This document shows, in pieces, positions 1 through 64,000 of a DNA stretch of 64,000 nucleotides; positions within the stretch are counted from its first letter, which is position 1; the number at the start of each line of letters is the position of its first letter. A model generated the notes under the pieces. That model saw only the letters and a program-made list of their open reading frames with translations, was not told the DNA's origin and searched no databases. The DNA is taken from the IMG/VR virus record IMGVR_UViG_3300045988_169460. One strand, written 5' to 3'. The translations under genes and the position numbers were made by a program. The stretch is from a virus.

Positions 1-1
1 A

Positions 2-556
2 GGAGAAATAAAAAATAGAAATACTACAAGTTGGATTTATTTATTTTCTAAAGATGTCTATTTAACAGCAGGTGTGCATAAAGTAAAATTGTATGCACAT
101 GCTTATTGTGTTGACGGAATTTTAAAAGCAAATATAAATCCGTGGGAAACTATTATAGGTAGCAATGAGTATCAACCTGTTTCTGGAAATTTTGATTTAA
201 GAAGGACTTATTGGAGCATATGGACTTATGATTGGTTTTCTCCTCCAGGCGTTACTAGAGTTAATGTACAGTTTACTTGGCATTATGGCGGGAATGAAAG
301 ACCTAGATTATCAATCGGTAAATATTGGTGGAAAGATAGATGGAGCGACCATAATGGGTGTTCTATAGGAGATAATCAGACAAATGTATGTTGGGTTTAT
401 TATAATAATAGAGATACAAGAGTTGCAGTAAGTCCACAAACATACTATCAAATATGCGTATTTGTTGATGGGTATAAAGACCGTGATTATGGTTTTATTG
501 TTTCTTGGAGTCCATCTATAAATTCAGGTGGTTATCAGATTGATGCTAGAAAATGA
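2..556 (+). CDS. structural protein, C-terminal fragment (ORF open at left window edge)
   Basis: no stop in this frame from nt 2 to TGA 554-556; aromatic-rich sequence directly upstream of tail-fibre genes. Confidence 0.55.
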   Translation, partial: GEIKNRNTTSWIYLFSKDVYLTAGVHKVKLYAHAYCVDGILKANINPWETIIGSNEYQPVSGNFDLRRTYWSIWTYDWFSPPGVTRVNVQFTWHYGGNERPRLSIGKYWWKDRWSDHNGCSIGDNQTNVCWVYYNNRDTRVAVSPQTYYQICVFVDGYKDRDYGFIVSWSPSINSGGYQIDARK

Positions 557-570
557 TTGAGGTGATATAG

Positions 571-999
571 TTGACGTACCAAAAATTTACTGGTGAAGAA
601 TTTATTGGCACAGAATTAACACCAAAATTAAATGATAATTTTGATGCTGTACGTTCTGGGAATGCAGGAACAGTTTTCCCAACAGAAAATTTAGTAATTG
701 GAATGAAATTTTTTGATACAAGTTCAAATAAAGAATATACTTTAGTTAATTTAAATCCTATAGAATGGAAAAAATTAGGTGGAACAGTAATAAGAAGAAT
801 GTTTACTTTAGCAGATTGGGTAAAGAGTGGGAATAATTATATTTATAATCTTGGAGATGGGCAGTATTCAGTAACTGGGGTAGGGGCACAAAGTGGGAGC
901 TCTTATAAGAGTGTGTTGATAGATGTTACTAATAATAACTTAGTTTCCATATCTGTTTTTAGTGGATACGTAGATTATACAGAATATAATGAAGAGTAG
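571..999 (+). CDS. hypothetical tail-associated protein
   Basis: TTG start 6 nt after GAGGTG; packed between structural ORFs. Confidence 0.5.
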   Translation: MTYQKFTGEEFIGTELTPKLNDNFDAVRSGNAGTVFPTENLVIGMKFFDTSSNKEYTLVNLNPIEWKKLGGTVIRRMFTLADWVKSGNNYIYNLGDGQYSVTGVGAQSGSSYKSVLIDVTNNNLVSISVFSGYVDYTEYNEE

Positions 1000-1011
1000 G
1001 AGTGATAATTT

Positions 1012-2829
1012 TTGGAACATATAACTAAACAAGAAGATGTAACAGTAACTAGAATAGTAAGCTCTTTAAATACTTTAGATGATGAAAATATGGTGGTAGT
1101 GTCCACTACAGAGCCAGAGAAGAAAAAAGATGGATTAATATGGGTTAATCCAAATCAAGAAGAAGCGGAAAAATTGGTTTATGTAGGGCATACAGTTGGG
1201 GACATTTATCCCATTAGTTATACAGAGTTAGATTCAGGTCAGTTAATATTAAATGGTCAGTTAATAAGCAGAGAAATATATGGGGTGTTATGGGATTGGT
1301 TGCAAAAACATCCTAGTTTAATAAAAACAGAAGTAGAGTGGAATACATATTTAGCATCAACAAATAATGTATGTTGCCCATATTTTAGTATGGGAACTAC
1401 TGAAACTAATTTTAGATTACCTAAATATAGCGGAGCATTTATTAGAGCTGATTCTGATATAACTAAAATTAATCAATTTAGTGAAGATACACAAAGAAAT
1501 ATTACAGGACAATTTTCAACTTATCGCACAAGTTGGGATGGTGGTACTGGAGAATTACTTTTTGGTGCAAATGGGGCTTTTGGAAAAATAGAAACTGGTA
1601 ATAATATGGACAGTATTCATCAAGAGTCTTCTGACAGACAACAGCAAATTGTAGATTTTGATGCATCACGTTCAGTAGGAGCAACCCATACAGGTGAAGA
1701 AGTAAAACCTAAATCAATAAATCAAATATGGGTTATTCAAGCTGTAGGAACTATTACTAATCAAACAAGTATTGATGTAAGTGCTATTCAAGAAGAAGTG
1801 CAACAATTAATGGATTTTGGGAATTATCAAGTAGCTTGCATTAAGGATAAATCCAATTATTTTTCAAGAGATAGTTTATTTACTTCAAACAAAACGTTTA
1901 TTGTTATCCCCAAGAATATGCGGATAAATATAAATGGAGAGGCTTATATAAGTACACGTAATGTCACTCTTAATACTTCAACATTAGGTGAAAATCTAGC
2001 GGGTAAAGATGTTTATATTTATGCCTTAGCAGGTTCTGGAACAGAGCCAGATTTTGTATTATCTTTAAACAGTACAGTTCCTACAGGATATACAGCAGAA
2101 AATAGTCGTAAAATAGGTGGGTTTCATTGTTTATGTAAAGATGTTGGGATTATAGAAGGGCATGCTTTGTCTGGATATGTTGCAGGGGATATCTTACCAG
2201 CAACAAGATGGGATTTAGAACATCGCCCCAAAGGAAGTCCAGAAGGATTTGCTTATGAAGAATTAACGAATTGTTGGATTGCAATTTATCTGCCTAGTTG
2301 GGACGGAACTAAATTAGTTAGTGTTTATAATGGAGTTATTGCTGATGGAAGTTCTGCTAAAAAATGGCATGGTGAAGCTTTTTATGAGCAATTTGCAAAA
2401 CAAGGAATGCGTTTAGTTTGGCGGCACGAATTTCAAATGGGAGCAAAAGGTTCTAATGAACAAACAAATATTCAAGGTTCATCTGACCCTAATACTACAG
2501 GTGGGCATATAGATACGGCTGGAAGAAGAATGATTAGTAATATAGGATTAGAAGATTGTTGTGGTGTGTTATGGCAATTTGCAATGGATTTAGGCTTTGC
2601 AGGCGGGTCTGGTTGGACAAATTCTGTTTATAACTCTACTGTAGACGATAGAAGTTATGGACAAACATATGGAACATTATATCGCTTGCTGTTGGGTTCT
2701 CGCTGGAGTGAGGGCGCGTATTGCGGTTCTCGTTCTGCTTATTGCGATGTTTCGTCGGCTTATGTGAATGTCGACGACTGCTCTTCTCGTGGTGCGTCTG
2801 AGCCGAGAATTGAAAATTTGAGAAACTAA
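1012..2829 (+). CDS. tail fibre protein, DGR target (collar-like N-terminal half, variable C-terminus)
   Basis: shares FRLPK / DTQRNITG / FDASRSVG.xHTGEEVKPK segment with ORF 8964-11759; last ~48 codons contain the VR matching the TR. Confidence 0.85.
   Translation: MEHITKQEDVTVTRIVSSLNTLDDENMVVVSTTEPEKKKDGLIWVNPNQEEAEKLVYVGHTVGDIYPISYTELDSGQLILNGQLISREIYGVLWDWLQKHPSLIKTEVEWNTYLASTNNVCCPYFSMGTTETNFRLPKYSGAFIRADSDITKINQFSEDTQRNITGQFSTYRTSWDGGTGELLFGANGAFGKIETGNNMDSIHQESSDRQQQIVDFDASRSVGATHTGEEVKPKSINQIWVIQAVGTITNQTSIDVSAIQEEVQQLMDFGNYQVACIKDKSNYFSRDSLFTSNKTFIVIPKNMRININGEAYISTRNVTLNTSTLGENLAGKDVYIYALAGSGTEPDFVLSLNSTVPTGYTAENSRKIGGFHCLCKDVGIIEGHALSGYVAGDILPATRWDLEHRPKGSPEGFAYEELTNCWIAIYLPSWDGTKLVSVYNGVIADGSSAKKWHGEAFYEQFAKQGMRLVWRHEFQMGAKGSNEQTNIQGSSDPNTTGGHIDTAGRRMISNIGLEDCCGVLWQFAMDLGFAGGSGWTNSVYNSTVDDRSYGQTYGTLYRLLLGSRWSEGAYCGSRSAYCDVSSAYVNVDDCSSRGASEPRIENLRN
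2686..2805 (+). repeat. DGR variable region (VR)
   Basis: aligns to 2977-3093; 18-19 mismatches all opposite TR adenines, plus a 3-nt insertion and 2 T-to-G differences. Confidence 0.85.
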
Positions 2830-2976
2830 GAAACCGAGAAAAAGTTTGGATAGTTGGACAGAGAGGTCTAGAAACCGAGAGACCGAGACTAAAATTTTTA
2901 GTTGTGAGAAAATAAAGAAGATTATATAATAATATTATATAAGGGCATATATGATACTTAGATTGGCAAGATTTTT

Positions 2977-3093
2977 TTGCTGTTGAGTTCTAACTGGAAT
3001 AATGGCACGAATTGCAGTTCTCGTTCAGCTAATTGCAATGATTCGTCAGCTAATGTGAATGTCAACAACTCTTCTCGTAGTACGTCTGATACG
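2977..3093 (+). repeat. DGR template region (TR)
   Basis: non-coding copy of VR rich in AAY codons, 148 nt after the target stop and 148 nt before the RT start. Confidence 0.85.
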
Positions 3094-3240
3094 TGGGTGA
3101 TTTTAAAGCAGGTGCGGCTTACCCTCGGCTGATTATATATGCCTCACTGAAAAGTGAAATACAAAACAGGGAGAAATAGGGGCTAGTAAAGTAATTGAAC
3201 GTCCTTATTTCTAAATTTTATTAAATTAGAAGGATAATCA

Positions 3241-4257
3241 ATGAAAAGAAAAGGAAATTTATGGACTAAAATAATAGACAAAAGCAATTTATATTTGGCT
3301 TTTGAGAAAGCTAAAAGACATAAAAGTTGGCAAAGAAAAGTTAAAATTATAGAAGCAAATTTAGATTATTATATTGAAAAGTTACAAAATGATTTGATAA
3401 CAGGGCAATATAAAACCGCTGAATATAAGTTAAAAACAATTTATGAGCCAAAGAAAAGAGATATTTATATTTTGCCATTTTATCCAGATAGGATAGTTCA
3501 TCACGCTATTATGAATGTTTTAGAGCCTATATAGGATAATAGATTTATTTATAATAGTTATGCTTGTCGAAAAAATAAAGGACAACATAAAGGTAGTATA
3601 AAATGTATGGAATACACTAGAAAATTTAAATATTGTTTGAAATGTGATATAAGTAAGTTTTATCCTTCTATTAATCACAGGCTTCTAAAGAAAGTGATAC
3701 GTAAAAAAATAAAATGTAAAAAGACTTTAAATTTATTAGATGAGATAATTGATAGCGTTGATACGCCAACAAATGTTCCTATAGGAAATTATTTAAGTCA
3801 GTGGTTTGGAAACTTATATTTAAATGAGTTAGATGTTTTTCTAAAGCAAGAGAATTGTGTAAAAAATTATTTAAGATATTGCGATGATTTTTTATTATTT
3901 TCTGATGATAAAACATATTTAAATAAAATGGCTAAAATAATAAATGAATATGTAGTTAATATTTTAGAATTAAAACTTAGCAAATGTGTTTTGTTTCCAA
4001 CAGCACAAGGAGTTGATTTTTTAGGATATAGACATTTCCATGCTGGTTATGTTTTGGTAAGAAAATCAACAGCTAAAAGAATGAAGCGTAGGATTAAAAG
4101 ACTAAAATATGAATTATTGAAAAATAAAATAAGTAAAGATAAAGCTTTATCTGTTGTGGCAAGTTTATCTGGATGGTTAAGATGGGTTAATAGTTACAAT
4201 TTAAGAATGTTTTTAGAATTAGAATCATTAAAAAAGGAATTAGGAGGAAACTCTTAG
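3241..4257 (+). CDS. DGR reverse transcriptase with in-frame TAG at 3532-3534 (338 codons if read through)
   Basis: IGNYLSQWFGNLYL (IGxxxSQ), YCDD box; conserved SYACRKNKG continues in frame after the TAG; adjacent to TR. Confidence 0.85.
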
Positions 4258-4536
4258 GTGGACAAGTTTAGTAGTTTTGCAGAAGAAAGATTAGTTGGAG
4301 ATAAGGTTAGTGTTTCTGATATTTTAAATAAAGAAATAACAGTTTTATCTTATAAAATAATGAAAAGTAAAATAGAAGATGATAATTATGCTCAAATTCA
4401 AATTGAAATAAATGGTGAAAAGAAAGTTGTATTTACAAGTTCTAAAGTTTTAAAAGACCAATTAGAAACTTATAAAGACCATATTCCTTTTATTGCAACA
4501 ATAATTAAAACAAGAAAATATTTTTCTTTTAGTTAA
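4258..4536 (+). CDS. hypothetical protein, in frame with and abutting the RT stop codon TAG
   Basis: GTG start immediately after TAG 4255-4257, same frame as RT; GGAGG 9 nt upstream. Confidence 0.5.
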   Translation: MDKFSSFAEERLVGDKVSVSDILNKEITVLSYKIMKSKIEDDNYAQIQIEINGEKKVVFTSSKVLKDQLETYKDHIPFIATIIKTRKYFSFS

Positions 4537-4548
4537 GGAGGAAATGTA

Positions 4549-4836
4549 ATGATAGGCTATCCAAAACATTTAAATACAAAAGCAGATTATGAATATGTAA
4601 GAAACAATTTTCCAAAGGAAATGTGGGAAAAGGATTTTCGTGTTTTATTAGAGACCACACATGATTGGTTTTTTATTAGAGAATTAGAAAAAGGAGAGGT
4701 TCCTGTATTATTAGAAAATCAAAAAATAGAAAAAACGGAAGAAAAAGATTGTTTATTTGAATATAAATATGATGAAAATTGCACATTAAATAGATTAGGC
4801 TTTACAATAGAAGAAATTGAAGAATATTTAAAATAA
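4549..4836 (+). CDS. hypothetical protein
   Basis: ATG after AAGGAGG; ends before promoter pair. Confidence 0.55.
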   Translation: MIGYPKHLNTKADYEYVRNNFPKEMWEKDFRVLLETTHDWFFIRELEKGEVPVLLENQKIEKTEEKDCLFEYKYDENCTLNRLGFTIEEIEEYLK

Positions 4837-4839
4837 TAG

Positions 4840-4868
4840 TTGACAATTTTTACATAACATGGTATAAT
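4840..4868 (+). promoter_or_regulatory. sigma-A-type promoter
   Basis: TTGACA, 17-nt spacer, TGgTATAAT. Confidence 0.65.
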
Positions 4869-4932
4869 ATTTATAGTGTTCAGATAACAGCTATGACTGT
4901 TAAGTTATTACTTAAAATTTAATAAGTAATGC

Positions 4933-4961
4933 TTGACAGTCTTTTTATTTTATGTTATAAT
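4933..4961 (+). promoter_or_regulatory. sigma-A-type promoter
   Basis: TTGACA, 17-nt spacer, TGtTATAAT. Confidence 0.65.
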
Positions 4962-4982
4962 AGTATTGAGGTGGAGGAAATA

Positions 4983-5180
4983 TTGAAAGGTTTTGAGAAA
5001 CGTTTAAGTAAACAAAATTTTATGTTAATTAAAGTAAATGAATATTATTTTATTAGAAAAAGCAGAGCGTTTAATAATAGTTATATGGTATTAGATTCAA
5101 AAGGGTATTTGATAGATTAGTTACAAGAAAAAATAGTTTGGCAAGTTTTTTTAGGCATAGATTTGGAGGAATGGGAATGA
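4983..5180 (+). pseudogene. EWE-tail small ORF interrupted by in-frame TAG (5118-5120)
   Basis: TTG start 5 nt after GGAGG; after the TAG the frame continues 19 codons to ...DLEEWE-TGA with the junction motif. Confidence 0.45.
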
Positions 5181-5392
5181 TTAAAAAACCTAATAATAAT
5201 TGTAGATTATGTAAGTGTCTTCATAACTATAGCTATTTTAAAAAAGGTGAATATTATTGGGCTGAATTAGGAGAACGTTTTTTTGCTGGTGCAGTTATAG
5301 TATATTTTGGGGATGAAAGACATGGTATATGCTCTATGGTTTTTCCCGACTTTTTCATTAAATTTCGATGGGAGGAGACACAATGGGAATGA
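5177..5392 (+). CDS. small protein with C-terminal WE tail (-QWE)
   Basis: ATG overlaps upstream TGA (ATGA); ends ...ETQWE with AATGGGAATGA. Confidence 0.55.
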   Translation: MIKKPNNNCRLCKCLHNYSYFKKGEYYWAELGERFFAGAVIVYFGDERHGICSMVFPDFFIKFRWEETQWE

Positions 5393-5589
5393 GGATAACA
5401 GTAACTCCAAAAAGACAACTTATACATTATAATTTAAATGAACAATATATAGCAGTGTCTGTACTTAGTGTGTATGGAAGCATGGAATATAATATTTATA
5501 GCAAAAAAGGCAATCTTCTAAATTCTTGGGTATCCTAAGAGGCATTATTTAAGTTTTTTAAAAAGGTGGTGGATAAAGAATGGGAATAA
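5383..5589 (+). pseudogene. EWE-tail small ORF interrupted by in-frame TAA (5536-5538)
   Basis: frame continues 16 codons after the TAA to ...DKEWE-TAA with the junction motif. Confidence 0.4.
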
Positions 5590-5650
5590 AATTAGTAAAG
5601 GCAAAAGATAATTCGGCTCATTTTAGTCGTGGAGAATTGTATAAAGTAAT

Positions 5651-5661
5651 AATGGGAATAA
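5651..5661 (+). repeat. orphan copy of junction motif AATGGGAATAA
   Basis: exact motif, but its TGG-GAA-TAA frame has stop codons immediately upstream. Confidence 0.6.
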
Positions 5662-5676
5662 AAGGAGGAAATAAAA

Positions 5677-6054
5677 ATGGAACCAATTATTAGTCCGTGG
5701 GTATTTTATTTTATTGATAAGTTAGAGGTAATAGAAATGCTTCCACTATATGTTTTTATTTTGGCAATATTAATAAATGGGGCATTACTTATGACTAGTA
5801 AAACCGAAGAAGAGTTTGAAAAGGGGTTTTTCCCAAAAGTGTGGATAGCACTTTTCTCATTAGTGTTTATAATTAATTTTATAGTTCCTTCAAAAGAAAC
5901 GGCATATAAAATGATTATAGCAAATTATGTAACACCTAACAGTATTTCTATAGTAAAAGAAGCCACAGAAGATAATATTGCTTCTTTATTAGATAAAATA
6001 GCAGTTACTTCACAGGCATTATCAGGAAGGGAGGAAAAAGAAAAATCCAAATGA
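5677..6054 (+). CDS. membrane protein (paralog of 48945-49248)
   Basis: AGGAGG RBS; two hydrophobic segments; ISPW...PSKET similarity to ORF 48945. Confidence 0.65.
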   Translation: MEPIISPWVFYFIDKLEVIEMLPLYVFILAILINGALLMTSKTEEEFEKGFFPKVWIALFSLVFIINFIVPSKETAYKMIIANYVTPNSISIVKEATEDNIASLLDKIAVTSQALSGREEKEKSK

Positions 6055-6251
6055 AACAGATAGAAAAAGTAAAGAAATTATATAAACCAAAATTTGAAAT
6101 AGTAAGAGCAGAGAAAGTAAAAGATAATTATATATTATTCTTAGATGATAAAAATATTATATTAGAAGAAGATGCTTTTAAATCATTATTTGAGCTTTAT
6201 AGTGCTTTAGTTTCTTATTATGATGTAAGAAAGGATGAAACAAATGATTGA
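6051..6251 (+). CDS. hypothetical protein
   Basis: ATGA overlap with upstream ORF. Confidence 0.5.
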   Translation: MKQIEKVKKLYKPKFEIVRAEKVKDNYILFLDDKNIILEEDAFKSLFELYSALVSYYDVRKDETND

Positions 6252-6939
6252 ATTATTCAATGGGAATTGTTTTGAAGTAATCGGGGGGGGGGCAGTAAAA
6301 GATAATAGTATAGATTGTATTATTACAGACCCTCCCTATAATGTTAGCAGAGAAACAAATTTTCATACTTTAAAGGGAGCTTTAAGAAATGGAATGGATT
6401 TTGGAGAATGGGATAAAGGATTTGACATAACAGGTTATATTAAGTTGTTTCCTAGAATTCTAAAAGAAAATGCAAATGTTGTTATATTTAATGCTTGGGA
6501 AAATTTAGGAGAAATAGCAAAAGTATGTAGAGAATTTAATATAGCTCCTAAAAGATGTTTAGTGTTAAGTAAATCAAATCCCGCTCCATTTAATAGAGAT
6601 AGAATGTTTGTTAATGATGTAGAATTTGCAATATGGGGAGTTTACAATTCTAAAAATAAACCTTCTAAATGGACATTTAACAGAGAAAATTTATTAGAAA
6701 AATGTGTGATTCCAACAACAGTGCAGTCTTCTAAATTACATCCAACAATGAAGGATGAGAAAGTAATAAATTATTTGTTGCGAGTTTTAACAAATGAAAA
6801 TGACTCAGTTTTAGATTTATTTATGGGGAGTGGCACTACAGGAGTTGCTTGTCGTAAATTAAAAAGAAATTTTATAGGCATAGAATTAGATACTAGGTAT
6901 TTTGAAGTAGCAAAACGTAGAATAGAGGAAATAAAATGA
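6235..6939 (+). CDS. DNA methyltransferase (N6-adenine/N4-cytosine, beta class) containing a G10 tract
   Basis: IITDPPYN motif IV near N-terminus, FMGSGTTGVAC motif I near C-terminus; G10 at 6283-6292. Confidence 0.85.
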   Translation: MKQMIELFNGNCFEVIGGGAVKDNSIDCIITDPPYNVSRETNFHTLKGALRNGMDFGEWDKGFDITGYIKLFPRILKENANVVIFNAWENLGEIAKVCREFNIAPKRCLVLSKSNPAPFNRDRMFVNDVEFAIWGVYNSKNKPSKWTFNRENLLEKCVIPTTVQSSKLHPTMKDEKVINYLLRVLTNENDSVLDLFMGSGTTGVACRKLKRNFIGIELDTRYFEVAKRRIEEIK

Positions 6940-7208
6940 TTATACGCAAAGGTGATTATTTTAAAGTTCATACTTTTTTCAAGTATGATGGTAATTCCTT
7001 TTTTAAAGGAAATTTATTACGAATAGTAAGTGATTTTTCAGTTGAGGAAGATGGCTTTTGCACAGTTTCTAATAAAGCTTGGCAAGGAACATCAATAGGG
7101 CATACAAATGCAGGAAATCAATATAGTTTTGGTAAAGGAACACATTGGAATATTCCCATTAATTTTATAGAAGAACAATGTATTCCTGTGAGTCTTGAAT
7201 GGGAGTGA
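6936..7208 (+). CDS. small protein, EWE tail, family A
   Basis: paralog of 7213-7500 and 41440-41703 (NQYSFG...NW motif); ends LEWE. Confidence 0.6.
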   Translation: MIIRKGDYFKVHTFFKYDGNSFFKGNLLRIVSDFSVEEDGFCTVSNKAWQGTSIGHTNAGNQYSFGKGTHWNIPINFIEEQCIPVSLEWE

Positions 7209-7212
7209 AAAC

Positions 7213-7500
7213 GTGAAATATAAGACAGGAGATTTTTTAATAGTTAAATCCCCTTTCAAAAGTGATGGTAATATTTTTCATGGAGAAGATATTCTTCGTG
7301 TGATTACATGTATTGATGATTATGCTGATGCTAATGAGAATGGCTATGTAATATCTAATAAATCTTGGATTTTTAGTCGAGAGGGGCATAGTGTATATCG
7401 CAATAGTGCATATAGTTTCGGTAGAAATACAAATTGGTTTGTAAGATTTACTGTTTTAGAGGCTCATTGCACTTTATTAAAGAATAGAGAGTGGGAGTAA
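7213..7500 (+). CDS. small protein, EWE tail, family A
   Basis: GTG 7 nt after GGGAG of upstream junction motif; ends REWE. Confidence 0.6.
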   Translation: MKYKTGDFLIVKSPFKSDGNIFHGEDILRVITCIDDYADANENGYVISNKSWIFSREGHSVYRNSAYSFGRNTNWFVRFTVLEAHCTLLKNREWE

Positions 7501-7630
7501 CAATGAGAGCATTTAGAGCACAGCAGTTTTGTAAGGCTTTTAATTTATATAAACAAAGAGGATATAGTATTAGTTATCTTTGGATGTTATTTAGTAAGAA
7601 CTTATAGATTTTATTAAATGAGGTGTTATT

Positions 7631-8041
7631 TTGAGTGAGTATTTTGAGTTATTTTTAAAGAAAAACAATTTAATGTTTAATCAAAAGTTTCAGGTTTTGG
7701 ATTATGATGGAAAATATGCTGTTGGTAATGGGGCAAAATTTTGGATAGCAGATAATAAACTTCATTGTGATAATCCAGAGATGAATACTCGGCTTATTAT
7801 GTTAGAACTATTTGCTGGTAATTGTAGTGTAAAACAACTTCCTTATTATCCCACAAATGGTGATGTATATTTTTATATTTATATGGACGGAAGCAATAAT
7901 CAGGGAGTTGTATCTAAGGGAGTATTTTATGGTAATTTAGTAGACCAGCTTTTGCGAAGTTTAGGAAAATGTTATAGAACTAGAAATGAAGCAGAAGAGC
8001 ACTTAAAAGAGGATGTTAATTTTTTATTAAAAGGAAGATGA
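7631..8041 (+). CDS. hypothetical protein (paralog of 51213-51626 and 60959-61372)
   Basis: shared C-terminal GKCYRTRNEAEEHL-type segment. Confidence 0.6.
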   Translation: MSEYFELFLKKNNLMFNQKFQVLDYDGKYAVGNGAKFWIADNKLHCDNPEMNTRLIMLELFAGNCSVKQLPYYPTNGDVYFYIYMDGSNNQGVVSKGVFYGNLVDQLLRSLGKCYRTRNEAEEHLKEDVNFLLKGR

Positions 8042-8045
8042 AAAA

Positions 8046-8297
8046 ATGGAAGATAAGCTATTAATTATTTTAGAAAGTTTAGAAAATAAAGGAGATATAA
8101 ATTCTGAAATAGATTTATCTGAAACAGGTTATACTCCAAAAGTTATTAAAGAATTATTACAGTCTTTAGGCTATAAAATGGTTAGTGGTTCTTGGGATTG
8201 TTACGATTTTTCAGAGGAATATGGGAAAGAGGGGGCATCAAATGTGGTGCTATCTTTTAATGCAGAAACTTTTAAATTCACAATAATGGGGGTATAA
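8046..8297 (+). CDS. hypothetical protein
   Basis: ORF packed on same strand. Confidence 0.5.
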   Translation: MEDKLLIILESLENKGDINSEIDLSETGYTPKVIKELLQSLGYKMVSGSWDCYDFSEEYGKEGASNVVLSFNAETFKFTIMGV

Positions 8298-8299
8298 AA

Positions 8300-8620
8300 A
8301 TGACACTAGAAGATATTGCAGTAATGAGTACAAAAGTTCCACAAGAGTTGTTAATTTCTTATATGCAAGATACCTCTTTAATTTATCTTATAGCGATTCT
8401 TGCTAGCTTCTCTTTATTGATATCTCTTATTATTTTTCTAGGATGGCAAGTATACGATGGAGTAACAGCATTGAATGAGGTGCAGGCAATTAGTGCCATG
8501 ATTTTTTTAATAGGTATTTCTCTTTTTACTATTGGAGCTTTTTTTCAGGCTTTTGAAAGTTTTATTTTTTATTTTAATTGCTATTTTAATCCATTAATTA
8601 TGATATTACAGGCGGTGTAA
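8300..8620 (+). CDS. membrane protein
   Basis: two to three long hydrophobic segments. Confidence 0.55.
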   Translation: MTLEDIAVMSTKVPQELLISYMQDTSLIYLIAILASFSLLISLIIFLGWQVYDGVTALNEVQAISAMIFLIGISLFTIGAFFQAFESFIFYFNCYFNPLIMILQAV

Positions 8621-8625
8621 AAATA

Positions 8626-8847
8626 ATGTATAAAGTTTGGGCAGTAATAGATGGGGAAAAATACTGGGTAACAAAATTTATAAATGTTGCAGGGTTTCTT
8701 AAAATTCATTTTACACAAGATGTAACAGATAATGTAGTTATATATCCCAATAAGGATATAGCAAGACGAGCATTAATAGCTACTTTAGACCATATACCAG
8801 AAGTTGTAGAAGTGGGAATGTTGGAAATTTCCTATAAAAATAATTAA
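8626..8847 (+). CDS. hypothetical protein
   Basis: ORF packed on same strand. Confidence 0.5.
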   Translation: MYKVWAVIDGEKYWVTKFINVAGFLKIHFTQDVTDNVVIYPNKDIARRALIATLDHIPEVVEVGMLEISYKNN

Positions 8848-8855
8848 AAAAAAGG

Positions 8856-8884
8856 TTGACAAAAATCCAAAAGTATGCTATAAT
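8856..8884 (+). promoter_or_regulatory. sigma-A-type promoter upstream of second tail fibre
   Basis: TTGACA, 17-nt spacer, TGcTATAAT. Confidence 0.65.
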
Positions 8885-8912
8885 AGGTATATAATTAAAG
8901 AGTAAGGAAAAT

Positions 8913-8940
8913 GGGGAAGCTCTAAGTGGGCTTCCTTTTT
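8913..8940 (+). terminator. leader hairpin plus T5 between promoter and tail-fibre start
   Basis: GGAAGC (8915-8920) pairs GCTTCC (8930-8935), then TTTTT. Confidence 0.4.
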
Positions 8941-8963
8941 AGCATATTGAATGGAGGTTTATA

Positions 8964-11759
8964 ATGGCTCAAACAAAAATTTGGGATGGAACTAAATGGG
9001 TTGATTATATAATGTCAAGTCAAATTAAATTGCCATTAGGTTCAATAGGATTTTCGTTAGATGGGATATTACCAGAAGGTGCAATAGCGGCTACAGGATT
9101 AGAACTTAGCAGAGAAGTTTATAAAGATTTATGGGGATTTGCACAAAAAGGTGGAGAAACTCGTTTAATAAGTGAAGAAGCTTGGCAAGCAGAGTTAGCG
9201 GCAAATGAGGGAAGATTTTGTAGATATTATAGCACTGGAAATGGTGCTACTACCTTTAGAATTCCTTATATCGCTTGTTATTTAAGTGGTACAGCAGAAG
9301 CAGAAAAAGTTGGAACTTGTGTAACAGATACACAAAGGAATATCACAGGTTCAATAGGAGAAGTATTTGCTCCTAATCCACCAAATACTACTGGTGCTTT
9401 TACCGAAGAAGTATCAAGAAGAATACATGTTCTAAACGATTCTGTTGAAAATCATATTTGGAAAATAAACTTTGATGCCTCTCGAGTTGTAGGAGCAGAA
9501 CATACAGGTGAAGAAGTAAAACCAAAAACGGCATATGTGTTATATTATATACAAGCTTTTAGTACAATCATTAATTCTGGAACATTAGATATTGGAGAGT
9601 TATTAGAGCACGTTGAAACTTTAGAAAAAAGTGTTGGCTATCCATTAGGGGCTATTTATCCTACTTTATATGGAAGTATAGATGTTGGAAGTCTTCCTTG
9701 TTTGGGAGGAGAATATAATAGAGAAACTTATAAAGATTTGTGGGAATTGGTTCAGACAAAAGAAGGGTATGTAGTAACTGAATCTGAATGGCAAGCATTA
9801 AATACAGCAAATGAAGGAAACGTGCCTAAATTTTCTAGTGGTGACGGAAGCACAACTTTTAGATTGCCTAAGATTACTAAATTTTTAAGTGGTGCAGAAT
9901 CAATAAGCGAAGTTGGAACTTATGTAACAGACACACAACGAAACATTACAGGTTCTATTGCGATGGGGGTTTGGTCTTCTCCCTCGGGGTGTTTTTATGC
10001 AAATTCTACAAGTAATATGAAGCATGGTCGTGTTCAAGAAACGGCAGGGTCTTGTGCCTTTGATGCTTCTCGTTCAGTAGGCACAGAACATACAGGTGAA
10101 GAAATAGCCCCAAAACATATAAAAGCTTTATATCAAATTAAAGCGTATGGAGTAGTATCAAACACTGGAAATATTGATGTTACTAATTTAGCAAAAGATG
10201 TGGAGCAGTTAAATACTACAGTTCAAACTGAAAAAATTAATCATCAAATTAAACCATTTACAGATTTAAGTCAAATAGGATTAATTAAGGGAACAGAGAC
10301 ATTAAAATCTATTGGTGAGGCTTTGCCAGAAAATTCTCAAATAAGTTATCAGATAGAAATTGGAAGCGGGCATAATAGTATAGAATATCCTCAAATTAAA
10401 GGATATTTTAATATGAAAAAGGATACAACATATTGTTATTGTGTTTTTGCAACAGAATCTAATACGAAAATGTTTCAAAGAAGTTTTGATTACCGAGATG
10501 CTTTTTATATTGATGCAAATTGGTCAGTAATGGCAGACAATAATAAATTGAGTATGCCCTCTAATAACAAGATAATTATTAACTTAAAAAATCAGGGAGA
10601 TTCCTGGACAGCTCCTTGTGATGGTTATATATGGGGAATGAAAGTTGGAGGTAGTAATGTTGTAAATAGTTGGTTAAATGTTTGGGACTCCACTAATGCA
10701 GATACAACTAATTATGGCACTTTAATTTATTGTGATTATGGTCAACCATATATTAATTTATGTGGTAATTTAGCTATACGAAAAGGTCAGACTGTTTATT
10801 TTAATTGGAGTAATAATTGTAGAGTATATTTTTATCCAGCTTTAAATGCTAATATGCCTACTTATGGCGAAGATGTAAGAATTTATTTTAAAGCTGTAGA
10901 TTCAAATAATAATATTATTAGTGGAGCTTCTTTTAAAATTTCTATAGCAGATAGCAGTGGGGATATTGTTATTCTTTCAGGAAAAACATCCAGTGATGGA
11001 CGTTATTTAGTTCCAGAAGATAAATGGCTATCTTTAACTGGCTTAGAAGATAATCAATTAATCACTTGTACTATGACTAAAGGAAATGCTACTGGTTCAG
11101 CAGAATATAGAATTTCTTTATTTAAAGAAAATATGATTTATGATTTGCCAATAACTCTTGTTGAAGGGGGGGGGGTAATTCATAATATAGATTTAGAACT
11201 TGCAGTAAGTGGTCAGATTAGATGCAATAAAACATCAGGAGATGGTAATACACAAGCATATGCTGGTGATGAAATTATTTTAACTGCTGTACCTGATGTG
11301 GGTGTTGAGTTTTTAAATTGGCAAATTATTAATCTTACCACATTGGAGAAAGAAATAAAGATAGAGAATCCTCTCACTTATATTATGCCTGATAGTGATA
11401 TCAGAGTAGCGGCTGATTTTAATGACGACCCTATTGACATTCCTATAGACCCCTCATCACCTAGTCCTGCGGTTGATGTTTATTTTAAAGTATTAACTAA
11501 TGGAACTACTACAATGGGTTATAATGTAACACTTTATTCCCCAAAAGGTAATGTTATTTGGCAAGGTGTAACAAATTCACAGGGCTATGTACAATTAGAC
11601 CCTACTCTTAGTTTCTATGCAGAAGATGGTATGACACTTCGGGCAATGAAAGGAAGCAAGTTTACTCAGATAACGGTTAATAAAGACAGTTTTAGCACAG
11701 ATAAGGCAGATAGTAATAATGCGATTTGGTTTACTCTTACTGTTGGTGAGATGGGATAA
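8964..11759 (+). CDS. tail fibre protein with two collar-like repeats and a G10 tract
   Basis: two copies of FR(I/L)P...DTQRNITGSI...FDASR.VG.EHTGEE(V/I).PK; G10 at 11166-11175 encoding GGG. Confidence 0.8.
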   Translation: MAQTKIWDGTKWVDYIMSSQIKLPLGSIGFSLDGILPEGAIAATGLELSREVYKDLWGFAQKGGETRLISEEAWQAELAANEGRFCRYYSTGNGATTFRIPYIACYLSGTAEAEKVGTCVTDTQRNITGSIGEVFAPNPPNTTGAFTEEVSRRIHVLNDSVENHIWKINFDASRVVGAEHTGEEVKPKTAYVLYYIQAFSTIINSGTLDIGELLEHVETLEKSVGYPLGAIYPTLYGSIDVGSLPCLGGEYNRETYKDLWELVQTKEGYVVTESEWQALNTANEGNVPKFSSGDGSTTFRLPKITKFLSGAESISEVGTYVTDTQRNITGSIAMGVWSSPSGCFYANSTSNMKHGRVQETAGSCAFDASRSVGTEHTGEEIAPKHIKALYQIKAYGVVSNTGNIDVTNLAKDVEQLNTTVQTEKINHQIKPFTDLSQIGLIKGTETLKSIGEALPENSQISYQIEIGSGHNSIEYPQIKGYFNMKKDTTYCYCVFATESNTKMFQRSFDYRDAFYIDANWSVMADNNKLSMPSNNKIIINLKNQGDSWTAPCDGYIWGMKVGGSNVVNSWLNVWDSTNADTTNYGTLIYCDYGQPYINLCGNLAIRKGQTVYFNWSNNCRVYFYPALNANMPTYGEDVRIYFKAVDSNNNIISGASFKISIADSSGDIVILSGKTSSDGRYLVPEDKWLSLTGLEDNQLITCTMTKGNATGSAEYRISLFKENMIYDLPITLVEGGGVIHNIDLELAVSGQIRCNKTSGDGNTQAYAGDEIILTAVPDVGVEFLNWQIINLTTLEKEIKIENPLTYIMPDSDIRVAADFNDDPIDIPIDPSSPSPAVDVYFKVLTNGTTTMGYNVTLYSPKGNVIWQGVTNSQGYVQLDPTLSFYAEDGMTLRAMKGSKFTQITVNKDSFSTDKADSNNAIWFTLTVGEMG

Positions 11760-11811
11760 ATCTTTATTCCTGCTGGTACTGTTGGAGCAAATTAATTAAA
11801 GGAGATAACTA

Positions 11812-12204
11812 ATGTATTATAGGTTAGACAGTAATGGAAATATTATAGATTGTAGTTTAGTTTACTATGGTTCTGGTTGTTTGAAAACTGATAGAGCTAT
11901 AATAAGAGATTTAAAAGGTCAATTAGTTTTTGAAGATGAAATTGACATAAAAGCTTTAGAAAAAGAAAAAAAAGCACTAGAATTTGAAAATGATAGACAA
12001 AAATATCTTGGTATAGTTGAAAGTAGGCTACAAGAGTCTGATTATAAGTGTTTAAAATTTGTAGATGGTGCTTTAAGTGAAAGTGAGTATGCTTCTATTA
12101 GGGCAGAACGTGAAAAATTAAGATTATGTTATAATGAATTAGAGATTGTAAAAACTAAAACTAAATTAAAAGAATTGATAGCCACTTACAATTTAGATAA
12201 TTAG
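11812..12204 (+). CDS. possible tail-fibre assembly/chaperone protein
   Basis: position directly after the tail fibre; coiled-coil C-terminal half; no firm motif. Confidence 0.35.
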   Translation: MYYRLDSNGNIIDCSLVYYGSGCLKTDRAIIRDLKGQLVFEDEIDIKALEKEKKALEFENDRQKYLGIVESRLQESDYKCLKFVDGALSESEYASIRAEREKLRLCYNELEIVKTKTKLKELIATYNLDN

Positions 12205-12278
12205 TAGGGGGTGTAAAAATGGCTTGTAGTGGAGCAAAGAAAAAGAAGAAAATAAAAAAATAAGGAGGATACTTTATC

Positions 12279-12494
12279 TTGAAAATTGTAGATAAATTTT
12301 ATATTCGGTGTGTTCGTTATTTTGCACAAGAAGAGTGTGAAGAAATGTGTTTACAGTTATTTCAATTAAGCGATGAAGTTTTTGCCTTATCAAATGAAGT
12401 AAATATAATGTTATTTGATTGTTTTGATTTAAAAAAATCCTATTTAAATCAAAGAGCGTTAAATTGTTTAAGGAAAGCGGAAATTTGTCCGTAA
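12279..12494 (+). CDS. hypothetical protein
   Basis: TTG start after AAGGAGG. Confidence 0.45.
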   Translation: MKIVDKFYIRCVRYFAQEECEEMCLQLFQLSDEVFALSNEVNIMLFDCFDLKKSYLNQRALNCLRKAEICP

Positions 12495-12508
12495 GAAATG
12501 AGGTTAAT

Positions 12509-12847
12509 ATGAAGGAATATCTATATAAGATATTTAAATTAGTTTTTAAAAATCGTTATGATAAAGATGTATTAAAACTAAAAGATGAAATTTATGAATT
12601 ACGCAAAGAAAAGGTAGAAAAAGTTAGAGAATGTGAACAAGTTAGACGTGAATTAATGGGAGTTAAGAAAAGAATGTCAGCTTTAGATAATTCTAGATTA
12701 GAGGATGAAGTAAAGGTAAATGAATTAATAGCCCATTTAAAAGAATGTGAAGAACAAATAGAAGAATTAAATGAAAAAGTAAGGAATCTTCAAAGTAAAA
12801 ATAAAGGCTTAACAACACAGATAAAAAACATGAAAGAAGGAAAATAA
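12509..12847 (+). CDS. coiled-coil protein
   Basis: ATG after GAGG; heptad-rich charged sequence. Confidence 0.5.
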   Translation: MKEYLYKIFKLVFKNRYDKDVLKLKDEIYELRKEKVEKVRECEQVRRELMGVKKRMSALDNSRLEDEVKVNELIAHLKECEEQIEELNEKVRNLQSKNKGLTTQIKNMKEGK

Positions 12848-12950
12848 TATGGGACTCTACACAAAACTAAAGAATGCGGTAAATAATTTCATAGAGGTTA
12901 TGTGTAGAGGTTTGGAACGTCTACACTATCTGTAAGAACGGAGGGGTGTA

Positions 12951-13262
12951 GTGAACAGAGATTTTGAGACAGAATTAAGAGAAGATTTAGCAGTAATAAA
13001 AACAAAGCAACAAAGTAATTCAGAAAGTCTTGGAGTTTTTTTAGAAAAAACACAAACACAAGAAGTAGAATTAAAGACAGTAGAAAATAATATAAAGACA
13101 ATTTTCAAGAGATTAGATGAGATGAGAGCAGAAGCAAAAGAAAACAAAATAGAACTTAATAAAGTTATAGATGATAAATGTTCTGATATATTTAGATTAG
13201 CAACATTTTTATCAGGAATAATAAGCATGTTTATAAGTATACTTGCGCTTATCTTAAAGTAA
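12951..13262 (+). CDS. xhlA: XhlA-like lysis-associated protein
   Basis: coiled-coil N-terminus plus single C-terminal TM segment, directly upstream of holin and endolysin. Confidence 0.55.
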   Translation: MNRDFETELREDLAVIKTKQQSNSESLGVFLEKTQTQEVELKTVENNIKTIFKRLDEMRAEAKENKIELNKVIDDKCSDIFRLATFLSGIISMFISILALILK

Positions 13263-13274
13263 TGAGGTTTTATA

Positions 13275-13616
13275 ATGTTTGAGAAGCTAAAAAATATTAT
13301 TAAATCAAAAATTCTTGTAAAGCCTAAAATTGCTGGCGGGAGTTTAAAGCTTCTCTATATAATGATTATTTTAATAATAACAACTGTTCTAGCTTATATA
13401 TTTGCTTGGGCATATCAAGCAATATTTAAGGGTGTAATAGCATTATCTGATTTACTAGCTTTAACAAAAGTTTTATTCTCCCCAGAAGCGATTGCCGCTA
13501 TATTCTTTTATGGAGCATCTATAATAGATAAAGACGGAGATGGGGAAAGTGATAAATTAGAAAAAGAAGTACAGAAGGAAGATAAAAAAGAAGGTGATTG
13601 CAATGTACGAAAGTAA
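13275..13616 (+). CDS. holin-like membrane protein
   Basis: TM segments followed by a highly charged C-terminus; overlaps the endolysin start. Confidence 0.55.
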   Translation: MFEKLKNIIKSKILVKPKIAGGSLKLLYIMIILIITTVLAYIFAWAYQAIFKGVIALSDLLALTKVLFSPEAIAAIFFYGASIIDKDGDGESDKLEKEVQKEDKKEGDCNVRK

Positions 13617-14055
13617 ACATTGGAGCGTAACAGAATGGGATTGTTGGCGCAGAAACAGTAATGAATATGCGTGGGACAATGAAAATGGGAAGTTATGCAC
13701 AAATAATGAAAAAACAGCAAATTTATTTAAAATATTAGATATGTTGAGAGACTGGAATCCTAATTGGGTAGTCAATACAACAAAATATCACTCTGAATAT
13801 GGAACAACTTTTAAATCAGGATATAGGACTGTAGATGATGGAGTTAATGCGGCATGTGGTGGAGAATTAGGTAGTTATCACACAAAAGGATGTGCCGCAG
13901 ATATTCATATTTCTGGTCAGGATGATACTGATACAGCTTTAGCAGATACTGTTTTAGTGGCGGCAAAAGCGTGGGGGTTAGAAGACCAGTTAGGTATAGG
14001 TTACTATGGAGATTGGGTTCATATAGATACCAGAGGGGTAACTTCGAGATGGTAA
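13603..14055 (+). CDS. endolysin, peptidase M15A-type
   Basis: SGYR...SYHTKGCAADI...GIGYYGDWVHIDTR zinc-peptidase pattern. Confidence 0.75.
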   Translation: MYESKHWSVTEWDCWRRNSNEYAWDNENGKLCTNNEKTANLFKILDMLRDWNPNWVVNTTKYHSEYGTTFKSGYRTVDDGVNAACGGELGSYHTKGCAADIHISGQDDTDTALADTVLVAAKAWGLEDQLGIGYYGDWVHIDTRGVTSRW

Positions 14056-14093
14056 TAGGAGGAACTGCAAGAATAGTCTTGTAGGAGAGAAAT

Positions 14094-14408
14094 ATGGTTA
14101 GTACAATTACAGTAGATAATTTTAAGTGTAAATGTTGTGGGGCAACGCCTAAAGTGAGTAAACGGCTGTTGAAAATATTGAATGATATACAGACAAACGT
14201 TGGCTCTGAATTAACAATATTATCACCTACTTGTAAAGACCAAGAATTTAAAAAGTTATTAAAAGCTTGTGTCATTTTAGTTCCTAAACTTTATACTGTT
14301 GATGATTTAGCGGACTTAGCGATACTGTATAACGCAGATGGTATAAGAAGGTTATATAAATATAAAGCAGTATATGTAGATGTTTTAGGAAATAAAATGG
14401 ATTATTAA
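14094..14408 (+). CDS. degenerate M15-like domain protein
   Basis: FKCKCCG...LLKILNDIQ...LTILS resembles an M15A N-terminal half; catalytic His/Asp segment not seen. Confidence 0.4.
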   Translation: MVSTITVDNFKCKCCGATPKVSKRLLKILNDIQTNVGSELTILSPTCKDQEFKKLLKACVILVPKLYTVDDLADLAILYNADGIRRLYKYKAVYVDVLGNKMDY

Positions 14409-14436
14409 TCCCTTACTTAGTAAGGGATTTTTTTTA
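14407..14436 (+). terminator. rho-independent terminator after lysis cassette
   Basis: 10-bp stem AATCCCTTAC/GTAAGGGATT, 3-nt loop, T9. Confidence 0.75.
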
Positions 14437-14465
14437 TTGACAAAATTAAAAAAGTGTGGTATAAT
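14437..14465 (+). promoter_or_regulatory. sigma-A-type promoter
   Basis: TTGACA, 17-nt spacer, TGgTATAAT. Confidence 0.7.
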
Positions 14466-14485
14466 AGGTTCAACGAGGTGAGAGT

Positions 14486-14722
14486 ATGGTGTTTTTAAAT
14501 AATAATATAGAATATGGTAGATTTCAAAAAGCAGTTCAAGGGATTACTGTATTAAACGAAAAACAGATACGAAAATTTTGGCACAAATTTAAAAAAGGTA
14601 TTTCTAAAAATGAAATTAATATAAATCTCTTTTTTCCAGAATTTATAGAAACTATATTTGAGGGACAGGAAATATGGATTCTAAAGGAGTGGGTTATATT
14701 TGAAGAAAATGCTGAAATTTAA
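14486..14722 (+). CDS. small protein; internal KEW at a degenerate junction motif
   Basis: AAGGAGTGGGTTATA at 14683-14697 resembles the EWE-stop motif but lacks the stop; ORF runs 8 codons further. Confidence 0.5.
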   Translation: MVFLNNNIEYGRFQKAVQGITVLNEKQIRKFWHKFKKGISKNEININLFFPEFIETIFEGQEIWILKEWVIFEENAEI

Positions 14723-14957
14723 AAGCGGCGTAGATTATCGAACGTTTAGGTTTATATTTGGAACTGACAAACTTTCTTATAAAGCTTCTCACAATCTTTG
14801 GAAAGAGCTTTCTACTGGGGTATCAAAAAAGCGTTTAAATTTAACATCAGTCGAAGGTTCACTACTTTATGAGTTTGAATACCTTAATGAAAAGTATTGT
14901 TATTTTCCTGAGTTTTGGTTTGAAGAAGTTAGGTATTCTGATATTGAATGGGAGTAA
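14700..14957 (+). CDS. small protein, EWE tail
   Basis: ends DIEWE with AATGGGAGTAA. Confidence 0.55.
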   Translation: MKKMLKFKSGVDYRTFRFIFGTDKLSYKASHNLWKELSTGVSKKRLNLTSVEGSLLYEFEYLNEKYCYFPEFWFEEVRYSDIEWE

Positions 14958-14960
14958 AAA

Positions 14961-15203
14961 ATGGTAAAATTAAAGGAAGGATTAGGGCATGCTGAGTGGC
15001 TTTGGTTTATGCACAATTCAATACAGTTTAGAAATGCTTGTTATGTAGATGCTAATATATTATGGAATATGTTAAAAGATGGGGTTTCAGAAGATGCCTT
15101 AAAAATCAGAGATGATAGTACAGGTTATAAAGAAATCTGTTATAAAGAAGTTAAATATGCCTTACCTATAAAGTGGTGTTTGCCAATTTTTGAATGGGAA
15201 TAA
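14961..15203 (+). CDS. small protein, EWE tail
   Basis: ATG 8 nt after GGGAG; ends IFEWE with AATGGGAATAA. Confidence 0.55.
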   Translation: MVKLKEGLGHAEWLWFMHNSIQFRNACYVDANILWNMLKDGVSEDALKIRDDSTGYKEICYKEVKYALPIKWCLPIFEWE

Positions 15204-15210
15204 AAAACAC

Positions 15211-15239
15211 TTGACAAAAAGAAAAAAATATGGTATAAT
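15211..15239 (+). promoter_or_regulatory. sigma-A-type promoter
   Basis: TTGACA, 17-nt spacer, TGgTATAAT; begins 8 nt after the junction motif. Confidence 0.7.
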
Positions 15240-15264
15240 AGTATAAAAGATAGGAGATGATTTA

Positions 15265-15582
15265 GTGAGTTTATTAGGGGATATGTATAATTTAAAAACA
15301 GAGGAATATATTAAGACGAGAAAACAAACAGCAAAAGTTATTGAGACTTTAAGAGCATTAAGGGATACAAATACAAATCCTTTATATCGTAAAGCAATGA
15401 ATGAGGCTATTAGGGAAATTAAGCAAATTGGATTTGCAAGAAAAGGTAAAATTACAAACTGTTTGGGAAAAATTTTTGAAGAGGAATCCGCAGAATATAG
15501 ACGTAAACTTAGTGATATTGAAACTGAGGATTCTATACGTACATTAGAGTCTATCTCTTGCAGACATTTTCAGGGTTTTTGA
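15265..15582 (+). CDS. hypothetical protein
   Basis: GTG start after AGGAG. Confidence 0.5.
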   Translation: MSLLGDMYNLKTEEYIKTRKQTAKVIETLRALRDTNTNPLYRKAMNEAIREIKQIGFARKGKITNCLGKIFEEESAEYRRKLSDIETEDSIRTLESISCRHFQGF

Positions 15583-15591
15583 TTAATAAAA

Positions 15592-17082
15592 ATGGCTATT
15601 AAAGTTTTTATAAGTAACTCTCAATTATTAAAAAACTTAACAAATACAGAAAGAGAGCAAATAAAAAAAGATTTAACTTTTAAAAATCCTGAATATGAAA
15701 GTATTCTTAAATTCTCTAGATGGGGGAGCACTAAAGTTCCAGAATTTCTTTATTATTATAAAGAAATAGGGGATAGCTTAGAAGTTCCTAGAGGATATAA
15801 GATACCTTTTACTTATGAGGTTATAGAAGATGCCTCAATTAGTTTTAATAATATAGAATATCCATCAGTACAAATCCAGCCTAGAAAAGTACAACAGGTA
15901 GCAATAGAGCATTTTACTGATAATACTGGAACACTTGTTATAAATACAGGGTTAGGTAAGTCAATAATTGGCTTGATATTGGCAGGGAAGTTAAAAGAAA
16001 GAGCCTTAATTATAGTTAATAAAGACGATTTAATAGATGGTTGGCAAAAAGATGCTCTGTTGTGCTATGGGGAAATAGAAATAGGTTTAGTAAAAGGCAA
16101 GGTTTTCAATATAGGAAAACAAATTACTTTAACTACGATACAAACCCTTTCTAGGCTAGGTGATGAAAAGCTTGATAAATTAAAAGAAAGTATATCAATG
16201 TTAATTTGTGATGAATGTCATAGGTGTTCTGCTAAGATATACAGTGTTCTGAATGACTTCCCTGCCAAATATCGTTTAGGCTTAACAGCAACTAAAATGA
16301 GAAATGATGGATTAGCAGATGTGTTAGATTTAATTTGTGGGCATACATTGTATGAATACAAAGGGGAATTTGAAACTTCTGATATTATAGATACAAAAGA
16401 TATTTTTGTAATAAAGAGGGAAAGTCAGTTAAAGTGGAATCCAGTGATTGATTATTACTGGACGAAAAGCGGAGCAAAAGTAAAAGCATTAGCATATAAA
16501 GATAAAGTATTCGCACCACATACACCAGAATGGAGAGCTTTAATAACGCAGTTATTGAGTACAAAGGAAGTTGATAGTTTACCTGTTAATTTGCAGGAAG
16601 CTTATAAAATTGTATCAGAAGATTTAGCGTTTAATAGATTAGTTGTTGAAGATATTATAAAAGAATATAATTTAGGAAAATCTTGTATAGTGTTTTGTAA
16701 AGAGAAAGAGCATATAAATTTATTGTATGATATGTTGGTAGATATATGTCCAAGAATACAAAAATACTATGGAGATATGAAAGAAACAAAAGCAGAAATA
16801 AAAGAGAAAGCAGAAACAAAAGAAGCATTAATTACATTAGCTACTATTTCTATTAGTTGTGAAGGAACTAACGTAAAATCATGGGAGAGAGGATTTCTTG
16901 TATCTACAGTGGCAAACAAGAAAGATTTGATACAGATTTTAGGAAGGTTACGAAGAACTAAAGATGGTAAGACTAATGTATTTTTTTATGATTACAGACA
17001 TCCTTTTATGGCAATTTTTAATAAGCATGGTATAAAGAGGGATAAGTGGTATAGAGAAATAGGAATTACAAAAATTATTTAA
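15592..17082 (+). CDS. SF2 DNA helicase (DEAD/DEAH-box, DECH)
   Basis: NTGLGKS Walker A, LICDECH motif II, LTAT motif III, GRLRR motif VI. Confidence 0.8.
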   Translation: MAIKVFISNSQLLKNLTNTEREQIKKDLTFKNPEYESILKFSRWGSTKVPEFLYYYKEIGDSLEVPRGYKIPFTYEVIEDASISFNNIEYPSVQIQPRKVQQVAIEHFTDNTGTLVINTGLGKSIIGLILAGKLKERALIIVNKDDLIDGWQKDALLCYGEIEIGLVKGKVFNIGKQITLTTIQTLSRLGDEKLDKLKESISMLICDECHRCSAKIYSVLNDFPAKYRLGLTATKMRNDGLADVLDLICGHTLYEYKGEFETSDIIDTKDIFVIKRESQLKWNPVIDYYWTKSGAKVKALAYKDKVFAPHTPEWRALITQLLSTKEVDSLPVNLQEAYKIVSEDLAFNRLVVEDIIKEYNLGKSCIVFCKEKEHINLLYDMLVDICPRIQKYYGDMKETKAEIKEKAETKEALITLATISISCEGTNVKSWERGFLVSTVANKKDLIQILGRLRRTKDGKTNVFFYDYRHPFMAIFNKHGIKRDKWYREIGITKII

Positions 17083-17088
17083 AAATGC

Positions 17089-17117
17089 TTGACAAAACTA
17101 AAAAAGTATGATATAAT
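17089..17117 (+). promoter_or_regulatory. sigma-A-type promoter
   Basis: TTGACA, 17-nt spacer, TGaTATAAT. Confidence 0.7.
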
Positions 17118-17132
17118 GTTAAGACTTAAAGA

Positions 17133-17615
17133 ATGGATGATAAAATGGTTGAATGTAAAATTATAGACTTTTCAGAAGCAGAGATAGATGATTCACGTTT
17201 CAAAGAATTAGCTATGCAGTATGATATGTATAGAAAGACAAAGCTTGAAGCGGAAAAAAGAGTGAAAGAATTAAAAGAACAGCTAGATGCTTATGTAGAG
17301 TCTAATGGCAAAAGTGATTTAAATGGTAATAAGTATTTACCTTTTTTAGATAATAAATATCTAAAAAGAGAGGTAAGAAAAAGCTATGATGTAATACCTT
17401 ATATGGCTGAAAGTATTTTGAGAGATTATGGTGTTTTAGATAAAGTTTTAAAGTATGAAGCTTATTATGATATGGAAGTATTGGAACATCTTATCGCAGA
17501 TGGAGTAATACCATTAGAGGTAGCAGAGAAAATGTTTAAAGAAAAATTAAGTTATTCAACTAAAATAGTAGATTTAAAGGATGTGAGCGAGGATGCCGAG
17601 AAAGAGGAAAGCTAA
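17133..17615 (+). CDS. hypothetical coiled-coil protein
   Basis: ORF after promoter; no firm motif. Confidence 0.5.
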   Translation: MDDKMVECKIIDFSEAEIDDSRFKELAMQYDMYRKTKLEAEKRVKELKEQLDAYVESNGKSDLNGNKYLPFLDNKYLKREVRKSYDVIPYMAESILRDYGVLDKVLKYEAYYDMEVLEHLIADGVIPLEVAEKMFKEKLSYSTKIVDLKDVSEDAEKEES

Positions 17616-17976
17616 AAGAGGCAGACCCGCAGGGCAAATATTACAGGGAAAATTATTTAAAATAAATGGCAAGATACTACGATTATATACAAGAGCAAAA
17701 TTAATAGAAGCTTTTAAATTGGCTGGTATTCCTAGAGGTTCATTAACTTTACGTAATTGGGAAAATACAGGTATTTTACCTCCTGCCCTAGTGAGAGTAA
17801 ATAATATTTGTTATTACACACAGGAACAAATAAATGCTATTGTTAGAGTAGCTTTAGAGTGTGGAGTTAGGAGAGGTTTTCCTATTGAAAAGACTGGATT
17901 TTCTGAACGAGTAAAAATTGCTTTACAAAAAGTAAATGAAAGATTGTTTATGCCAGATAAAGAAATGGAGGAATAA
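17593..17976 (+). CDS. MerR-like HTH DNA-binding protein
   Basis: basic N-terminus, LTLRNWENTGILPP helix-turn-helix-like segment. Confidence 0.45.
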   Translation: MPRKRKAKRGRPAGQILQGKLFKINGKILRLYTRAKLIEAFKLAGIPRGSLTLRNWENTGILPPALVRVNNICYYTQEQINAIVRVALECGVRRGFPIEKTGFSERVKIALQKVNERLFMPDKEMEE

Positions 17977-17977
17977 A

Positions 17978-18181
17978 ATGGAAACAATAAAAGTAGGTTT
18001 ATCAAAAGGTGTAACATTGAATTTAGGTAATTATGAAAGTGCAAAATTTGATTGTTGGATGGAAGCAGAAGTATTAGAAAAAGAAAGAGATACAACATTA
18101 GATTTGTTTTCAGAACTTATTGATAATCGTTTAGAACAAGAAGCAAAGGAACTAGAACGTTCCATAGCAAAACGTAAATGA
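17978..18181 (+). CDS. hypothetical protein
   Basis: ATG 7 nt after GGAGGA. Confidence 0.5.
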   Translation: METIKVGLSKGVTLNLGNYESAKFDCWMEAEVLEKERDTTLDLFSELIDNRLEQEAKELERSIAKRK

Positions 18182-18621
18182 TAGTAACAAAAGCACAGGC
18201 AAAGAAGTTATTTGGTGGAGCAATAGTAACTTCTGATAAAAGTGGTATTGTAAAGTCAACAGAAGATTACAGTAAGTTTAAATCTAATGATTGGATAAAA
18301 TATTTTTCAGATAAAGCAAAAGAACATGGCGTAAAATATCAAGTTGTAAAATATAAAGATACCTCTGTAATAAAATCATTAATGGCTACATATCCAAGTA
18401 ATGAAATAAAAAAGATAATTGATTTTCTTTGGGATTCAGATTATCGCTTTAAAGTTGGTGGTAGAGAAAAAACTTTTATGGAATATGGCATTTATTTAAT
18501 GTCTAATGCTTGGTTAAGTAGTTATTATAATTTAGCAGTAGCTTATACAGGAGAGAGCTTAACTCCCAAGCGAGGCTGGAAAGAGGAGACTAAGAATGGT
18601 GGGATAGAAATTGACATCTGA
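18178..18621 (+). CDS. hypothetical protein (replication module)
   Basis: ATGA overlap; precedes the helicase loader. Confidence 0.5.
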   Translation: MIVTKAQAKKLFGGAIVTSDKSGIVKSTEDYSKFKSNDWIKYFSDKAKEHGVKYQVVKYKDTSVIKSLMATYPSNEIKKIIDFLWDSDYRFKVGGREKTFMEYGIYLMSNAWLSSYYNLAVAYTGESLTPKRGWKEETKNGGIEIDI

Positions 18622-19240
18622 TTTACCAACAAGAGAAGGAAAAATGCGGGAATACATAAGTAAAGAATCCTTGTATTTAATGGGGATACCTAGTGGATAT
18701 CAGGGAAAATTTTTATCTGATTATCATTTTGCTGAACCTAAATTAAAGAGTATTATACAAGGTTATGTAACTAATCCTAGAGATATGTTAAATGATTGTG
18801 TTAATCTTTTATTTAGGGGGCAAAATGGAGCTGGAAAGAGCTTTTTAGCTTCTATTATTCTACAAGAGTTATATATTCGTTATTATTCAGGATATTTAAC
18901 TACTTTTAATGAGATTATAAGAAAAACTTATAGCCAACAAGATGTAAGTTCCGTATATGATTCAGAATTTCTAGTAATAGATGAATTAGGGGCAGAAGTA
19001 GATACAGCAAAGGGAGCAGAAAAAGCTTTATTAGAAAATATATTAAAGATTAGAGATACAAAGGGATTACCAACAATAATCTGTACTAATTTAAAATCAG
19101 AAGAGTTAACTAATAGATATGGTTATACTATTGATAGTATGCTAAATCTTTTTATTCAGGTTACATTTACTACTAATGATGGTAGAAGAGAAGCCTTTAG
19201 AAATAAAGATGCTATAAAGAAATTAAGACAGGGGGGATAA
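18611..19240 (+). CDS. DnaC/IstB-like AAA+ helicase loader
   Basis: GQNGAGKSFLA Walker A, FLVIDELG Walker B. Confidence 0.65.
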   Translation: MTSDLPTREGKMREYISKESLYLMGIPSGYQGKFLSDYHFAEPKLKSIIQGYVTNPRDMLNDCVNLLFRGQNGAGKSFLASIILQELYIRYYSGYLTTFNEIIRKTYSQQDVSSVYDSEFLVIDELGAEVDTAKGAEKALLENILKIRDTKGLPTIICTNLKSEELTNRYGYTIDSMLNLFIQVTFTTNDGRREAFRNKDAIKKLRQGG

Positions 19241-19241
19241 T

Positions 19242-19421
19242 ATGGATTTAGAAAATGTAAAAAATGATTGTTGCATTAATTGCAGTTCTGTAGAAGTATT
19301 TGCATATGTAGAGCATGACCATTTACCTTTATGTAGGAATTGTTATAAATTATATGATAAAAATGAAATTAATGCTGGACAATTAAGGGAGAAAAGACGT
19401 GAAAAGAGGGCAGTTAACTAA
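19242..19421 (+). CDS. small zinc-ribbon protein (59 aa, below ORF-track cutoff)
   Basis: CCINC...CRNC pairs; ATG directly after upstream stop. Confidence 0.4.
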   Translation: MDLENVKNDCCINCSSVEVFAYVEHDHLPLCRNCYKLYDKNEINAGQLREKRREKRAVN

Positions 19422-19809
19422 TCAATCTCTTCCAATTATCGCCTTTAATTTAGAGAGTTGTTTTTTTAATAATAAAACAACATTCGTTAACGAATTATTT
19501 AAAGACAAATATGAAATTTTAGGAATGCAGTATAACCCTCAACATTTAGATACTATTATGAAGATTTGGAAAAGTGGGAAATACTCAATTCATTTAGTAA
19601 CTTATAAAGACCCTAAAGAGTGGAAAGAACTTGAAGGATTTTTATTTGAAAAGTATTTATATTTTAATAATTTAGAATTCATTGAAGGTTTTAAAGAATT
19701 GAAGAGGTTTTGTGAATTAAAATATCTTTATTATGTAGATGATGGGGATAAATTATTTTTACCTAAGAACGCTGTGTCTATGCAAGAGTTTTTAGGGGTG
19801 ATGAAATGA
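19399..19809 (+). CDS. hypothetical protein
   Basis: GTG start after GGGAG. Confidence 0.5.
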   Translation: MKRGQLTNQSLPIIAFNLESCFFNNKTTFVNELFKDKYEILGMQYNPQHLDTIMKIWKSGKYSIHLVTYKDPKEWKELEGFLFEKYLYFNNLEFIEGFKELKRFCELKYLYYVDDGDKLFLPKNAVSMQEFLGVMK

Positions 19810-20357
19810 GTGTAGATTCTAATTTTATTTTAAAATTATTAGAAACTAAGGATTGGAAAACAGTAGCAGAAAAAAGAATATCAGCTAAGTTTTTTAATCC
19901 AGCTTATAAAAGAGTATTTAATTATATTTCAGACTTTAAAATTAAATATGGAGATATTCCTAGCACGGAATCATTAAAATCAAGATTTCCAGAACTTGAT
20001 TTTAATGGAAGGGTAACAGAGCCATTTGAATTTTATTGCGATGAGTTAAGAAATAAAGTTAAACACAATTTGTTAAGGGATACAATACTTTCTGTGCAAA
20101 CAGATATAAACTCATTAAATACAGAAGAAGCAGTTAAGAAGTTACAGAAATTAATACAAAATATTGATTCTGAAATTGTTCTTAATGATACCTGTAAAAT
20201 AGGTGAAAGAACAGAAGAGCGTTTTGAGCAGTATAAAGAGCGGCAAAAAACAGGGGGCATTTCTGGCATGCCTATAGGCTTATTGCCTATTGATAAACAA
20301 ATAGGTGGCGTAAAAGAATTAGACCTTATAACTTTTTTAGGATACACAGGAACTGGT
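19806..20357 (+). CDS. dnaB: replicative DnaB-type helicase, exon 1
   Basis: ends ...LGYTGTG inside the Walker A loop; continuation KTWLL... lies at 21373. Confidence 0.75.
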
Positions 20358-21372
20358 AAATTAATATGGACTTAAAAGATAAAAAAATAGTAGGATTGGA
20401 GCTTTATAAAAGTGGGATGTCATTAACAGAAATATCTAAGAAATTAAAAATTAGCAGAAAAACTATTACAAAATATGTAAAAGAGAGTGGTATAAAGATA
20501 GAAAAAAACGTACATAAATATTTTATAAATTCAAGCTATTTTAAAGTTATTGATAGCGAAGCTAAAGCTTATTTTCTTGGGTTATTTATGGCTGATGGAT
20601 GCGTTATCAAAAGAAAATCTTATGTTTTTGAGATTACCTTAAAAAGCGAAGATGCTTATATTTTAGAAGCATTTTTGCAGGATGCTAAAGGAACTTATTT
20701 AATAAAAGATAAGGTTGTTAAATATAGAAATAATAATGTTATATATAAAAGATTAATTATTAGTGATTCAGAATTTTGTCGAAATTTAATTAAGCAAGGA
20801 GTAGTTCCTAATAAAAGCTTAATTGCTAATCCCCCACTTTTAAATGATAAATATAAAAGACATTTTATAAGAGGCTTATTAGATGGGGATGGGCATTATT
20901 CTAAATCACGAAGAAGAATAACATTAACTACTACTTATAATTTATTAAAGTATGTTTTACAAGCATTTAATGCTGATATTTCTTTAATACATCTCAAAAA
21001 TAATATTGCTTATTTTGATATTTCTAAAAACTATTATTTAATTATCATCTATTTATATTTTAATGCACATTATTATATTAATAGAAAACGAGAGTCTATT
21101 CTTGCCGTCTTACATAGATACGGTAAAGATATGTAAGATTACGAGGGGGCAAAATCGGTAAAAGCTGTAAAATGCTAATACCGAGGTAACTGGATAATCC
21201 AGCACCGTAACGCATAGAGATTGGAATAATATCTCCACGAGTGTCCTCCACATACCGTACACTTTTGTGGAAGTGAAAATATATGCTATACTGGAATGGA
21301 ATTGACCATTCGATGAAAATGAAGGAAACTTCCAGAGCTACAGATAAAAAGCTGTAGGTTAATAACAATTAG
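20358..21372 (+). mobile_element. probable group I intron carrying a LAGLIDADG homing endonuclease
   Basis: splits the P-loop GTG/KT; 5' exon ends in U and intron ends in G; 236-nt structured non-coding tail with AATCCAGCACC Q-like element. Confidence 0.65.
20366..21136 (+). CDS. LAGLIDADG homing endonuclease with N-terminal HTH
   Basis: two motifs YFLGLFMADGCV and FIRGLLDGDGHY; out of frame with the helicase exons. Confidence 0.8.
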   Translation: MDLKDKKIVGLELYKSGMSLTEISKKLKISRKTITKYVKESGIKIEKNVHKYFINSSYFKVIDSEAKAYFLGLFMADGCVIKRKSYVFEITLKSEDAYILEAFLQDAKGTYLIKDKVVKYRNNNVIYKRLIISDSEFCRNLIKQGVVPNKSLIANPPLLNDKYKRHFIRGLLDGDGHYSKSRRRITLTTTYNLLKYVLQAFNADISLIHLKNNIAYFDISKNYYLIIIYLYFNAHYYINRKRESILAVLHRYGKDM

Positions 21373-22068
21373 AAAACGTGGCTCCTGTGTATTATTGCCG
21401 TAGCAATGGCGAAAATGGGATATAAAGTTTTATTCCTAACAAAAGAAATGTTGCCATCTCAATTAATAGATAGAATTGATGCTATATGGTCGGGTATAAG
21501 TTATTCTCGTATTAAAGATGGTCAATTAGCACCACAAGAAGAAGAAAGATATCATAAGTATCTTTTAGAAGAAGCTCCAAAATATAAAGATAAATTAATT
21601 GTTGAATTAATTGAAGGTGGTGTAATATCTTGTGGAAGTTCTATTGATTTACATAGACCTGATGTTTGTTTAATTGATGGTGGCTACTTAATGGCAGATG
21701 ATTCTGAGGATGACGATTGGAGGGGCATTCTAGAAGTATGGCGAGGATTTAAAGCATTAGCCAGAAACAGAAAGGTTCCAATTCTTTGTACTTCACAGTT
21801 AAAAGGAGAAACTGCAACATTAAGTAATATTTCTTATGTTAAGGCACTTGCCCAAGATTGTGATGCTGTTTATGGATTAGAACAAGATAAAACAGATAAA
21901 GCGGAAAAAGAAATAAAAATAGTAACTTTAAAAGTACGTGATGGCGAATGGAAACCGCCTTTTAAAATGAGTTGGGATTTTACTGAAATGAAACATGATT
22001 TATTATATGTAGAAGAAGAGAAGAAGAGAACACCAATAGCGGTAAAACAAATACAAAGGATTGAGTAG
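21373..22068 (+). CDS. dnaB: replicative DnaB-type helicase, exon 2
   Basis: KTWLLCIIAVAMAKMGYKVLFLTKEM completes Walker A; RecA-fold C-terminal domain. Confidence 0.75.
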   Translation, partial: KTWLLCIIAVAMAKMGYKVLFLTKEMLPSQLIDRIDAIWSGISYSRIKDGQLAPQEEERYHKYLLEEAPKYKDKLIVELIEGGVISCGSSIDLHRPDVCLIDGGYLMADDSEDDDWRGILEVWRGFKALARNRKVPILCTSQLKGETATLSNISYVKALAQDCDAVYGLEQDKTDKAEKEIKIVTLKVRDGEWKPPFKMSWDFTEMKHDLLYVEEEKKRTPIAVKQIQRIE

Positions 22069-23041
22069 TATGAGAGTAGAAGAACTTTTAACTGTATGCG
22101 AAGTATTAAATATAAAGAATATTAAAATAGTAGGTAATGATATTATGGCATCTTGTTGCTTTCATCGAGATACACGTCCTTCTTTTGGTTTAAATGCTGA
22201 AAAGGGATGTTACCATTGTTTTGGTTGTGGTGAAAGTGGGACAATAGTTGGTTTAATAGCAAAGTGTCTAAATATCTCTTATGCCGAAGCAAGAATAAAG
22301 CTTGATGAAATAATTGGAGAACAAGCGCAAAAGGTTGAAGAAGTTCCTTTACGAGAATATGAAGAAGTTCCTGAGCAGAAAGAAAGATTTGTTTTATCTA
22401 ATTCTTCATTAGGGGCATTTCAAAGTGGGCAAATATTTCATAAATATTTTATTGACCGAGGATTCAGCCAAGAAGACCAGCAAAGATTTTTATTTGGCTG
22501 GGATGCACAAAAGAAACGAGTTACTATTCCAGTATTTTGGGAAGATAGTTCATTATGTGGTTTTATAGGAAGGGCAGTATTAAATGATAAAACGCCAGAA
22601 TATGCAAATGTATATGGCAAAGCTCCTAAATACTATGTATATGACAATTTTCCACGTTCGGGAATTTTATTTCCCTTGAATTTGTTCAGACCTGTTAATG
22701 ATTCTGTTATTTTAGTAGAGGGAGTATTAGATGCTTTGTGGTTACAAAAACACGGTTATGCTAATACTTTAGCTATGTTAACTTGCAGTATTTCAGAGGC
22801 TCAAATTTCACTTCTGAGGAGTTTTAATATCAAAAAGGTAATATTAGCCTTAGACGGAGATAAAGCTGGTCAGAGTGGCTGTAAACGCATATATGACCTA
22901 TGTAAAGATGAGTTTATATTCAGTATTGTAAATTACCCTGAAAATTGTAAAGATGTTCAAGATATGAATAAAGAACAATTAGATTATATGTTTAATAATT
23001 TAGAGATGTATCCAAGATTAAAATTAAGAAAAATAGAATAG
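22061..23041 (+). CDS. dnaG: DnaG-type DNA primase
   Basis: CHC2 zinc finger CCFHRDTRPSF...CFGCGESG; TOPRIM VEGVLDA...ALDGDKAG. Confidence 0.85.
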   Translation: MSSMRVEELLTVCEVLNIKNIKIVGNDIMASCCFHRDTRPSFGLNAEKGCYHCFGCGESGTIVGLIAKCLNISYAEARIKLDEIIGEQAQKVEEVPLREYEEVPEQKERFVLSNSSLGAFQSGQIFHKYFIDRGFSQEDQQRFLFGWDAQKKRVTIPVFWEDSSLCGFIGRAVLNDKTPEYANVYGKAPKYYVYDNFPRSGILFPLNLFRPVNDSVILVEGVLDALWLQKHGYANTLAMLTCSISEAQISLLRSFNIKKVILALDGDKAGQSGCKRIYDLCKDEFIFSIVNYPENCKDVQDMNKEQLDYMFNNLEMYPRLKLRKIE

Positions 23042-23052
23042 GAGAAAAAAGA

Positions 23053-23781
23053 ATGGTAGCTTCAATTTTTAAAAGAGGATTTCAAGCAAGAACAGAGGTA
23101 GAAAAGACCACTAAAAAAGGTGGCTATATTAAAGATTATTTTTTAACAGTGAGAGATGCCGCAGATGCGCCAGTTAGATTTTTAACTGATGAGCCAATTA
23201 GTTTTTGGAGCCATAATGTCCAAGAAGGTGGTAGATATAATAATTATGCTTGTACATGTGAACCTGATTGTCCATTATGTCAAGCTGGTGTACCTAGAAG
23301 CTTTAAATCAGCTTATTTAGTTGTAGATGGTAGACAAGGTAGCTATATTAGCAAAAAGACAGGTGAAAAAGTAGAGTTTGATAAAGCAGTTGCTGTTCTT
23401 TTAAGAGGAAATGATTGTGGTATTATTGAACGTAATAGACAGCGTTATGGGTTGTTAGATGCACCCTATTATGCAACTCGTATGGGACAGAAACCTAGTA
23501 TTTCTTATTTGTTTGACAAAGCAGGAGCAGAGATTTTTACAAAATATCCATATTTAGATAAAGATATTTTTGCTATTGGGGAGTTAAATGAAGCGGCTAA
23601 AGAAAAAATCCAGGAATTAATTCCTGATAAATATAGAGGACTTGATTATTACGAAATTATTGAAAAGAAATTCCCATTTTACGGTGTTGAAGACACCTCT
23701 TTTGATACAACAACACTTGTAGAGCCTGAGCCTATTCGTCCAGCAGGGCTTAATAGAGTTTTGGTAAGGGAAGTGGATTAA
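23053..23781 (+). CDS. gp32-like single-stranded DNA-binding protein
   Basis: VRFLTDEP...H...CTCEPDCPLCQ resembles the T4 gp32 Zn-binding OB core. Confidence 0.55.
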   Translation: MVASIFKRGFQARTEVEKTTKKGGYIKDYFLTVRDAADAPVRFLTDEPISFWSHNVQEGGRYNNYACTCEPDCPLCQAGVPRSFKSAYLVVDGRQGSYISKKTGEKVEFDKAVAVLLRGNDCGIIERNRQRYGLLDAPYYATRMGQKPSISYLFDKAGAEIFTKYPYLDKDIFAIGELNEAAKEKIQELIPDKYRGLDYYEIIEKKFPFYGVEDTSFDTTTLVEPEPIRPAGLNRVLVREVD

Positions 23782-24182
23782 TGGATAAATGGTCTCAAAA
23801 AGCATTAGATTCTTGTATGAAGTATTGGCAGAAAATTTTAGGACTTAGTCATTGGGATATAGTTATTACATATGCAAATAATAGGGATATTGAATATTTA
23901 TTGGGCTACCCAGCATTAGCAAGTATTTCTTCTAGCCCTTCTATGGAGAGGGCAATAATTCGGATAAACAGTAATCCTGAGCTTGACGAAGATGCTATTA
24001 TAAATGGCAGTGATGATGTTGAGTGGAGTATACTTCACGAATTATTGCATCTTTATTACCTAGATTTACATATAAATAAAGAAGATAAAGCACAAACAGA
24101 ATTGATAGAAAAAATTATCAATAAGACTTGTAAGGCATTATTGACTACAGGAAGGTTTAGAAATGGGCGCAATAGCAGATAG
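23781..24182 (+). CDS. putative zinc metallopeptidase
   Basis: HELLH (HExxH) motif. Confidence 0.4.
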   Translation: MDKWSQKALDSCMKYWQKILGLSHWDIVITYANNRDIEYLLGYPALASISSSPSMERAIIRINSNPELDEDAIINGSDDVEWSILHELLHLYYLDLHINKEDKAQTELIEKIINKTCKALLTTGRFRNGRNSR

Positions 24183-24453
24183 ACAAACTTTAATTAATAA
24201 AATAGCAGAACAAAATAATATTACTTCAACAGAGGCAAATAATATTATTAAGATGTTTTGTAAAGGTGTAGAAGGAGTTTTAGAAGAATATGCTGGATTA
24301 GTTTTGCCTAGATATTTTTCTTTAGTATCTAGACAACAAGATATAAAAACTTCTTATAACATTCATACTAAGACTTTTCAAGATAGAAAACCTTTTAACA
24401 GGTTTATTTTTAAGCCAAGTAAAAAATGGAAGAAGTTAATTAATAAGGAGTGA
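24163..24453 (+). CDS. HU/IHF-family DNA-binding protein
   Basis: length and pattern LINKIAE...S..EA...I..F...V...L; FKPSKKWKKLIN C-terminus. Confidence 0.6.
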   Translation: MGAIADRQTLINKIAEQNNITSTEANNIIKMFCKGVEGVLEEYAGLVLPRYFSLVSRQQDIKTSYNIHTKTFQDRKPFNRFIFKPSKKWKKLINKE

Positions 24454-24457
24454 TTAT

Positions 24458-26122
24458 TTGTTTCATCAAAGATTCTTTAAATTAACTATTGTCAATAAAG
24501 AGAATGTTGATAGATTTTTTGAGGAATATGAACGAGCGAAACAAATTTTCTTTGACTTTGAAACTTCTGGATTAGATGTAAGATATAAGGGGAAAGATTA
24601 TGCAGTAGGATTAACAATAGCCTTTGAAGATAGTGTCAGTAAGGAAGTATATTATATTCCTTTCAGGCACTATTTTGAAGGTAGCTATATTGGTTGTGGG
24701 AGACTTGATTACCGTAAAAACACTGCGGTTTTTGATGATGCCAAAAATTTTCCTGATTTTTTACCAGAAAAGTTTTCAGGAGAATATTATAATATGGATA
24801 TTGTTGATTTTATGGAACGATTGAAGCCTTTAATGGAAAATGGTGGGAAAGAGTATATAGCCCATCATATTTCATTTGACTTACATTTATTTGCAAATGA
24901 AGGTGTAGATATAGTAAAAGTGTTTGAAACAAATACTTTTACTGATACACAAATAGCTGTACATACTTTAGATGAAGAACAAGAGAAGAATTTAGAAGCA
25001 GTAACTGAAACAATTTTCTCTGTAAAAAAATCTCATTTTAAAGATACTATTATGACAGTTACTAAAGAGGAAAAGAAACTTTTGGGATTAGCTTCTAATA
25101 GTAATGCTAGTTTTCAACACGTTCAGATTCCAATAGGAGCACAATATTCAGCAGAAGATGTATATTTTATGAAAGAAATGTATGAACCAATTCTTAATGC
25201 GTTAAGAGAAGATGGTGGTTACGAATATTTTAGAGAAGTACGAATGCCATATATGAAAGTTTTGTGGAAAATGGAACGTAATGGAATCAAAGTTGACATA
25301 GAAAAACTTGAAGGTATGATAAAATTAGCAGAAGAAAAATTGGAAGAATTAACATACAAAATATATGAAGTAGTAGGAGCTAAATTTAATATTAATAGTG
25401 GTCAACAACTGTTTGAAATATTATATGGTTTTAAAAAGAAATTAAAGGATAGGAAAACAGGGGAATATAGAGAATCTTTTAATGAGGATTTAGTAGCATT
25501 AAATTTTGGTTTTCAGCCTATAGCATGGACAGATGGTGGAAAATCAAGAGATATAGCATTAAGAACGCCAAAGACAGATAAAGATGCATTAAAAAAATTA
25601 TTAAGACAAACTCCTAAAAGAGAAGATGGGCATAAATTAATTAAACTTCTACAAGATTATTTTAAATTAACAAAATTGTATACAGCATTTATGCTAGGTA
25701 TAAAAGAAAAAATGTATTGTGATGGAAAAGTACATCCAAGCTTCAACCAAAATGGAACATCATCATTTAGGTTAAGTTGTTCTGAACCGAACTACCAACA
25801 GCTTCCTAAGCCTTTAGAAGAGCCTAAAGATGGTGAAGATAGAAGTTACTATGATTTTTGGATACAATTTGAAATAAGAAGTTTAATGATAGCTGATAAT
25901 GAAGATGAAGTAATTGTTGCGGCAGATTATCATGCTCTGGAAAAGTTTTTAACAGCACATTTTTCAAAAGACCCATTGTTGATTAAAATGCTAAAAGAGA
26001 AACTTGACCCACATGGGACAGTAGCAACTATTATTTTTCCAGAATTAGCAGATGCAGACCCAAATTCAATTAAGAAATTAGCACCACATAAAAGAAATGT
26101 GGCTAAGACTGTAGGTTTCGCT
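24458..26122 (+). CDS. polA: family A DNA polymerase, exon 1 (3'-5' exonuclease and palm/fingers)
   Basis: FFDFETSGLD ExoI motif; ends KRNVAKTVGFA inside motif B. Confidence 0.85.
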
Positions 26123-26330
26123 CAAATCTAGGGTGAAGTAAAATCCCTCTCAAAACGGTGAAAGCCTAACAGGTCAATACCGTGCCGAACTCTGTGAAAA
26201 CAGCGGTGTAGAGACTTATAATGTATCGGCTATGTTTAAACATAAATCAATCGAATACATTTAATGGGGGATAGGAGCAAGCTCCTAAAGGTATAGTCCG
26301 ACACTCTTGGCAACAGGAGAAAACAGAATG
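26123..26330 (+). mobile_element. ORF-less group I intron 1 in polA
   Basis: P1: exon UUCGCU pairs GGUGAA (26132-26137) with U:G at the splice site; P10: AUCUA (26126-26130) pairs exon UAGAU (26332-26336); R-like GTAGAGACTTA, S-like GGTATAGTCC; ends in G. Confidence 0.75.
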
Positions 26331-26690
26331 GTAGATTATGGCGGTTCAAAAATAGCGGTAGCAAGAAATCTAGAAATAGATGAAAAGACCGCACAAGAAT
26401 ATATAGATAGGTATTTTGAAGGTTTTGCAGGATTAAAAAAATATGATAGAGATTTAATTCAATTTGCTAGAAAGAATGGTTATATAGAAACACTATTTTC
26501 TGGGCATAAACGTCACTTGTGGGGGATAAATTCCCAAGATGGTAGAACACGCTCATACTATGAACGATTAGCAGTTAATTCAAAATCACAAGGGGCGGCG
26601 GCAGATTGCACAACATTAGCACAGATAGATGTGGATAATGATGTAGTATTAAAATCTATTGGTGCAAGACAAATACTTAATGTACACGAT
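26331..26690 (+). CDS. polA: family A DNA polymerase, exon 2
   Basis: VDYGGSKIAVARNL completes motif B; ends ...ILNVHD inside motif C. Confidence 0.85.
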
Positions 26691-27007
26691 AAACTTTAGT
26701 CAAATAACTTGTCGTGTTTAAACTCTTCGATATGCTGGAACGCAAAAATACAGTATTACCAAAGAGTGACAATATACTGTATATCACGAAAGTGTGTAGC
26801 CAATCAGCAGGGAGGAAATGAGAGCATTTCACCCTCACAGACTAACAAAAGCATAGAATAGTAGGAACTGCACATTACTACTATTTGAGAAGTGAGTAGA
26901 GTACGGCTTTGTTGAGATACAAAGTGGGTTGACATCCTTAAATGGAAGCGGGGAGGCATAGTGCAGATGTATGATATAGTCGAGTGTGTTTTTAAGCATA
27001 CGTTATG
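26691..27007 (+). mobile_element. ORF-less group I intron 2 in polA
   Basis: P1: exon ACACGAU pairs GUCGUGU (26711-26717) with U:G at the splice site; Q AATCAGCAGG, R CACAGACTAACA, S TGATATAGTCG elements; ends in G. Confidence 0.75.
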
Positions 27008-27163
27008 GAGATAGTCATGGTATGTCCTAAAAAGTTTGCAAAATTATGCAAGCAGAGATTAACTTTTCATATGGAAAATTGTTTACCAAGTAGGGGCATA
27101 AATTTAACAATTCCATTGGAAGCAGTAGGAGATATAGGTAGAACTTATAGTGAAGCAAAATAA
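27008..27163 (+). CDS. polA: family A DNA polymerase, exon 3
   Basis: EIVMVCPKK... restores VHDE motif C in frame; stop TAA 27161-27163. Confidence 0.8.
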   Translation, partial: EIVMVCPKKFAKLCKQRLTFHMENCLPSRGINLTIPLEAVGDIGRTYSEAK

Positions 27164-27166
27164 TGC

Positions 27167-27195
27167 TTGACAAAAATAAGATTATGTGGTATAAT
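27167..27195 (+). promoter_or_regulatory. sigma-A-type promoter
   Basis: TTGACA, 17-nt spacer, TGgTATAAT. Confidence 0.7.
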
Positions 27196-27210
27196 AAGGA
27201 GGTAAAGAAT

Positions 27211-27543
27211 ATGACAATTAAAGTGGGCGGACAGATGGTAGATGATTTAGTTTACAGAGGAGATGCTTCTGTTTCTAAAACATCTTTAGGTGAATATGAA
27301 GAAGTTTTAAAACTTTTAGAAGCACAAGTAGGGATGCTTGAAGACATAAATAATCGTTTACAAAAGTGTGTTGTTGGGGAGACCATTTCAGTTGAAAGTG
27401 TAGCCCCAGAAGGTTTAGTGCCAAATGTTCTTGGTATACGTTTAAGTAGATTAGAGGATAAGTTAGGTGCTGTTATTAGAGATTACTCTGATTGTGTTGA
27501 TGTAATTGAAGAGAAACTAGGAAATATGACATTACAGGGGTGA
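27211..27543 (+). CDS. hypothetical protein
   Basis: ATG 8 nt after AAGGAGG. Confidence 0.55.
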   Translation: MTIKVGGQMVDDLVYRGDASVSKTSLGEYEEVLKLLEAQVGMLEDINNRLQKCVVGETISVESVAPEGLVPNVLGIRLSRLEDKLGAVIRDYSDCVDVIEEKLGNMTLQG

Positions 27544-27547
27544 TACT

Positions 27548-28639
27548 TTGCCAGATTTAAAGCAATTAGTAAAGACTATAAATAAAGCGCATGGTAAGAA
27601 CGCTATACGTTTAGGGGCAACTATTAAAGAGCAGATGTCCTATAAGATTTCAACAGGTAGTGTAGCTTTAGATTATGTAATTGGTGGTGGAGTACCTTCT
27701 GGAAGATTAATAACTATTGCAGGAGCTTATTCTACTGGTAAATCGTTATTAGCTTATAAGATGATTGCTAATGCTCAAAAAATGAAAAAGAAACTTGTTA
27801 CAGTTGATGGTGAAGATATAGAAATTGTAGCAGAAGATGGTGATATTCCTTTAACTTGTGCTTTGATACAAACAGAACAAGGTAGTCTTACAAAAGAATG
27901 GGCAATAGAAAATGGTATAGATTTAGAGTCACTTTTATTTTGTCAACCTGATGGAATGGAAGAAGCTTTAGATATAGCTATAGCCTTGCAGAGAGCAGGA
28001 GTAGAATTGATTGTTATTGATTCTTATGCCGCTTTACTACCTACTAAAGTATTAACTTCTGACTTTGATGAAAGCTATCAAATGGGAATCAAGCCTAAAA
28101 TGTTAGGTGAGTATCATGGTAAATTTCAGTTGTTTAATAATGCATTAGAGCGAGAAGGAAAACTTCCTTCTACGGTTGTTGCAATTAATCAGTTGAGAGA
28201 GAAAATTGGCGTGATGTATGGAAGTCCAGAGTATACAACAGGTGGTAGAAGCACTGGATTTACAAATACTTTAGAGATTAGATTACGTATGGGTGATACT
28301 ATTGCAGTAGGTAGTGGAGAAACAAAAAGAATTGTAGGTAAGACAATCAAATTTAGAATCGAGAAAAATAAAGCTGGCGTTCCTTATGGAACAGGTGAGT
28401 ATGATATTTATACAGACACTTGTGACTATATTCAAAGAGGGGATATTGATAACGAAAAAGCATTAATTATGATTGCAGTATTGTTAGGAATAGTTGAGCG
28501 CAGAGGTGGCTGGTATTACTATAATGGTGAGCAGTTATCACAGGGGCAAGATAATTTAATTAAATTATTGCGTTCTAACAGAGCTTTATTTGAAGAGATA
28601 AGGGAAAAGGTGTTAACATCAGATGAGCATATACAATAG
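27548..28639 (+). CDS. recA: RecA-family recombinase
   Basis: GAYSTGKS Walker A, LIVIDSYAAL Walker B, NQLREKIGVMYGSPEYTTGG. Confidence 0.85.
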   Translation: MPDLKQLVKTINKAHGKNAIRLGATIKEQMSYKISTGSVALDYVIGGGVPSGRLITIAGAYSTGKSLLAYKMIANAQKMKKKLVTVDGEDIEIVAEDGDIPLTCALIQTEQGSLTKEWAIENGIDLESLLFCQPDGMEEALDIAIALQRAGVELIVIDSYAALLPTKVLTSDFDESYQMGIKPKMLGEYHGKFQLFNNALEREGKLPSTVVAINQLREKIGVMYGSPEYTTGGRSTGFTNTLEIRLRMGDTIAVGSGETKRIVGKTIKFRIEKNKAGVPYGTGEYDIYTDTCDYIQRGDIDNEKALIMIAVLLGIVERRGGWYYYNGEQLSQGQDNLIKLLRSNRALFEEIREKVLTSDEHIQ

Positions 28640-28823
28640 AGGCTATAACTCTTTTTTATATGATATTCTGGTAAGGCGAGGGTATTATACAGCTTCTTGT
28701 CATAATTGTTGGTTTTATGACAGAGGCTGTATTAATACAGATGTTACAGAGTATGATTTAATTAAGGGTGAAGAAACATATTGTATCTTTTGGAAGCCGC
28801 CACCAGTACAAGGGAATAGGTGA
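28623..28823 (+). CDS. small Cys-containing protein
   Basis: ORF overlapping neighbours on the same strand. Confidence 0.45.
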   Translation: MSIYNRGYNSFLYDILVRRGYYTASCHNCWFYDRGCINTDVTEYDLIKGEETYCIFWKPPPVQGNR

Positions 28824-29356
28824 TAAAAAGCATGGCGAGAAAAGGAACAACAAAGTACAAAAGTAATAAACAAGAAAAAGATGTAGCAAAAGTATTAGGT
28901 GGAAAAACAGTAATGGCTAGCGGCTCTTTATGGCAAGCTAAGGGTGATGTAAGAACATCAAGATACTTAGTTGAGTGTAAGACTACTGATAAAGATTTTT
29001 ATAAGCTGGAACAAAAGATTTTAGCTAAAATTGCAAAAGAAGCTATAAAGGATGGACTAAGAAGCCCTTTATTAGTTTTTGATTGCAAGAATGAGAGATT
29101 TGTAGTCTTTAGAATAAAGGACTGTTCGTTAAAAGCCTCTTTAATCTTTAAATTATTTAAAGTAAAGATTATTGATACTTTAGTAAAAGGTAGAAGTATT
29201 TCTTTATCTTATAAAGAAGATTTAAAGAGTTTAAATAAAAATGAGAATGCTATAGGATTTAGTGTTCATAACTATAGATTAGTTCCTGAAACTTGGTTTT
29301 TAGTTTCAGAAGAAGTATTCTTAAAAAATGAAAGAGTATTATACGAGGTTATGTAA
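28820..29356 (+). CDS. PD-(D/E)XK nuclease, resolvase-like (paralog of 31465-31995)
   Basis: EKDVAKVLGG...SGS...GDV...VECK pattern. Confidence 0.5.
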   Translation: MIKSMARKGTTKYKSNKQEKDVAKVLGGKTVMASGSLWQAKGDVRTSRYLVECKTTDKDFYKLEQKILAKIAKEAIKDGLRSPLLVFDCKNERFVVFRIKDCSLKASLIFKLFKVKIIDTLVKGRSISLSYKEDLKSLNKNENAIGFSVHNYRLVPETWFLVSEEVFLKNERVLYEVM

Positions 29357-30222
29357 TGAAGCGGTTAAAAGTAAGAGGTTCAGCTACTAGCCTGTTTTCT
29401 ATTATGAAGGGGTCAAATTGCCCTTTAACAACAGCAATAGACTCTTATTTATTAACTGAAAAAGATGATGAAGGAAGAAAACATGGCTTTAATAGTCCTA
29501 GTGGGATAAAAGATTGTGTAAGGTCTCTTTATTATGTTAGAAAGTTTTATGACTGCACAAATGTAATAAAACCAAGAACAAAACGAGTATTTCATAATGG
29601 TAAAGATGTTCATACTAGGATACAAAATTGTTTAATAAAATCTGGTTTATTATTACAAGAAGAGCCACCAGTATTTAATGCAGAACTACAAATATTAGGG
29701 AATGCGGATGGATTGGCTTTAATCAATGGACATTTAGGTGTGTTAGAGATAAAGTCAATTAATCATTGTGAATATGTAGGATTAATAGAACCTAAGCCAG
29801 AACATATAAAACAAGCTTCAATTTATATGTATTGTTTTGAAACGATAAGGCAAGCAATGCAGAGTGAGGACTTTTGTGGTGAAGAACTTGCTAATAAATA
29901 TTACTTATCTTTAGATAAATCTTTAAAAGTAAAAGAGCGAAAAAGCAGAAAACAAGGCTTTTTAAAAATGTTAAATCTTATAGAAGACTACAAAACCACT
30001 CCAATAGATAGCATTGATTTTTTGTATGAAAATAAAAATACACAAGAGATTAAAGAATTTATTGTTTATTGGGATGAGAGTATAATGCAAGAGATAAAAA
30101 GTAAATATACTTTTTTGAATGAATGTATAGCAAAAAACAAAATACCTGATAGACCAGAGGGCAGTACAAAAAGTGGTAGTTGTAAAAATTGTAAATATAA
30201 AGGAGTGTGTTATAGTGAATAA
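29356..30222 (+). CDS. Cas4/RecB-family exonuclease with Cys cluster
   Basis: GNADGL...LEIKS (D...ExK), QASIYMY (QxxxY), N-terminal C plus C-terminal CKNCKYKGVC. Confidence 0.7.
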   Translation: MKRLKVRGSATSLFSIMKGSNCPLTTAIDSYLLTEKDDEGRKHGFNSPSGIKDCVRSLYYVRKFYDCTNVIKPRTKRVFHNGKDVHTRIQNCLIKSGLLLQEEPPVFNAELQILGNADGLALINGHLGVLEIKSINHCEYVGLIEPKPEHIKQASIYMYCFETIRQAMQSEDFCGEELANKYYLSLDKSLKVKERKSRKQGFLKMLNLIEDYKTTPIDSIDFLYENKNTQEIKEFIVYWDESIMQEIKSKYTFLNECIAKNKIPDRPEGSTKSGSCKNCKYKGVCYSE

Positions 30223-30454
30223 AATTCTTTCTAAGGTATTTTATGGATTAGGTATGTTATTAGGCGTAATAGTAATGTCTATTGTTTGTGTGGCTTTCAG
30301 TTTTTGTTTCTGTGTAGTGCCTTATTTAATATATACTTTTTTGCCAGTAACACTTAGTCCAGTTTTAATTTGGTTATTTGGCGCAATTTATTTAGTTACT
30401 GCTTTTTTATGCCTTTATAACTTTATGGTTCGGGGCAAAGCTTTTAACTTATGA
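30215..30454 (+). CDS. membrane protein
   Basis: GTG 9 nt after AGGAG; two TM segments. Confidence 0.5.
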   Translation: MNKILSKVFYGLGMLLGVIVMSIVCVAFSFCFCVVPYLIYTFLPVTLSPVLIWLFGAIYLVTAFLCLYNFMVRGKAFNL

Positions 30455-31002
30455 AAGTATGGCAAATATTTAAAGAGTATGCTTGGATATTATGCATTTT
30501 TTTAAGTGTAGCGTGTTTTTATTTTTATAACAAACCGCCAGAGATTATTTATAAATCAGCAGTAAATATTGATAATGGCGAATTAACAGTTGAGGATATA
30601 AAACGTCCTCAAATTACATTAGATTCAAGTATTAAGGAACAAGCGAAAGTTCAAGTAATAGAAAAAAAAGATGAAACAGAAGCGGATTTAAATATAAAAG
30701 ATAACTATAAATTTAAAGCTAATATAAATGGTAAAGAGATTGAAATTGTTCCTGATACTAAAGAAAATTTTGAGTTTAAAAAAGATGCTGTTAATATAGA
30801 TAGAGATATAGAGATAGAATATAAAATTAAGACAACAACATTACAGCCTAATTTTGGTTTAGGATTGGGAATTGATTTTAATGGGAATCCAGCAATGAGT
30901 GCAAACGTGAAGCTTAAAAAAGCACCAGTATACTTTTGGGGAGCATCAAACTTCAAAGATTCGCATATGATAGGAGTAGGTATTTATGGTGACTTTAATT
31001 GA
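30451..31002 (+). CDS. membrane-anchored protein
   Basis: N-terminal TM segment; ATGA overlap. Confidence 0.5.
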   Translation: MKVWQIFKEYAWILCIFLSVACFYFYNKPPEIIYKSAVNIDNGELTVEDIKRPQITLDSSIKEQAKVQVIEKKDETEADLNIKDNYKFKANINGKEIEIVPDTKENFEFKKDAVNIDRDIEIEYKIKTTTLQPNFGLGLGIDFNGNPAMSANVKLKKAPVYFWGASNFKDSHMIGVGIYGDFN

Positions 31003-31468
31003 CAAGATTGAAAGTCAACTTTCACAAGAAGGTGTAACCCCTTTCTCCAATGAGAATATTGAAAGAGACTATTTAAAATTGCCAAGATATTTAGATGAGT
31101 TACCTGCCGCTGAAATAGGAAGGTATCTCCATGCTACAGTACAGCAAAGGGTATATGTAAGAACGCTTATATCTCAAACAAGAGCGTATTTAAGGGAAGC
31201 ACAGAGTCAGTTAAATATGGAAAAAGCTTTAATTTATAAAAGTTTTCCAGTAAAAATGAGTCTTACAGAAAAAGAATTAAAACTTGCAGAATATCCTTCC
31301 GCTAAAGAGGCAATGGAAAGGGTGATATATTTGCAAGAAAGACTTGATTATTTAAAAGATGTATTAGATAGCTTAGAAGATTTAAAATTTAATATTAGTA
31401 GAGAGTTGTCTAGACGTGGAGTAGACTTTACAGATGCCAACAGAAGTGCTAGGGTTGGTGTAGAGTGA
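30986..31468 (+). CDS. hypothetical protein
   Basis: ORF packed on same strand. Confidence 0.5.
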   Translation: MVTLIDKIESQLSQEGVTPFSNENIERDYLKLPRYLDELPAAEIGRYLHATVQQRVYVRTLISQTRAYLREAQSQLNMEKALIYKSFPVKMSLTEKELKLAEYPSAKEAMERVIYLQERLDYLKDVLDSLEDLKFNISRELSRRGVDFTDANRSARVGVE

Positions 31469-31995
31469 AGCAAGTAGATGTTCTTAAAGAACGGTTAGAA
31501 CTTTTAAAAAGATATGAACCTGATTCGAAAGAAATAGTAGAGTTAGAAAATCGGATTAAATTAAGCAAAAAAGCTAAATCCAGTAGGAGAAAAGGGGCAT
31601 CTTATGAATCAAAGGTAAGGAAGCTTTTGGGCGAAAGATTTCCTGATTTAGATTTTTCAAGAGTTCCTTCCAGTGGTGGATTTCAAAAATCCTCAGCTAA
31701 TACTTTGTTAAGAGGAGACTTAGTTAATCTAAATGAAGATTATGATTTCAAATTACATTTAGAACTAAAAAATCAAAATAGATGGCAAGTTAATACATGG
31801 TTTGAGCAAGCTGAAAGTGATTGTATTGAAGGTAAATTGCCTATAGTCATTATGCATAGAACGCAGAAAAATGAAAATGGCAAGCGAATAGCAGAAGCAG
31901 ATGATTTTGTATTTTTACGTTTAAAAGATTTTTTAGATATTCTAGATGATGGAAAAATAATCAAAAAATGTCTTGACAAAAAGACAAAAATGTGA
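31465..31995 (+). CDS. PD-(D/E)XK nuclease, resolvase-like
   Basis: RRKGASYESKVRKLLG...SSGG...GDL...LELK pattern. Confidence 0.5.
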   Translation: MKQVDVLKERLELLKRYEPDSKEIVELENRIKLSKKAKSSRRKGASYESKVRKLLGERFPDLDFSRVPSSGGFQKSSANTLLRGDLVNLNEDYDFKLHLELKNQNRWQVNTWFEQAESDCIEGKLPIVIMHRTQKNENGKRIAEADDFVFLRLKDFLDILDDGKIIKKCLDKKTKM

Positions 31996-32011
31996 TATAA
32001 TAACATTTGTA
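31983..32011 (+). promoter_or_regulatory. sigma-A-type promoter
   Basis: TTGACA, 17-nt spacer, TGaTATAAT. Confidence 0.7.
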
Positions 32012-32062
32012 ATAATTTTAAAAAAGCCTATAAAGGGCTATAAAAGGAAAGAGGAAGATAGA

Positions 32063-32347
32063 ATGGAAAAAACAGCTTTATTTAAAGTTTCTTCAACAAG
32101 TAATGCAAAAAGTGTAGCAGGCTCAATCAGCCACACATTGAAAGGTGACGGAGATACGGCACCAAAAGATGTAGTATTGCAAGCAATCGGAGCTAGTGCC
32201 ATTAATCAAACATGTAAAGCTATTGCTATTTCAAGAGGGCATTTAGCTGTGGCAGGATACGATGTAGTTACTAGAATTGGATTTGACGTTGTTGAAATTG
32301 ATGGTGAAGAACGTACAATTTTGAAATTCTTCGTATCATTGAGATAA
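32063..32347 (+). CDS. spoVS: SpoVS-like protein
   Basis: KVSSTSNAKSVAGSIS...LQAIGASAINQTCKAIAISRG...IDGEERT matches the stage V sporulation protein S pattern. Confidence 0.85.
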   Translation: MEKTALFKVSSTSNAKSVAGSISHTLKGDGDTAPKDVVLQAIGASAINQTCKAIAISRGHLAVAGYDVVTRIGFDVVEIDGEERTILKFFVSLR

Positions 32348-32371
32348 CTCTGACTAGAGTATAACAGTCAT

Positions 32372-32400
32372 AGCCCACCATTTAGGTGGGCTTTTATTTT
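32372..32400 (+). terminator. rho-independent terminator
   Basis: AGCCCACC / GGTGGGCT 8-bp stem, 5-nt loop, T-rich tail. Confidence 0.75.
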
Positions 32401-32413
32401 AAGGGGGCATACT

Positions 32414-32797
32414 ATGAACCAAGAACTCACATTAGCAGTTAGCAGTAGTTTTGAAGCCGCTCATCATTTAGTAAATCCAACAGCATTTAATGAGAAATGC
32501 CTTAAACTACATGGACATTCTTATAAGTATACTATCTTTTTAAAAGGAGAAGTACAAGATGGTGGTATGGTAGAAGATTTTGGAGCTATAAAGAGGTATA
32601 TTATAAATGAAATAACAAAGCTCTATGACCATTCAGATTTAAACAGATTTTTTTATAATCCTACCGCAGAAATGTTAGTTTTAGATATGGCATGGAGAGT
32701 AGAAGCCTTAATAGAGGATAATAGTTTAAAAGTTAAACTGACCAAAATAGAATTAGCCGAAACGGATAATAATAGGGTAATATGGGAGTCACAGTAA
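32414..32797 (+). CDS. queD: 6-carboxytetrahydropterin synthase
   Basis: SSSFEAAHHL, CLKLHGHSY, DHSDLN motifs. Confidence 0.85.
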   Translation: MNQELTLAVSSSFEAAHHLVNPTAFNEKCLKLHGHSYKYTIFLKGEVQDGGMVEDFGAIKRYIINEITKLYDHSDLNRFFYNPTAEMLVLDMAWRVEALIEDNSLKVKLTKIELAETDNNRVIWESQ

Positions 32798-33454
32798 ATG
32801 TATATTACAGAGATTTTTAGTAGTATTCAAGGTGAGGGGAAGTATACAGGCTATCCTACTACCTTTGTTAGATTATTTGGTTGCAATTTATTTGAGATGT
32901 CTCCTAGCTATGCTTGTAAGTATTGTGATGAGAAACATTCAATGACAGGCAAACGAATAAAGATGCATTTAGGATTGGTAATGGATAAGATAGGGGCATT
33001 AGGAAATAAATATGTTTGTATCACAGGTGGAGAACCTTTAATGCAGGAAGAAACTATGCCTTTAGTTTATGAATTATTGTATAATGATTATATTGTTACA
33101 GTAGAAACAAATGGGACAATTCCTATAGAGCATTGTGAATATGTAAGAAGTTATTCATATTGTATGGATGTTAAATTACCTAGTAGCAGAACAGTATTAG
33201 CACCAGATTTAAATTGTTATAAGAATTTAGGAGAGCTAAAAGTAAATGATGAAGTTAAGTTTGTTATTTCTAATATCCATGATTATGAAGAAGCAAAACG
33301 GATTTTAAAGAAATATAAAACTAAAGCAAGCCTTATTTTTTCTCCTGTAAATTGTGATTTAGAATTAGCAAGAGAAATAATGGGCTGGTTAATGAAAGAT
33401 AAATTAAAAGCTAAATTAGGATTACAAATACACAAATTATTAGAAATTAAATAG
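32798..33454 (+). CDS. queE: 7-carboxy-7-deazaguanine synthase (radical SAM)
   Basis: EIFSSIQGEGKYTGYPTTFVRLFGCNL...CKYCD, ITGGEPL. Confidence 0.8.
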   Translation: MYITEIFSSIQGEGKYTGYPTTFVRLFGCNLFEMSPSYACKYCDEKHSMTGKRIKMHLGLVMDKIGALGNKYVCITGGEPLMQEETMPLVYELLYNDYIVTVETNGTIPIEHCEYVRSYSYCMDVKLPSSRTVLAPDLNCYKNLGELKVNDEVKFVISNIHDYEEAKRILKKYKTKASLIFSPVNCDLELAREIMGWLMKDKLKAKLGLQIHKLLEIK

Positions 33455-33464
33455 TAAAAATCTA

Positions 33465-33493
33465 TTGACAAATATGGATTTTTATGGTATAAT
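33465..33493 (+). promoter_or_regulatory. sigma-A-type promoter
   Basis: TTGACA, 17-nt spacer, TGgTATAAT. Confidence 0.7.
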
Positions 33494-33504
33494 AGGAGTA
33501 TAAT

Positions 33505-34116
33505 ATGAAGATAGAAAATGTTAGAATATATGGTTTGCCAGAGAGCTTAATAGCCTCTGGCTATCCCATGTTATCTACAGAATTAAATGAAAAGGAATTT
33601 TTAAAGGAAGTAGAAGCGACAGAAAGAATAATTAAAAATAAATCTGGTAGTAATAAACATATAGAAAGAGGTATTAGATTAGGCAATTCTCCTTTAGGTA
33701 GCGGACATAATTGTGCTTTAAAGGGAATTACAGTACAATTTGATTTAACTTTTCCTCAGTATACATGGCAACAGTTACAAAGATATCACTATATTGATTT
33801 TATAAGTTCAATGAGCAAAATGCATCGTATTACAATGCTTGATTTAGATAAACATTGTCCTTTAGTGGATAATGAATTATTAAAAATTTCACAAAGATAT
33901 GTAAATGCTTATAAAAAAGGTGAGATTGGCATAGATGCTTGTTTATCTAATATTCCTATGGGATTACAGATGACAGCACGAATGACTACAAATTATTTAC
34001 AATTATTATCTATTTATCATCAAAGAAATACTCATCGTTCAGATGAATGGAAAGAGTTTTGTTCTTGGGTAAAAACACTGCCTATGTTTAAAGAGTTGTG
34101 TTTAAAAGGAGAATAA
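33505..34116 (+). CDS. divergent ThyX-fold protein lacking the RHR...S.RY signature
   Basis: collinear with ThyX (GSGHNCALKGITVQFDL...WQQLQRYHY...; IPMGLQMT...NYLQLLSIYHQR) but RHR is RYH and the Ser/Arg/Tyr motif is absent. Confidence 0.45.
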   Translation: MKIENVRIYGLPESLIASGYPMLSTELNEKEFLKEVEATERIIKNKSGSNKHIERGIRLGNSPLGSGHNCALKGITVQFDLTFPQYTWQQLQRYHYIDFISSMSKMHRITMLDLDKHCPLVDNELLKISQRYVNAYKKGEIGIDACLSNIPMGLQMTARMTTNYLQLLSIYHQRNTHRSDEWKEFCSWVKTLPMFKELCLKGE

Positions 34117-34120
34117 ATGT

Positions 34121-34540
34121 ATGGATTTAAACTCTGTTAATATAACAGCTACACAAGTAGCTAAAAATTATTTTTCAGCTTATGTTGAAAATGGCTTTAT
34201 TTATTCTTATAGTGTATATGGTGAAAGACAACAAGTTGGTGTTACAAACGATGCTTATACTGCTTTACAGAAGACAGCGCAAGAAGCTTTAGATAAAGCT
34301 GAAAAGTATTATCAACGATTAGTGGAGTTAGGAGATATAGTACCTCCTAAAACATCAGAAGAAACTATTGCAGAATTGATGTCTGTAGTTAGTGAATTAC
34401 GTAATGAGATAAGAGAAATGAAGACAGTTCAACATAAGGGGGATTCAAATGAATCTATTAAGTATACTGAAAGCTCTGGGGATAAAAATTTCCCCACAAA
34501 TAGAGGAAGCTATAGCAAAGGCACAGCAACTGGCAAATAA
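34121..34540 (+). CDS. hypothetical protein
   Basis: ORF; 3' end overlaps the next ORF by 92 nt. Confidence 0.45.
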   Translation: MDLNSVNITATQVAKNYFSAYVENGFIYSYSVYGERQQVGVTNDAYTALQKTAQEALDKAEKYYQRLVELGDIVPPKTSEETIAELMSVVSELRNEIREMKTVQHKGDSNESIKYTESSGDKNFPTNRGSYSKGTATGK

Positions 34541-34799
34541 CTATGGCAATTCTAAAGAGGGCTTTATAAAAGCAGTTAATGAAAATGGTGGAACAGAATC
34601 TTTAACAAAAGCCTTAGCAACATTAGATAATCCAAATGTTGCTAGAGTTTTAACAGCGTTAGGGCACCCGCCAGAGTCTATAAAACAAGCAGTTAATAGT
34701 CTTGGAGCAATAGCTCCTACGCCACAACAAACTCCTAATAATCAAAATATTTCTAATGAGATTAGGTCTTTTGAAGAAAGGCTTAAAAGATTAAAGTAG
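34449..34799 (+). CDS. hypothetical protein
   Basis: ATG 7 nt after AAGGGGGA. Confidence 0.5.
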   Translation: MNLLSILKALGIKISPQIEEAIAKAQQLANNYGNSKEGFIKAVNENGGTESLTKALATLDNPNVARVLTALGHPPESIKQAVNSLGAIAPTPQQTPNNQNISNEIRSFEERLKRLK

Positions 34800-34836
34800 T
34801 AATACTTTAGTTATGTATTTTAAGGAGTGATTTTAA

Positions 34837-35334
34837 GTGGATGAAAAAATAAATTGGGGCTTTATCATTCTTATCTTCTTGTTCTTTATGATTTTTGGAG
34901 GATGGGGTAATGGTGGTCTGTTTGGTGGCAGAGGTGGAGAATGCGCTGGTTGTGGTGTAGTTTCTAACTGTCAAGTAGAAAAACAGCAAATCATTGATAC
35001 AGCTAGAACTCAATACATGATTGAAAACACTGCAAAACAAACCCAAGAACAGGCAATGGCTTTAGCTAATGCTCTTGGAACTAAAATTGATTTCTATGAA
35101 TATCAAAATCTGCGTGACCAACTGGCACAAGAAAGAACTAAAAATGTGGTTCTGGAAAATCGTGTCTATAGTGATGCTAAATTTAATGCACTGGAAAGAC
35201 AGAACGAAGCTATGTTTGGCGTATTAAAATCTGAAATTGCAGACTTGTCTTGCAATGTTCCGAAACGTCCTCCATACTATGCACAAGGTTTTGTAGCTTG
35301 TGGTTCTCCGATTCCCAATGGATGTTGCAACTAA
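34837..35334 (+). CDS. membrane-anchored Gly/Cys-rich protein
   Basis: N-terminal TM then GGWGNGGLFGGRGGECAGCG; C-terminal CGSPIPNGCCN; locally higher GC codon choice. Confidence 0.5.
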   Translation: MDEKINWGFIILIFLFFMIFGGWGNGGLFGGRGGECAGCGVVSNCQVEKQQIIDTARTQYMIENTAKQTQEQAMALANALGTKIDFYEYQNLRDQLAQERTKNVVLENRVYSDAKFNALERQNEAMFGVLKSEIADLSCNVPKRPPYYAQGFVACGSPIPNGCCN

Positions 35335-35364
35335 TCTTTTGAAGTTCCGCTTATTTGCGTGATT

Positions 35365-35397
35365 GAGGGGTAGGCGGTATGCCTACCTCTCTTTTTA
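35365..35397 (+). terminator. rho-independent terminator
   Basis: 11-bp stem GAGGGGTAGGC / GCCTACCTCTC, 5-nt loop, T5. Confidence 0.75.
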
Positions 35398-35416
35398 TAT
35401 TAAGGAGTGATTATTA

Positions 35417-35797
35417 ATGAATTGTAATTGTACAAATATTTTAGCCTCTACTTCTATTACATCCGAAGCTAATGATATTGATATCGTGGTTCCAAGTAGA
35501 ACTATTTATAATGGTCAATGTGAGAAGTTATTAATACAACAGGCAATTCCTGTAAGTACAAATGGAAATGCAGTTCCTGTAAAATTAACTATTGGTGATG
35601 CTTCTGTCTTATTATTAGACCGTTGTGGAAACGCTGTTTTTTCTGACCAATTAAAATCAAGAAAAATCTATGATATTAGATTTCATACAACAGCTTTAAC
35701 AGCTACTATTCTGTGTTCTATTCCAAACTGTACTAGTGGAGTAAATACTGTATTTAATCCTGCAACACCTCCTTCTGAGCCTGTTCCAAGTAATTAA
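35417..35797 (+). CDS. hypothetical Cys-containing protein
   Basis: ATG after AAGGAG. Confidence 0.5.
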   Translation: MNCNCTNILASTSITSEANDIDIVVPSRTIYNGQCEKLLIQQAIPVSTNGNAVPVKLTIGDASVLLLDRCGNAVFSDQLKSRKIYDIRFHTTALTATILCSIPNCTSGVNTVFNPATPPSEPVPSN

Positions 35798-35815
35798 TAG
35801 ACAGGAGGATTAGCT

Positions 35816-35986
35816 ATGAAACTAGATTTAGTGTCCTTAATGTTAGGTTTTGGTGTTGGTTATCTAGCATTAACAGAATCAGGTAGAAAACAGTTAATAA
35901 AAGTAAGCAATCAAGGTGGGGAATTAGTAAATAAGCTTACAGATAAGTATATAGGCGAGCCTATCAGTAAAGCATTAGGGGAATAG
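35816..35986 (+). CDS. small membrane protein (56 aa, below ORF-track cutoff)
   Basis: ATG 6 nt after AGGAGGA; hydrophobic N-terminus. Confidence 0.45.
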   Translation: MKLDLVSLMLGFGVGYLALTESGRKQLIKVSNQGGELVNKLTDKYIGEPISKALGE

Positions 35987-35989
35987 AAA

Positions 35990-36445
35990 GTGTCACACAT
36001 GAAGAAGTCGTTAATGCACCTGACGAAGAAGCAAAACTGGATTGATGATTTAGTTGAAATATTAAAATGTAGATTAAAATATCCTACAACAGATTTAAAA
36101 GAAGTTTATGAAGATATAGAAGAAGACATTTATTTATGTGTTAATGGCGAGCATTTTGATGAGGACTTAGCGAAACAAGCCGTTAGTGAGATGATAAATG
36201 CAGGTGGTACAACTGGCGAGAAATGGAGCAAGGAACGTACTGATGAGGCTGCTCGGATTGTCGGCATCACTGAAAACCTCTGGGATTTTTACTATGTTAT
36301 TAATATGTACTACAGCGATTACAACACAGTTATCGGTGAAGATATTACAATGGCGGCGAAACTCTCTAAAGCGTTCATTGAGGATGTAGATGTTCCAGAA
36401 GGAAAGGCTTATAGATACTACAAATATGTAGTTAAAGATGAATAA
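35990..36445 (+). CDS. hypothetical protein
   Basis: ORF packed on same strand. Confidence 0.5.
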   Translation: MSHMKKSLMHLTKKQNWIDDLVEILKCRLKYPTTDLKEVYEDIEEDIYLCVNGEHFDEDLAKQAVSEMINAGGTTGEKWSKERTDEAARIVGITENLWDFYYVINMYYSDYNTVIGEDITMAAKLSKAFIEDVDVPEGKAYRYYKYVVKDE

Positions 36446-36656
36446 TAACGGAAATAATAATAGTCTTCTGGATACTTTAGGGGCTTTAGGTGATTTATTA
36501 GGCATATTAAACTACATAGAAAATTTACAACAAACTAAAAATGATGTTATAATGAAAGAATTAAGAAAGCAAGATAGTGTATATTTTAAGCAAATATTAG
36601 AAAATCAAGCAAGAATTGAAGAAAAGTTAGATAAGTTACTTGACAAGCAAGAGTAG
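36438..36656 (+). CDS. hypothetical protein
   Basis: ORF overlapping the upstream stop. Confidence 0.5.
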   Translation: MNNNGNNNSLLDTLGALGDLLGILNYIENLQQTKNDVIMKELRKQDSVYFKQILENQARIEEKLDKLLDKQE

Positions 36657-36667
36657 TTATGATATAA
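36639..36667 (+). promoter_or_regulatory. sigma-A-type promoter abutting a hairpin
   Basis: TTGACA, 17-nt spacer, TGaTATAAT. Confidence 0.7.
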
Positions 36668-36697
36668 TAGAGGTGTAGTCAAGGCTACGCCTCTATT
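36668..36697 (+). terminator. terminator hairpin starting 1 nt after the -10 box
   Basis: AGAGGTGTAG / CTACGCCTCT 10-bp stem (one G:U), 6-nt loop, ATTTT. Confidence 0.55.
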
Positions 36698-36718
36698 TTA
36701 ATTATAAGGAAGGTTAAA

Positions 36719-36976
36719 ATGCAGAAATTTAAGTTGAGAAATAAAGACCTAGATACTTTAATGGGGATTTATAGAAACAGTTCAATGATTTTTATAAAAA
36801 TAAATCAGTTAACACTACATCAATTTTTCTACGCACATATATCACAAGAAGCAATGGAAAGAAATGAGCCTATTCCTGTTAGAGAAGCTAATATTATGAC
36901 TAGTCGAGTATTGTTTTGGATGCTAGCAAGGGATTTTCTATATTTTTTTAAAAATATTGATGAGGAATGGGAATGA
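36719..36976 (+). CDS. small protein, EWE tail
   Basis: ends DEEWE with AATGGGAATGA. Confidence 0.55.
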   Translation: MQKFKLRNKDLDTLMGIYRNSSMIFIKINQLTLHQFFYAHISQEAMERNEPIPVREANIMTSRVLFWMLARDFLYFFKNIDEEWE

Positions 36977-37224
36977 GAAAAAAATATAGTTTTAGAAGTT
37001 ATGTAACAATAAATTTTTTACAAAATATATTTCCTTTAACTGCTAATGAATGTAGAAAAGTATTAAAATGTGAATATTTTGAAGCAGAAGAAATAAGGAT
37101 TAATTTACATAATTGTTTATTTATATATTTAGAGATAGATAATAAGGTAAGAAGATTTGTGGTTACAGAAAAAGAATTAAAATATTTTAGCAAAGAATTT
37201 AAAGGATTTTATGGATGGGAGTAA
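36973..37224 (+). CDS. small protein, GWE tail
   Basis: ATG overlaps upstream TGA; ends FYGWE with GATGGGAGTAA. Confidence 0.55.
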   Translation: MRKKYSFRSYVTINFLQNIFPLTANECRKVLKCEYFEAEEIRINLHNCLFIYLEIDNKVRRFVVTEKELKYFSKEFKGFYGWE

Positions 37225-37229
37225 GAAAC

Positions 37230-37718
37230 ATGAAAATTATAGCAGTAGATTTTGATGGAACATTATGTGAAAATAAGTACCCAGAAATAGGTGAGCCTGT
37301 TATTGGGTATTATCGAGGGTGGAAAGGTGATAAATACTTTTCTTGTCGCTTTCATTTTATTAAGCTTTTAATAGCTTTGCAAGAAATGGGGAATAAAATA
37401 ATTCTTTTTACTTGCAGAGGTGGGGAACAATTAGAAGAAGCTGTAAGTTGGTGCGATAATCTATTTGGATTAAAGTTTGATGCAGTTAATAATGATGTAG
37501 AAGAAACTTTACAAAGGTATGCTCCAACTCTTGAATTAAGAAATCAATTATCTGCTACAAGAAAGATTTATGCAGATGTTTATATAGATGACAGAAATTT
37601 AAATGCAGATGAATATTTAGAGAAGAATTTAATTTTATTAGATGCAAAATCTTTATATGATATGGGGATAACAGAAAATGCTACAGAATTTTTAATTGAA
37701 AGGGTGTTGAATAAATGA
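37230..37718 (+). CDS. HAD-superfamily phosphatase/nucleotidase-like protein
   Basis: KIIAVDFDGTLC motif I; ATG 8 nt after GGGAG of the junction motif. Confidence 0.6.
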   Translation: MKIIAVDFDGTLCENKYPEIGEPVIGYYRGWKGDKYFSCRFHFIKLLIALQEMGNKIILFTCRGGEQLEEAVSWCDNLFGLKFDAVNNDVEETLQRYAPTLELRNQLSATRKIYADVYIDDRNLNADEYLEKNLILLDAKSLYDMGITENATEFLIERVLNK

Positions 37719-38077
37719 GAAAAATAGTTGTGGCTGGTACAAGAGAATTTAATGATTATAGATTATTATGTGATGTTTTAGATTTTCATATAAATGGTGA
37801 ACAAGTAATTATAATTAGTGGTAATGCTAAAGGGGCAGATTCAATGGGAGAGGTTTATGCTTCTTCTCATAATTTGAAATGTGTAAAATTTCCCCCTGAT
37901 TATGAGACTTATCCTTCTAAAGTAGCCCCATTAAAAAGAAACGAGGAAATGGCAAAGGAAGCTACAGAAGGAATTATATTTTGGGACGGTGTTTCAAGAG
38001 GTACTTGGAATATGATTCAGCAATTAAGAAAATATAAGAAAAAAGTAACTATTATTAACTATAGGAAGTTAGTGTAA
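37715..38077 (+). CDS. SLOG/DUF2493-like Rossmann protein
   Basis: VVAGTREFNDY...IISGNAKGADSMGE pattern. Confidence 0.55.
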   Translation: MRKIVVAGTREFNDYRLLCDVLDFHINGEQVIIISGNAKGADSMGEVYASSHNLKCVKFPPDYETYPSKVAPLKRNEEMAKEATEGIIFWDGVSRGTWNMIQQLRKYKKKVTIINYRKLV

Positions 38078-38078
38078 A

Positions 38079-38687
38079 ATGGATAATTGCGAATTTTATT
38101 TATTATATAGCGGCGGGTATGATAGCACTGTGTTGCTTTATGATTTTATTGATAAATTACCTAATAAATTGACAGTAATACATATTGTTACTCAGTATAA
38201 TCAAGAAGAAACAAAAGCGGCAAGAGAGATAATTGAATTAGTAAAAGACAAAATTCTTAACTATATTGAATTAGAAATGCCTGTTTATAAAACAGAAATA
38301 GAATATATTCCATACAGAAATGCTCAATTTATATTAAGAGCACTTTCAACCTTGACAATTAAAGCAGGATGTGCTATAATATTATTAGGGTTGATAAGAG
38401 TAGAAGAACCTTTTCCTGATTGCACACAGTATTGGTTAAAAACAATGGAGAAATTAGTTCAAGTAGAAAATCCTCATATTGGATTAGAAGCACCTTATAT
38501 TAACAATACTAAAGATGAAATTTATACTGTAGGATGTAAGTTTAAGGTTCCTTTAAGAAATACTTTTAGTTGTAACTTTCCTGTAGATGGTGCAGAATGC
38601 GGGGAATGTGGAAACTGTAAATGGAAAGCAAAACATAAATATCCTAATTATTTTAGAGTTATAGAAGGAGGTAGAAACAATGTTTAA
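38079..38687 (+). CDS. queC: 7-cyano-7-deazaguanine synthase
   Basis: LLYSGGYDSTVLL PP-loop; C-terminal CNF...CGECGNCKWK zinc cluster. Confidence 0.8.
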   Translation: MDNCEFYLLYSGGYDSTVLLYDFIDKLPNKLTVIHIVTQYNQEETKAAREIIELVKDKILNYIELEMPVYKTEIEYIPYRNAQFILRALSTLTIKAGCAIILLGLIRVEEPFPDCTQYWLKTMEKLVQVENPHIGLEAPYINNTKDEIYTVGCKFKVPLRNTFSCNFPVDGAECGECGNCKWKAKHKYPNYFRVIEGGRNNV

Positions 38688-38880
38688 AATTATTAATGGT
38701 AAGGGAACAGGTTCTAACACACAAAAGAGTGCAGTGAATACCTCCCCACAAGTGAAGATTACTAGCCCAGCAACAAGAAGAAGTTTATCTTGGCTTAGAA
38801 GGGTGCAAACAAGTTTAACTCCAAGAACAAAAAAAGCTTTAGATTGGTTAGAAGCCAATAGTGTTAGATTACCTAAATAA
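38680..38880 (+). CDS. small basic protein
   Basis: ORF between queC and the dpdA-like gene. Confidence 0.45.
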   Translation: MFKIINGKGTGSNTQKSAVNTSPQVKITSPATRRSLSWLRRVQTSLTPRTKKALDWLEANSVRLPK

Positions 38881-38895
38881 TAGGAGAATTAGTTA

Positions 38896-40737
38896 ATGAA
38901 AAATGGATATACGTTATTTCTTTCTGGTGTTGAACCAGAAGAAAATTTCTATACTGCAATAGATGTTACCTCTAGTCTATTGCAGTCTTATTGGTATATA
39001 AAGCGGCGTGGAAAAGATAAAATTGTAGAGCGTTTTGATAAAGTTAAGAAAAATTCTTTGTTAATTGATAGTGGAGCACATACTTTTCTCACCTTAGCAG
39101 AATATCAAGATAAGACAGTAGATTATTGGGAAGAGTATATAAAAGGATATATAGCTTTTGTAAGAAAACATAGAGAAAAAGTATTTGCTTGTGTTGAAAT
39201 GGATATAGATACTTTAGTAGGAACAGAACAAGTAAATAAATGGAGAGAAGAATACTTTCATTCTTTAGAGGAAGAGGGCATTTCTGTTATTTATGTTTAT
39301 CATGCAGAAAAGGGATTGGAAGAGTGGGAAAGAATGTGTAAAACATATTCCTATGTTGGGTTCTCTTACAATGAATTTGAAGATGCTATTTTAATTGATA
39401 AATTATTTGAAATAGCAATGGAATATAAAACTAAAGTACATGGTTTTGCAGTATCGGGATATAGAGAATTATTAAAACATGAGTATTATACAAGTGACAG
39501 TACAAGTTGGATTACAGGAGCTCAATATGGAGAATTAAACTATTTTGAAGGTGGGAAATTAAAACGGCTCACAAAAGAAAAATGGAAAAATGAATATTAT
39601 GCAAAAATACTTGATTTATGTACAAGTAAAAAGTTATTAGAAGCAGAAGCTCCTTATGAATTAATGCGTATTAGTGCTTTAAGTTATAAGAAATTAGAAG
39701 AGCATGTAAATGATATATTTAGAGGCAAAAGATATTGGATTGGAAGAAAGGAAGTGTCTAAAGTAGCGAGTAAGGGAAATTTACCGCCAGTAGAGTGGTT
39801 TTCAACTGATATGGAAGATTGGCAAGAATGGGCACAGAAATTAAATATAGACACGAATCTTCCTGATGAAGCAGGTAAATCATTAATTGTTGCTTGTTAC
39901 AATTTTGTGACAGATAATCCTATTATAAATGAGTATCCTCTCGAAGAATTAATTGACTTATGTGGACTTTTTGGTGATAAGAAGTCGAATACTCTTACTA
40001 AGTGCCGAAAAGCCCTTAAAGAGCACTTTACAGCTCTCTTAAAGGGTAGTATGGATTTATCCACTTTGACAGAAGAAGAAGTAGAAGAGAAAAAAAATGT
40101 AGTTCCAAAAGAGCGGGAAGAGTATGTTCAAGAAAAAGAGTATGTAGAATGTACTGTTAGCAAGGAAGAGTGTCAAGGTTTATTAAAAGGGTTATTAACT
40201 TCTGGTGTGACAGATGAAGCAGAGAAAGCTTTAATTGAACAGGGAATAGAGCCTATTTATGATGAGAATGGAAACATTAAAGCAGGTATTAAACGAATAA
40301 AGAAAAGAAAATCTTTAAGTTCAAGTGTGATGCCAGAGTTAAGTTGCAATATTTGTACTAAAGCACGGAGATGTCCTTTATATGAAGAAGGAATGCTTTG
40401 TGCTTATAATAAAATGTTTAAGCAATTTGATACAAGAAATCCCGAAGATGTAGTAGATGCTATGAGCAGTATTGCAAATTTAAGTTTAGAAAGATTATCA
40501 AGGGCTGTGACATTTGAAAAATTAGATGGTGGCTTAAATACTAAAGAGGTAACAGAGACAATGGCAGAAGCATGGAAATATCTTGAAAAGATACAAGAAA
40601 TTCAAACAAAGAGTGATAAAGTTATAGCAGAGCGTAGAGTTGTAACTTCTTCTAACGGCGATGTAGAAGTAAGAGAAAGTGTAACAGGAAATCCGCAAGG
40701 TTTATTGTCTGAGATTCTAAAAACAAAAAAAAGTTGA
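38896..40737 (+). CDS. dpdA: DpdA-like DNA-guanine transglycosylase with ~300-aa C-terminal extension
   Basis: LLIDSGAHTF resembles the TGT/DpdA catalytic DSGGFQ segment; adjacent to queC and near queD/queE. Confidence 0.55.
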   Translation: MKNGYTLFLSGVEPEENFYTAIDVTSSLLQSYWYIKRRGKDKIVERFDKVKKNSLLIDSGAHTFLTLAEYQDKTVDYWEEYIKGYIAFVRKHREKVFACVEMDIDTLVGTEQVNKWREEYFHSLEEEGISVIYVYHAEKGLEEWERMCKTYSYVGFSYNEFEDAILIDKLFEIAMEYKTKVHGFAVSGYRELLKHEYYTSDSTSWITGAQYGELNYFEGGKLKRLTKEKWKNEYYAKILDLCTSKKLLEAEAPYELMRISALSYKKLEEHVNDIFRGKRYWIGRKEVSKVASKGNLPPVEWFSTDMEDWQEWAQKLNIDTNLPDEAGKSLIVACYNFVTDNPIINEYPLEELIDLCGLFGDKKSNTLTKCRKALKEHFTALLKGSMDLSTLTEEEVEEKKNVVPKEREEYVQEKEYVECTVSKEECQGLLKGLLTSGVTDEAEKALIEQGIEPIYDENGNIKAGIKRIKKRKSLSSSVMPELSCNICTKARRCPLYEEGMLCAYNKMFKQFDTRNPEDVVDAMSSIANLSLERLSRAVTFEKLDGGLNTKEVTETMAEAWKYLEKIQEIQTKSDKVIAERRVVTSSNGDVEVRESVTGNPQGLLSEILKTKKS

Positions 40738-40762
40738 CAATAATCCCTTAATATGGTATAAT
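40734..40762 (+). promoter_or_regulatory. sigma-A-type promoter with -10 box in a terminator loop
   Basis: TTGACA (contains the dpdA stop TGA), 17-nt spacer, TGgTATAAT. Confidence 0.7.
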
Positions 40763-40788
40763 AAAACTATATTAAGGGATTTTTTTTA
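40743..40788 (+). terminator. terminator hairpin enclosing the -10 box
   Basis: 12-bp stem ATCCCTTAATAT / ATATTAAGGGAT, 14-nt loop, T8. Confidence 0.7.
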
Positions 40789-40802
40789 AGAGGTGGCAAT
40801 AA

Positions 40803-41120
40803 ATGAAGAGAATTAGTTATGGAAAAAGATTTAGATTATTAGAAGAAGGGTATATTGGATACAAGTGGTTTTCTAAAGGGTCAATATTTATGGCTACAGG
40901 ATTAATTAGTTTTATGGGTAATAATATATTCCGTGTTTATAATCCTGATGGCAGTTTAAGACAAGATTTGCATACTGGTAATGGACATGTAAATTTTTTT
41001 TTAAGTTTATCTCCTATATCAAAAGATGAGCTTTTAGCATCAGAAGAATGTTATTGGTTTTTAAATGATATAGAATTAAGAACTTATTTTAAAGAAATTG
41101 TCTATGAGGAATGGGAGTAA
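40803..41120 (+). CDS. small protein, EWE tail, family B
   Basis: paralog of 41126-41434; ends YEEWE. Confidence 0.6.
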   Translation: MKRISYGKRFRLLEEGYIGYKWFSKGSIFMATGLISFMGNNIFRVYNPDGSLRQDLHTGNGHVNFFLSLSPISKDELLASEECYWFLNDIELRTYFKEIVYEEWE

Positions 41121-41125
41121 GAGTT

Positions 41126-41434
41126 ATGAAAAAATACAAAGAAACTTTTATAGTAAAAAGTCAGTTTTCTGATGGATTAAGGACTTTTCCTAAAGGAACA
41201 ATATTTGAAAGCACAGGAGTTTTTTTTGGCATTGAAACACTTTTTTGTGTTTACTATCCCGATGGAGTTCCTTATGCTTGTTTACATGATGGCAATAGTG
41301 CTCAAATAATGCTTTTAAATAGAACACCTTTAACATTAGCTGAAATTCGAGCACAAGGTGATTGTCATTGGTGGGTTAGAAATTCTGATATTGATGAATA
41401 TTTTATACCAAAATCATCTTTAGAATGGGAGTGA
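41126..41434 (+). CDS. small protein, EWE tail, family B
   Basis: ATG 8 nt after GGGAG; ends SLEWE. Confidence 0.6.
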   Translation: MKKYKETFIVKSQFSDGLRTFPKGTIFESTGVFFGIETLFCVYYPDGVPYACLHDGNSAQIMLLNRTPLTLAEIRAQGDCHWWVRNSDIDEYFIPKSSLEWE

Positions 41435-41439
41435 AAAAA

Positions 41440-41703
41440 TTGAACATAATACTAGGAGAATATTTTATAGTTACTAGACCTTTTAGATATGAGGGCAATG
41501 TATTTCATAAAGATGATTTATTACGTGTAGCTAAAATATATAGTTGGTCTAAAGTTTTAGTTTCCAATAGAGCTTGGATATCAACTAAAGTAGGACACAC
41601 AGACCCAAAAAATCAATATAGTTTTGGTGAAGAAACAAATTGGAATATTGATACAGAATATTTATTTAAAAATTGTGTTCCTTATAGGTCAGAATGGGAG
41701 TAG
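41440..41703 (+). CDS. small protein, EWE tail, family A
   Basis: TTG 8 nt after GGGAG; NQYSFG...NW motif; ends RSEWE. Confidence 0.6.
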   Translation: MNIILGEYFIVTRPFRYEGNVFHKDDLLRVAKIYSWSKVLVSNRAWISTKVGHTDPKNQYSFGEETNWNIDTEYLFKNCVPYRSEWE

Positions 41704-41708
41704 TGGAG

Positions 41709-42065
41709 ATGAAATATAAAGCAGGAGATGTAGTAAAAATTGACAAAACAAGATTTGTTATAGAAAGAGTTACTAAAAAAGGCTATATTTTATTTCCTCA
41801 TATAGGATTTTTCGTAAAGGATTGCCAAATAAATAAAAAAATTAAAGTGAAGAAATCTTATGAATTAGGAGATAAATTCAAATGTCTATGTGACTTTAGT
41901 TCAGGGACTTCTGTGGCGAAAAAAGACAAACATTATATTTGTACACAGAAATTTTCAGATGGCACATATATGCTTACAAGAATAAAAAATAAAGAAGAGA
42001 AATTAAGAGTGAATACAAATCAGATTCATGCTTATTTTAGACATTATTTTGGAGGTTGGGAATAG
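41709..42065 (+). CDS. small protein, GWE tail
   Basis: ATG 8 nt after GGGAG; ends FGGWE. Confidence 0.55.
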   Translation: MKYKAGDVVKIDKTRFVIERVTKKGYILFPHIGFFVKDCQINKKIKVKKSYELGDKFKCLCDFSSGTSVAKKDKHYICTQKFSDGTYMLTRIKNKEEKLRVNTNQIHAYFRHYFGGWE

Positions 42066-42268
42066 TGCCAATAGGAACAAGAGTAAGAATAAGAGAAGAT
42101 TTAAAAACTACAGAAACTTATGGTGGCGTAAGAGTTATAGAAGATATGCTAGTTTATGCAGGTAAAGAAACAACAATAATTTGGCATGAAGCTAATGTAT
42201 ATCATATACTTTTAGATGATGGTTTTTACTATTGGACAGATGAAATGTTTATTAGTGAATGGGAATAA
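42065..42268 (+). CDS. small protein, EWE tail, family C
   Basis: PIGTRVRIREDLK...YYWTDEMF; paralog of 45232 and 50088; ends ISEWE. Confidence 0.6.
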   Translation: MPIGTRVRIREDLKTTETYGGVRVIEDMLVYAGKETTIIWHEANVYHILLDDGFYYWTDEMFISEWE

Positions 42269-42275
42269 AAAAGTC

Positions 42276-42304
42276 TTGACAAAATAAAATAGTTGTGGTA
42301 TAAT
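42276..42304 (+). promoter_or_regulatory. sigma-A-type promoter (identical copy at 43135)
   Basis: TTGACA, 17-nt spacer, TGgTATAAT. Confidence 0.7.
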
Positions 42305-42337
42305 AAGTGCATAAGATATTGAAAGAGAGGTTATAAC

Positions 42338-43129
42338 ATGTGTATTATAATTTATAAACCAGCAAAAGCTACACTAAAAAAAGAAACATTAAAAACAGCA
42401 TTTGAAAACAATCCTGATGGTGCAGGATTTATGTACCAATCTGATTTACTTGAAGCTCCTAAAATGCAAAAGGGATTTTTTGATTTTGATAAATTTTATG
42501 AGGCATATGAGAAAGTGGCTGAAAGTGATAAAGGTTATAATATTGCTGTTCATTTTAGAATTGCAACGCATGGAGCTGTTAATAGTTTAAACTGTCATCC
42601 TTTTATTGTTAAAGAAAGTGTTGAAAAAACTATTAGCGAAAAAGGACAGTATAGTTCTTTATTTATGCAAAATGGTGTTATTAAAAGTATTTCTGTAAAT
42701 AAGAAAGATAAATATAGCGATACTTGTAATTTCACCTATAAAATTATGTCTAAAATTAAAACATTAACAAGCATGAAGATAAAAGATATTCTGGAAACTA
42801 TTGAATCTCCAAGTAGATTTTGTTTAATGCAAGAAGGGCGAAAACCTTTATTGATTGGTAGTTTCAAAAAAGATGGTGGAGTAAGCTTTAGTAATGAATC
42901 CTATAAAGAAATAAAAATTGTTACTTCTTATCCTACTACTTTTGAAACTTATTTACTTGCATTCGAAGATTGCGATGCAAAAGATATTAGAGATATTGAA
43001 ACAGAACTTAAAGATGACCAATGTGGAATTATTGATGCTTATAATGTAGGAGATGTGACTTTCTTTGAAACGAACTATCTCCCTATTAGAGAAAAGATTG
43101 CAGGTAAAGAATTTCGATGTTATCGTTGA
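42338..43129 (+). CDS. class-II (Ntn) glutamine amidotransferase-like protein
   Basis: N-terminal MC nucleophile, NPDGAGF, HFRIATHG, NCHPF motifs. Confidence 0.7.
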   Translation: MCIIIYKPAKATLKKETLKTAFENNPDGAGFMYQSDLLEAPKMQKGFFDFDKFYEAYEKVAESDKGYNIAVHFRIATHGAVNSLNCHPFIVKESVEKTISEKGQYSSLFMQNGVIKSISVNKKDKYSDTCNFTYKIMSKIKTLTSMKIKDILETIESPSRFCLMQEGRKPLLIGSFKKDGGVSFSNESYKEIKIVTSYPTTFETYLLAFEDCDAKDIRDIETELKDDQCGIIDAYNVGDVTFFETNYLPIREKIAGKEFRCYR

Positions 43130-43134
43130 AAAGT

Positions 43135-43163
43135 CTTGACAAAATAAAATAGTTGTGGTATAA
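43135..43163 (+). promoter_or_regulatory. sigma-A-type promoter (identical copy at 42276)
   Basis: TTGACA, 17-nt spacer, TGgTATAAT. Confidence 0.7.
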
Positions 43164-43196
43164 TATAAATACACTAAAAATAAAGGAGATAATAGT

Positions 43197-43589
43197 ATGA
43201 ATTTTCGCATTAACGATGTAGTAACATTAAAACAAGGATTGACAGGTGAAAAAGAAAAGTATAGTGGCAAGACTTTAATGATTCGAGCGATTTCTGATGG
43301 TAATTACATTATGAAAGTACCAAATAAAACTGCACCAAAAGACAATCGTGAACTTATGGATGTAAGTTTTAATGACACTGATATTCAATTAAATCCTTTA
43401 GAAGTAAAGGTAGAAACTGATTCTGATGGGATAATTGATATTATGGCTAAAAATTCAAAAGATGAATGGATTGCAATTTTACGGTTACAGGATGGAGAAT
43501 TATTGCGTAAAAAAGATTTAGCAAAACAAGGTTTTTCTGGCTTGAAGTTAGACTTTAAAGGAAGACTTCGGTTAGTAACCAGTTATTAA
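43197..43589 (+). CDS. hypothetical protein
   Basis: ATG after AAGGAG. Confidence 0.55.
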   Translation: MNFRINDVVTLKQGLTGEKEKYSGKTLMIRAISDGNYIMKVPNKTAPKDNRELMDVSFNDTDIQLNPLEVKVETDSDGIIDIMAKNSKDEWIAILRLQDGELLRKKDLAKQGFSGLKLDFKGRLRLVTSY

Positions 43590-43897
43590 TGTTACCTGAA
43601 TATATAAGTGCTGAAAATGGAATAAAGTATGTGCCTTTTACTGGCAATATTTTATTCCTTAAAAGTATATTATATGAACACAATAATTTTCCAATAAGAT
43701 TACTTTTAGAAGAAGAACAATTATCCGCTTTTATCATTGTTTACGTAACAGCAAAGAACTTAATTTGTGTGGATACAAGTTCAGAAGGTAAATTGTTTGA
43801 AAGTATTTTAAAAATACCTGTTAGCACTTTAAAAGAGCGTGTGTTTGAGGGAATAAATTATGAAATTTACATTAAACAAACTGCTTTAGGAGAGTAG
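43589..43897 (+). CDS. hypothetical protein
   Basis: TAATG overlap. Confidence 0.5.
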   Translation: MLPEYISAENGIKYVPFTGNILFLKSILYEHNNFPIRLLLEEEQLSAFIIVYVTAKNLICVDTSSEGKLFESILKIPVSTLKERVFEGINYEIYIKQTALGE

Positions 43898-43900
43898 CCA

Positions 43901-44236
43901 ATGAAAAGATATCACATAGCAGTAAAATTTGATAAAGAAAAGATAGCAAATATAGATTTCTGTAAATTACATTTAATATTTACTAAACATTTTAAACAAA
44001 GAGCATGTTTAAAAAGGATTCCTAAGCCTTATAAAGCTCTGTTAAAAAGGGGCAAGATTTTTGAATATTATACAGATGATAATGAAAATTTGCTTAAATT
44101 TGTCATACGTTGTAAATACAATGAAAATTGTGATGTTTGTTATGTGTTAACTCCTACTGGCAGGGTTATTACTGGTTGGTGGCAAGATACAAATGATAGT
44201 CATTCAACATTAAAAATAAATTTATATGAAAGGTGA
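43901..44236 (+). CDS. hypothetical protein
   Basis: ORF packed on same strand. Confidence 0.5.
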   Translation: MKRYHIAVKFDKEKIANIDFCKLHLIFTKHFKQRACLKRIPKPYKALLKRGKIFEYYTDDNENLLKFVIRCKYNENCDVCYVLTPTGRVITGWWQDTNDSHSTLKINLYER

Positions 44237-44243
44237 TAAGAAT

Positions 44244-44762
44244 ATGAATAAGAAAACTGATGAAATTAAAAAAAGTGGAGATGAAGATTTTCAAGCATTT
44301 GTAGACCTTTGTTCTGCTATTTTGCTTGGTGAGGATAAGAGAGCAGAATCAGTAAAGAAAGCAACTAAAGAACCTGATAATGCTGGTATCCCTAAAGGTT
44401 ATACTATTGACACTAAATATTGGAAGCAATTTCCTCAATTAAAATCAGGAATGCTAGTTTTAGTTTCAAATGGTTGCTGGGGCAAAATTTCCGAAGATTG
44501 GGAAACTGGTCGTCTTTATTTTTATCATAAAGGAGAAGCTACTTCTTTAGATGAATTGCAAAAACAAACTGGAAAAGGTTTAGAAAAATTATTTATAGAA
44601 GTATATGTTCCTAAGAATCAGTATGCAATTCATTCATACAATCCTGAGAATTTTAATTTGCATTATACTTGTTTGAAAAAGAAACCTGAAAAAGTGCGTA
44701 TTTCTTTAGCAGAATTGCTGAAAAGAGCGGGGTTAGAAGGAAAGGAAGTTGAAATTCATTAA
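44244..44762 (+). CDS. hypothetical protein
   Basis: ATG 7 nt after AGGTGA. Confidence 0.5.
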   Translation: MNKKTDEIKKSGDEDFQAFVDLCSAILLGEDKRAESVKKATKEPDNAGIPKGYTIDTKYWKQFPQLKSGMLVLVSNGCWGKISEDWETGRLYFYHKGEATSLDELQKQTGKGLEKLFIEVYVPKNQYAIHSYNPENFNLHYTCLKKKPEKVRISLAELLKRAGLEGKEVEIH

Positions 44763-44986
44763 TGTTTGGATGTGCGGCTTGTTTAACGATTTTTTTATTC
44801 ACTATTAACTTATTAGGCTATGTCTCTTTAAGTTATTGGATTATTTTCGCTCCAGTTATGTTTGCCTTTGGCATTACAGCTCTTTTTGGACTATTTGCAG
44901 TAGGTATTATAGCGACAATGGATTATATTGTTACATCAGAAAGGTTTAAAGAATGGAAGGACTTACACAAACAAGAAAAGAATTAA
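44762..44986 (+). CDS. membrane protein
   Basis: two TM segments; TAATG overlap. Confidence 0.55.
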   Translation: MFGCAACLTIFLFTINLLGYVSLSYWIIFAPVMFAFGITALFGLFAVGIIATMDYIVTSERFKEWKDLHKQEKN

Positions 44987-45165
44987 TAGAATCTGCTATT
45001 AAGCTTCTTTTAGATTGCGATGATTATGAAGGTTTAAATTTTAAAGAATACGATACGACACAAGAAATAGTAGAAATTCCAAGTAAAGAATTTGAGCTTT
45101 TACACAAACTTTCCCGAATTGGAAGTTTGTTTGTACTTTCTATTTTAGAGAGTGAGCAAAAATAG
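44953..45165 (+). CDS. hypothetical protein
   Basis: ORF overlapping the upstream 3' end. Confidence 0.45.
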   Translation: MEGLTQTRKELIESAIKLLLDCDDYEGLNFKEYDTTQEIVEIPSKEFELLHKLSRIGSLFVLSILESEQK

Positions 45166-45166
45166 T

Positions 45167-45195
45167 TTGACAAAATCCCTTACATGTGATATAAT
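45167..45195 (+). promoter_or_regulatory. sigma-A-type promoter with -10 box in a terminator loop
   Basis: TTGACA, 17-nt spacer, TGaTATAAT. Confidence 0.7.
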
Positions 45196-45214
45196 GCATA
45201 TGTAAGGGATTTTT
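45175..45214 (+). terminator. terminator hairpin enclosing the -10 box
   Basis: 11-bp stem ATCCCTTACAT / ATGTAAGGGAT, 14-nt loop, T5. Confidence 0.7.
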
Positions 45215-45231
45215 ACTAAGGAGGCTTGCAA

Positions 45232-45450
45232 ATGATACCAATAGGAACAAGAGTAAGAATAAGAGAAGATTTAAAATTAGGTGTACTTTATAAAAACAGA
45301 AATAATAAACGTGCTATGCATGCTTGTAGAGGCATGTTATTATTGGCTGGTAAAAAAGCGTACATAACAAATAATGTTAATAATATTTACTCTATAGATA
45401 ATGGTTTTTATTATTGGACAGATGGAATGTTTGAAACTGAATGGGAATAA
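45232..45450 (+). CDS. small protein, EWE tail, family C
   Basis: ATG 7 nt after AGGAGG; IPIGTRVRIREDLK...YYWTDGMFETEWE. Confidence 0.6.
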   Translation: MIPIGTRVRIREDLKLGVLYKNRNNKRAMHACRGMLLLAGKKAYITNNVNNIYSIDNGFYYWTDGMFETEWE

Positions 45451-45458
45451 AAAAAGTC

Positions 45459-45487
45459 TTGACAAAATAAAAAGAAAATGATATAAT
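45459..45487 (+). promoter_or_regulatory. sigma-A-type promoter
   Basis: TTGACA, 17-nt spacer, TGaTATAAT. Confidence 0.7.
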
Positions 45488-45517
45488 ACATTTATCAAAT
45501 CAAAAGGAGATGTAAAA

Positions 45518-46687
45518 ATGTTAAATTGCAAAATTTGCGGTAATGAAATTAGTGGAGCTTATACAATTTATCAAAAAGACGGAGTAGAATATCCAGCACA
45601 CATTGAATGTGTCGAAGAAAACAAGCAACATTGTGATGAGTGCAATAAGTTTTTTGATAGAGAAGATTTAAAAACTACAACATTAGGAAACCATTATTGC
45701 CCAGATTGTTTGTCTGAAAAAACTGTAGTTTGTGGAAAATGCGGTAAACACGTAGAAAATGCACCATTGAAAAGAGTAAATAGTGTATCTTATTGTCAAG
45801 AGTGCTTTGAACAGAAATGGGTATATTGTGTAAAATGTGGTAAAAGGGTTTTAAGAAGCAGAGCAAAAAATTTAAATAATACACATTATTGCGCTTCATG
45901 TGCTAGTTCTGTTGTTAAGGTAGAAAATTATAGTTACAAACCTACCCCTATATTTTGTGGTGTAGATAGTTCTCGTTATTTTGGTATTGAAGTCGAAACT
46001 GAGGGCAGAAAAAGTAATCTTTATGCAGAAGAAATTATTGGAGGTTCAAAAATTTTCTATGCAAAACATGATGGCAGTTTAAATAATGGAATTGAATTTG
46101 TAAGTCATCCTTGCACTCTTAACTATTGGAGAGAGGAATCCAAGCTTGATGAATTTTGTAAAAGAGCGATTGGTTTAGGATTTAACTCTCATAAAACTAC
46201 TTCTTGTGGATTGCATGTTCATATTACTAAATCTACAGTAGAAAGGGAAGCTTTTGAAAAAGTGCTTCTGTTTTTAAGCAATAACTGGGATGATGTGGTG
46301 AAATTTACACGCCGTAAAAGTTCCAGCATTAATAGATGGGCGGCTAATAATTTAGGGGATGCACCAATGATTAAAACTTGTACTCTTGCACAAAAAATGA
46401 AATTAGTAAAAGAGTATTCTTCTGGCAGTCGTTATGTAGCAGTAAATGAAACATCTAAGACATATGAATTCCGTATTTTTAGAGGAACTTTAAAACCTGA
46501 AACTATTTTAGCTTGCATTGAGTTTTGTGATGCTCTTATCAATTTATGTGCTAGTTTGCCTTTTGCAAACATTGAAACAGCTAATTTTAATACTTTAATA
46601 GAATTTGCAAAACCTAAAGGATGCTATAAAGAGCTTGTAGAATATTGGGAAACTCGAACAATGAAGAAGAATGTTGTTATTGAATAA
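45518..46687 (+). CDS. amidoligase (glutamine-synthetase-like carboxylate-amine ligase family) with four N-terminal zinc-ribbon repeats
   Basis: repeated CxxC...CxxC units; YFGIEVETE, KHDGSLNNGIEFVSHP, GLHVHI, YEFRIFRGTL core. Confidence 0.65.
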   Translation: MLNCKICGNEISGAYTIYQKDGVEYPAHIECVEENKQHCDECNKFFDREDLKTTTLGNHYCPDCLSEKTVVCGKCGKHVENAPLKRVNSVSYCQECFEQKWVYCVKCGKRVLRSRAKNLNNTHYCASCASSVVKVENYSYKPTPIFCGVDSSRYFGIEVETEGRKSNLYAEEIIGGSKIFYAKHDGSLNNGIEFVSHPCTLNYWREESKLDEFCKRAIGLGFNSHKTTSCGLHVHITKSTVEREAFEKVLLFLSNNWDDVVKFTRRKSSSINRWAANNLGDAPMIKTCTLAQKMKLVKEYSSGSRYVAVNETSKTYEFRIFRGTLKPETILACIEFCDALINLCASLPFANIETANFNTLIEFAKPKGCYKELVEYWETRTMKKNVVIE

Positions 46688-46723
46688 AAAACTTTTATAC
46701 TTAAAGAAAGCAGAGTGATATAA

Positions 46724-47332
46724 ATGTGTATTGTAATTTACCAACCTAAAGGAAAGCAAGTGCAAAAAGCAATTTTACAGAAAGCATTTGAAAACAATCC
46801 TGATGGTGCAGGATTTATGGTTCAAAAAGATAAAGAAGCACCATATATGATGAAGGGATTTTTTGATTTTGATAAATTTTATAAATCATATCTTCCATTT
46901 TCTAAAGGGGATTATAACGTAGCAATTCATTTTAGAATTGCTACACATGGAACAGTAAACAAAGATAACTGTCATCCATTTAAAATTTCTTCTGATATTG
47001 CTGATACTGTTTTATTTAATGGCAGGGCAGATTCGCTGATAATGCATAATGGCATTATTAGTAGCATTATGACACCAAGAAATCTGCCATATAGTGATAC
47101 AATGAATTTTATTGCAAAGATTTTATGTTGGATGAAAGACCTTAAATCTAAAGATTTGACAGAAGTATTAAAAAACCTCGAAAGTTATTCAAAGTTTTGT
47201 ATAATGAGAAAAGGATTTGACCCCATTCTAGCGGGGCTTTTTATTGAAGATAGAGGTATTTTTTATAGCAATTCAACTTATAAATATAGTTATGTTAATA
47301 CTTTTCAAAATTGTAAAACTTATTTAAATTAA
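46724..47332 (+). CDS. class-II (Ntn) glutamine amidotransferase-like protein
   Basis: MC start, NPDGAGF, HFRIATHG, NCHPF; paralog of 42338. Confidence 0.7.
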   Translation: MCIVIYQPKGKQVQKAILQKAFENNPDGAGFMVQKDKEAPYMMKGFFDFDKFYKSYLPFSKGDYNVAIHFRIATHGTVNKDNCHPFKISSDIADTVLFNGRADSLIMHNGIISSIMTPRNLPYSDTMNFIAKILCWMKDLKSKDLTEVLKNLESYSKFCIMRKGFDPILAGLFIEDRGIFYSNSTYKYSYVNTFQNCKTYLN

Positions 47333-47343
47333 GGAGGGTAAAA

Positions 47344-47646
47344 ATGGAAACGAGAAATTATATAAGCGAAGAGCTTTTTCAAAAAATGAAAGAAGCTTTA
47401 ACTAAAAATGATGATACATTTTGTGATTTTTCCAGTGATGTAACTGTTATGTTAACTGTTCCAAAAACTTTAAGTAAATTTACAGTTTCCAAGAAAGTAT
47501 TTCGTATTCGTATTAAAGATAATTGGTTTAGTGTAGATGCAAAAAGATTAAAAAGTCTCTCCTATGCGATACTAAATAAAAGATTAAATAGAACAATATT
47601 AGCGGCAGAAGATGCTCCTGATGAAATCATTGCTTTTTGCGAATGA
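47344..47646 (+). CDS. hypothetical protein
   Basis: ATG after AGGAGGG. Confidence 0.5.
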   Translation: METRNYISEELFQKMKEALTKNDDTFCDFSSDVTVMLTVPKTLSKFTVSKKVFRIRIKDNWFSVDAKRLKSLSYAILNKRLNRTILAAEDAPDEIIAFCE

Positions 47647-48089
47647 AAACATTTAGAGGAATAATGGAAGTATCGTCACAAGTGTGCATAGGGGATATTT
47701 TTAATCCAAATCTTGTATTTGATACTTCCAAAGGTATTTATAAATGTTATGTAGAAGAAGAAAATGCTGAAATTATAGCAATATATCTAATAAAAGAAGG
47801 ATATAAAAATCCTGAAATAACAAATAACTATTCTATCATTCTTAGTCCTTCAACTTTTATTGGATTTTTTAACAACGACTACAGTACAAAAAAAGCACAA
47901 AATATCAAAGAAGCAAGTCAATATGAATTACCTAAAGAATATGTAATAGAAAACGCATTAAAAAATTCAATTATAAATTTGCCTATTGTAACTTTAAAAT
48001 ATTTTGTAGCCTGTTTAAAAACAAAAAATTATGTATTATATAGAGGCAAGCATGGATTTAAAATAGCGAAATTGGAGGAGTGCTTATGA
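47643..48089 (+). CDS. hypothetical protein
   Basis: ATGA overlap with the upstream stop. Confidence 0.5.
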   Translation: MKTFRGIMEVSSQVCIGDIFNPNLVFDTSKGIYKCYVEEENAEIIAIYLIKEGYKNPEITNNYSIILSPSTFIGFFNNDYSTKKAQNIKEASQYELPKEYVIENALKNSIINLPIVTLKYFVACLKTKNYVLYRGKHGFKIAKLEECL

Positions 48090-48493
48090 TAGAAACTTAT
48101 CAAAGCTCAAATGACATTAGTTTTGGAGATGTATTTAAATTTGTAAAAGATTGCTATTATAAAGGCATGAGAATTCCTAAAGGGACTTTAGCTACAGTAA
48201 CTTTTTCTATACCTTATAAGGGTTATTGGACAGTAAAAGTAAATGAAGTAATGGTTCAAGTCAGAGAAGATGATATAGTTTTCCATGCTTCTTTGAAGGA
48301 TTGTTTAAAAGTAGGGACAGTAGTATCATTTTACAATATGGGTAAAAAAGTAAAAGGAGTAATTGAGAATTTAGAAAATACTAAAGAGGCTAAGATTATT
48401 ACAGGACATAATTGTTATGTCGTTTTACCTCTTACAAGACTTTCTTTACTTCTACCAAGAACTAAAGATTGGTCTTACGTAAAAAAAGATTAA
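48086..48493 (+). CDS. hypothetical protein
   Basis: ATG 5 nt after GGAGGAG. Confidence 0.5.
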   Translation: MIETYQSSNDISFGDVFKFVKDCYYKGMRIPKGTLATVTFSIPYKGYWTVKVNEVMVQVREDDIVFHASLKDCLKVGTVVSFYNMGKKVKGVIENLENTKEAKIITGHNCYVVLPLTRLSLLLPRTKDWSYVKKD

Positions 48494-48497
48494 TTAT

Positions 48498-48597
48498 ACA
48501 GCAAATAAAGATTATTATTAAAGTATCTAATACACATTATAGACGTGTATTTTAAAACTTAATAAATTTAATCTTTATTTGCTGTTTTTATTTTTAT
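48498..48597 (+). terminator. large nested hairpin followed by T-runs
   Basis: 15-bp outer stem ACAGCAAATAAAGAT / ATCTTTATTTGCTGT enclosing a 6-bp inner hairpin, then TTTTTATTTTTATT. Confidence 0.55.
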
Positions 48598-48664
48598 TAA
48601 AATGGAGCAGAAAATAACAAATGCACATTATTTTAAACATACCTTTCAGACGCATATATTTGAC

Positions 48665-48727
48665 CTCTGAGGAGTTTTATAGAGTTTTAGGGAGGATTAC
48701 TCTTGCGAAGAATAAAACTCCTCAGAA
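48665..48727 (+). other. extended hairpin displaying GGGAGGA in its apical loop (possible small RNA or regulatory element)
   Basis: 15-bp stem TCTGAGGAGTTTTAT / ATAAAACTCCTCAGA plus inner 5-bp stem AGAGT/ACTCT; loop TTTAGGGAGGATT. Confidence 0.35.
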
Positions 48728-48753
48728 GTGAAATTTGAGCATTAAATTAAAAG

Positions 48754-48782
48754 TTGACAATAGAAATTGAGTATGGTATAAT
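48754..48782 (+). promoter_or_regulatory. sigma-A-type promoter
   Basis: TTGACA, 17-nt spacer, TGgTATAAT. Confidence 0.7.
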
Positions 48783-48799
48783 AAAGGCGAGGTGAAGAT

Positions 48800-48958
48800 A
48801 TGGAAAAATTAACAAAAGTAATGAAAAATGGAAAGCTTTATAGAATTTTATTAAATGTTAGTGGTTATTGTATTATTCAAGATTTAGAAACAAATGCGAT
48901 TGAATTTGCAGATGAAAAAGAATTGGATTTTAAAGAAGGAGTGAATGAAAATGATTAG
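48800..48958 (+). CDS. small protein (52 aa, below ORF-track cutoff)
   Basis: ATG 6 nt after GAGGTGA, first ORF after the promoter. Confidence 0.45.
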   Translation: MEKLTKVMKNGKLYRILLNVSGYCIIQDLETNAIEFADEKELDFKEGVNEND

Positions 48959-49248
48959 TCCGTGGACAATTTATTGGTTAGGAGTTTTAGAGTCTTTACA
49001 GAGCACTATTTTTATAATTTTAAGTGTATTTACTATAGTGCTTGTTATACATGGAATAAATGAACTTACAAAAGATTCAGAAGAAAGAAAGGACATCAAC
49101 ATATTAAAAAAAAGGCATTATAATTTGGTTGGTTATGATATTTGTGATAAGCTTTATTCCATCAAAAGAGACAGTAAAGAAAATGTATTTGATTGATAAC
49201 CCAACAAGTAAAATGACTCTTGAAGTATTGGAGGCTGTAAAAGAATGA
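48945..49248 (+). CDS. membrane protein needing a 1-nt frame change at an A8 tract (paralog of 5677-6054)
   Basis: frame 0 to 49113, then the frame reached by dropping one A reads GIIIWLVMIFVISFIPSKETVKKM..., matching the paralog ...FIVPSKETAYKM... Confidence 0.55.
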
Positions 49249-49496
49249 TTTTGACTATAATGATTCCTTTTAATATTGGAGATAAAGTAAAGGCTTCAGA
49301 AGTATATTTTCTAAAGCCTTTTTGTACTGTAAGTGACATTCAAAACGCTGATTCTTTCAGGGAAGTATTAGTTATAGATGTTAAAAATAATATCAAAGGT
49401 AATTTGCAAGTTTTAGTTGAACTTTCTGATTTAACGAGGAGATGGATTCCGATTTGGATTATTCGTTTATGGGGGCAACTATATGATGAAATTTAA
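49245..49496 (+). CDS. hypothetical protein
   Basis: ATGA overlap with the shifted frame of the upstream gene. Confidence 0.5.
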   Translation: MILTIMIPFNIGDKVKASEVYFLKPFCTVSDIQNADSFREVLVIDVKNNIKGNLQVLVELSDLTRRWIPIWIIRLWGQLYDEI

Positions 49497-49743
49497 ATAT
49501 GAGAAAGCAACAGATATTTTACCTATCAATGGTGTTTTAGCTTGTACTATTAATGGATTATTAGAGAAAGATTTATTTAAGAAGCTTATAGAGAAATCGT
49601 CATTAGAATATACAGAGCAGGAAGTAGATAAAAGTTATATTTATCGCATTAGTGTCACTACTTCTAAAGATTTAGAAAAGACATATTCTTTAGTTCATTC
49701 ATTTGGGCTTTATTTAGGCGAATTTAATACTTTAAGGATGTGA
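49483..49743 (+). CDS. hypothetical protein
   Basis: ORF packed on same strand. Confidence 0.5.
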   Translation: MMKFKYEKATDILPINGVLACTINGLLEKDLFKKLIEKSSLEYTEQEVDKSYIYRISVTTSKDLEKTYSLVHSFGLYLGEFNTLRM

Positions 49744-49749
49744 AATAAT

Positions 49750-49917
49750 TTGATAAAAGAATTTAAAGTAACAATTAAAAAAACAGTTGAATATACTACT
49801 TATTTAACTCTTAATCATTTACAAGATGCTTATGAAGAAGCCGAGCGGGAAATGGATAGATTAGATATTAGTGAATATGAAGAAGTAGATAGTGAAATAA
49901 CAGTGGAGGAGCAATAA
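49750..49917 (+). CDS. small acidic protein, DpnD/PcfM-like (55 aa)
   Basis: TTG start; KVTIKKTVEY...EEAEREM pattern similar to 59921 and 60524 ORFs. Confidence 0.4.
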   Translation: MIKEFKVTIKKTVEYTTYLTLNHLQDAYEEAEREMDRLDISEYEEVDSEITVEEQ

Positions 49918-49918
49918 A

Positions 49919-50101
49919 ATGTTGTGCTATAAAGATATGTCATTTTGTTCTGCTAGCTACAAAGAAGCAGAAAAACCTTGTATTTGCACTGAATGTTTTA
50001 GGCATTTAAGCAAAGTTCCTGAAAATTTGCCTGATTATATGCCAGTAGCTGTATCTGATTTCTCTAAAGAATGTGAGGAATACAAATATGCGAGAATTTA
50101 A
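49919..50101 (+). CDS. small Cys-rich protein
   Basis: C...C.C..C pattern. Confidence 0.5.
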   Translation: MLCYKDMSFCSASYKEAEKPCICTECFRHLSKVPENLPDYMPVAVSDFSKECEEYKYARI

Positions 50102-50327
50102 AATAGGAGACAGTGTTTTAATAAGAACAGATTTAGTAGTAAATCATGTATATAGGACTAATAATGGTGCTCAACGTGCTTATTTTGCAAAACAAATGAC
50201 AAAGTATAAAGGGAAGAAATTATTAATAGTAGGCAAGGATTATAAAGGTTATATATGTTCTTATAACGAAGAAGTTCTTGGTTGGACTTTTGTAAATGAA
50301 ATGTTTGAAGATATTGAATGGGAATAA
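50088..50327 (+). CDS. small protein, EWE tail, family C
   Basis: FKIGDSVLIRTDL...GWTFVNEMFEDIEWE. Confidence 0.6.
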   Translation: MREFKIGDSVLIRTDLVVNHVYRTNNGAQRAYFAKQMTKYKGKKLLIVGKDYKGYICSYNEEVLGWTFVNEMFEDIEWE

Positions 50328-50333
50328 GAGGTA

Positions 50334-50362
50334 TTGACTTTTAAGCTTTATTGTGGTATAAT
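50334..50362 (+). promoter_or_regulatory. sigma-A-type promoter
   Basis: TTGACT, 17-nt spacer, TGgTATAAT. Confidence 0.65.
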
Positions 50363-50382
50363 AAATTCATAGGAGAAATGAA

Positions 50383-50589
50383 ATGACAAAAGTTGAATTA
50401 TTTAATAAATTTTTAGAGGATAGTGATGCAACAATAACAATATCTTTCTTATTCTGTAAAGAAAATTATGGTTTATTTTTCAAACATAGAAATTTAGCTT
50501 GTATCTTATCTTTATGGCATTTTCAAATTTTAATTCATAAAGGAGATTTATTAAAATATTGTTCAGAAAAATTAAAGGAGCGTAAATAG
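50383..50589 (+). CDS. hypothetical protein
   Basis: ATG after AGGAGA. Confidence 0.5.
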   Translation: MTKVELFNKFLEDSDATITISFLFCKENYGLFFKHRNLACILSLWHFQILIHKGDLLKYCSEKLKERK

Positions 50590-50591
50590 AA

Positions 50592-50918
50592 ATGGAAACA
50601 GTACAATTAGAGCAAATAGCAAATAACTTAATAGCTAAATTAGAACCAGCATGTGTAGAAGTATTAAATCAAGGAGCAAATTTTGTAGCAACAGAAGCTT
50701 TATATTTAGTTATTATAAACATTGTATTTTTTATGGTTTGTTTTATTGGCATTTGGCTTGCTTCAAATATAAGAGATACAGATATTCAAGAAGTTACAAT
50801 AGCCGTACTTTTAGTAGGTGCTCTTTTATCAGCGGCTAATTTTCTCTTAACTTTTTCGCATAATATGGCTACAATTCAATATCCTATGGGGTATTTAATA
50901 GTAAATGTATTAAAATGA
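50592..50918 (+). CDS. membrane protein
   Basis: two to three TM segments. Confidence 0.55.
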   Translation: METVQLEQIANNLIAKLEPACVEVLNQGANFVATEALYLVIINIVFFMVCFIGIWLASNIRDTDIQEVTIAVLLVGALLSAANFLLTFSHNMATIQYPMGYLIVNVLK

Positions 50919-50928
50919 GGTGATAAAA

Positions 50929-51213
50929 ATGAATTTTGAAAAAGCGTTAAAAAAAGTAAAAGACATCGTATGGAAATGGCAGTTTTCTGAAAAGAGAGAG
51001 GCATTTATTCAGGTTATAGTAGCCGCTCAAAAACAAATTCCAAAATTAGCAAAAGTAAGTGTAGTACCTCAATATATTGAAGGAAGGGAAATGCCTAAAT
51101 TAGTTCCTGTAGATGTACGTTGTCCTGAATGCGATTCTATAGTATCCATAAGAGATAATTATTGTTCAGATTGTGGGCAAGCTCTTAGTTTTGATTTTAA
51201 GGAGGGGCATTAA
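50929..51213 (+). CDS. zinc-ribbon protein
   Basis: CPECDS...CSDCG; ATG 6 nt after GAGGTG. Confidence 0.5.
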   Translation: MNFEKALKKVKDIVWKWQFSEKREAFIQVIVAAQKQIPKLAKVSVVPQYIEGREMPKLVPVDVRCPECDSIVSIRDNYCSDCGQALSFDFKEGH

Positions 51214-51626
51214 TGTATAGCAAGTATATCCAACAATTTTTAGAAGATAATGATTTACAAGCAGGTGAAAAATTTTATATTTTGGGAGAAGATGGTGAGG
51301 AATTAAATGGCAAAAGTAACTATTATTTTAAAATAAATCCAGAGAGCACACTTGATATTTTAAAATGTGATAGTGATAGAACTTGTCAGGATTTTGTTTT
51401 ATTAAGATTATTGACTGAAAAGTATAAAGTGAAGAAAACACCTTTTCATCCTAAAAAACATGAAACGTTTTATTATGTAACTGTTCAAGGAGATATTGAA
51501 GAAGAAGACTTTTATGAGGGATATACATTTCATTATTTATTATGTAAACTAGGAAAATGCTATAAGACTTATAAGGAAGCAGAAAAACATGTAGAAGAAG
51601 ATGTTAAATTTTATAAAAATATGTAA
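51213..51626 (+). CDS. hypothetical protein (paralog of 7631 and 60959)
   Basis: first ~22 codons nearly identical at nucleotide level to the minus-strand gene 60959-61372. Confidence 0.6.
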   Translation: MYSKYIQQFLEDNDLQAGEKFYILGEDGEELNGKSNYYFKINPESTLDILKCDSDRTCQDFVLLRLLTEKYKVKKTPFHPKKHETFYYVTVQGDIEEEDFYEGYTFHYLLCKLGKCYKTYKEAEKHVEEDVKFYKNM

Positions 51627-51640
51627 AAAGGGTGAAGAAT

Positions 51641-51799
51641 ATGACAAAACAAGAAATTATAGACTTTATTAGAGAAGCTATTGAGTTAAAAAATAAAACA
51701 GAAGGTGTATTAACTACCACTCAATATAGACATGTAGAAGAATTTGTTGATATGTGTGAAGATTGGGTAAATTATCTAAATAGAATTGAAAGGAACTAA
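51641..51799 (+). CDS. small protein (52 aa, below ORF-track cutoff)
   Basis: ATG 7 nt after GGGTGAAG. Confidence 0.4.
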   Translation: MTKQEIIDFIREAIELKNKTEGVLTTTQYRHVEEFVDMCEDWVNYLNRIERN

Positions 51800-51802
51800 G
51801 AT

Positions 51803-52156
51803 ATGTGGTTTTCATTTTTTAAAAAAGACAAAGAAATAGAAGAACATGCAGAAAAATTAAATACATTATTTAAACATACGTGTCATTATGAAAGAATTGG
51901 AGTATATTTTAAAGAAATAGAATCTATAAGTACAGATTTAGTAGTTGTATATGTTATAGAGATTTTAAAGTGTCATTTTTGCGGTAATATGGTAGAAAAT
52001 GTTTTAACAAAATCTATATATAAAGTTGATAAAGAACGTGAAGATTTAATAAATTATATAAACTCATTAACAAAACATAAAATACCTTCTGAATTAAAAT
52101 ACAAACTTGACAATGAGGGGAAATATCTTTATGGACAATATAACTCTATTAAATGA
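51803..52156 (+). CDS. hypothetical protein
   Basis: ORF packed on same strand. Confidence 0.5.
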   Translation: MWFSFFKKDKEIEEHAEKLNTLFKHTCHYERIGVYFKEIESISTDLVVVYVIEILKCHFCGNMVENVLTKSIYKVDKEREDLINYINSLTKHKIPSELKYKLDNEGKYLYGQYNSIK

Positions 52157-52505
52157 ATTTAGAAATCTTATAAAAGAAGTAAAGCAATTAGAAAGTATAT
52201 ATGAAGCGGAAATAAATGAAATGGACAAAGCCTTTGGTGATATAAGGCACTTTTGTGAGCTAGATTACCCTGTAGAACGTAAGGGAAAAACGAAAGTAGT
52301 AAAACTTATCAAAGAGTGTAGTGATAAGCGTAGAAAGGCAAAAGACAATTTAGAAATATTAAAGCCACTTATAGCATATATTGATGCACACCCTAAATTT
52401 GTGCAAGATATAGGAGTGGTGGCAAATGAAATGAAAAATATAGAAAGAAAACAACATGGGAGAATATATAGACCGAGGATATTAAAAGAATTATTTAGTG
52501 AGTGA
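52131..52505 (+). CDS. hypothetical protein
   Basis: internal ATG preferred over the track start. Confidence 0.45.
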   Translation: MDNITLLNEFRNLIKEVKQLESIYEAEINEMDKAFGDIRHFCELDYPVERKGKTKVVKLIKECSDKRRKAKDNLEILKPLIAYIDAHPKFVQDIGVVANEMKNIERKQHGRIYRPRILKELFSE

Positions 52506-52511
52506 TAATAA

Positions 52512-52976
52512 ATGATAATATTAAAGAAAACGGAAAGAATAATAAAAGTTCCTACAATGCTTTCTACATCACAACAAAGAAAAAATGATATATTAGTTGA
52601 TTTATTACATCGTGCATACCCTTCAATAATACAAGGAGTATTATTACAGCGGTTAAAGAAATCTGAATTAGGAATAATAATGATGTCTCTAACATGGAGA
52701 GTGGCAGGGGTAAGATATGTACAGCTATCAACAAATTATGGAGCCTCTTTAGTAAAGAGAGAGCAAGCATATAGAAGTATATGCAAAGTAGAGATAAATA
52801 GAGAATTAATGAGAGATTTATTTTATAGTTTCGCAAATTTTTTTATTTATGATTTTTCTATAAGTGATTATAATAGAATATTTAAGGATTTTCTTTATAC
52901 AGGCGATTGGTTTGAAGATTTACATACTTATTTAGGTTATTATATTCGTTATATGAATTTAAAGGAATGGGAGTAA
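52512..52976 (+). CDS. small protein, EWE tail
   Basis: ends NLKEWE with AATGGGAGTAA. Confidence 0.55.
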   Translation: MIILKKTERIIKVPTMLSTSQQRKNDILVDLLHRAYPSIIQGVLLQRLKKSELGIIMMSLTWRVAGVRYVQLSTNYGASLVKREQAYRSICKVEINRELMRDLFYSFANFFIYDFSISDYNRIFKDFLYTGDWFEDLHTYLGYYIRYMNLKEWE

Positions 52977-52981
52977 GAAAA

Positions 52982-53461
52982 ATGCAACTAACAAAATTAG
53001 ATACTGAACATTTATTGAATTATTTAGTAGGAGAAACTAGAGATGTACAGCTCGTTAACTTACAAATAGTATGTGATATTTTAGAGAGGTTTACAGGGAT
53101 AGAAGAGCATATGCCAGGGTTTTTATCTAATTATTTTATGGCTAAGGTAAAACTAGCATTTAGAAGACCTTTAAAAAAGGGTGATTTAGTAATAGCTAGA
53201 AGACGATTTTTAGGAAAAAATAATATTGCTCTATGTGAAGGGGCTGTATGTGAAGTTTTAGAGATATTAGAAGGGCGTAAATTAGCTGTAAGGAATATTC
53301 ATACTAAAATGCCAATAGAAGCTCCAGAAGATTGTTTTAAGCTTTTAGGTGTAAAAGAGGAATGCTGGTCAGAAGAAGAAGAGATAATAGCAAAATATGC
53401 TAAGGCATTTCCAGATTGGGGATTAATGGCAGAAATAGCGAGAGAAAAAAGGGGTGACTAA
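52982..53461 (+). CDS. hypothetical protein
   Basis: ATG 8 nt after GGGAG of the junction motif. Confidence 0.55.
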   Translation: MQLTKLDTEHLLNYLVGETRDVQLVNLQIVCDILERFTGIEEHMPGFLSNYFMAKVKLAFRRPLKKGDLVIARRRFLGKNNIALCEGAVCEVLEILEGRKLAVRNIHTKMPIEAPEDCFKLLGVKEECWSEEEEIIAKYAKAFPDWGLMAEIAREKRGD

Positions 53462-53463
53462 AA

Positions 53464-53646
53464 ATGAGATATATGGAAATAGAAGAAAAATATATGAATA
53501 GACTGACAAAAGAGATAAATGTGGCGGCAAAATATGGGTGGGAAGTAGTAACTACAATTTTCAATGGAGAAAAGTATATAGCATTATTAAGAACAGAATC
53601 GAATGAAAGTGTATATAAACCAGAAACATTTAAGTTTAGAGTTTAG
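53464..53646 (+). CDS. small DUF4177-like protein
   Basis: AAKYGWEVVT...KYIALL pattern, similar to 59626-59754. Confidence 0.45.
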   Translation: MRYMEIEEKYMNRLTKEINVAAKYGWEVVTTIFNGEKYIALLRTESNESVYKPETFKFRV

Positions 53647-53677
53647 AAAAAAGGGCGGGAAAGAATAAATAAAATAC

Positions 53678-53706
53678 TTGACAATGAGAATAATAAGTGA
53701 TATAAT
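53678..53706 (+). promoter_or_regulatory. sigma-A-type promoter
   Basis: TTGACA, 17-nt spacer, TGaTATAAT. Confidence 0.7.
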
Positions 53707-53740
53707 ATAGACAAGAGGTAAGGAAAAGGAGATTGATATT

Positions 53741-53923
53741 ATGAAAAAATCATATCAAGTATTTTATTGGATTAAAGCTAATAGACAAGAAACATTAAAT
53801 CACATTTTTATCATGGCGAATAACGCAAAAGAAGCATGCAGAAAATGTAAAGAATTAGTATTAGAAAGAACAGGAAGAGATGCTTTTAGACCCACAGTTA
53901 ATAGTCCATATCCTTATAAATAA
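53741..53923 (+). CDS. hypothetical protein
   Basis: ATG after AAGGAGA. Confidence 0.5.
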   Translation: MKKSYQVFYWIKANRQETLNHIFIMANNAKEACRKCKELVLERTGRDAFRPTVNSPYPYK

Positions 53924-54163
53924 TGAGGGGAAACACAAGGGCGGGAAAATAGGTGAAAATAAGAGCGGGAAGAATATATAAGAAGTATATAGCTAAGAAT
54001 AGTATTGATATAGAACATATAGTAGTAAGAGGGTAAAAGAAATAATATTTTATCTGTAACTATAGAAGAAATAAGATATGATTATAAGAACAAAGAGTTA
54101 TAATTTGTATAATGCAATTCTGTGCTTACAAAAAAGAAATATTATATAATACACATTTGTATT

Positions 54164-54203
54164 TTTGTATAATACTTATTCATAAATTTGTATAATACTT
54201 ATT
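54164..54203 (+). repeat. tandem 17-nt direct repeat TTTGTATAATACTTATT (period 23) within a TTTGTAT-rich tract
   Basis: copies at 54164-54180 and 54187-54203; related TTTGTATAATGC at 54104-54115. Confidence 0.6.
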
Positions 54204-54357
54204 TGTATTCAAGAAACCTCCCTTTAAAGGCGAATTTGAAAAGCGATTTCAAATTTTGTTGTAAAAACAACAGAATGGTAATTAAAGGTACACACGTATG
54301 GAGGTAAAAGGGCATAAAGCTAGGTGTAGCAAGGGTTGAAGGGTGTGAGAATAAAAA

Positions 54358-54846
54358 ATGTGGATACAGTATAATCTTGTAGATGTAAGAAATTTAGACA
54401 CTATTGAAAAAGAGTATTACGATGTTGAGACTGATGTTAAAATGCACAAACTTATAATGAATCAATGGCAAGAATTAATAAAACATAATGAATATTTAGG
54501 AGTAACTCCAAAAGAGATATCTGTACTTATAAGGTGGGCAATTTCATATTCTTTAGGTAGAAGAATATATATAAAAACAGGATTCAACTATACAAGAGAA
54601 ATAGGCTATACAGGTGTTCCACAGATATATGAGTATCTTTTAAATGAAACACAGCCATCAATAAGAGGGACTACTAAATGGGTAGATTTTATTATATGTC
54701 TTATTAGAGTAGTAGAGAAACTGACAGGTAGAAGGAATTTAGGTAGCTTGCTTCCTTGCAGGTCAGCAACTTATAGAGAACAAATAGAGTGGTTAATAAA
54801 ATTTTATCTTAGATTTTATAATAGCAGAAGCGATGAATGGGAATAA
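54358..54846 (+). CDS. protein with EWE tail
   Basis: ends RSDEWE with AATGGGAATAA. Confidence 0.55.
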   Translation: MWIQYNLVDVRNLDTIEKEYYDVETDVKMHKLIMNQWQELIKHNEYLGVTPKEISVLIRWAISYSLGRRIYIKTGFNYTREIGYTGVPQIYEYLLNETQPSIRGTTKWVDFIICLIRVVEKLTGRRNLGSLLPCRSATYREQIEWLIKFYLRFYNSRSDEWE

Positions 54847-54877
54847 CCTTTTAAGCGAATAACTTAAAAGGTTATTT
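54845..54877 (+). terminator. hairpin terminator overlapping the stop codon
   Basis: 11-bp stem AACCTTTTAAG / CTTAAAAGGTT, 7-nt loop; weak T tail. Confidence 0.5.
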
Positions 54878-54990
54878 GCATTTATGGACTTAAATGCAGG
54901 AAGATGCTTAAAGGGAAAATAAAAATTGCAGTCATATTAAAAATTGCAAAATGCAACTTAATACTTAAAAGGAGAAAAATGTGGGGAGAA

Positions 54991-55211
54991 ATAGGTACAC
55001 AGTCCCTTTAAAAGAGGTGCAAATGCTGTCTTAAATAGTAACAGTTATTAATAACAGTACAATATATAGTAAAAAATTATTATTTATTAGGACATTGTAC
55101 AAAATATAGGTACTCACTAATTAAGAAATTGTACCAATATAACAAACAAGTGTTTGTAGATAGGTACACATAGTGTAGTGAACATTAGTTTGTATTTAGA
55201 TATAGGTACGC
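54991..55211 (+). repeat. four direct copies of ATAGGTACNC in a 550-nt ORF-free region
   Basis: 54991-55000, 55106-55115, 55160-55169, 55202-55211; related AAAGGTACAC at 54285-54294; palindrome ACAAACaagtGTTTGT at 55142-55157. Confidence 0.6.
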
Positions 55212-55383
55212 ATATATGTTTGCAGTAATTATAGTGTCTACTCCACACGCACACAAAAAGGCAAATTGATTACTTTTTCTAGAGGTGGAGATAAAGAATT
55301 TTAGCAATTTTGCCTTATTTTAGCAAAAAACAGCCTATTTTGTCTACTGGTAGGAGACACTTATATAAAAGCATAAAAAAATA

Positions 55384-55457
55384 GCCCAAAAGGGCTAAAA
55401 TTTGGGCATAAAAATAGGGGTAAGAGTGGGTTTATCCTCTACCCCTATAGAAAGTAT
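55384..55457 (-). terminator. two tandem minus-strand terminator hairpins
   Basis: TAGGGGTA..TACCCCTA stem (55425-55457) and TAGCCC/GGGCTA stem (55392-55407), each followed on the minus strand by T-runs. Confidence 0.6.
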
Positions 55458-55480
55458 ATTAATTTATCCGCCGCTTTGCT

Positions 55481-55612
55481 TTAGCAACCATAATGGTAAG
55501 CATATATAAGGGCTGTGGCTATGGATATAGCTACCATTTCCCCCGCCATTTTTTCCCACAGCCATTTAATGCCGAAGAGTGTTACATAGAAAGTTCCTAA
55601 TAAATATCTCAT
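55481..55612 (-). CDS. 43-aa hydrophobic peptide (below ORF-track cutoff)
   Basis: ATG 7 nt after GGAGAAA; MRYLLGTFYVTLFGIKWLWEKMAGEMVAISIATALIYAYHYGC. Confidence 0.45.
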   Translation of the reverse strand: MRYLLGTFYVTLFGIKWLWEKMAGEMVAISIATALIYAYHYGC

Positions 55613-55643
55613 TGTTATTTCTCCTTATTAGTAAAAATTATTA

Positions 55644-55838
55644 TTAAGCTCTTAGTATCTTATGTGGGTCATACGGGTTTAGGATATATTCGCTTTTTCT
55701 ATCAGCATAAACCTGACTAACTACTAATTCGCCTAATCCGTCTACTGTAGTGATGTAGTCAGTCCTAATCTTTCCCCGCTTGCTTACCTTTACGACTTTG
55801 AAATCGCCTAAAGATTGCCCCAATTTAAACCTTTGCAC
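55644..55838 (-). CDS. small protein (64 aa from GTG start)
   Basis: GTG 5 nt after AGGGAGGAG; the track ATG at 55859 abuts the -10 box. Confidence 0.5.
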   Translation of the reverse strand: MQRFKLGQSLGDFKVVKVSKRGKIRTDYITTVDGLGELVVSQVYADRKSEYILNPYDPHKILRA

Positions 55839-55859
55839 TTTATCTCCTCCCTTATACAT

Positions 55860-55888
55860 AGTGTATTAGAAGTAGATAGCAATGTCAA
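55860..55888 (-). promoter_or_regulatory. minus-strand promoter of divergent pair
   Basis: TTGACA, 17-nt spacer, TACACT on the minus strand. Confidence 0.5.
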
Positions 55889-55911
55889 GCTTTTTTTTTA
55901 AAAAATAATCA

Positions 55912-55940
55912 TTGACATTGATTACCATTTTTGGTAAACT
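55912..55940 (+). promoter_or_regulatory. plus-strand promoter of divergent pair
   Basis: TTGACA, 17-nt spacer, TGgTAAACT; its -35 lies in a 9-nt inverted repeat with the minus-strand -35. Confidence 0.55.
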
Positions 55941-55958
55941 AATAGTGGAGGTGGTTTT

Positions 55959-56315
55959 ATGAATTTTAACAAATTTAAAAAAATAATGAGCTACTGTAAG
56001 CAGTATGGCGGGGCTACTCTTGACGGATTTGGCAGAGTAGTTAAATTTGATAGTGGCTATCAAGTGGCGTATACTGACCATGCAGTTAAGGGCAGAAAAG
56101 CGGTAAGAGGTGTGCTATCTAATATTGTTGATACTGCTTTAACTTCTGCCCACTATGCGGGACTGTGGGTTGAAAACGGCTATACTTATATTGATAATAG
56201 TATACACGTTGATAGCTTAGACTTAGCTTTATCCTTAGCACGTAAATATAACCAATTATTTATTTGGGATTGGGCAAACAGTAAATGTATCTATGTGGAG
56301 GCGAAAAATGAATAA
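55959..56315 (+). CDS. hypothetical protein
   Basis: ATG after GGAGGTGG. Confidence 0.55.
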   Translation: MNFNKFKKIMSYCKQYGGATLDGFGRVVKFDSGYQVAYTDHAVKGRKAVRGVLSNIVDTALTSAHYAGLWVENGYTYIDNSIHVDSLDLALSLARKYNQLFIWDWANSKCIYVEAKNE

Positions 56316-56511
56316 AGAATTATTATTAAATAACATCCGTATCATTAAGAGAGGATACTTATATGATATATACGCTTATATGTCATATATGACTGATTTC
56401 GAGTTGCAGTATAAAGGATTAGATTTTTTTAAGCTAATAGATGTTATTAGGAATGATTACGAATTAGAGGATACTATTATTAAAGAAGTTATAGAGTTTA
56501 CTAAATACTAG
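56308..56511 (+). CDS. hypothetical protein
   Basis: ATG 7 nt after GGAGG. Confidence 0.5.
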   Translation: MNKELLLNNIRIIKRGYLYDIYAYMSYMTDFELQYKGLDFFKLIDVIRNDYELEDTIIKEVIEFTKY

Positions 56512-56538
56512 CGGGAAATATTCCCGCTTTTCTTTTTT
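56510..56538 (+). terminator. rho-independent terminator
   Basis: GCGGGAA / TTCCCGC stem, 3-nt loop, T-rich tail. Confidence 0.75.
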
Positions 56539-56549
56539 ACCATTTTATG

Positions 56550-56563
56550 TGAACATATGTTCG
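56550..56563. promoter_or_regulatory. Cheo-type LexA (SOS) box
   Basis: TGAACATATGTTCG; GAAC-N4-GTTC perfect palindrome, 13 of 14 to CGAACATATGTTCG. Confidence 0.55.
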
Positions 56564-56669
56564 TAAAACTCAATCACAAATATTTTGATTTGTCAAGTTT
56601 CTTAATTGTAGTAAAATAAAGAATATTTAATTTGTTAGTAGTATTCTTATAGGATAAAATGCCCCTTAG

Positions 56670-56698
56670 ACGCTCATATTTGCCTTGTGAGCGTTTTT
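56670..56698 (+). terminator. hairpin plus T5 inside the ORF-free region
   Basis: ACGCTCA / TGAGCGT 7-bp stem, 11-nt loop, TTTTT. Confidence 0.45.
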
Positions 56699-56962
56699 AT
56701 ATCAATATAGGATTAACTATAAGCACATATAAAATAAAACTTAATAGCGGTCATTTTCGTTCTCCACAATACACATATACTATATTTATAGTATTGACAA
56801 ATTTAATATACTATGCATATTTACAATATTGAAATAAAATATTTATTTTTGTATCTTGACAAAACTATTATTTTATGCTTGTCACTTTTTACCGCACTTT
56901 TTTAACATCCCCTATATAATATAATGGAAGGAAAAAAATTGATAAATTTTTTAAAAAAAGTG

Positions 56963-56991
56963 TTGACAATGATATTAGGATTTGTTAAGAT
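56963..56991 (+). promoter_or_regulatory. sigma-A-type promoter
   Basis: TTGACA, 17-nt spacer, TGtTAAGAT. Confidence 0.55.
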
Positions 56992-57025
56992 ATAAGCATA
57001 GAGAGATACACAAGGGGGCAAGAAA

Positions 57026-58480
57026 ATGCAAGAATTTGAATTTGTCGATAATGGAGTATTTGAAAAAGACGGTGTAGAATATAGGAATAAAGGGCAGGTT
57101 GAAATTGAAGATAAACTGTTCTACCTTTTCGTCACTTCTGATGTGCCGAATTTCGCCCCTCTTTATTTAAAAGACACCAAAAGATTTGTCGTTCTTGTTG
57201 TAACTGGCGATAAAGCTAGAGAGGCTACAGAAGAAGAACGTGTAATACTACAATATAAATGCAGAAGATGCATAAATTGTGGAGAAGTAATCACTAAAGA
57301 AGATTGGATTTGGATAGACGGAAATATCTTATGCGCTGATTGTTTTGAAAATTTATTGGGTGAAGAAATTGAAATATGTGATATTTGTGGATGCGCCCAT
57401 TTTTCTGATAATGATAGAATGATATACATTCAAGAAGAAGAGCAATTAATTTGTGATGAATGCGCTGAACGTCATTACTTTCAATGTAGTAATTGCGGAA
57501 CATGGACTAGAAATCCGTTACAAATGACTGATGGAGATTACATATGTAACGAATGCTTCGAAACAGAGGACTATTATATATGTGACGATTGCGGAAATGT
57601 TATAGACCCTGATACTGACGGTGTAATAATACGTAGTGACAGTGTTTATTGTGAGGATTGTGCTTCTGAACACGCAGACCCTAATGAAGAATATATACAC
57701 GAATATGGCTATTCCCCACGCATACTGTTTAATGAAGGAGAGGAATTGAATAGCTATCCGAAAAAAGGGGAAAGATATTTCGGCTTGGAAATTGAAACAG
57801 AATGTACTGGAGATATTACAGAAGTGATAGAAGATGAAGATTACTATTGGGCAACGGATGATAGTAGTATTCAATGTTTAAATGAGGGCTGTGCCGCTGA
57901 AATAGTAACGCAACCGACAACATTTAAAGCATGGCAGAATTACAGTGATACATTTTTTGATGCTTTAGAAAACAACTGCGTTACTAATAGTTCTTGCGGA
58001 TTACATATTCACGTCAATAGGGATAGTGTATCAGATGAAACGATTGAAAAAGCAATATTATTTATTAGTAAACATTATGAAAAAGTAAGAATATTTGCAG
58101 ATAGGTTGATGTGCAATATATGCAGTTATGCAGGGAATAATTTAGAGCGTTATAAAGACTACTATCCTAATAGCAAATCTATTAAGGAAGAAATAAATAT
58201 TGTAAAAAAGGGGAAAGATAATGTACGGTATAAATATTTAGCTATAAATATCTTGCATAAAAATACATATGAATTTCGCATATTTAATAGCACTGTAAAT
58301 AAGGATAGAATACTGGCATATATAGAATTTGTGGATGCATTGCTTGAGTACTGTTCAGAGAGTAACTTTTTACAAATTTATAAGTCTAATTTTTGGGACT
58401 TAGCGGAATACGCAAAGGGGAAAAAGAAATATAAACATTTAATGCATAGATTTTATGATATAATAAGTGAAGTATACTAG
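57026..58480 (+). CDS. amidoligase (GS-like carboxylate-amine ligase family) with four N-terminal zinc-ribbon repeats
   Basis: repeated CxxC...CxxC units; YFGLEIETE, DDSSIQ...AEIVTQP, GLHIHV, YEFRIFNSTV core; paralog of 45518. Confidence 0.65.
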   Translation: MQEFEFVDNGVFEKDGVEYRNKGQVEIEDKLFYLFVTSDVPNFAPLYLKDTKRFVVLVVTGDKAREATEEERVILQYKCRRCINCGEVITKEDWIWIDGNILCADCFENLLGEEIEICDICGCAHFSDNDRMIYIQEEEQLICDECAERHYFQCSNCGTWTRNPLQMTDGDYICNECFETEDYYICDDCGNVIDPDTDGVIIRSDSVYCEDCASEHADPNEEYIHEYGYSPRILFNEGEELNSYPKKGERYFGLEIETECTGDITEVIEDEDYYWATDDSSIQCLNEGCAAEIVTQPTTFKAWQNYSDTFFDALENNCVTNSSCGLHIHVNRDSVSDETIEKAILFISKHYEKVRIFADRLMCNICSYAGNNLERYKDYYPNSKSIKEEINIVKKGKDNVRYKYLAINILHKNTYEFRIFNSTVNKDRILAYIEFVDALLEYCSESNFLQIYKSNFWDLAEYAKGKKKYKHLMHRFYDIISEVY

Positions 58481-58493
58481 GAGGCTAAAAAAA

Positions 58494-58664
58494 ATGGAAA
58501 TTTCAGAATTAAAATTTAGAAAATTTAATGGTGAGCGCATCCGCTACACTACAGCAGAACGGCTGATGTCATATGAAAATGTGCTAGTAGTAGAGGAACA
58601 CTACGGAGCGTATACGCTTATAAATATTAATAACGGCGATATTATCACAGTTTACACAAATTAA
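58494..58664 (+). CDS. small hypothetical protein
   Basis: ATG downstream of GGAGG. Confidence 0.45.
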   Translation: MEISELKFRKFNGERIRYTTAERLMSYENVLVVEEHYGAYTLININNGDIITVYTN

Positions 58665-58677
58665 AGGAGGTTATATA

Positions 58678-59145
58678 ATGAGTACATCAGCTTACATTAT
58701 TACTAAACACAATGGCTACTATTGGGGTGCTATGTGTAATTGGGATGGATACCCCGACGGTTTGGGAAGTGATTTGCTTAATATGACTATGGCGGATAAG
58801 AATAATGATACTATTGAGAAACAGATATTTGATACTATTAAGGATGGGGATATGTCATATTTAGGCGAGCCCTATATGGAGGAAGACAGCGAAGCATATA
58901 AATTTAAGTCATTAAAAACTATGCTACGTAATGTAGTAGGATGTTTTGTCGATTATATCTATCTGTATAACTGTGGGCAATGGTATGTAGCACGTGCACA
59001 GTATGACGTTGATGTTATTGACTTCTATAGATTATCTTTATTCTTTAAGAATAATAATCCGCAAGAGTTTAAGGGTGAAGATTATCAAGAACATATCTTT
59101 AGGGATAAAACGCCTGATAGCATTGTTACAATAAGGAGTAAATAA
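58678..59145 (+). CDS. hypothetical protein
   Basis: ATG after AAGGAGG. Confidence 0.55.
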   Translation: MSTSAYIITKHNGYYWGAMCNWDGYPDGLGSDLLNMTMADKNNDTIEKQIFDTIKDGDMSYLGEPYMEEDSEAYKFKSLKTMLRNVVGCFVDYIYLYNCGQWYVARAQYDVDVIDFYRLSLFFKNNNPQEFKGEDYQEHIFRDKTPDSIVTIRSK

Positions 59146-59147
59146 GA

Positions 59148-59189
59148 ATGAATACTATTATAGTGTGGGGGGGGGTAGCCTATGAGTGA
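59148..59189 (+). CDS. 13-codon leader ORF containing a G9 tract
   Basis: ATG 9 nt after AGGAG; MNTIIVWGGVAYE; its TGA overlaps the GTG start of the next ORF. Confidence 0.3.
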   Translation: MNTIIVWGGVAYE

Positions 59190-59392
59190 TAGATAAATAT
59201 TATCAATTAGACAACATGGCTATTTATGTAAAATCATTAGTAGTATATAATAGTATTAAGTATTATATATTAGATATATTTATTGATAATATTTATACAA
59301 AACAATATAATATAAAAACTAATGATATATTATTGACAGAAGAACATATTGTTATTAATGAAGTAAAGTTTATTAGAAACTATTATCAATAA
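59186..59392 (+). CDS. hypothetical protein (very AT-rich)
   Basis: GTG start overlapping the leader stop (GTGA). Confidence 0.4.
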   Translation: MIDKYYQLDNMAIYVKSLVVYNSIKYYILDIFIDNIYTKQYNIKTNDILLTEEHIVINEVKFIRNYYQ

Positions 59393-59441
59393 GAAACAGT
59401 AACCACATGAAAATACATCCGTTTTCATAATGGTTACTGTT
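59393..59441. terminator. long bidirectional hairpin at the convergence point of the two strand blocks
   Basis: 12-bp stem AAACAGTAACCA / TGGTTACTGTTT plus inner 7-bp stem ATGAAAA / TTTTCAT. Confidence 0.65.
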
Positions 59442-59555
59442 TTTGTAACCGTGTGCCTAGTTACAATTTTTTTTTTACAAATTTTTTATCTCACAAAAAT
59501 CTGGGGTAACTTCAAGAATAATAATAAAAGCAATAATACAATAGTGAATTTTTTT

Positions 59556-59583
59556 CAAAAAAATAAGCCTTTTTCAAGGCTTA
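59556..59583 (-). terminator. minus-strand rho-independent terminator
   Basis: TAAGCCT / AAGGCTTA stem followed on the minus strand by T7-8. Confidence 0.6.
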
Positions 59584-59625
59584 AAAGAATCGGTCTTTTG
59601 TATCTGGATATCTATTACCGCCTGT

Positions 59626-59754
59626 TTAGACAGCACAATATTTTTTGTCAGCATGAAAGACATTTACTATTTCCCATCCATAGGGAACGTATCTTTTTTC
59701 AATCTCTGCTATTAACATATCTAAGGATGGTTTAATTACTTGGGTATATTTCAT
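59626..59754 (-). CDS. small DUF4177-like protein (42 aa)
   Basis: ATG 6 nt after AAGGAGG; ...YVPYGWEIVNVFHADKKYCAV. Confidence 0.5.
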   Translation of the reverse strand: MKYTQVIKPSLDMLIAEIEKRYVPYGWEIVNVFHADKKYCAV

Positions 59755-59770
59755 TTGTTTACCTCCTTTT

Positions 59771-59914
59771 TCAAATATCCATTGGGTTACAGTCTTCACA
59801 ATTTGGCGTAACTTCACCATGTAACCAACGACAATATTTACAGCAGTATTTACTGTCCCAGTAATCACAGTCATTAAAAAAGCAATCATTACAAGGGCAT
59901 TGTTCTTCTTCCAC
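59771..59914 (-). CDS. small Cys-rich protein (47 aa, not in ORF track)
   Basis: GTG 6 nt after AGGTGA; VEEEQCPCNDCFFNDCDYWDSKYCCKYCRWLHGEVTPNCEDCNPMDI. Confidence 0.5.
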   Translation of the reverse strand: MEEEQCPCNDCFFNDCDYWDSKYCCKYCRWLHGEVTPNCEDCNPMDI

Positions 59915-59920
59915 TTCTAT

Positions 59921-60100
59921 TCACCTACTATTTTTTATCTTTATATCATAAGTATTACTAACTATACCCATATTACAGTCATCTTCCAAGTAGGCTTCTT
60001 CTATAATATCTCGAATTTCGTCTTCTGTAGCACCATCTTCTACGTCTATTTTTACTTTATATTCATTTGTCTCAATAATTGTCGCTACTACTGTTTTCAT
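59921..60100 (-). CDS. small acidic DpnD/PcfM-like protein (59 aa, not in ORF track)
   Basis: MKTVVATIIETNEYKVKIDVEDGATEDEIRDIIEE...; similar to 60524-60721. Confidence 0.5.
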   Translation of the reverse strand: MKTVVATIIETNEYKVKIDVEDGATEDEIRDIIEEAYLEDDCNMGIVSNTYDIKIKNSR

Positions 60101-60107
60101 AATTTAT

Positions 60108-60527
60108 TCACTGCTCCTTTATTAGCTCAGAATTATCATAAATATTTCCGACAACTTCTACATCTTCTGGCGATTCTATGACGTTAAGAATGTTATCAGA
60201 CACGCCGTTAGAAGTGCATTTAAGGACATATTGATTACCGTTCCACTCTACGGCGAAAAGAAAAGCTTTAGAGTTGTAGATACTGACTATATCGCCCTCA
60301 AATATTTTTTTACCATTTTTATCGACAAAGCCTGTATATTGTCCTACTGTTTTAGGGTCAACTCTGTGTGCTACAGTTTGAATGATACTCTCATCTTTTT
60401 CAAAACAGAATATATCTGTATTATTAGGCACTATTCTTGCTCTGCCATCCTCGTATTTTAATAAATGACCAGTTATCCACTCTCCGTTATCAAGCCTTTT
60501 ACCTATAAATAATATTTCACGCATCAT
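60108..60527 (-). CDS. YopX-family protein
   Basis: REILFIGKRLDNGEWITG...QYTGFVDKNGKKIFEGDIV...VVGNIYDN pattern. Confidence 0.8.
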   Translation of the reverse strand: MMREILFIGKRLDNGEWITGHLLKYEDGRARIVPNNTDIFCFEKDESIIQTVAHRVDPKTVGQYTGFVDKNGKKIFEGDIVSIYNSKAFLFAVEWNGNQYVLKCTSNGVSDNILNVIESPEDVEVVGNIYDNSELIKEQ

Positions 60528-60721
60528 TCGTCACCGTCCGTTTTAGAAATAATTTTAAATACATCTTTTACATGAGAGTTAGCTGAACAAGCAAAGTAAT
60601 CGTCATCAGTATAATTATCAACGTAATTTTTAGCTTTTTCTTCTGCTTCCGCTCTGTTTTCTGCTTCTACTTCAAAGTCAAAAGCATATGTTTCAATTAA
60701 CTGCACTTTATATTTTTTCAT
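60524..60721 (-). CDS. small acidic DpnD/PcfM-like protein
   Basis: MKKYKVQLIETYAFDFEVEAENRAEAEEKA. Confidence 0.5.
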   Translation of the reverse strand: MKKYKVQLIETYAFDFEVEAENRAEAEEKAKNYVDNYTDDDYFACSANSHVKDVFKIISKTDGDE

Positions 60722-60933
60722 TTTTTTATACGCTCTCTTATCTCAATTAATGGGCAGTCTGCATGTCTGCCACTTTTTAAAACCTTAAAATTTTCTCGTA
60801 CCCCTTCGATATCTACACAAAGAATATTAGGCACTAAGACTTTGCCATCAACTTGACAATACTGCCCACTTTCATCTATAAAAGGACATAGCATACAATT
60901 AACAGGCATTTCCATTCCTTTAATTATTATCAT
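60718..60933 (-). CDS. small Cys-containing protein
   Basis: ATG 6 nt after AAGGAG preferred over the track start; NCMLCPF...DCPL. Confidence 0.5.
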   Translation of the reverse strand: MIIIKGMEMPVNCMLCPFIDESGQYCQVDGKVLVPNILCVDIEGVRENFKVLKSGRHADCPLIEIRERIKK

Positions 60934-60958
60934 GTTTACTCCTTTTTTATTAGTTTCC

Positions 60959-61372
60959 TTACATTTCCCGCAATTTTTTATAATCATCTATCAAATGCTT
61001 TTCTGCTTCATTTCTAGTTCTATAACATTTTCCTGCTTTGCGTAAAAAGCAATGTAACGTATTGGCATCATCAAAAAATAATACTTTTTCAATCTCTCCT
61101 AGAGCAGTTACGTAATAATAAGTGTCACCGTTTTGAGGATAAAAAGGTATTTTCTTTACAAAAAAGTTACTAACCAACAACTTCAATAAAGTATAAGAAT
61201 AACCGTTCTTTCCACCATCACATTTTAAAATATCTTCTGGTTTTTCAAAATCTTTATTGATATAAAATGTTTTATCATATAACTTCTCTTTGTTACTGTT
61301 TAAAATATAAAATTTTTCACCTGCTTGTAAATCATTATCTTCTAAAAATTGTTGTATATATTTATTTAACAA
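60959..61372 (-). CDS. hypothetical protein (paralog of 7631 and 51213)
   Basis: KYIQQFLEDNDLQAGEKFYIL N-terminus identical to ORF 51213; GKCYRTRNEAEKHL. Confidence 0.6.
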   Translation of the reverse strand: MLNKYIQQFLEDNDLQAGEKFYILNSNKEKLYDKTFYINKDFEKPEDILKCDGGKNGYSYTLLKLLVSNFFVKKIPFYPQNGDTYYYVTALGEIEKVLFFDDANTLHCFLRKAGKCYRTRNEAEKHLIDDYKKLREM

Positions 61373-61760
61373 TTTTGTCCCTCATTTCAGCCCCGCAATT
61401 CCAGCAATATTTCTGTTCTTCCTCGGATAAATAGTCAATAGGTCCATCAGTTGCCGCAGATTCACCGCACACAGTACAACAGCCATTTTTCCAACGTCCT
61501 TGCTTACGTTCCTCTACTATAGGGGCTTCGTCTATAAGCCGTCCACATCTATCGCAGTAGTTATTGTCGTGGTATTGTACTAAATGACAGTGTTTACACA
61601 CTTTAGGCAAACACGCTTCCGTACTCTTAATAACATGTATAGCATGATATACCCCACTCACATATCCCTGCCCAAACTCCCCCTTACTTAAATCTTTATC
61701 TTCGGCTTGTGCTATTTTTCTTAGTACGTATGTTATCCATTCAGCATCTATCAATCTCAT
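61362..61760 (-). CDS. zinc-ribbon protein
   Basis: several CxxC pairs. Confidence 0.5.
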   Translation of the reverse strand: MRLIDAEWITYVLRKIAQAEDKDLSKGEFGQGYVSGVYHAIHVIKSTEACLPKVCKHCHLVQYHDNNYCDRCGRLIDEAPIVEERKQGRWKNGCCTVCGESAATDGPIDYLSEEEQKYCWNCGAEMRDKIVK

Positions 61761-61763
61761 AAT

Positions 61764-61949
61764 CTATTCACTCTCACTTTCAAGCCAATGTTTTATACCA
61801 GTTTCACATGGCATTTTTTTACAGTTTTCGCCGCCTCGTCTGTAAACACATATTTTATGACACGTATTTCTGCCTGCTACCTCAACAAATGCTACCATTT
61901 CTTCAAGGCTCATAGCTTTAATTCTTTCGTAGTTAGTCATTTCAACCAT
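61764..61949 (-). CDS. small hypothetical protein
   Basis: ORF packed on the minus strand. Confidence 0.5.
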   Translation of the reverse strand: MVEMTNYERIKAMSLEEMVAFVEVAGRNTCHKICVYRRGGENCKKMPCETGIKHWLESESE

Positions 61950-62137
61950 CCTGTGAGCAATGCTATTCCAAATAATACAAGTGTTATAGCCCCTATAGTG
62001 TGAGTAATGACATATAAGCGGCTATGTCTGTCACTGCTGTCAGTCAGAAGTACCAATATAGACCAAAAAGCTGACACTGTAATCACAATAATAGATGCTA
62101 TAACAACACAATTCATTAGTAAATAAATAAAATCCAT
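61937..62137 (-). CDS. small membrane protein
   Basis: two TM segments. Confidence 0.5.
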   Translation of the reverse strand: MDFIYLLMNCVVIASIIVITVSAFWSILVLLTDSSDRHSRLYVITHTIGAITLVLFGIALLTGWLK

Positions 62138-62192
62138 GCTATTTATTCTCCCTCACTTTTTTCAATAATTATTGCTATTACTTTTTTATAAT

Positions 62193-62570
62193 CTAGTCAC
62201 CGTTCCGTCTGTTCCATGCCGCTATAGCTTCTTTCTGTTTGGAAAAATATTTCATAGTGGAAGCACCACATTCTCGGCACTTTACAAAATAATCATCTTG
62301 GTTAATTCTAGACTCTGTGATTACTGCTTGTAGTCTTCCTTCGCCGCCGCAGAAGGGACAAGGCTTTATTTTTTGCGTTATCTTTTCACCTTCTGCTATC
62401 ATTTTTATCTCCGTTTCAAAAAAATCCTCTAAATTTTTGATAGAATAAGTAATGCCATTAATAGTTCCTTTTAAAATATAGGCATACTCTTTTTCATTAT
62501 TTTCATGTTCAAGACCTTTAAAGTATTTCAATAAACATGCTAATCTGTCTAATATTTGTTCTTTCATCAT
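62193..62570 (-). CDS. Lar-family restriction alleviation-like protein with N-terminal extension
   Basis: KPCPFCGGEG...VKCRECGAST...EAIAAWNRR. Confidence 0.65.
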   Translation of the reverse strand: MMKEQILDRLACLLKYFKGLEHENNEKEYAYILKGTINGITYSIKNLEDFFETEIKMIAEGEKITQKIKPCPFCGGEGRLQAVITESRINQDDYFVKCRECGASTMKYFSKQKEAIAAWNRRNGD

Positions 62571-62777
62571 TTACTCCTTTGTATATTTTTGGCAATAAAT
62601 ATGACCATTCATAAAAACAAAATTACAACAATTACATTTATAATTATCTTTGTAGGCGCATTTGGCATCATTATAATGCTTACAATTAACCCACGGACAG
62701 TACAATACTCTTTGCCATGAGTATTCATCTCTAACGTGCATTTGTATTATTACATCTGCTAATTTAATTGTTCTCAT
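62571..62777 (-). CDS. small Cys-rich protein
   Basis: multiple Cys; abuts the next gene. Confidence 0.5.
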   Translation of the reverse strand: MRTIKLADVIIQMHVRDEYSWQRVLYCPWVNCKHYNDAKCAYKDNYKCNCCNFVFMNGHIYCQKYTKE

Positions 62778-62788
62778 ATATTAATCTC

Positions 62789-62932
62789 CTAACATCCTTT
62801 TACAAAAATTGCATAAAACACGTCATTTGATTCAGTAAAACTATGCAAGGAATATCCTAAAATTGAGGCTTTATTTATAAATTCCATTAGTTCATAAAAA
62901 TCTTTTTTCTTCGTTCCTCGATACTGTTTCAT
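62789..62932 (-). CDS. small protein (47 aa, not in ORF track)
   Basis: ATG start; fills an otherwise ORF-free gap. Confidence 0.35.
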   Translation of the reverse strand: MKQYRGTKKKDFYELMEFINKASILGYSLHSFTESNDVFYAIFVKGC

Positions 62933-63062
62933 AATAATTCATCCTCGTTGTATAATAAAATCGTTGCGGTGTATACTTGGAAGGAACCTGTGTAGTATTG
63001 AACTGTTTGCACTGTTCACAATTAGCTTTTATGCAATAGGGGCAATAGTTAAGATACTTCAT
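62892..63062 (-). CDS. small Cys-containing protein (56 aa, not in ORF track)
   Basis: MKYLNYCPYCIKANCEQCKQF... Confidence 0.35.
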   Translation of the reverse strand: MKYLNYCPYCIKANCEQCKQFNTTQVPSKYTPQRFYYTTRMNYYETVSRNEEKRFL

Positions 63063-63297
63063 TTAATTCACCTAACTCTTTAAGTGTTAGTGATTTTTCC
63101 CCTAATGCTTCTCTAACTGCATTATAGGTGCATAAAGAATTACGTAAGTCCCAATAAAAACTTGAAATAATTTCTTCCTTAGTTCCAGAGCATAAATATT
63201 GGTCAGAATCCCCACAAGTTTCACAATACAAATCTTCGTAAGATACTTCATTTTCTGTGATAAAATAGCCTCCTAAATGGCTTTCATATAAATACAT
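63049..63297 (-). CDS. small hypothetical protein
   Basis: ATG after AGGAGGG. Confidence 0.5.
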   Translation of the reverse strand: MYLYESHLGGYFITENEVSYEDLYCETCGDSDQYLCSGTKEEIISSFYWDLRNSLCTYNAVREALGEKSLTLKELGELNEVS

Positions 63298-63324
63298 TAT
63301 AACCCTCCTAGCATAAAAATTATT

Positions 63325-63642
63325 TTACCATGTTTTTAACTCAAAATTTGTTTTACAAGTCCCTTGTTCTAAAAGTTTTTTTACAGTCTCTCCTAAATCT
63401 TCTTCTGTACACGCTTTGAGTGTTTCTAGATTTGACAAAAATATTTTCATTACTGTTCCTAAAGATAAAGCAAAACTATACATTTGAGAAATTGAAATAG
63501 TGTGTGTGTATTTGGAACAAATTAAAGTAATAGTATTAATATATTCTGAGTTATAATTACATGTGGGGCACCCATCATAACTTTCTTCGTCTGATTCTAT
63601 ATCAAGTAAATAACCATCTTTTAATTGCAATAAATATTCCAT
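63325..63642 (-). CDS. hypothetical protein
   Basis: ATG after AGGAGGA. Confidence 0.5.
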   Translation of the reverse strand: MEYLLQLKDGYLLDIESDEESYDGCPTCNYNSEYINTITLICSKYTHTISISQMYSFALSLGTVMKIFLSNLETLKACTEEDLGETVKKLLEQGTCKTNFELKTW

Positions 63643-63786
63643 AATCTTCCTCCTAAAATAAACTTAAAATAGCTGTTATTGCTAATAGTATAGCACCAAT
63701 AGATGCACAATACATTGTAGTAAAAAGTAGAGCGAAAGCTATAAGCTTAGTAGCTGTTTTTTGAAACAATTTAAAACCTTTTATAA

Positions 63787-63978
63787 TCAATCACCTCTAT
63801 TTTTATATTGATTTCTCCACAATTTGCTATGAAATAAAGGTTTATTCGGACCTATATTAACAATAGCTCCAATAATAACCAACGGAAGCATAATTGGGAA
63901 AGCAAAAATAAATAAACATAACCAACCTAAACCTGATACAAAATCATCTGCTGAGTCTCTTTTCTGCGTTTGTTTCAT
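63787..63978 (-). CDS. small membrane protein
   Basis: central TM segments. Confidence 0.5.
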   Translation of the reverse strand: MKQTQKRDSADDFVSGLGWLCLFIFAFPIMLPLVIIGAIVNIGPNKPLFHSKLWRNQYKNRGD

Positions 63979-64000
63979 AATACCAAATCCTTTCTAAATA

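Follow-up and report, generated by a model that had tools for sequence, protein, structure and literature searches.

The 11-nt sequence repeated at gene junctions of this phage is no independent DNA element but spells, codon by codon (GAA/GGN/CAA - TGG - GAR - stop), a C-terminal peptide. The peptide signature, (E/G/Q/D)-W-E-COOH, is specific to one phage lineage and, judging from sequence comparisons, is carried by small proteins, mostly of 70-110 aa, from at least 20 families unrelated in sequence. This lineage, from the human gut, has genomes of ~97 kb with low G+C content and Firmicute-type promoters and ribosome-binding sites. As the best explanation we favour, at somewhat better than even chances, a C-terminal -WE signature whose codons double as a Shine-Dalgarno sequence and whose tail would serve as a docking tag.

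Distribution of the motif

In the window, i.e. the whole stretch of 64,000 nt that was analysed, the + strand has 16 exact copies of AATGGGARTRR and the - strand has none; 100 dinucleotide-preserving shuffles yield 0.48 on average and 4 at most. The same 16 coordinates, all on the + strand, had been given in the preliminary description, and its three variant copies (ends 7500, 37224 and 42065) are also present. The core TGGGAR plus stop occurs 20 times on the + strand and never on the - strand (shuffle mean 3.05), the extra core ending at 836, where no ORF ends. The motif is likewise enriched in related genomes and is confined to them.

At the protein level, 16 of the 123 non-nested + strand ORFs, about one gene in eight, end in -WE, when composition predicts 0.13. 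A recount of these intact ORFs agrees with the earlier figures of 13 EWE, two GWE and one QWE. Internal WE shows no enrichment (14 seen for ~20 expected overall), and non-terminal TGGGAR favours none of the three reading frames (14/12/13) and is absent from the - strand.

The copies ending at 5180, 5589 and 5661 lack a long ORF; all three belong to decayed genes and none is a free-standing DNA motif. The first of these genes (4929..5180, -EEWE, motif copy 5170-5180; + strand, as all genes below) carries an in-frame TAG at 5118-5120 where relatives have TGG (W), and its intact counterpart in loci L033 and L034 is an 83-aa protein, ...DWLEEKIVWRVFSGIDLEEWE. The second (5389..5589, -KEWE) is interrupted by an in-frame TAA at 5536-5538 where relatives have CAA (Q). 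The third (5580..5661) is the remnant of a 69-aa -NFGWE gene, intact in L032 and L044 and precisely missing from L033; its interior is deleted and its 3' end, with the motif copy 5651-5661, is kept. The out-of-frame position of this copy had been taken to argue against a protein role, an argument that falls since the copy is what remains of a gene intact in relatives.

A signature of the peptide

The 11-nt motif had also been proposed as the conserved unit, a view that does not withstand comparison with the sister lineage (loci L016, L028 and L132, 66-78% nucleotide identity, about 75%), which keeps just the W and E codons and the stop. Its 10-12 -WE ends per 21 kb are mainly GWE, QWE and DWE, spelled GGT/GGG/GAT/GAG/CAA-TGG-GAR, and the bases around TGGGAR are not conserved. 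The conserved unit is TGG-GAR-stop, and the leading AA merely comes from the usual GAA codon. Over a wider set of 197 -WE proteins, grouped into 29 clusters at 45% identity, Trp is invariant in every cluster, with E (13), G (11), Q (3), N (1) or S (1) at position -3. All full-length homologues within the clade end in WE, the exceptions being truncated or frameshifted forms. Such comparisons show the -WE end to be under purifying selection, with the proviso that, Trp having one codon and Glu two, selection on TGGGAR plus stop is formally inseparable from selection on W-E-stop. Outside the clade, 82 unrelated phage loci (5573 ORFs) gave zero -WE ends, and none was found with relatives of the DpdA-like protein at <=41% identity.

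The place of the tail is set by the end of the chain and not by the fold. Among family C homologues from outside the clade (P0041, P0043, P0044, P0046, P0047 and P0049), ...WTDEMFED is shared and the WE end absent. Family C orthologues of the clade itself vary by one residue in the distance between EMF and WE, and 6-9 residues separate the conserved Cys of family A from the W. A two-domain protein of L028, whose N-terminal domain belongs to family C (hhalign 93%), has no tail at the domain boundary and bears -GGWE solely at its real C-terminus.

Diversity of the -WE proteins

BLAST sorts the 113 distinct -WE proteins into 22 clusters. When compared by hhalign with the last 3 residues trimmed, the family C clusters alone join, all other pairs staying below 45% probability. 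Both analyses uphold the earlier view that no single, recently duplicated family accounts for the -WE proteins. In the window, family A comprises the genes at 6936..7208 (90 aa, -LEWE), 7213..7500 (95 aa, -REWE, a variant copy spelled GAG-TGG-GAG) and 41440..41703 (87 aa, -SEWE), and family B those at 40803..41120 (105 aa, -EEWE) and 41126..41434 (102 aa, -LEWE). Family C, which is SH3-like, is found at 42065..42268 (-SEWE), 45232..45450 (-TEWE) and 50088..50327 (g50327, 79 aa, -IEWE). AlphaFold2 models g50327 with confidence as an SH3-like barrel (pLDDT 88) and predicts its last 9 residues as coil (mean pLDDT 73). The singletons at 52512..52976 (154 aa, -KEWE) and 54358..54846 (g54846, 162 aa, -DEWE) add two longer proteins, and the model of g54846 is all-helical at low confidence (pLDDT 44).

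A hidden common origin is possible for a large subset of the -WE proteins. Many are of similar size, start with K-x-G-D/E-x-hydrophobic and are rich in aromatics between positions -14 and -9 (40%, compared with 12% in other small proteins). Extended to most or all -WE genes, this would mean that a single ancestral small gene expanded in tandem and diverged past recognition, the -WE end and the preceding aromatic helix being an inherited structural element of the ancestral fold. The common size (70-107 aa), the shared N-terminus and the aromatics would fit such an ancestry, as would the tandem arrays of five genes at 40803-42268 and of five in L028 at 7148-8331, the array neighbours of cluster 5, already at the limit of BLAST detection, and the beta-rich appearance, by eye, of several families besides the SH3-like family C. 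We nonetheless consider it unlikely: 19 of the 22 clusters are without hhalign links to one another, the longer proteins of 154 and 162 aa seem helical (at low confidence), and out-of-clade family C homologues have the same fold without WE. The variable linker and the bare internal boundary of the L028 protein also speak against an element of the fold.

Gain and loss of -WE cassettes

Three scar-free indels of whole cassettes are flanked by direct repeats of the motif: the 69-aa NFGWE gene between copies of ATGGGAATAAAA (L032 versus L033), g15203 between copies of TGAATGGGARTAAAA (window versus L033) and a 97-aa DESWE gene between copies of TGGGAATRA (L019 versus window). Depending on the genome, the site at 36.7-37.2 kb holds 0, 1, 2, 3 or 5 different -WE cassettes. 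These observations could suggest that the motif is kept as a microhomology or crossover site for the in-frame shuffling of small-gene cassettes, in the manner of the shuffling that PeSL mediate among T4-type phages. The suggestion that cassette breakpoints fall on the motif holds for the three precise indels only, as the breakpoints of at least five more deletions affecting -WE genes lie at other places (5590-5650 in the window itself, 36983-37187, 36732-37588, 40771-41412 and 50435-51586) and about 45 further indels bear no relation to the motif. Several off-motif deletions apparently leave the 3' end of the lost gene in place for its Shine-Dalgarno role. The deletion 36983-37187 removes the interior of the 83-aa -YGWE gene (36973..37224, a variant copy) in 19 related loci, all keeping its last 38 nt, from which the gene at 37230 takes its Shine-Dalgarno sequence.

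Selection for shuffling is an improbable cause of the conservation, also because the flanks of TGGGAR are not maintained in the sister lineage and a 9-nt repeat favours loss over gain. Moreover, where genes in an array have identical ends, any whole-gene indel is motif-flanked even without selection. We read repeat-mediated loss and gain as a by-product: with every cassette ending in the same 9-17 nt, short direct repeats flank each gene and occasionally let a cassette be lost or gained without a scar.

Translation and transcription

The wobble base of the last codon is shown to track the downstream gene, with GAG near a start and GAA at overlaps and operon ends. In the window, a start lies 3-6 nt past the stop for all eight GAG copies and for none of the eight GAA copies. 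GGGAG precedes the next start by 7-9 nt in the GAG copies, and their proposed double use as the Shine-Dalgarno sequence of the next gene stands: that of 6936..7208 serves the GTG at 7213, the gene at 52512..52976 is followed by a start at 52982, and g14957 (14709..14957, 82 aa, -IEWE) by one 3 nt past its stop. GAA copies form ATGA start/stop overlaps, as in the 71-aa -TQWE gene (5177..5392, next gene at 5389) and the 85-aa -EEWE gene (36719..36976); the overlap of TGGGAATGA copies with the next ATG had been noted before and is found again. In the 118-aa -GGWE gene (41709..42065, a variant copy), the TAG overlaps the next GTG start and GGAGG lies upstream.

Other copies close operons. The TGGGAATAA copies are followed 6-8 nt later by TTGACA-N17-TGnTATAAT promoters at 15211, 42276, 45459 and 50334, all four confirming the earlier description. 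They end the 80-aa gene g15203 (14961..15203, -FEWE, GAA TAA; promoter 15211-15239), whose cassette is missing from L033, the last gene (42065..42268; promoter 42276-42304) of a five-gene all-WE operon opened by the gene at 40803 behind a promoter at 40734, the monocistronic family C gene between promoters 45167 and 45459, and g50327 (promoter 50334-50362). A terminator had been announced after g54846; a strong hairpin is indeed present at 54836-54882 (dG -20.3, z -7.1) but is not called by a simple terminator scan. Since the promoters upstream are of the consensus sigma-70 type, the -WE genes are probably expressed early.

The position of GAG copies and the behaviour of the wobble base could be explained if the sequence were purely a Shine-Dalgarno or termination-reinitiation context, with the -WE peptide as a passenger. 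This reading is largely refuted by the operon-final copies, which keep -WE without need of a Shine-Dalgarno sequence, as the preliminary description had pointed out, and we hold it very improbable. Five operon-final and four overlap copies use GAA and are not in Shine-Dalgarno position. GGGAG is also weaker than the GGAGG and AGGAGG used elsewhere in the phage, and AGG, GGG or GGA codons would be equally suitable, yet Trp never varies over the 29 clusters. Orthologues of g14957 have GAG where g15203 comes next and GAA in L033, where the promoter follows directly; without a downstream gene, WE was kept and only the wobble base changed. In the mechanism that we propose, nine bases would be used twice. 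With a start 3-6 nt past the stop, the Glu codon would be GAG and TGGGAG would supply the Shine-Dalgarno sequence; at an overlap with the next start or at an operon end, it would be GAA, the genome-preferred codon.

Proposed role of the -WE end

By analogy with -SKL or -KDEL, which mark unrelated proteins for one receptor, the free -WE-COOH end may be a short docking tag through which many small proteins would engage one common partner of the host or the phage.

The C-terminal Glu could instead be a ligation handle, the substrate of two Amidoligase_2 enzymes and two class-II-GATase-like proteins forming a Pup-like or RimK-like system of C-terminal protein modification. Pup, whose C-terminus is -GGE/Q, is attached by an enzyme resembling glutamine synthetase; here Glu is without exception the last residue, and in the sister lineage GG often stands before it. 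The two amidoligases (45518-46687 and 57026-58480) and two Met-Cys-starting proteins that weakly match class-II glutamine amidotransferases (42338-43129 and 46724-47332) all come directly after -WE genes. This is the least credible reading of all, as QueC, a DpdA-like transglycosylase and a YspA/SLOG protein are encoded in this neighbourhood and together make up a 7-deazaguanine DNA-modification cluster, amidoligases and amidotransferases are reported together with phage DNA-hypermodification genes (PMC8989533), and the -WE proteins are spread over 50 kb with at least one folded SH3-like domain, unlike Pup.

Comparison with known systems

For family C, the model resembles SH3-like, Mind bomb Mib-repeat and ribosomal protein L21e-like barrels (TM about 0.6), a likeness with weak Foldseek E-values (>=0.1) that concerns one -WE family only and is silent on the tail. 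One database source labels a family C homologue 'Ribosomal protein L21e'.

Translational coupling by 3'-embedded Shine-Dalgarno sequences and ATGA or TAATG overlaps has its counterparts in the GGGAG of GAG copies, 7-9 nt before a start, and in the ATGA overlaps of GAA copies. It accounts for the wobble base and the choice of stop codon, and leaves the invariant Trp and the operon-final copies unaccounted for.

The PeSL of T4-type phages are intergenic elements of roughly 100 bp, made of a promoter and a stem-loop and conserved as DNA (Arbiol et al. 2010, PMC2839356). Like them, the -WE motif recurs where small and variable orphan genes meet, in hyperplastic regions and next to consensus sigma-70-type promoters, with precise cassette indels between closely related genomes. 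In contrast, the -WE unit consists of two codons and a stop within the coding sequence and is conserved as a peptide; just 4 of its 19 copies adjoin a promoter, and the breakpoints are for the most part off the motif.

C-terminal tags by which one receptor recognizes unrelated proteins include PTS1 -SKL, -KDEL, -EEVD and the SSB C-terminal tip -DDDIPF. An acidic or small residue followed by Trp-Glu matches no known tag, and the -WE carriers differ in being small orphan proteins from a single phage lineage, for which a tag function is only inferred. The resemblance lies in a very short and invariant sequence at the free C-terminus of unrelated folds, borne on a linker of variable length and missing in homologues from other lineages.

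Genome and relatives

The window has ~30% G+C with a strong G skew on the + strand, and encodes an Mtd-like protein, a tail fibre, a helicase, a primase, a family A DNA polymerase and RecA. Its 19 consensus extended -10 promoters and GGAGG-type ribosome-binding sites indicate a Firmicute-like host. Human-gut viromes and metagenomes frequently contain close relatives (96-99% nucleotide identity), in contigs of ~96-99 kb, and a sister lineage (IMG/VR contig 151690, QWCY01000219.1) shares 66-78% DNA identity. A megablast search with 8 kb of the window (36000-44000) against 50,697 phage records returned no match.

A DNA-hypermodification cluster is likely encoded at 37715-40737, 42338-43129, 45518-47332 and 57026-58480. 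It comprises a YspA/SLOG protein, QueC, a 613-aa DpdA-like transglycosylase (phrog_887), two Amidoligase_2 proteins whose N-terminal parts are zinc-ribbon/LIM-like, and two paralogous proteins with a Met-Cys start and a weak match to class-II glutamine amidotransferases (one to GATase_4, also weak). This gene content suggests a further-amidated 7-deazaguanine base.

The junction motif and the terminal peptide

The preliminary description presented AATGGGARTRR as an 11-nt DNA element placed at gene junctions. Its count holds: there are 16 exact copies, all on the + strand (ending at 5180, 5392, 5589, 5661, 7208, 14957, 15203, 36976, 41120, 41434, 41703, 42268, 45450, 50327, 52976 and 54846), whereas 100 dinucleotide-preserving shuffles average 0.48 and never exceed 4, and the three variants differing by one or two bases (7500, 37224, 42065) were also recovered. 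The core alone, TGGGAR followed by a stop codon, occurs 20 times on the + strand of the window and 0 times on the - strand, for a shuffle mean of 3.05. As had been reported, 16 intact ORFs end in Trp-Glu (-WE), 13 of them in EWE, two in GWE and one in QWE; these 16 are drawn from 123 non-nested + strand ORFs, where amino-acid composition would predict 0.13.

The reading as a DNA element gives way to that of a C-terminal peptide signature overlaid by a ribosome-binding site, and several independent results point to the peptide, rather than a DNA motif, as the conserved unit. Internal WE is not enriched in the window proteins, 13 of whose 14 EWE are terminal, and non-terminal TGGGAR is spread evenly over the three reading frames (14/12/13). 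GAA makes up 76% of the Glu codons of this genome, and the 'AA' of the 11-mer is simply this usual codon. In the sister lineage, with 10-12 -WE ORFs per 21 kb, only the W codon, the E codon and the stop are conserved, the residue before W being mostly G, Q or D (GGT, GGG, GAT, GAG, CAA). In a wider set of 197 -WE proteins, which clustering at 45% identity divides into 29 groups, W and E never change, unlike the residues that come before them. No -WE end was found in 82 unrelated phage loci (5573 ORFs), nor in phages whose DpdA-like protein is at most 41% identical.

The tail is also anchored to the free end of the chain and not to the fold. Out-of-clade homologues of family C, a group of -WE proteins predicted to be SH3-like, possess the conserved ...WTDEMFED and lack the WE end; they finish in ...EDADA or ...DDLSLPMSCVSLL, or run on into another domain. 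In-clade family C orthologues vary by one residue in the distance from EMF to WE, and 6-9 residues separate the conserved Cys from the Trp in family A, another paralogue group. A 136-aa two-domain protein of the sister lineage (locus L028) has a family C domain at its N-terminus (hhalign, 93%); the domain boundary bears no tail, and -GGWE stands solely at the true C-terminus.

Trp has one codon and Glu two, both of which are in use, so the nine bases and the peptide are not fully separable by sequence alone. W-E is nevertheless shown to be a clade-specific, terminal feature under purifying selection on many unrelated small proteins. For motif scans in general, a strand-specific 'DNA motif' at gene junctions can be the mere footprint of a conserved terminal peptide.

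Translational coupling

Translational coupling, one of the roles first proposed, is supported as a second layer of information. In the window, all eight copies with GAG as last Glu codon are followed by the ATG, GTG or TTG of the next ORF 3-6 nt past the stop, which confirms the arrangement first described for them and places GGGAG 7-9 nt upstream of that start, within the 5-10 nt typical of a purine-rich Shine-Dalgarno sequence. None of the eight intact GAA copies has such a start. They either share bases with the next start (ATGA, TAGTG) or are the last in an operon, and those with the ATGA overlap have their Shine-Dalgarno sequence further upstream. The overlap of TGGGAATGA with the next ATG, and the TTGACA-N17-TGnTATAAT promoter 6-8 nt after TGGGAATAA, were likewise found as described, the promoter following copies 15203, 42268, 45450 and 50327. 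A terminator had been claimed behind copy 54846: a strong hairpin does follow (dG -20.3 kcal/mol, z -7.1), although it escaped a simple terminator scan. Rfam and tRNA scans of the window gave no matches and hence no known RNA element at the junctions.

The wobble rule extends to 70 distinct junction contexts across the clade. It is well illustrated by g14957 (ORFs being named by their end coordinate), which ends in GAG-TAA-aaaATG when g15203 lies downstream, and in GAA-TAA and then a promoter in its orthologue from locus L033, where g15203 is missing; WE is retained in both despite the switch. Coupling therefore accounts for the wobble base and the choice of stop codon. Not every motif copy serves a downstream start, however, and coupling leaves the invariant Trp and the operon-final copies unexplained. 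The ATG within the motif (A-ATG-GGA-GT) was considered and rejected as the usual next start, having no properly spaced Shine-Dalgarno sequence; by exception, it seems to be the start of a 69-aa gene ending in -NFGWE. Whatever the function of the tail, its codons are doubly used, with seven bases set by the peptide and the eighth by the ribosome-binding site of the next gene.

Cassette turnover and variable sites

The preliminary description also proposed that the motif is a recombination linker for small-gene cassettes, and this can be retained only in part. Among the indels of at least 40 nt listed between the window and 46 related loci, three remove or add a whole cassette without scar, the motif being directly repeated on either side. 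They concern the 69-aa NFGWE gene, with ATGGGAATAAAA as the repeat, g15203, with TGAATGGGARTAAAA, and a 97-aa -DESWE gene that lies between g36976 and g37224, with TGGGAATRA. At 36.7-37.2 kb, the number of different -WE cassettes ranges from zero to five among genomes. However, at least five other deletions that hit -WE genes break outside the motif, and ~45 further indels are unrelated to it. Several of the off-motif deletions spare the final 23-38 nt of the gene they remove, apparently because this tail is the Shine-Dalgarno sequence of the next one. Moreover, any whole-gene indel in an array of identically ended genes is necessarily flanked by the motif. On these grounds, cassette turnover at the motif is read as a real consequence of its conservation and not as the cause: identical gene ends ease the scar-free loss and gain of cassettes.

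One junction was rejected as a true rearrangement. In locus L125 (OKUX01000736.1, 4392-4481), window sequence ...41648 is joined to 7064... within a 90-nt stretch common to g41703 and g7208. The junction falls inside these paralogous genes of family A; the contig is most likely an assembly chimera, or else possibly a recombinant between the paralogues.

Within 4929-5661, three neighbouring accessory genes have been inactivated (by TGG->TAG, CAA->TAA and an internal deletion), and all three are intact in close relatives. ORF 4929-5120 reads in frame past its TAG, a TGG (W) in relatives, to ...EEWE, and ORF 5389-5538 reads past a TAA, in relatives CAA (Q), to ...KEWE. The third is a remnant (5580-5661) of the 69-aa -NFGWE gene, intact in loci L032 and L044 and precisely absent from L033. 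Copy 5651-5661, which had been described as out of frame and used as an argument against a pure protein role, belongs to this remnant, and the argument falls. Either the block is under relaxed selection, or the decayed state is a variant of the population or of the assembly. Reassignment was rejected as an explanation for the in-frame stops at 5118 and 5536, since one is TAG, the other TAA, and both positions are sense codons in relatives. Throughout the clade, full-length homologues all end in WE, the exceptions being truncated or frameshifted.

Other sites also vary. The family A DNA polymerase gene (24458-26699) is split by a 208-nt insertion (about 26123-26330) that is absent from locus L010 and two other relatives; its removal restores the frame, which gives it the look of an intron, and Rfam had no match in this region. 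Insertions in other relatives measure 265-1494 nt at 25755-25796 and 520-579 nt near 26271-26826. Further insertion hot spots in relatives lie at 28225 (320 nt within the RecA gene, 10 loci), 32195 (from 275 nt up, larger in some, 25 loci) and 33813 (~1250 nt, 6 loci), and are probably introns or homing-endonuclease cassettes. The region 34135-35978 is highly variable, with ten deletion end-points among relatives and 310-1556 nt lost; its ORFs include Cys-rich and Pro-rich ends (..NGCCN, ..PSEPVPSN). After ~59.6 kb, the coding strand and the GC skew change sign (GC skew -0.25), and this block (59600-64000) is devoid of -WE ends and differs between relatives by large replacements (59925-62429). 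At 1012-2829, a 605-aa protein carries an Mtd second domain (PF21916); Mtd-type receptor-binding proteins are targets of diversity-generating retroelements.

Kinship and folds of the -WE proteins

By BLAST, the -WE proteins of the window comprise family A (g7208, g7500, g41703), family B (g41120, g41434), family C (g42268, g45450, g50327), a weak pair (g14957, g15203) and six singletons. Clade-wide, 113 distinct -WE proteins fall into 22 BLAST clusters. With the last three residues trimmed, profile-profile comparison (hhalign) joins only the family C clusters (2, 6 and 18), at 82-93% probability, all other pairs being below 45% and nearly all below 20%. An exhaustive HMMER search of 1.84 billion representatives with family A recovered eight proteins, only family A, all in-clade but the weakest, a repetitive 158-aa protein; the full-length members all end in -EWE or -AWE.

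A hidden common origin is possible for a subset, since many members are 70-107 aa long with an N-terminal KxGD/E-hydrophobic start, and positions -14 to -9 are 40% aromatic, against 12% in other small proteins. A single family of recently duplicated paralogues, named at the outset as the trivial explanation, is excluded, to judge from the 22 clusters and the restriction of the hhalign links to family C.

The AlphaFold2 model of g50327 (family C) is a confident SH3-like barrel (pLDDT 88), with the Mind bomb Mib repeat, L21e and SH3 domains as best structural matches; its last 9 residues are coil, with a mean pLDDT of 73 against 92-95 in the barrel. The all-helical model of g54846 (162 aa) has a pLDDT of 44 and is unusable for fold assignment. 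Pfam and PHROGs scans of the -WE proteins matched phrog_7488, phrog_17705 (family C) and phrog_1945 (g42065), all families of unknown function, and nothing else. Searching PDB sequences with the profiles of families A and C gave nothing meaningful, searches with g54846 and g42065 returned in-clade sequences only, and a family A scan of bacterial genomes, aimed at a host or prophage, found no relative.

A family C gene is part of a duplicated unit, together with a promoter and the 5' part of a GATase-like gene (42056-42605 versus 45220-45472 and 46706-46982, ~71-73% identity). Identical 29-nt promoters, TTGACAAAATAAAATAGTTGTGGTATAAT, at 42276-42304 and 43136-43164, flank the GATase-like gene at 42338-43129.

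Role of the tail

The -WE proteins show two hallmarks of a C-terminal recognition tag, invariant end residues on unrelated proteins and attachment to the free chain end, and the tag is, with coupling, the proposed role that gained support. By analogy with known tails, we infer that the free -WE-COOH may serve as a docking tag for a common partner. More specifically, and tentatively, -[E/G]-W-E-COOH could be a lineage-specific address tag that docks more than 20 unrelated, probably early, small proteins onto one host or phage hub. Domain scans of ~25 of the 123 ORFs, taking in the larger ones and some neighbours of -WE genes, revealed no candidate peptide-binding (reader) domain.

In a bolder variant of the address tag, the phage amidoligases would enzymatically modify or ligate the terminal Glu. 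A Pup-like system of this kind, in which a glutamine-synthetase-like ligase acts on a small Glu- or Gln-ended tag protein, was suggested by the Amidoligase_2 and GATase-like genes that adjoin -WE genes. However, the Amidoligase_2 genes sit in a 7-deazaguanine DNA-modification neighbourhood, and amidoligases and amidotransferases have been reported alongside phage DNA-hypermodification genes (PMC8989533). Both points make a role in DNA modification more likely for these genes than Pup-like ligation.

Should the docking tag prove true, a single …EWE-COOH peptide could recover the common target of about twenty orphan families. A set of 'hypothetical proteins' would become functionally linked, and a host hub attacked or exploited by the phage would be indicated.

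Comparison with known systems

The -WE tail is best classed among the short C-terminal motifs common to unrelated proteins, of which -SKL, -KDEL, -EEVD and the SSB tip are the analogues of a docking tag. Read as an address, it would be a viral counterpart of -SKL and -KDEL. We know of no such address tag described for phages, nor of any phage equivalent of the shared -WE tail, and a search of the literature on an 'EWE motif' or on C-termini common to early proteins of phages yielded nothing relevant.

The turnover of motif-flanked cassettes has its nearest published counterpart in the PeSL cassette of T4-type phages, where a sigma-70 promoter and a stem-loop form an intergenic unit conserved over ~100 bp (PMC2839356). 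Unlike the intergenic PeSL, the present motif is coding, and the sister lineage conserves only TGGGAR and the stop codon.

Follow-up and report, generated by a model that had tools for sequence, protein, structure and literature searches.

The tail-fibre gene and its G10 tract

The window, that is the whole 64,000-nucleotide stretch of viral DNA analyzed here, carries a tail-fibre gene whose product matched PHROG tail-fibre families with E values down to 6e-23 and, by tblastn, annotated tail fibres. Pfam matches were to Collar (weak), Flg_new_2 (E=1.1e-8) and bMG3 (E=7.6e-6). The gene, its parts and the region preceding it are as follows.

8846..8853, plus strand: A8 tract at the UP-element position, adjoining the fibre promoter's -35 box on its 5' side; length varies
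8856..8884, plus strand: sigma-70-type promoter before the fibre gene, TTGACA-17-TATAAT with extended -10 TG, 12/12 consensus matches
8913..8942, plus strand: hairpin with a 10-bp stem and then a U run, in the leader between promoter and fibre ATG
8964..11759, plus strand: tail-fibre ORF, 931 aa (PHROG, Pfam, tblastn)
10875..11162, plus strand: beta-sandwich domain Ig1, residues 638-733, first residues VRIYFKAVDS (AF2, Foldseek, ends of homologues)
11166..11175, plus strand: G10 homopolymer, the proposed switch, in frame (ON) in the window genome
11176..11756, plus strand: distal module lost on frameshift, residues 738-931 (Pfam Flg_new_2 and bMG3)

The leader hairpin looks like a terminator. 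The A tract before the promoter is A8 in the window, A9 in relatives L155 and L156, and A10 in L131, L153 and L154.

The ten Gs at positions 11166-11175 (plus strand) lie within gttgaaGGGGGGGGGGtaattcat. They encode Gly735-737 and the first base of Val738, being read as GGG GGG GGG and then G completed by TA, and the surrounding protein reads PITLVE-GGG-VIHNIDLE. This agrees with the first-pass annotation, which had placed the tract at about residue 735 of 931. That annotation had also predicted that loss of one base would lead at once to TAA and that gain of one base would lead to a stop three codons on, and translation bore this out: with G9 the frame becomes GGG GGG GGG TAA (737-aa product), while with G11 it becomes GGG GGG GGG GGT AAT TCA TAA (740-aa product, end GGGGNS).

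A tract of this length exceeds chance expectation. The G+C content of the window is 30.7%, and only four G runs of at least 6 occur in it (G6, G9, G10 and G10), with lengths 7 and 8 absent; no C run of at least 6 was found in the window. A first-order Markov model of the window predicted 0.039 G runs of at least 9 and 0.008 of at least 10, against 3 and 2 observed, respectively. GGG makes up 16% of the Gly codons in the window and CCC 6% of its family, and pure G runs encode two of the three GGG tripeptides found in the window ORFs.

Domain organization around the tract

The N-terminal part of the fibre has two tail-collar-like repeats; central beta domains come next, and the C-terminal part has three beta-sandwich modules on short linkers. 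An AF2 monomer model of the whole fibre had an overall pLDDT of 45, with residues 540-733 as its only usable part; pLDDT was 70-88 over residues 638-733 and confidence collapsed from residue 735. In this model the tract is a linker directly after a confidently predicted beta-sandwich domain, Ig1, which is the last domain kept in the short fibre. Foldseek searches with the whole-fibre model returned only generic transthyretin-like beta-sandwich matches, including to Ig1. Modelling the distal part by itself gave low confidence, and it was left out of the fold search.

The last 194 residues (738-931), removed by a frameshift at the tract, contain a domain resembling the InlB B-repeat (matched by Pfam over 761-822), which a Pro-rich linker at 822-836 joins to an MG/transthyretin-like domain at 837-931 that starts VDVYFKVLTN. 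Against the PDB the distal module matched alpha-2-macroglobulin MG domains weakly. Two similar repeats had earlier been listed among the parts lost on truncation; this holds for VDVYFKVLTN at residue 837, but the VRIYFKAVDS repeat, which begins at residue 638, precedes the tract and so survives truncation. A natural end right after Ig1 was found in relatives L003 and P0062/69/83/93, and many homologues stop there.

Among cultured phages, Bacillus phage BCD7 comes nearest, at 30-44% amino acid identity. When the fibre gene and 24 kb of the window were compared with INPHARED phages by megablast, nothing matched; the phage is without a close cultured relative. No relative turned up when genome contigs were scanned with the fibre protein, and hence no clue to a host or prophage. 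The lineage is prevalent in the human gut, with contigs of ~93-100 kb in many cohorts.

Tract length among relatives

Tract length was compared in public assemblies, with a near-identical set aligned over 6.2 kb. Within this set the tract was G8 in L154 and L155, G10 in the window and L131, G11 in L156 and L157, and G12 in L153, and the carriers were 99.9% identical, with 2-7 mismatches over the 6.2 kb. L004 and L005, at 98.2% identity, carried G9. By run or assembly, the lengths were G8 in ERR14033591 and ERR14030602, G9 in ERZ28643458 and ERZ27269842, G10 in SRR18498149, G11 in SRR23984152 and SRR29825802, G12 in SRR34061404, and G11 in the SHAL23-1 series, which belongs to the CAGTT sublineage described below. 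Heterogeneity in tract length, the check proposed in the first-pass annotation, was thus seen at the level of public assemblies, as G8-G12 in genomes 98-99.9% identical. The distal 579 nt were identical in the window (G10), L004 (G9), L082 (G11) and L131 (G10), with the tract alone differing; as the distal module showed zero substitutions, pN/pS gave no information on a difference between ON and OFF genomes.

Called protein ends corresponded to the frames predicted from slippage, namely EGGG, EGGGG, EGGGNS or EGGGGNS followed by a stop. Together with the length variants, these ends uphold the proposal that a slippage-prone G10 removes the distal ~195 residues of the fibre. Of the 118 distinct fibre proteins that have a tract, 84 stopped at it and 34 (29%) read through. 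One G11 allele was present on 13 contigs from several samples and a different G11 allele on 6 contigs, while truncated genotypes were found on near-complete contigs of 93-98 kb from several studies. Tract lengths fell on both sides of the in-frame value and the distal ORF was intact in all OFF genomes examined: in the 16 OFF loci that reach far enough, representing three sublineages, the distal frame was open for 109-210 codons. Because truncated genotypes sit on near-complete contigs and relatives end after the same domain, a viable short-fibre state almost certainly exists, judging from these genomes.

The tract is kept at the same linker in three sublineages, which differ in their 3' flanks (TAATT, AGTAATT and CAGTT) and in their distal modules, and each of the three shows several tract lengths. 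A fourth lineage has PPK instead of poly-G at this linker and carries poly-C at the next one. In L132 the poly-C is C11, which puts the last domain out of frame, and in L001 both G10 and C9 are in frame. Rare interrupted alleles (GGRAVHN) were seen in P0063 and P0152. A metagenome-contig scan with an 18-mer, which was too short, returned 120 loci that were mostly due to chance; only L052, L082, L091 and L106 were real. The end LDLAVGG of P0010, on a 3.8-kb contig, was considered as another tract and rejected; P0136 reads AVGGQIKC at this place, and the end is probably that of the contig.

Other variable loci in the window

Besides the fibre tract, two more poly-G loci in the window vary in length, one at the start of a methylase gene and one in a short upstream ORF.

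6283..6292, plus strand: second G10 tract, codons 17-20 of DNA methyltransferase ORF 6235-6939, just before the DPPY motif; ON here
59167..59175, plus strand: third tract, G9, inside the 13-codon upstream ORF 59148-59189; relatives vary

Pfam identified ORF 6235-6939 as N6_N4_Mtase (E=1e-33). In relatives its tract was 9, 10, 11 or 12 nt long, and where the tract was out of frame the methylase was called as an N-terminally truncated protein of 181 aa. As in phase-variable methyltransferases, such as those of bacterial phasevarions and the BPP-1 methylase tract, the homopolymer lies early in the coding sequence and varies among relatives. No recorded protein was an exact match to the 234-aa methylase, probably as gene callers had picked a different start. 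At the third locus a 68-aa gene (59186-59392) starts with a GTG at 59186 that overlaps the TGA of the upstream ORF, and relatives carried G9, G10 or an interrupted G6AGG.

The other fibre of the phage is associated with a diversity-generating retroelement (DGR).

2686..3075, plus strand: DGR repeats, variable repeat 2686-2784 (end of the Mtd-like ORF 1012-2829) and template repeat 2977-3075
3241..4257, plus strand: DGR reverse transcriptase with in-frame TAG at 3532-3534, by comparison with L004

The Mtd-like ORF matched Pfam mtd_2nd (E=2e-19), and the repeats were 81% identical, with mismatches at adenines of the template repeat. In the reverse transcriptase the window reads EPI, stop, DNRF where L004 reads EPIWDNRF within an intact 338-aa RVT_1 protein. 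Recoding of TAG was rejected as unlikely, given that TAG is the stop codon of 14 of the 75 ORFs and that tRNA genes are absent. The suggestion that the phage has two independent ways to diversify host recognition is therefore right as to the existence of the DGR and clear for the lineage, but less so for the window genome, with its TAG in the reverse transcriptase.

Interpretation of the fibre tract

We consider it likely that the fibre G10 is a hypermutable contingency locus, at which slippage yields a mixture of long and short fibres with tip binding probably altered. Slipped-strand mispairing during replication of phage DNA would add or remove Gs at a rate far above that of point substitution. 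With the tract encoding the Gly linker between the folded beta-sandwich (638-733) and the distal module (738-931), lengths of 3n+1 (7, 10, 13) are predicted to give the long fibre of 931 aa, and other lengths a short fibre of ~737-741 aa with a clean end at the domain boundary. In the short fibre everything up to and including Ig1 would remain, namely the virion-attachment region, the two collar-like repeats and the central domains as well, and the two tip modules, B-repeat-like and MG/transthyretin-like, would be missing. The phage population would then be a heritable mixture of long- and short-fibre genotypes, presumably reversible within the lineage, and both fibre forms may enter virions. 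The ligand of the fibre tip, e.g. a host surface glycan or other ligand, would most likely change, and adsorption, host range and host recognition may be affected. Slippage of RNA polymerase or ribosomes at the tract could make the ON and OFF phenotypes less distinct.

Of the alternatives, a neutral hotspot survives best, but we regard it as unlikely. Here the tract would be no more than a Gly linker that is slippery by chance, the distal modules would be dispensable decoration and ON and OFF states would drift without adaptive value. The in-frame share of 29% is close to the neutral expectation of 1/3 and so does not point to net selection in favour of the long form; relatives that have no distal module at all (such as L003) and the rare interrupted alleles of P0063 and P0152 also fit drift. 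Against this, the distal frame is intact in every OFF genome examined, and a pure tract has been retained in three diverged sublineages despite the rarity of the GGG codon. The analogous poly-C that another lineage carries at the following linker, and two more poly-G loci at switch-typical positions in the same genome, argue in the same direction.

Sequencing or assembly errors at a long G run, with all real genomes carrying G10, are a highly improbable source of the length differences. Homopolymers of ten bases are error-prone and the evidence consists of assemblies throughout, not reads, but five length states were seen, which goes beyond plus or minus one, and the same allele was seen on 6 independent contigs in one case and on 13 in another. 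ENA and Logan assemblies of different studies agree (L004, L005), all three tracts vary while their flanks are otherwise identical, and an assembler reports the majority path. Some individual length calls could still be assembly or sequencing errors at the run.

That RNA polymerase or the ribosome slips on the run to give each genotype a fixed mix of long and short fibres is equally improbable: the run is a formally slippery heptamer (G GGG GGG fits X XXY YYZ) and the distal part consists of Ig-like/beta-sandwich add-on modules of the sort known to be appended by frameshifting (Fraser 2006, as cited in PMC8008677), but the polymorphism is seen directly in DNA, both parts share one frame in the window and in 34/118 alleles so that a frameshift is unnecessary, and no stimulatory RNA structure was found 3' of the tract (fold of 11176-11275, z = -0.47 vs shuffles). 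Such slippage and a switch in the DNA may coexist.

With the fibre tract taken as a contingency locus, it is conceivable, although we hold this only tentatively, that switches at successive linkers (poly-G at linker 1, poly-C at linker 2) give short, medium and long fibres and that, with the DGR on the second fibre and the phase-variable methylase, they form a multi-layer bet-hedging kit that tracks the phase-variable surfaces and restriction systems of a gut host. If so, its ON and OFF states are already readable in hundreds of public human metagenomes. To our knowledge, experimental proof of poly-G phase variation in receptor-binding proteins comes from Campylobacter phages only. The abundant natural ON/OFF polymorphism of this gut lineage makes phase variation on the phage side directly testable in the gut from existing read data. 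For annotators, 'two-ORF' or truncated calls of the fibre and methylase should here be taken as switch states, and not as pseudogenes or assembly errors.

Comparison with known systems

Programmed diversification of fibre tips is likewise achieved by invertible segments (Mu Gin, P1 Cin) and by DGRs. Mu Gin and P1 Cin work by site-specific inversion and DGRs by retrohoming mutagenesis, whereas in the gut phage the proposed means is homopolymer slippage.

Programmed frameshifts were reportedly described by Fraser and colleagues in 2006 as appending Ig-like domains to phage structural proteins, and the 10A/10B capsid proteins of T7/K1F are an isoform pair made by translational frameshift. The fibre resembles both in that C-terminal beta-sandwich add-on domains are present in one isoform and absent from the other. 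These systems act in translation and at a fixed ratio, in contrast to the gut phage, where the change is in DNA and heritable. Neither an extension in another frame nor a stimulatory RNA structure (z = -0.47), as expected of programmed frameshifts, was found at the fibre tract of the window.

Bacterial contingency loci with poly-G/C tracts, known in Campylobacter, Haemophilus, Neisseria and Bordetella, and phase-variable methyltransferases are a further parallel. The gut-phage loci share with them the presumed mutational mechanism, typical tract lengths and sites early in a methylase gene and within surface-interaction genes. They differ in being carried by a virus, for which we would expect a lag of one generation between genotype and virion phenotype because the fibres are supplied jointly by all phage genomes in the infected cell.

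In coliphages T2 and T4, contingency loci have been described in which polymerase slippage at simple repeats causes reversible frameshifts, interpreted as bet-hedging; they are mostly runs of at least 6 bases in defence-evasion genes (agt, rIIA), and such repeats are under-represented in tail fibres (Gomez, Barrick and Waters 2025 preprint). Frameshifts at simple repeats in phage genes, in the gut phage probably also by slippage, are common to both; in the gut phage a 10-nt G run lies within the fibre itself.

Bordetella phage BPP-1 is described as having a DGR on its Mtd fibre together with poly-G in a methylase gene (Liu 2004, cited in 10.1101/2025.10.21.683753). The gut phage likewise combines a DGR on an Mtd-like fibre with poly-G in a DNA methylase gene. 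The two differ in family and host, the reverse transcriptase of the gut phage carries a nonsense codon, and no poly-G in a fibre gene is reported for BPP-1.

The closest parallel is with the Fletchervirus phages of Campylobacter, whose receptor-binding-protein genes carry tracts of 7-11 Gs (Sorensen et al. 2021, Cell Rep 35:109214, cited after 10.1101/2025.10.21.683753). In both cases a low-G+C phage has a G tract in this range within a receptor-binding or fibre gene. As in the Fletchervirus type, the gut phage combines a G tract of at least ~7 in the fibre gene with lengths that differ among near-identical genomes and a switch between full-length and truncated forms. In Fletchervirus the change of length shifts the frame and gives phenotypically mixed populations; in the gut phage the frames and length variants are seen in assemblies, and mixed phenotypes are predicted. 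The gut phage is moreover unrelated and uncultured, its tract lies at an inter-domain linker so that distal modules alone are lost, and its relatives have a second, poly-C switch at the next linker. That the fibre tract represents poly-G phase variation as known from Campylobacter phages, here in a phage of the human gut, is well supported.

A G10 tract in the tail-fibre gene

The second tail fibre of the window is encoded by an ORF containing an uninterrupted run of Gs.

8964-11759: tail-fibre ORF, 931 aa
11166-11175: ten Gs, window sequence gttgaaGGGGGGGGGGtaattcat, codons GGG GGG GGG GTA, the tenth G opening the last

The tract falls in the region of residues 732-741 (...PITLVE-GGG-VIHNIDLE...). 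The first-pass annotation had proposed that loss of one G would give an immediate stop and gain of one a stop three codons on. Both predictions hold, the frame becoming GGG GGG GGG TAA and GGT AAT TCA TAA, respectively. The G+C content of the window is 30.7%, with only four G runs of at least six (G6, G9, G10 and G10) and, over its whole length, no C run of at least six. Three G runs of at least nine were observed against 0.039 expected under a first-order Markov model of the window. Within the window's ORFs GGG accounts for 16% of glycine codons, and pure G runs encode two of the three GGG tripeptides. The fibre tract is a genuine and not a chance feature.

Fibre domains and the consequence of truncation

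The N-terminal 470 residues matched PHROG tail-fibre families (E down to 6e-23) and include two tail-collar-like repeats, and annotated tail fibres of many phages were tblastn matches to the fibre. The AF2 monomer model was poor overall and contained two confident beta-rich domains; the confident part matched transthyretin-like beta-sandwiches.

Residues 540-627: AF2-confident beta-rich domain (pLDDT 82-90)
Residues 638-733: AF2-confident beta-rich domain, here Ig1 (pLDDT 70-88)
Residues 761-822: InlB B-repeat-like domain (Flg_new_2; Pfam E=1e-8)
Residues 837-909: bMG3-like domain (Pfam E=8e-6, below the Pfam cut-off)

Model confidence dipped at residues 628-637, was sustained through 733 and collapsed from 735, so that the tract encodes the linker immediately 3' of a folded domain. 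Truncation removes residues 738-931: first the B-repeat-like domain, then a linker rich in Pro, and last the MG-like domain that begins 'VDVYFKVLTN'. The fibre also gave a weak sequence match to MG domains of alpha-2-macroglobulin in the PDB. The 'VRIYFKAVDS' repeat, previously also listed as lost, starts at residue 638 and belongs to the retained domain.

Separately, the two collar-like repeats (window 8964-10250, N-terminal half of the fibre) vary among the homologous proteins P0003, P0006, P0009, P0135 and P0141 through deletion or duplication mediated by repeats and through the swapping of cassettes. An extreme form of 194 aa, found on 12 contigs, joins residue ~80 to ~815; it could be either genuine or the product of a collapsed assembly.

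Tract length in near-identical genomes

Many fibre homologues lie on ~93-101 kb contigs from human-gut metagenomes. One of these, P0005 (737 aa, 92% identical), ends in ...ITLVEGGG, as predicted for G9, and G9 was present in its contigs L004 and L005 (two ENA assemblies, ~95 kb). Among the 15 members listed of the 31 in the P0001 90%-identity cluster, near-identical proteins ended in ...EGGG* (G9), ...EGGGG* (G12), ...EGGGNS* (G8) or ...EGGGGNS* (G11), or were full-length. On DNA, G8 was confirmed in L154 and L155, G10 in L131 and the window, G11 in L156, L157 and L082, and G12 in L153. Over 6.2 kb these G8, G10, G11 and G12 loci differed from the window by only 2-7 mismatches, and the 579 nt 3' of the tract are shared without change by the window, L004, L082 and L131. 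Tract length thus changes orders of magnitude faster than substitutions accumulate over kilobases.

The tract across the fibre family

Three sublineages carry the tract at the same linker with different 3' flanks and distal modules.

Tract states in the three sublineages
Gn-TAATTCAT: the window's type; in frame at G10
Gn-AGTAATTCAT: in frame at G8 or G11; G7-G11 inferred from protein ends, G9 and G10 confirmed on DNA (L143-L145)
Gn-CAGTTCAT: in frame at G10; G9-G11 on DNA, G8 and G12 inferred from protein ends

Of the 118 distinct fibre proteins with a tract that were retrieved, 84 end at it and the other 34 continue past it. In every out-of-frame (OFF) locus reaching far enough, the distal frame was open for 109-210 codons of 30%-G+C DNA; the OFF states have thus probably arisen recently or can revert, and are not pseudogenes in decay. 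Locus L003 and proteins P0062, P0069, P0083 and P0093 have a natural protein end directly after an Ig1-type domain, indicating that the short architecture is very probably a normal working design.

A fourth lineage has PPK in place of GGG at this linker and poly-C at the next inter-module linker. In L132 of this lineage, C11 (8504-8514) leads to ...STPPPIT*, the last MG-like domain continuing in another frame, and relatives end in PPIT*, in PPPPIT* or in the third frame. Further poly-C lengths are implied by where P0004, P0007, P0008 and P0138 end. In L001 both tracts, G10 and C9 (7878-7886), keep the frame, and a fourth module follows.

Other variable tracts and the DGR

Three further variable tracts were found in the same genome, so that the fibre tract is one of a set of contingency loci.

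6283-6292: second G10, codons 17-20 of ORF 6235-6939, a beta-class DNA methyltransferase, just 5' of DPPY; in frame in the window
59167-59175: G9 inside a 13-codon upstream ORF (this ORF and the 68-aa gene after it span 59148-59392)
8846-8853: A8 adjoining the -35 box of a perfect sigma-70 promoter (TTGACA-17-TATAAT) of the fibre gene

In relatives the methyltransferase tract measures 9, 10, 11 or 12 nt, and gene calling then gives a 181-aa product truncated at the N-terminus; the gene has the look of a phase-variable phage methylase, comparable to that reported for BPP-1. The 13-codon ORF ends in a TGA that overlaps the GTG with which the 68-aa gene begins. Across ten related loci the tract of this ORF reads G9, G10 or G6AGG, and it may serve to adjust translational coupling or the Shine-Dalgarno spacing. 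Near-identical genomes carry A9 or A10 at the promoter tract. A 10-bp hairpin and U run were also observed in the leader 5' of the fibre ATG, and by analogy this layout (window 8846-8942), a promoter followed by a putative leader terminator, recalls antitermination-controlled late genes.

The other fibre is associated with a DGR.

1012-2829: Mtd-like fibre; variable repeat 2686-2784, template repeat 2977-3075
3241-4257: reverse transcriptase, in-frame TAG at codon 98 (3532-3534)

The repeats have the typical appearance, with adenine-specific mismatches. The TAG codon is TGG in the relative L004; TAG is an ordinary stop in the window, which has no tRNA genes. The retroelement is probably inactive in this genome.

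Elsewhere in the window, a 613-aa protein (38896-40737) is similar to queuine tRNA-ribosyltransferase/DpdA (PHROG_887, E=7e-54) and shares 33% identity with the protein of Bacillus phage BCD7; the similarity suggests 7-deazaguanine modification of phage DNA. Two paralogous proteins (45518-46687 and 57026-58480) have zinc-ribbon or LIM-like N-termini and Amidoligase_2 domains. The family-A DNA polymerase ORF (24458-26699, 557 aa) aligns at its C-terminal end to no more than positions 58-217 of the 381 in the Pfam DNA_pol_A profile, and may be split or interrupted.

Interpretation of the length variation

Heritable slipped-strand variation toggling a long and a short fibre is the preferred and likely explanation of these data, and it may plausibly be adaptive through an effect on how receptors are recognised. 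A newly switched genome would be packaged in a virion with parental-type fibres, so that phenotype would run one cycle behind genotype. Slippage during expression may add a layer to this DNA switch; against it, the RNA 3' of the tract has no stimulatory structure and the polymorphism is seen directly in DNA. That the tract is a neutral hotspot is disfavoured: an in-frame share of about one third is the sole point for it, while distal frames are intact, pure tracts are conserved against codon bias, and a parallel poly-C switch exists. Artefactual length differences are likewise disfavoured by the five length states, by agreement between different studies and by recurrent alleles (one on 13 contigs drawn from multiple samples in a single series, with recurrence also on 6 contigs), which make random assembly error unlikely.

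Comparison with known systems

Campylobacter Fletchervirus phages are described as carrying tracts of 7-11 Gs in receptor-binding-protein genes, giving mixed populations, and BPP-1, the model DGR phage, as having poly-G in a methylase gene (both via 10.1101/2025.10.21.683753). PB1-like phages are reported to have poly-G in a baseplate gene, and in T2 and T4 short repeats serve as contingency loci. By sequence-level criteria, the gut-phage tract is a phage poly-G contingency locus. It differs from the Fletchervirus kind in belonging to a different phage lineage, the nearest cultured relative being Bacillus phage BCD7 (30-44% identity to the window's helicase, PolA and DpdA-like protein), and in its human-gut habitat, the fibre switch states being already visible across public gut metagenomes. 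In contrast to the Fletchervirus tracts, the one described here is placed at inter-domain linkers, and relatives of this phage add a second, poly-C, linker switch.

Follow-up and report, generated by a model that had tools for sequence, protein, structure and literature searches.

What becomes of a phage promoter that shares its bases with a stable hairpin? The question is raised by three sites (40734, 45167 and 36640) in the stretch of phage DNA analyzed here, which is 64,000 nucleotides long and is hereafter called the window. Its source is an uncultured gut phage, distant kin of Bacillus phage BCD7 (Becedseptimavirus), which is the nearest cultured relative and has the same gene order at ~30–33% protein identity. 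A sequence-only reading had proposed that each site presents a full terminator to transcripts arriving from upstream, from which transcripts started within the site itself escape. Our analyses make it likely that two transcription units meet at each site in a compact terminator/promoter composite, in which ~60 bases probably serve both as the terminator of the upstream transcript and as the start of a new one.

Architecture of the nested elements

The window contains 18 perfect promoters with a TG extension (12/12 hexamer positions matched), all on the + strand, against an expectation of ~0.04 per strand computed from base composition. At three of them, as the sequence-only reading had claimed, TTGACA-17-TGnTATAAT shares bases with a stable hairpin that leads into a T-run. 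All three are strong promoters of host type that combine fully matched hexamers, a 17-nt spacer and the TG extension, and the copy number is three nested elements plus one adjacent version (14407) per 64-kb window (Table 1).

Table 1. Coordinates of the nested elements and of the adjacent version in the window
Feature	Position	Strand	Description
Promoter	40734..40762	+	sigma-A/sigma-70-type, perfect: TTGACA, 17-nt spacer, TGg-TATAAT
Stop codon TGA of upstream DpdA-like gene	40735-40737	+	within the -35 of promoter 40734
Hairpin AAUCCCUUAAUAUGGU / ACUAUAUUAAGGGAUU	40742..40781	+	16 bp, 8-nt loop, ~-19.5 kcal/mol, z -5.8
T8 tract	40780..40787	+	immediately 3' of the stem; T8 to T10 across relatives
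Ribosome-binding site AAGAGGTGG	40788-40796	+	after the T8 tract; ATG at 40803
Promoter	45167..45195	+	perfect, TTGACA-17-TGa-TATAAT
Stop codon of upstream ORF	45163-45165	+	1 nt ahead of the -35 of promoter 45167
Hairpin AUCCCUUACAUGUG / CAUAUGUAAGGGAU	45175..45210	+	14 bp, 8-nt loop, -19.6 kcal/mol, z -6.7
T5 tract	45210-45214	+	then ribosome-binding site AAGGAGG (45218-45224), ATG at 45232
Promoter	36640..36668	+	perfect, TTGACA-17-TGa-TATAAT
Stop codon of upstream ORF	36654-36656	+	inside the spacer of promoter 36640
Hairpin AUAGAGGUGUAGU / GCUACGCCUCUAU	36667-36696	+	13 bp including one U·G, 4-nt loop, z -6.5
Adjacent, non-nested version	14407..14465	+	terminator then promoter, z -3.65

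At 40734, the order is TTGACA (40734–39), ATAATCCCTTAATATGG, TATAAT (40757–62), AAAACT, ATATTAAGGGATT and a T run; at 45167, it is TTGACA (45167–72), AAATCCCTTACATGTGA, TATAAT (45190–95), GC, ATGTAAGGGAT and TTTT. The −10 box had been placed in a 14-nt loop, with the left arm in the spacer. The arm does lie there, but once G·U pairs are allowed the RNA stems exceed the DNA-perfect arms and reach 16 bp (40742–40781) and 14 bp (45175–45210), the loops are 8 nt, and part of the −10 belongs to the stem. In the hairpin at 40742–40781, the promoter spacer is the 5′ arm, and the −10 occupies the upper stem and loop. The third promoter exists, starting at 36640 rather than 36639. Its hairpin, with arms ATAGAGGTGTAGT/GCTACGCCTCTAT, is indeed placed at the edge of the −10, but its first bases fall within that box instead of 1 nt after it; UUUAAUU follows, and the feature extends to 36703. 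The adjacent version agrees with what had been described: the terminator AATCCCTTAC-TTA-GTAAGGGATT (14407–14429) and its T-run (14430–14436) stand directly against the promoter at 14437–14465.

The nested sites have the anatomy of an intrinsic (factor-independent) terminator, namely a G/C-containing stem, a short loop and a U-tract directly 3′. The stems are 13–16 bp long with 4–5 G-C pairs, the loops measure 4–8 nt, and the tails are U8 (40734), U5 (45167) and UUU-AAUU (36640). The 8-nt loops and A/U-rich upper stems belong to the large or weak end of the intrinsic terminator range, and two of the sites, 45167 (U5) and 36640 (UUU, then AAUU), have a short U-tract; in the 75% clade the tract is interrupted. 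Stop codons fall in the −35 or in the spacer, intergenic gaps measure ~62–66 nt, and everything from the stop codon through the −35, −10, terminator and ribosome-binding site to the start codon is compacted to ~65–70 nt.

Folding from the spacer to +35 separates two classes of promoter. The three nested promoters give −19.9, −20.0 and −22.3 kcal/mol, and the other 15 perfect promoters, which lack such a hairpin, give −8.3 kcal/mol or weaker; this split supports the reading as a terminator/promoter junction. Across estimates, the hairpin energies range from −19.5 to −22.9 kcal/mol (z −5.8 to −6.7), and none of 200 dinucleotide shuffles folds as well as the nested elements. The start sites predicted 7 nt past the −10 fit the earlier expectation: 40769 and 45202 would lie at or within the 3′ arm, and 36675 within the 5′ arm, where the RNA would keep only a 5-bp stub that is not next to the U-run. 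In RNAs begun at these predicted starts, structure is not significant (z −1.0, +0.4 and, for 36640, −0.45).

Conservation and covariation of the stems

The elements are present in ~20 independent metagenome assemblies, and a clade with 75% protein identity retains them through compensatory stem changes. In the alignment of site 40734, 96% of cells pair, compared with 35–52% when the partner columns are slid, and three pairs are altered on both sides between the clades (A-U to U·G, U-A to C-G and C-G to U-A). At 45167, ATCCCTTAC/GTAAGGGAT is replaced by ATACCCCCTTA/TAAGGGGGTAT; the ortholog of the 14407 terminator has A-U changed to G-C, plus one U·G pair. Covariation by column effectively draws on few independent lineages (two clades), and the count of both-side-changed pairs is unexceptional in the shuffle control (124/500); the cell-level pairing score is exceptional (6/500).

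One-sided stem changes that preserve pairing are all G·U on the + strand (36640 variants, L146, L166, L173), and no A·C-type change occurs among the pairing-preserving stem variants compared. Such a pattern is predicted by an RNA transcribed from the + strand and not by a DNA palindrome, and it favors an RNA hairpin over a palindrome bound by protein. The clades have the very same stem at 36640, whereas 7 of the 17 positions in the promoter spacer differ. Stem-weakened single variants also occur (L142, L123 and L130, the last without a 3′ arm).

Relatives at ~30% protein identity have the same architecture 3′ of the DpdA-like gene, with unrelated stems. In L149, TTGATT-17-TGaTATAAT lies within the hairpin TAGCTACATGATA/TATCGTGTAGCTA with a U-run, and a TGA stop is again found in the −35; in L153, TTGCTA-17-TGcTATAGT is combined with the arms AATAACTGATAGT/ACTATCAGTTATT, followed by T6. 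The hairpin begins immediately 3′ of the −10 in L135 and L157, and the T-tail of the terminator merges into the −35 in L150–152. At one junction, nesting has persisted in at least four lineages although the stem sequence was entirely replaced. The stability of the hairpins, the U-tracts, the compensatory changes, the restriction of one-sided changes to + strand G·U and the recurrence of the same junction in relatives are the grounds on which the predicted termination of incoming transcripts and escape of local ones passes all available computational tests.

The shared arm

The elements had also been taken for a repeat family sharing an arm. ATCCCTTA occurs eight times in the window, where 3.1 occurrences are expected and one of 100 shuffles attains eight; six of the eight are arms of the three nested hairpins. 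This 8-mer is indeed shared by the three sites, but at least 118 viral contig stretches, mostly on unrelated contigs, carry the AATCCCTTA...TAAGGGATTTT stem as an ordinary terminator stem, and two of the three sites carry a different core in the 75% clade. The sequence common to the copies consists only of the hexamers and an 8–10-nt arm. The case for a repeat family defined by ATCCCTTA is therefore weak.

Predicted mode of action

Host RNA polymerase would use these elements in the early/middle small-gene region. A polymerase arriving from the upstream gene would copy both arms and the U-tract, and the RNA hairpin of about −20 kcal/mol would release the transcript. The nested promoter would start ~7 nt past its −10, in the 3′ arm (40734, 45167) or in the 5′ arm (36640), so that locally started RNA, devoid of a complete 5′ arm, would form no terminator and would read across the U-tract into the downstream genes, whose expression the local promoter alone would set. 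Because the release point lies 3′ of the promoter, the downstream genes would be insulated, but the promoter would not be shielded: incoming polymerases cross it before release, which leaves it open to occlusion.

At both nested sites of the 75% clade, the 3′ arm doubles as the ribosome-binding site and there is no other (AAGGAGGT, 8 nt, ATG; AAGGGGGT, 8 nt, TTG), which suggests a second, translational layer of insulation in that clade: read-through RNA would be translationally silent for the first downstream gene.

Relation to known composite elements

Composite promoter/terminator elements are already known, and the phage design described here is a variant of them. The closest known systems are the promoter-early stem-loop (PeSL) elements of T4-type phages (Arbiol et al. 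2010, PMC2839356; Comeau et al. 2014, PMC4122927) and the terminator–promoter overlaps in enterobacterial operons. In reporter assays, transcription is terminated by PeSL stem-loops that overlap early promoters, and among the PeSL subclasses are some with the stem-loop between −35 and −10 and some in which it overlaps the −10 (PMC2839356), which makes the earlier comparison with PeSLs apt. Both designs join a near-consensus TTGACA-N17-TATAAT promoter to a stem-loop with an actual or proposed role in terminating upstream transcription; both span the distance from a stop codon to a ribosome-binding site and ATG, and both lie in a small-gene-rich region of unassigned functions that varies among relatives. 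PeSLs, however, belong to a T4-like myovirus, whereas the present phage is BCD7-like with Gram-positive-type signals. Instead of short Gn-loop-Cn stems, the hairpins here are long, A/U-rich and 13–16 bp, with a true U-tract, and they span the predicted start site, so that the 3′ arm and U-tract would serve as the 5′ leader and in one clade also as the ribosome-binding site. They number three to four copies per 64 kb, and the PeSL motif occurs in many.

In Salmonella, a terminator–promoter overlap regulates the expression of secE (2019, PMC6735719); there, upstream transcription lowers initiation at the overlapped promoter, and the same probably holds here. In both cases, the upstream terminator overlaps the −35/−10 of the next unit (operon concatenation), and the overlap is evolutionarily conserved, here in the 75% clade and in relatives at ~30% identity. 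Unlike the phage elements, the system described there is chromosomal and joins housekeeping operons of a Gram-negative host, and the passages considered make no mention of the geometry found here, with the −10 in the loop and the predicted start in the 3′ arm (PMC6735719). Phage morons, the lambdoid promoter–gene–terminator units (PMC2839356), are likewise self-contained accessory-gene units with their own promoter and terminator. Their regulatory parts are separate, and interpenetration has not been proposed for them, whereas here the terminator of the upstream unit shares bases with the next promoter.

Possible roles of the overlap

The overlap itself may be without function, terminator and promoter each working and interpenetrating only through tight genome packing; we hold this to be a real if lesser possibility. 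Promoter spacers tolerate nearly any sequence, so that a terminator arm can drift in; the stop codons in the −35 or spacer and the narrow gaps fit such packing, and in related phages the same junction is found adjacent, merged or nested. Sporadic nested designs are also seen in unrelated phage DNA, for example in L233. On the other hand, nesting survives complete stem turnover in the lineages described above, and it is severalfold commoner here, at 2 of 23 strong promoter-like sites (3 of 18 when perfect promoters are counted), than in the background, where 287 promoter-like sites in 1.98 Mb yielded at most four distinct cases.

Rather doubtful, and not exclusive of a terminator/promoter function, is the idea that the elements are PeSL-like recombination substrates, favored crossover points at which the flanked small-gene cassettes are moved or replaced. 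Cassette boundaries do coincide with the elements between clades: DNA homology of the window with the 75% clade ends at the 3′ arm in all three elements (36710, 40777, 45208), and for two of them it returns just 5′ of the perfect promoter that comes next (42252, 45442). The genes downstream of the elements have no known function, the phage encodes a RecA-like protein, and a 640-bp deletion in the variant L130 starts in the loop. Within the clade of ~96–98% DNA identity, however, most indels fall elsewhere, the recurrent ones at 32195, 33816, 34135–35978, 36983–37187, 49249 and 50435. PeSLs are described as recombining between copies to give chimeric elements and mini-circles. The sole within-element junction here, that of L130, has microhomology of ≤2 nt, indicating an illegitimate rather than a homologous deletion, and the copies share only the hexamers and the 8–10-nt arm, compared with ~100 bp conserved in PeSLs. 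In the variable segment after 40734, moreover, paralogous small genes are arrayed in tandem, and unequal crossing-over within the array can make it grow or shrink. A link to cassette exchange is only partly supported.

We are doubtful that nesting is a selected regulatory device coupling the two units, negatively or positively, with the ribosome-binding site in the 3′ arm adding translational insulation. A release point 20–50 bp 3′ of a consensus promoter would tie the two transcription units together: negatively, if terminating polymerases occlude the promoter, as at tufB–secE, or positively, if a post-termination polymerase slides back and is handed to the adjacent promoter. If it were such a device, nesting would offer a design rule of general reach for phages whose hosts are Gram-positive bacteria, in which transcription outpaces translation and terminators can be placed at stop codons.

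Translation is unlikely to be the main role, with the hairpin masking the first downstream ribosome-binding site in upstream-derived RNA and termination being secondary. The sole ribosome-binding site in the 3′ arm at both nested sites of the 75% clade would suit this role, as would the U-tract interrupted there (AUUUAUUU), and the TAAGG(G/A)G core shared by the arms looks like a ribosome-binding site, which could explain the likeness of the two nested stems. The window clade, L149 and L153 have a separate ribosome-binding site 3′ of the U-tract, however, the window copies carry unbroken T8 and T5 runs, and a ribosome-binding site is absent from hairpins of the 36640 type and from the one at 14407.

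It is highly improbable that the elements are DNA operators, where a dimeric phage or host repressor on ATCCCTTA/TAAGGGAT half-sites flanking the −10 would shut the promoters off: half-sites bracket the −10, the same 8-mer recurs at three sites and symmetric half-site changes would mimic compensatory ones, but the outer repeats span an unequal 38, 36 and 21 bp, the 14407 copy contains no promoter, a T-run follows every copy, the neutral one-sided changes would be A·C mismatches in a DNA palindrome, the architecture is kept in relatives with unrelated arms, and many unrelated phages have this stem as an ordinary terminator. The fixed half-site spacing and DNA-level symmetry of a palindromic operator are absent from these sites, and T/G oppositions occur on one strand only.

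If the terminator/promoter junction is confirmed, it would constitute a natural part of ~60 nt that unites stop codon, promoter, terminator and, in one clade, ribosome-binding site. It would illustrate how a phage can keep the transcription of many small accessory-gene units separate in very little space, and would widen the idea of composite promoter/terminator elements beyond T4-type phages and enterobacterial operons to a lineage of uncultured gut phages whose signals are of Gram-positive type. Such a part could possibly be used as a compact insulator in synthetic biology of low-GC bacteria, and the natural compensatory variants provide a clean system for the interplay of termination and initiation on shared DNA.

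The phage and its relatives

The phage is known only from metagenomes. Its window has a G+C content of 31%, carries every gene on the + strand, and encodes a family A DNA polymerase, a RecA-like protein, a primase, a helicase and a 613-aa DpdA-like protein. An Rfam scan of the whole window matched no family, no tRNA genes were found in it, and the 36–46 kb segment gave no megablast match to known phages. Searches with the DpdA-like protein and the helicase yielded 54 related loci (L121–L135, L137–L175); the near-identical and more distant relatives are IMG/VR and metagenome contigs of up to ~99 kb, some labelled human gut. We distinguish the window clade (~96–98% DNA identity), a clade at ~75% protein identity (the 75% clade) and distant relatives at ~30–40%. 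Among cultured phages, Bacillus phage BCD7 (L136) is the closest relative, with ~30–33% protein identity and the same gene order. The term "Firmicutes-type" reflects this kinship and the kinds of signal present, namely an extended −10 and strong ribosome-binding sites of AGGAGG type.

Anatomy of the nested elements

The window contains 18 perfect TTGACA-17-TGnTATAAT promoters, all on the + strand, where base composition predicts ~0.04 per strand. When each was folded from the spacer through +35, those at 36640, 40734 and 45167 gave −19.9, −20.0 and −22.3 kcal/mol, respectively, and the remaining 15 reached −8.3 kcal/mol or weaker, so that these three form a distinct promoter class. Their hairpins reach z-scores between −5.8 and −6.7, and not one of 200 shuffled sequences folded as well. 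Our scan found ~9 strong + strand terminators, three of which contain a promoter and one of which (14407) abuts one. The stop codon of the upstream gene falls within the −35 at 40734 and within the spacer at 36640; at 45167 it precedes the −35 by 1 nt. Transcription from sigma-70/sigma-A promoters starts 7 nt after the −10; the starts are thus predicted at ~40769, ~45202 and ~36675, and RNAs beginning there have no significant structure. On inspection, the sequences proved as the sequence-only reading had given them, and its observation is confirmed.

Two other arrangements were seen among the perfect promoters. Those at 4840 and 4933 stand in tandem, 93 bp apart (4840–4961), with no obvious ORF between them. 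At ~+25 to +50 of the promoter at 8856 lies a mini-ORF of four codons (ATG GGG AAG CTC TAA, 8911–8925) overlapping a terminator hairpin (8915–8935 plus T5), with a 931-aa tail-fibre-like gene just after; this region (8856–8963) could be a leader/attenuator or an antitermination target.

Hairpins, junctions of relatives and variable sites. Loci with L numbers are relatives, surveyed downstream of the DpdA-like gene except in BCD7; indels are in window coordinates
Feature	Position	Strand	Description
Hairpin of site 36640	36667–36696	+	begins inside the −10
Hairpin of site 40734	40742–40781	+	16 bp with G·U allowed, 8-nt loop, then T8
Hairpin of site 45167	45175–45210	+	14 bp with G·U allowed, 8-nt loop, then T5
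L149			TTGATT-17-TGaTATAAT inside hairpin TAGCTACATGATA/TATCGTGTAGCTA plus UUAUUUUU; TGA stop within the −35, as at 40734
L153			TTGCTA-17-TGcTATAGT, arms AATAACTGATAGT/ACTATCAGTTATT, then T6
L135, L157			hairpin begins directly after the −10
L150, L151, L152			terminator T-tail merges into a TTTACA −35
L156, L159, L160			terminator alone
L155, L158			nothing clear at the junction
BCD7 (L136)	20053	−	TTGACC-17-TATAAT, then directly AGGAGAGCGG…CCGCTCTTTTATT; after the ribonucleotide reductase beta gene
BCD7 (L136)	35149	−	TTGACA-18-TACAAT, arms AAAGTAGAAT/ATTCTACTTT around the −10
Single insertion hotspot (L122–L148)	32195		inserts of 275, 418 and 886–892 bp
Recurrent indel	33816		1241-bp insert
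Recurrent indel	34135–35978		deletions, many different endpoints
Other recurrent indels	36983–37187; 49249–49468; 50435–51586		

Conservation and covariation

The elements were found in ~20 independent assemblies among the 54 related loci, and all three are kept in the 75% clade (L132, L146, L147). At 40734 pairing involves the same columns in both clades, with 96% of cells paired vs 35–52% in slid controls, and three pairs have changed on both sides (A-U to U·G, U-A to C-G, C-G to U-A). At 45167 the arms ATCCCTTAC/GTAAGGGAT are replaced by ATACCCCCTTA/TAAGGGGGTAT in the 75% clade. The stem at 36640 is identical between the clades, while 7 of the 17 spacer positions in its promoter differ. In the orthologous counterpart of the 14407 terminator, one A-U pair has become G-C and there is a U·G pair. 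This column-wise covariation is a comparison of two clades; in a shuffle control the count of two-sided changes was not exceptional (124/500), but the cell-level score was (6/500). Three single variants (L142, L123, L130) weaken a stem.

The one-sided stem changes that keep pairing (variants of 36640, and L146, L166 and L173) all create G·U pairs on the + strand, and none is of the A·C type. This wobble pattern is better explained by an RNA read from the + strand than by a DNA palindrome. An operator palindrome is rejected on the same strand asymmetry and on its variable half-site spacing. The element is a real, conserved feature and not a new principle.

A probable composite terminator/promoter junction

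The best-supported reading, which we infer from these patterns, is that of a composite terminator/promoter junction. An incoming transcript would form the full hairpin and be released at the U-tract, while a locally started transcript would lack the 5′ arm and continue past it. The earlier proposal that upstream RNA terminates and local RNA escapes stands as a prediction, consistent with the conserved full stems and the unstructured locally started RNAs. Since release would occur downstream of the promoter, incoming polymerases would cross it, and the element would insulate the downstream genes, not the promoter. The tufB–secE overlap of Salmonella is an example in which comparable geometry can lower downstream initiation (PMC6735719). 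A published alternative coupling has the polymerase slide after termination and re-initiate nearby (bioRxiv 10.1101/2023.02.10.528045).

The composite junction may have a translational side. For the 75% clade the sole ribosome-binding site is the 3′ arm (AAGGAGGT, 8 nt, ATG; AAGGGGGT, 8 nt, TTG), and read-through RNA would mask it; in the window clade a separate site follows the T-run. The arm core TAAGG(G/A)G itself resembles a ribosome-binding site, and this may explain why two of the nested stems are alike.

Distant relatives and background

The survey of distant relatives revealed that a terminator-then-promoter boundary is conserved at the DpdA-like junction. Nesting with unrelated stem sequences occurs there in at least four lineages, and the arms in the ~30% relatives occupy different registers of the promoter spacer. 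BCD7 offers only two weak candidates for a promoter/hairpin overlap, and in the SPO1 host-takeover region (first 16 kb) neither of two promoter-like sites scoring ≥11/12 has a nested element.

As a rough background, 1.98 Mb of unrelated viral DNA contained 287 strong promoter-like sites, of which at most 4 distinct ones were nested, one of these (L233) having been picked by our own pattern search; the rate covers the "−10 in loop" type only, because the automated detector missed the 36640-type element. L233 (IMGVR_UViG_3300036715_001196, 77.7 kb; 36.5% G+C in the stretch examined) has no evident relation to this phage. At 6707–6760 it shows this nested arrangement, built on the same stem core, with TTGCAA-16-TGcTATAAT placed in the AAAAATCCCTTATA/TATAAGGGATTTTT loop and an ATG after it.

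Comparison with known systems

The closest match is the promoter-early stem-loop (PeSL) elements of T4-type phages. Their describers sorted them into five subclasses according to where the stem-loop lies, among other places between −35 and −10 or across the −10, and demonstrated promoter and terminator activity with reporters (PMC2839356; PMC4122927). The resemblance is strong in the predicted way of working, but the window elements fall short of family membership in three respects: the phage that carries them, how many copies share a motif and over what length, and the evidence that copies exchange. Unlike in PeSL elements, the hairpin is long and A/U-rich with a true U-tract, and it spans the predicted start, so that the 3′ arm and U-tract would become leader RNA; in the 75% clade the 3′ arm would also serve as the ribosome-binding site. 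Terminator–promoter overlaps in enterobacterial ribosomal-protein operons provide a second precedent.

The shared stem core

A repeat family defined by the arm 8-mer ATCCCTTA had been proposed. The 8-mer is over-represented in the window (8 observed vs 3.1 expected; 1 of 100 shuffles reaches 8) and common to 3 of the ~9 terminators. Yet at least 118 viral contig stretches, most from unrelated contigs, have AATCCCTTA...TAAGGGATTTT as the stem of an ordinary terminator, so the core is not diagnostic of a family, and in the 75% clade it differs at 2 of 3 sites. The promoter-plus-arm pattern occurs in at least 120 stretches; among the matches listed, the complementary arm is present only in this phage family. 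On the matches listed for these two patterns, a cassette moving between phages is rejected. The shared stem may equally well reflect descent from one ancestor, gene conversion, or convergent arrival at a low-complexity stem resembling a ribosome-binding site.

A family of ~17-kb gut viral contigs (L177, L180–L183, L189, L196, L200, L201 and others) has in AAAATCCCTTAGAG…CTCTAAGGGATTTT what looks like a terminator working in both directions; another conserved feature of the family is an inverted repeat that surrounds a TTGACA-17-TGgTATACT promoter and has no T-run after it.

Possible cassette exchange and neighbouring genes

When the window clade is compared with the 75% clade, DNA homology stops at the 3′ arm in all three nested elements (36710, 40777, 45208) and restarts just upstream of the next perfect promoter in two of three cases (42252, 45442). 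For the genes between these breaks, no Pfam match passed the threshold, and the PHROG matches were all to families without known function. Two observations speak against recombination of the PeSL kind. Within the ~96–98% clade, recurrent indels end mostly away from the elements. The only deletion starting in a loop, that of L130 (window 40772–41411), has ≤2 nt of junction microhomology, and homologous recombination is rejected for it on this basis. Taken as a whole, the sequence-only interpretation is supported in part.

Downstream of 40734 the variable segment consists of small paralogous genes in tandem that end in EWE or GWE, and unequal crossing-over inside this array can change it. Such small ORFs of unknown function occupy 40803–42268 and 45232–45450, the run earlier called the "EWE junction" (also junctions 15211, 42276 and 45459). 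Where neighbouring genes meet, either they overlap as GAATGGGAGTGA (…EWE stop / MGV…) or AAAAA and a perfect promoter come after the stop. The ORF at 40803 is paralogous to that at 41111, and 42056 to 45232 (phrog_7488).

A 37-nt stretch, spacer AAATAAAATAGTTGTGG included, is identical in promoters 42276 and 43136 (42269–42305, 43129–43165); in the 75% clade (L132 12537, 13391) both copies share a different spacer, AACAATAAAATATGTGG, a pattern that suggests concerted evolution or gene conversion between copies. Directly downstream of the 45167 cassette, 45518–46687 encodes a 389-aa protein paralogous to the 484-aa product of 57026–58480, each combining cysteine-rich LIM-like zinc-finger repeats with a putative amidoligase (Amidoligase_2) domain.
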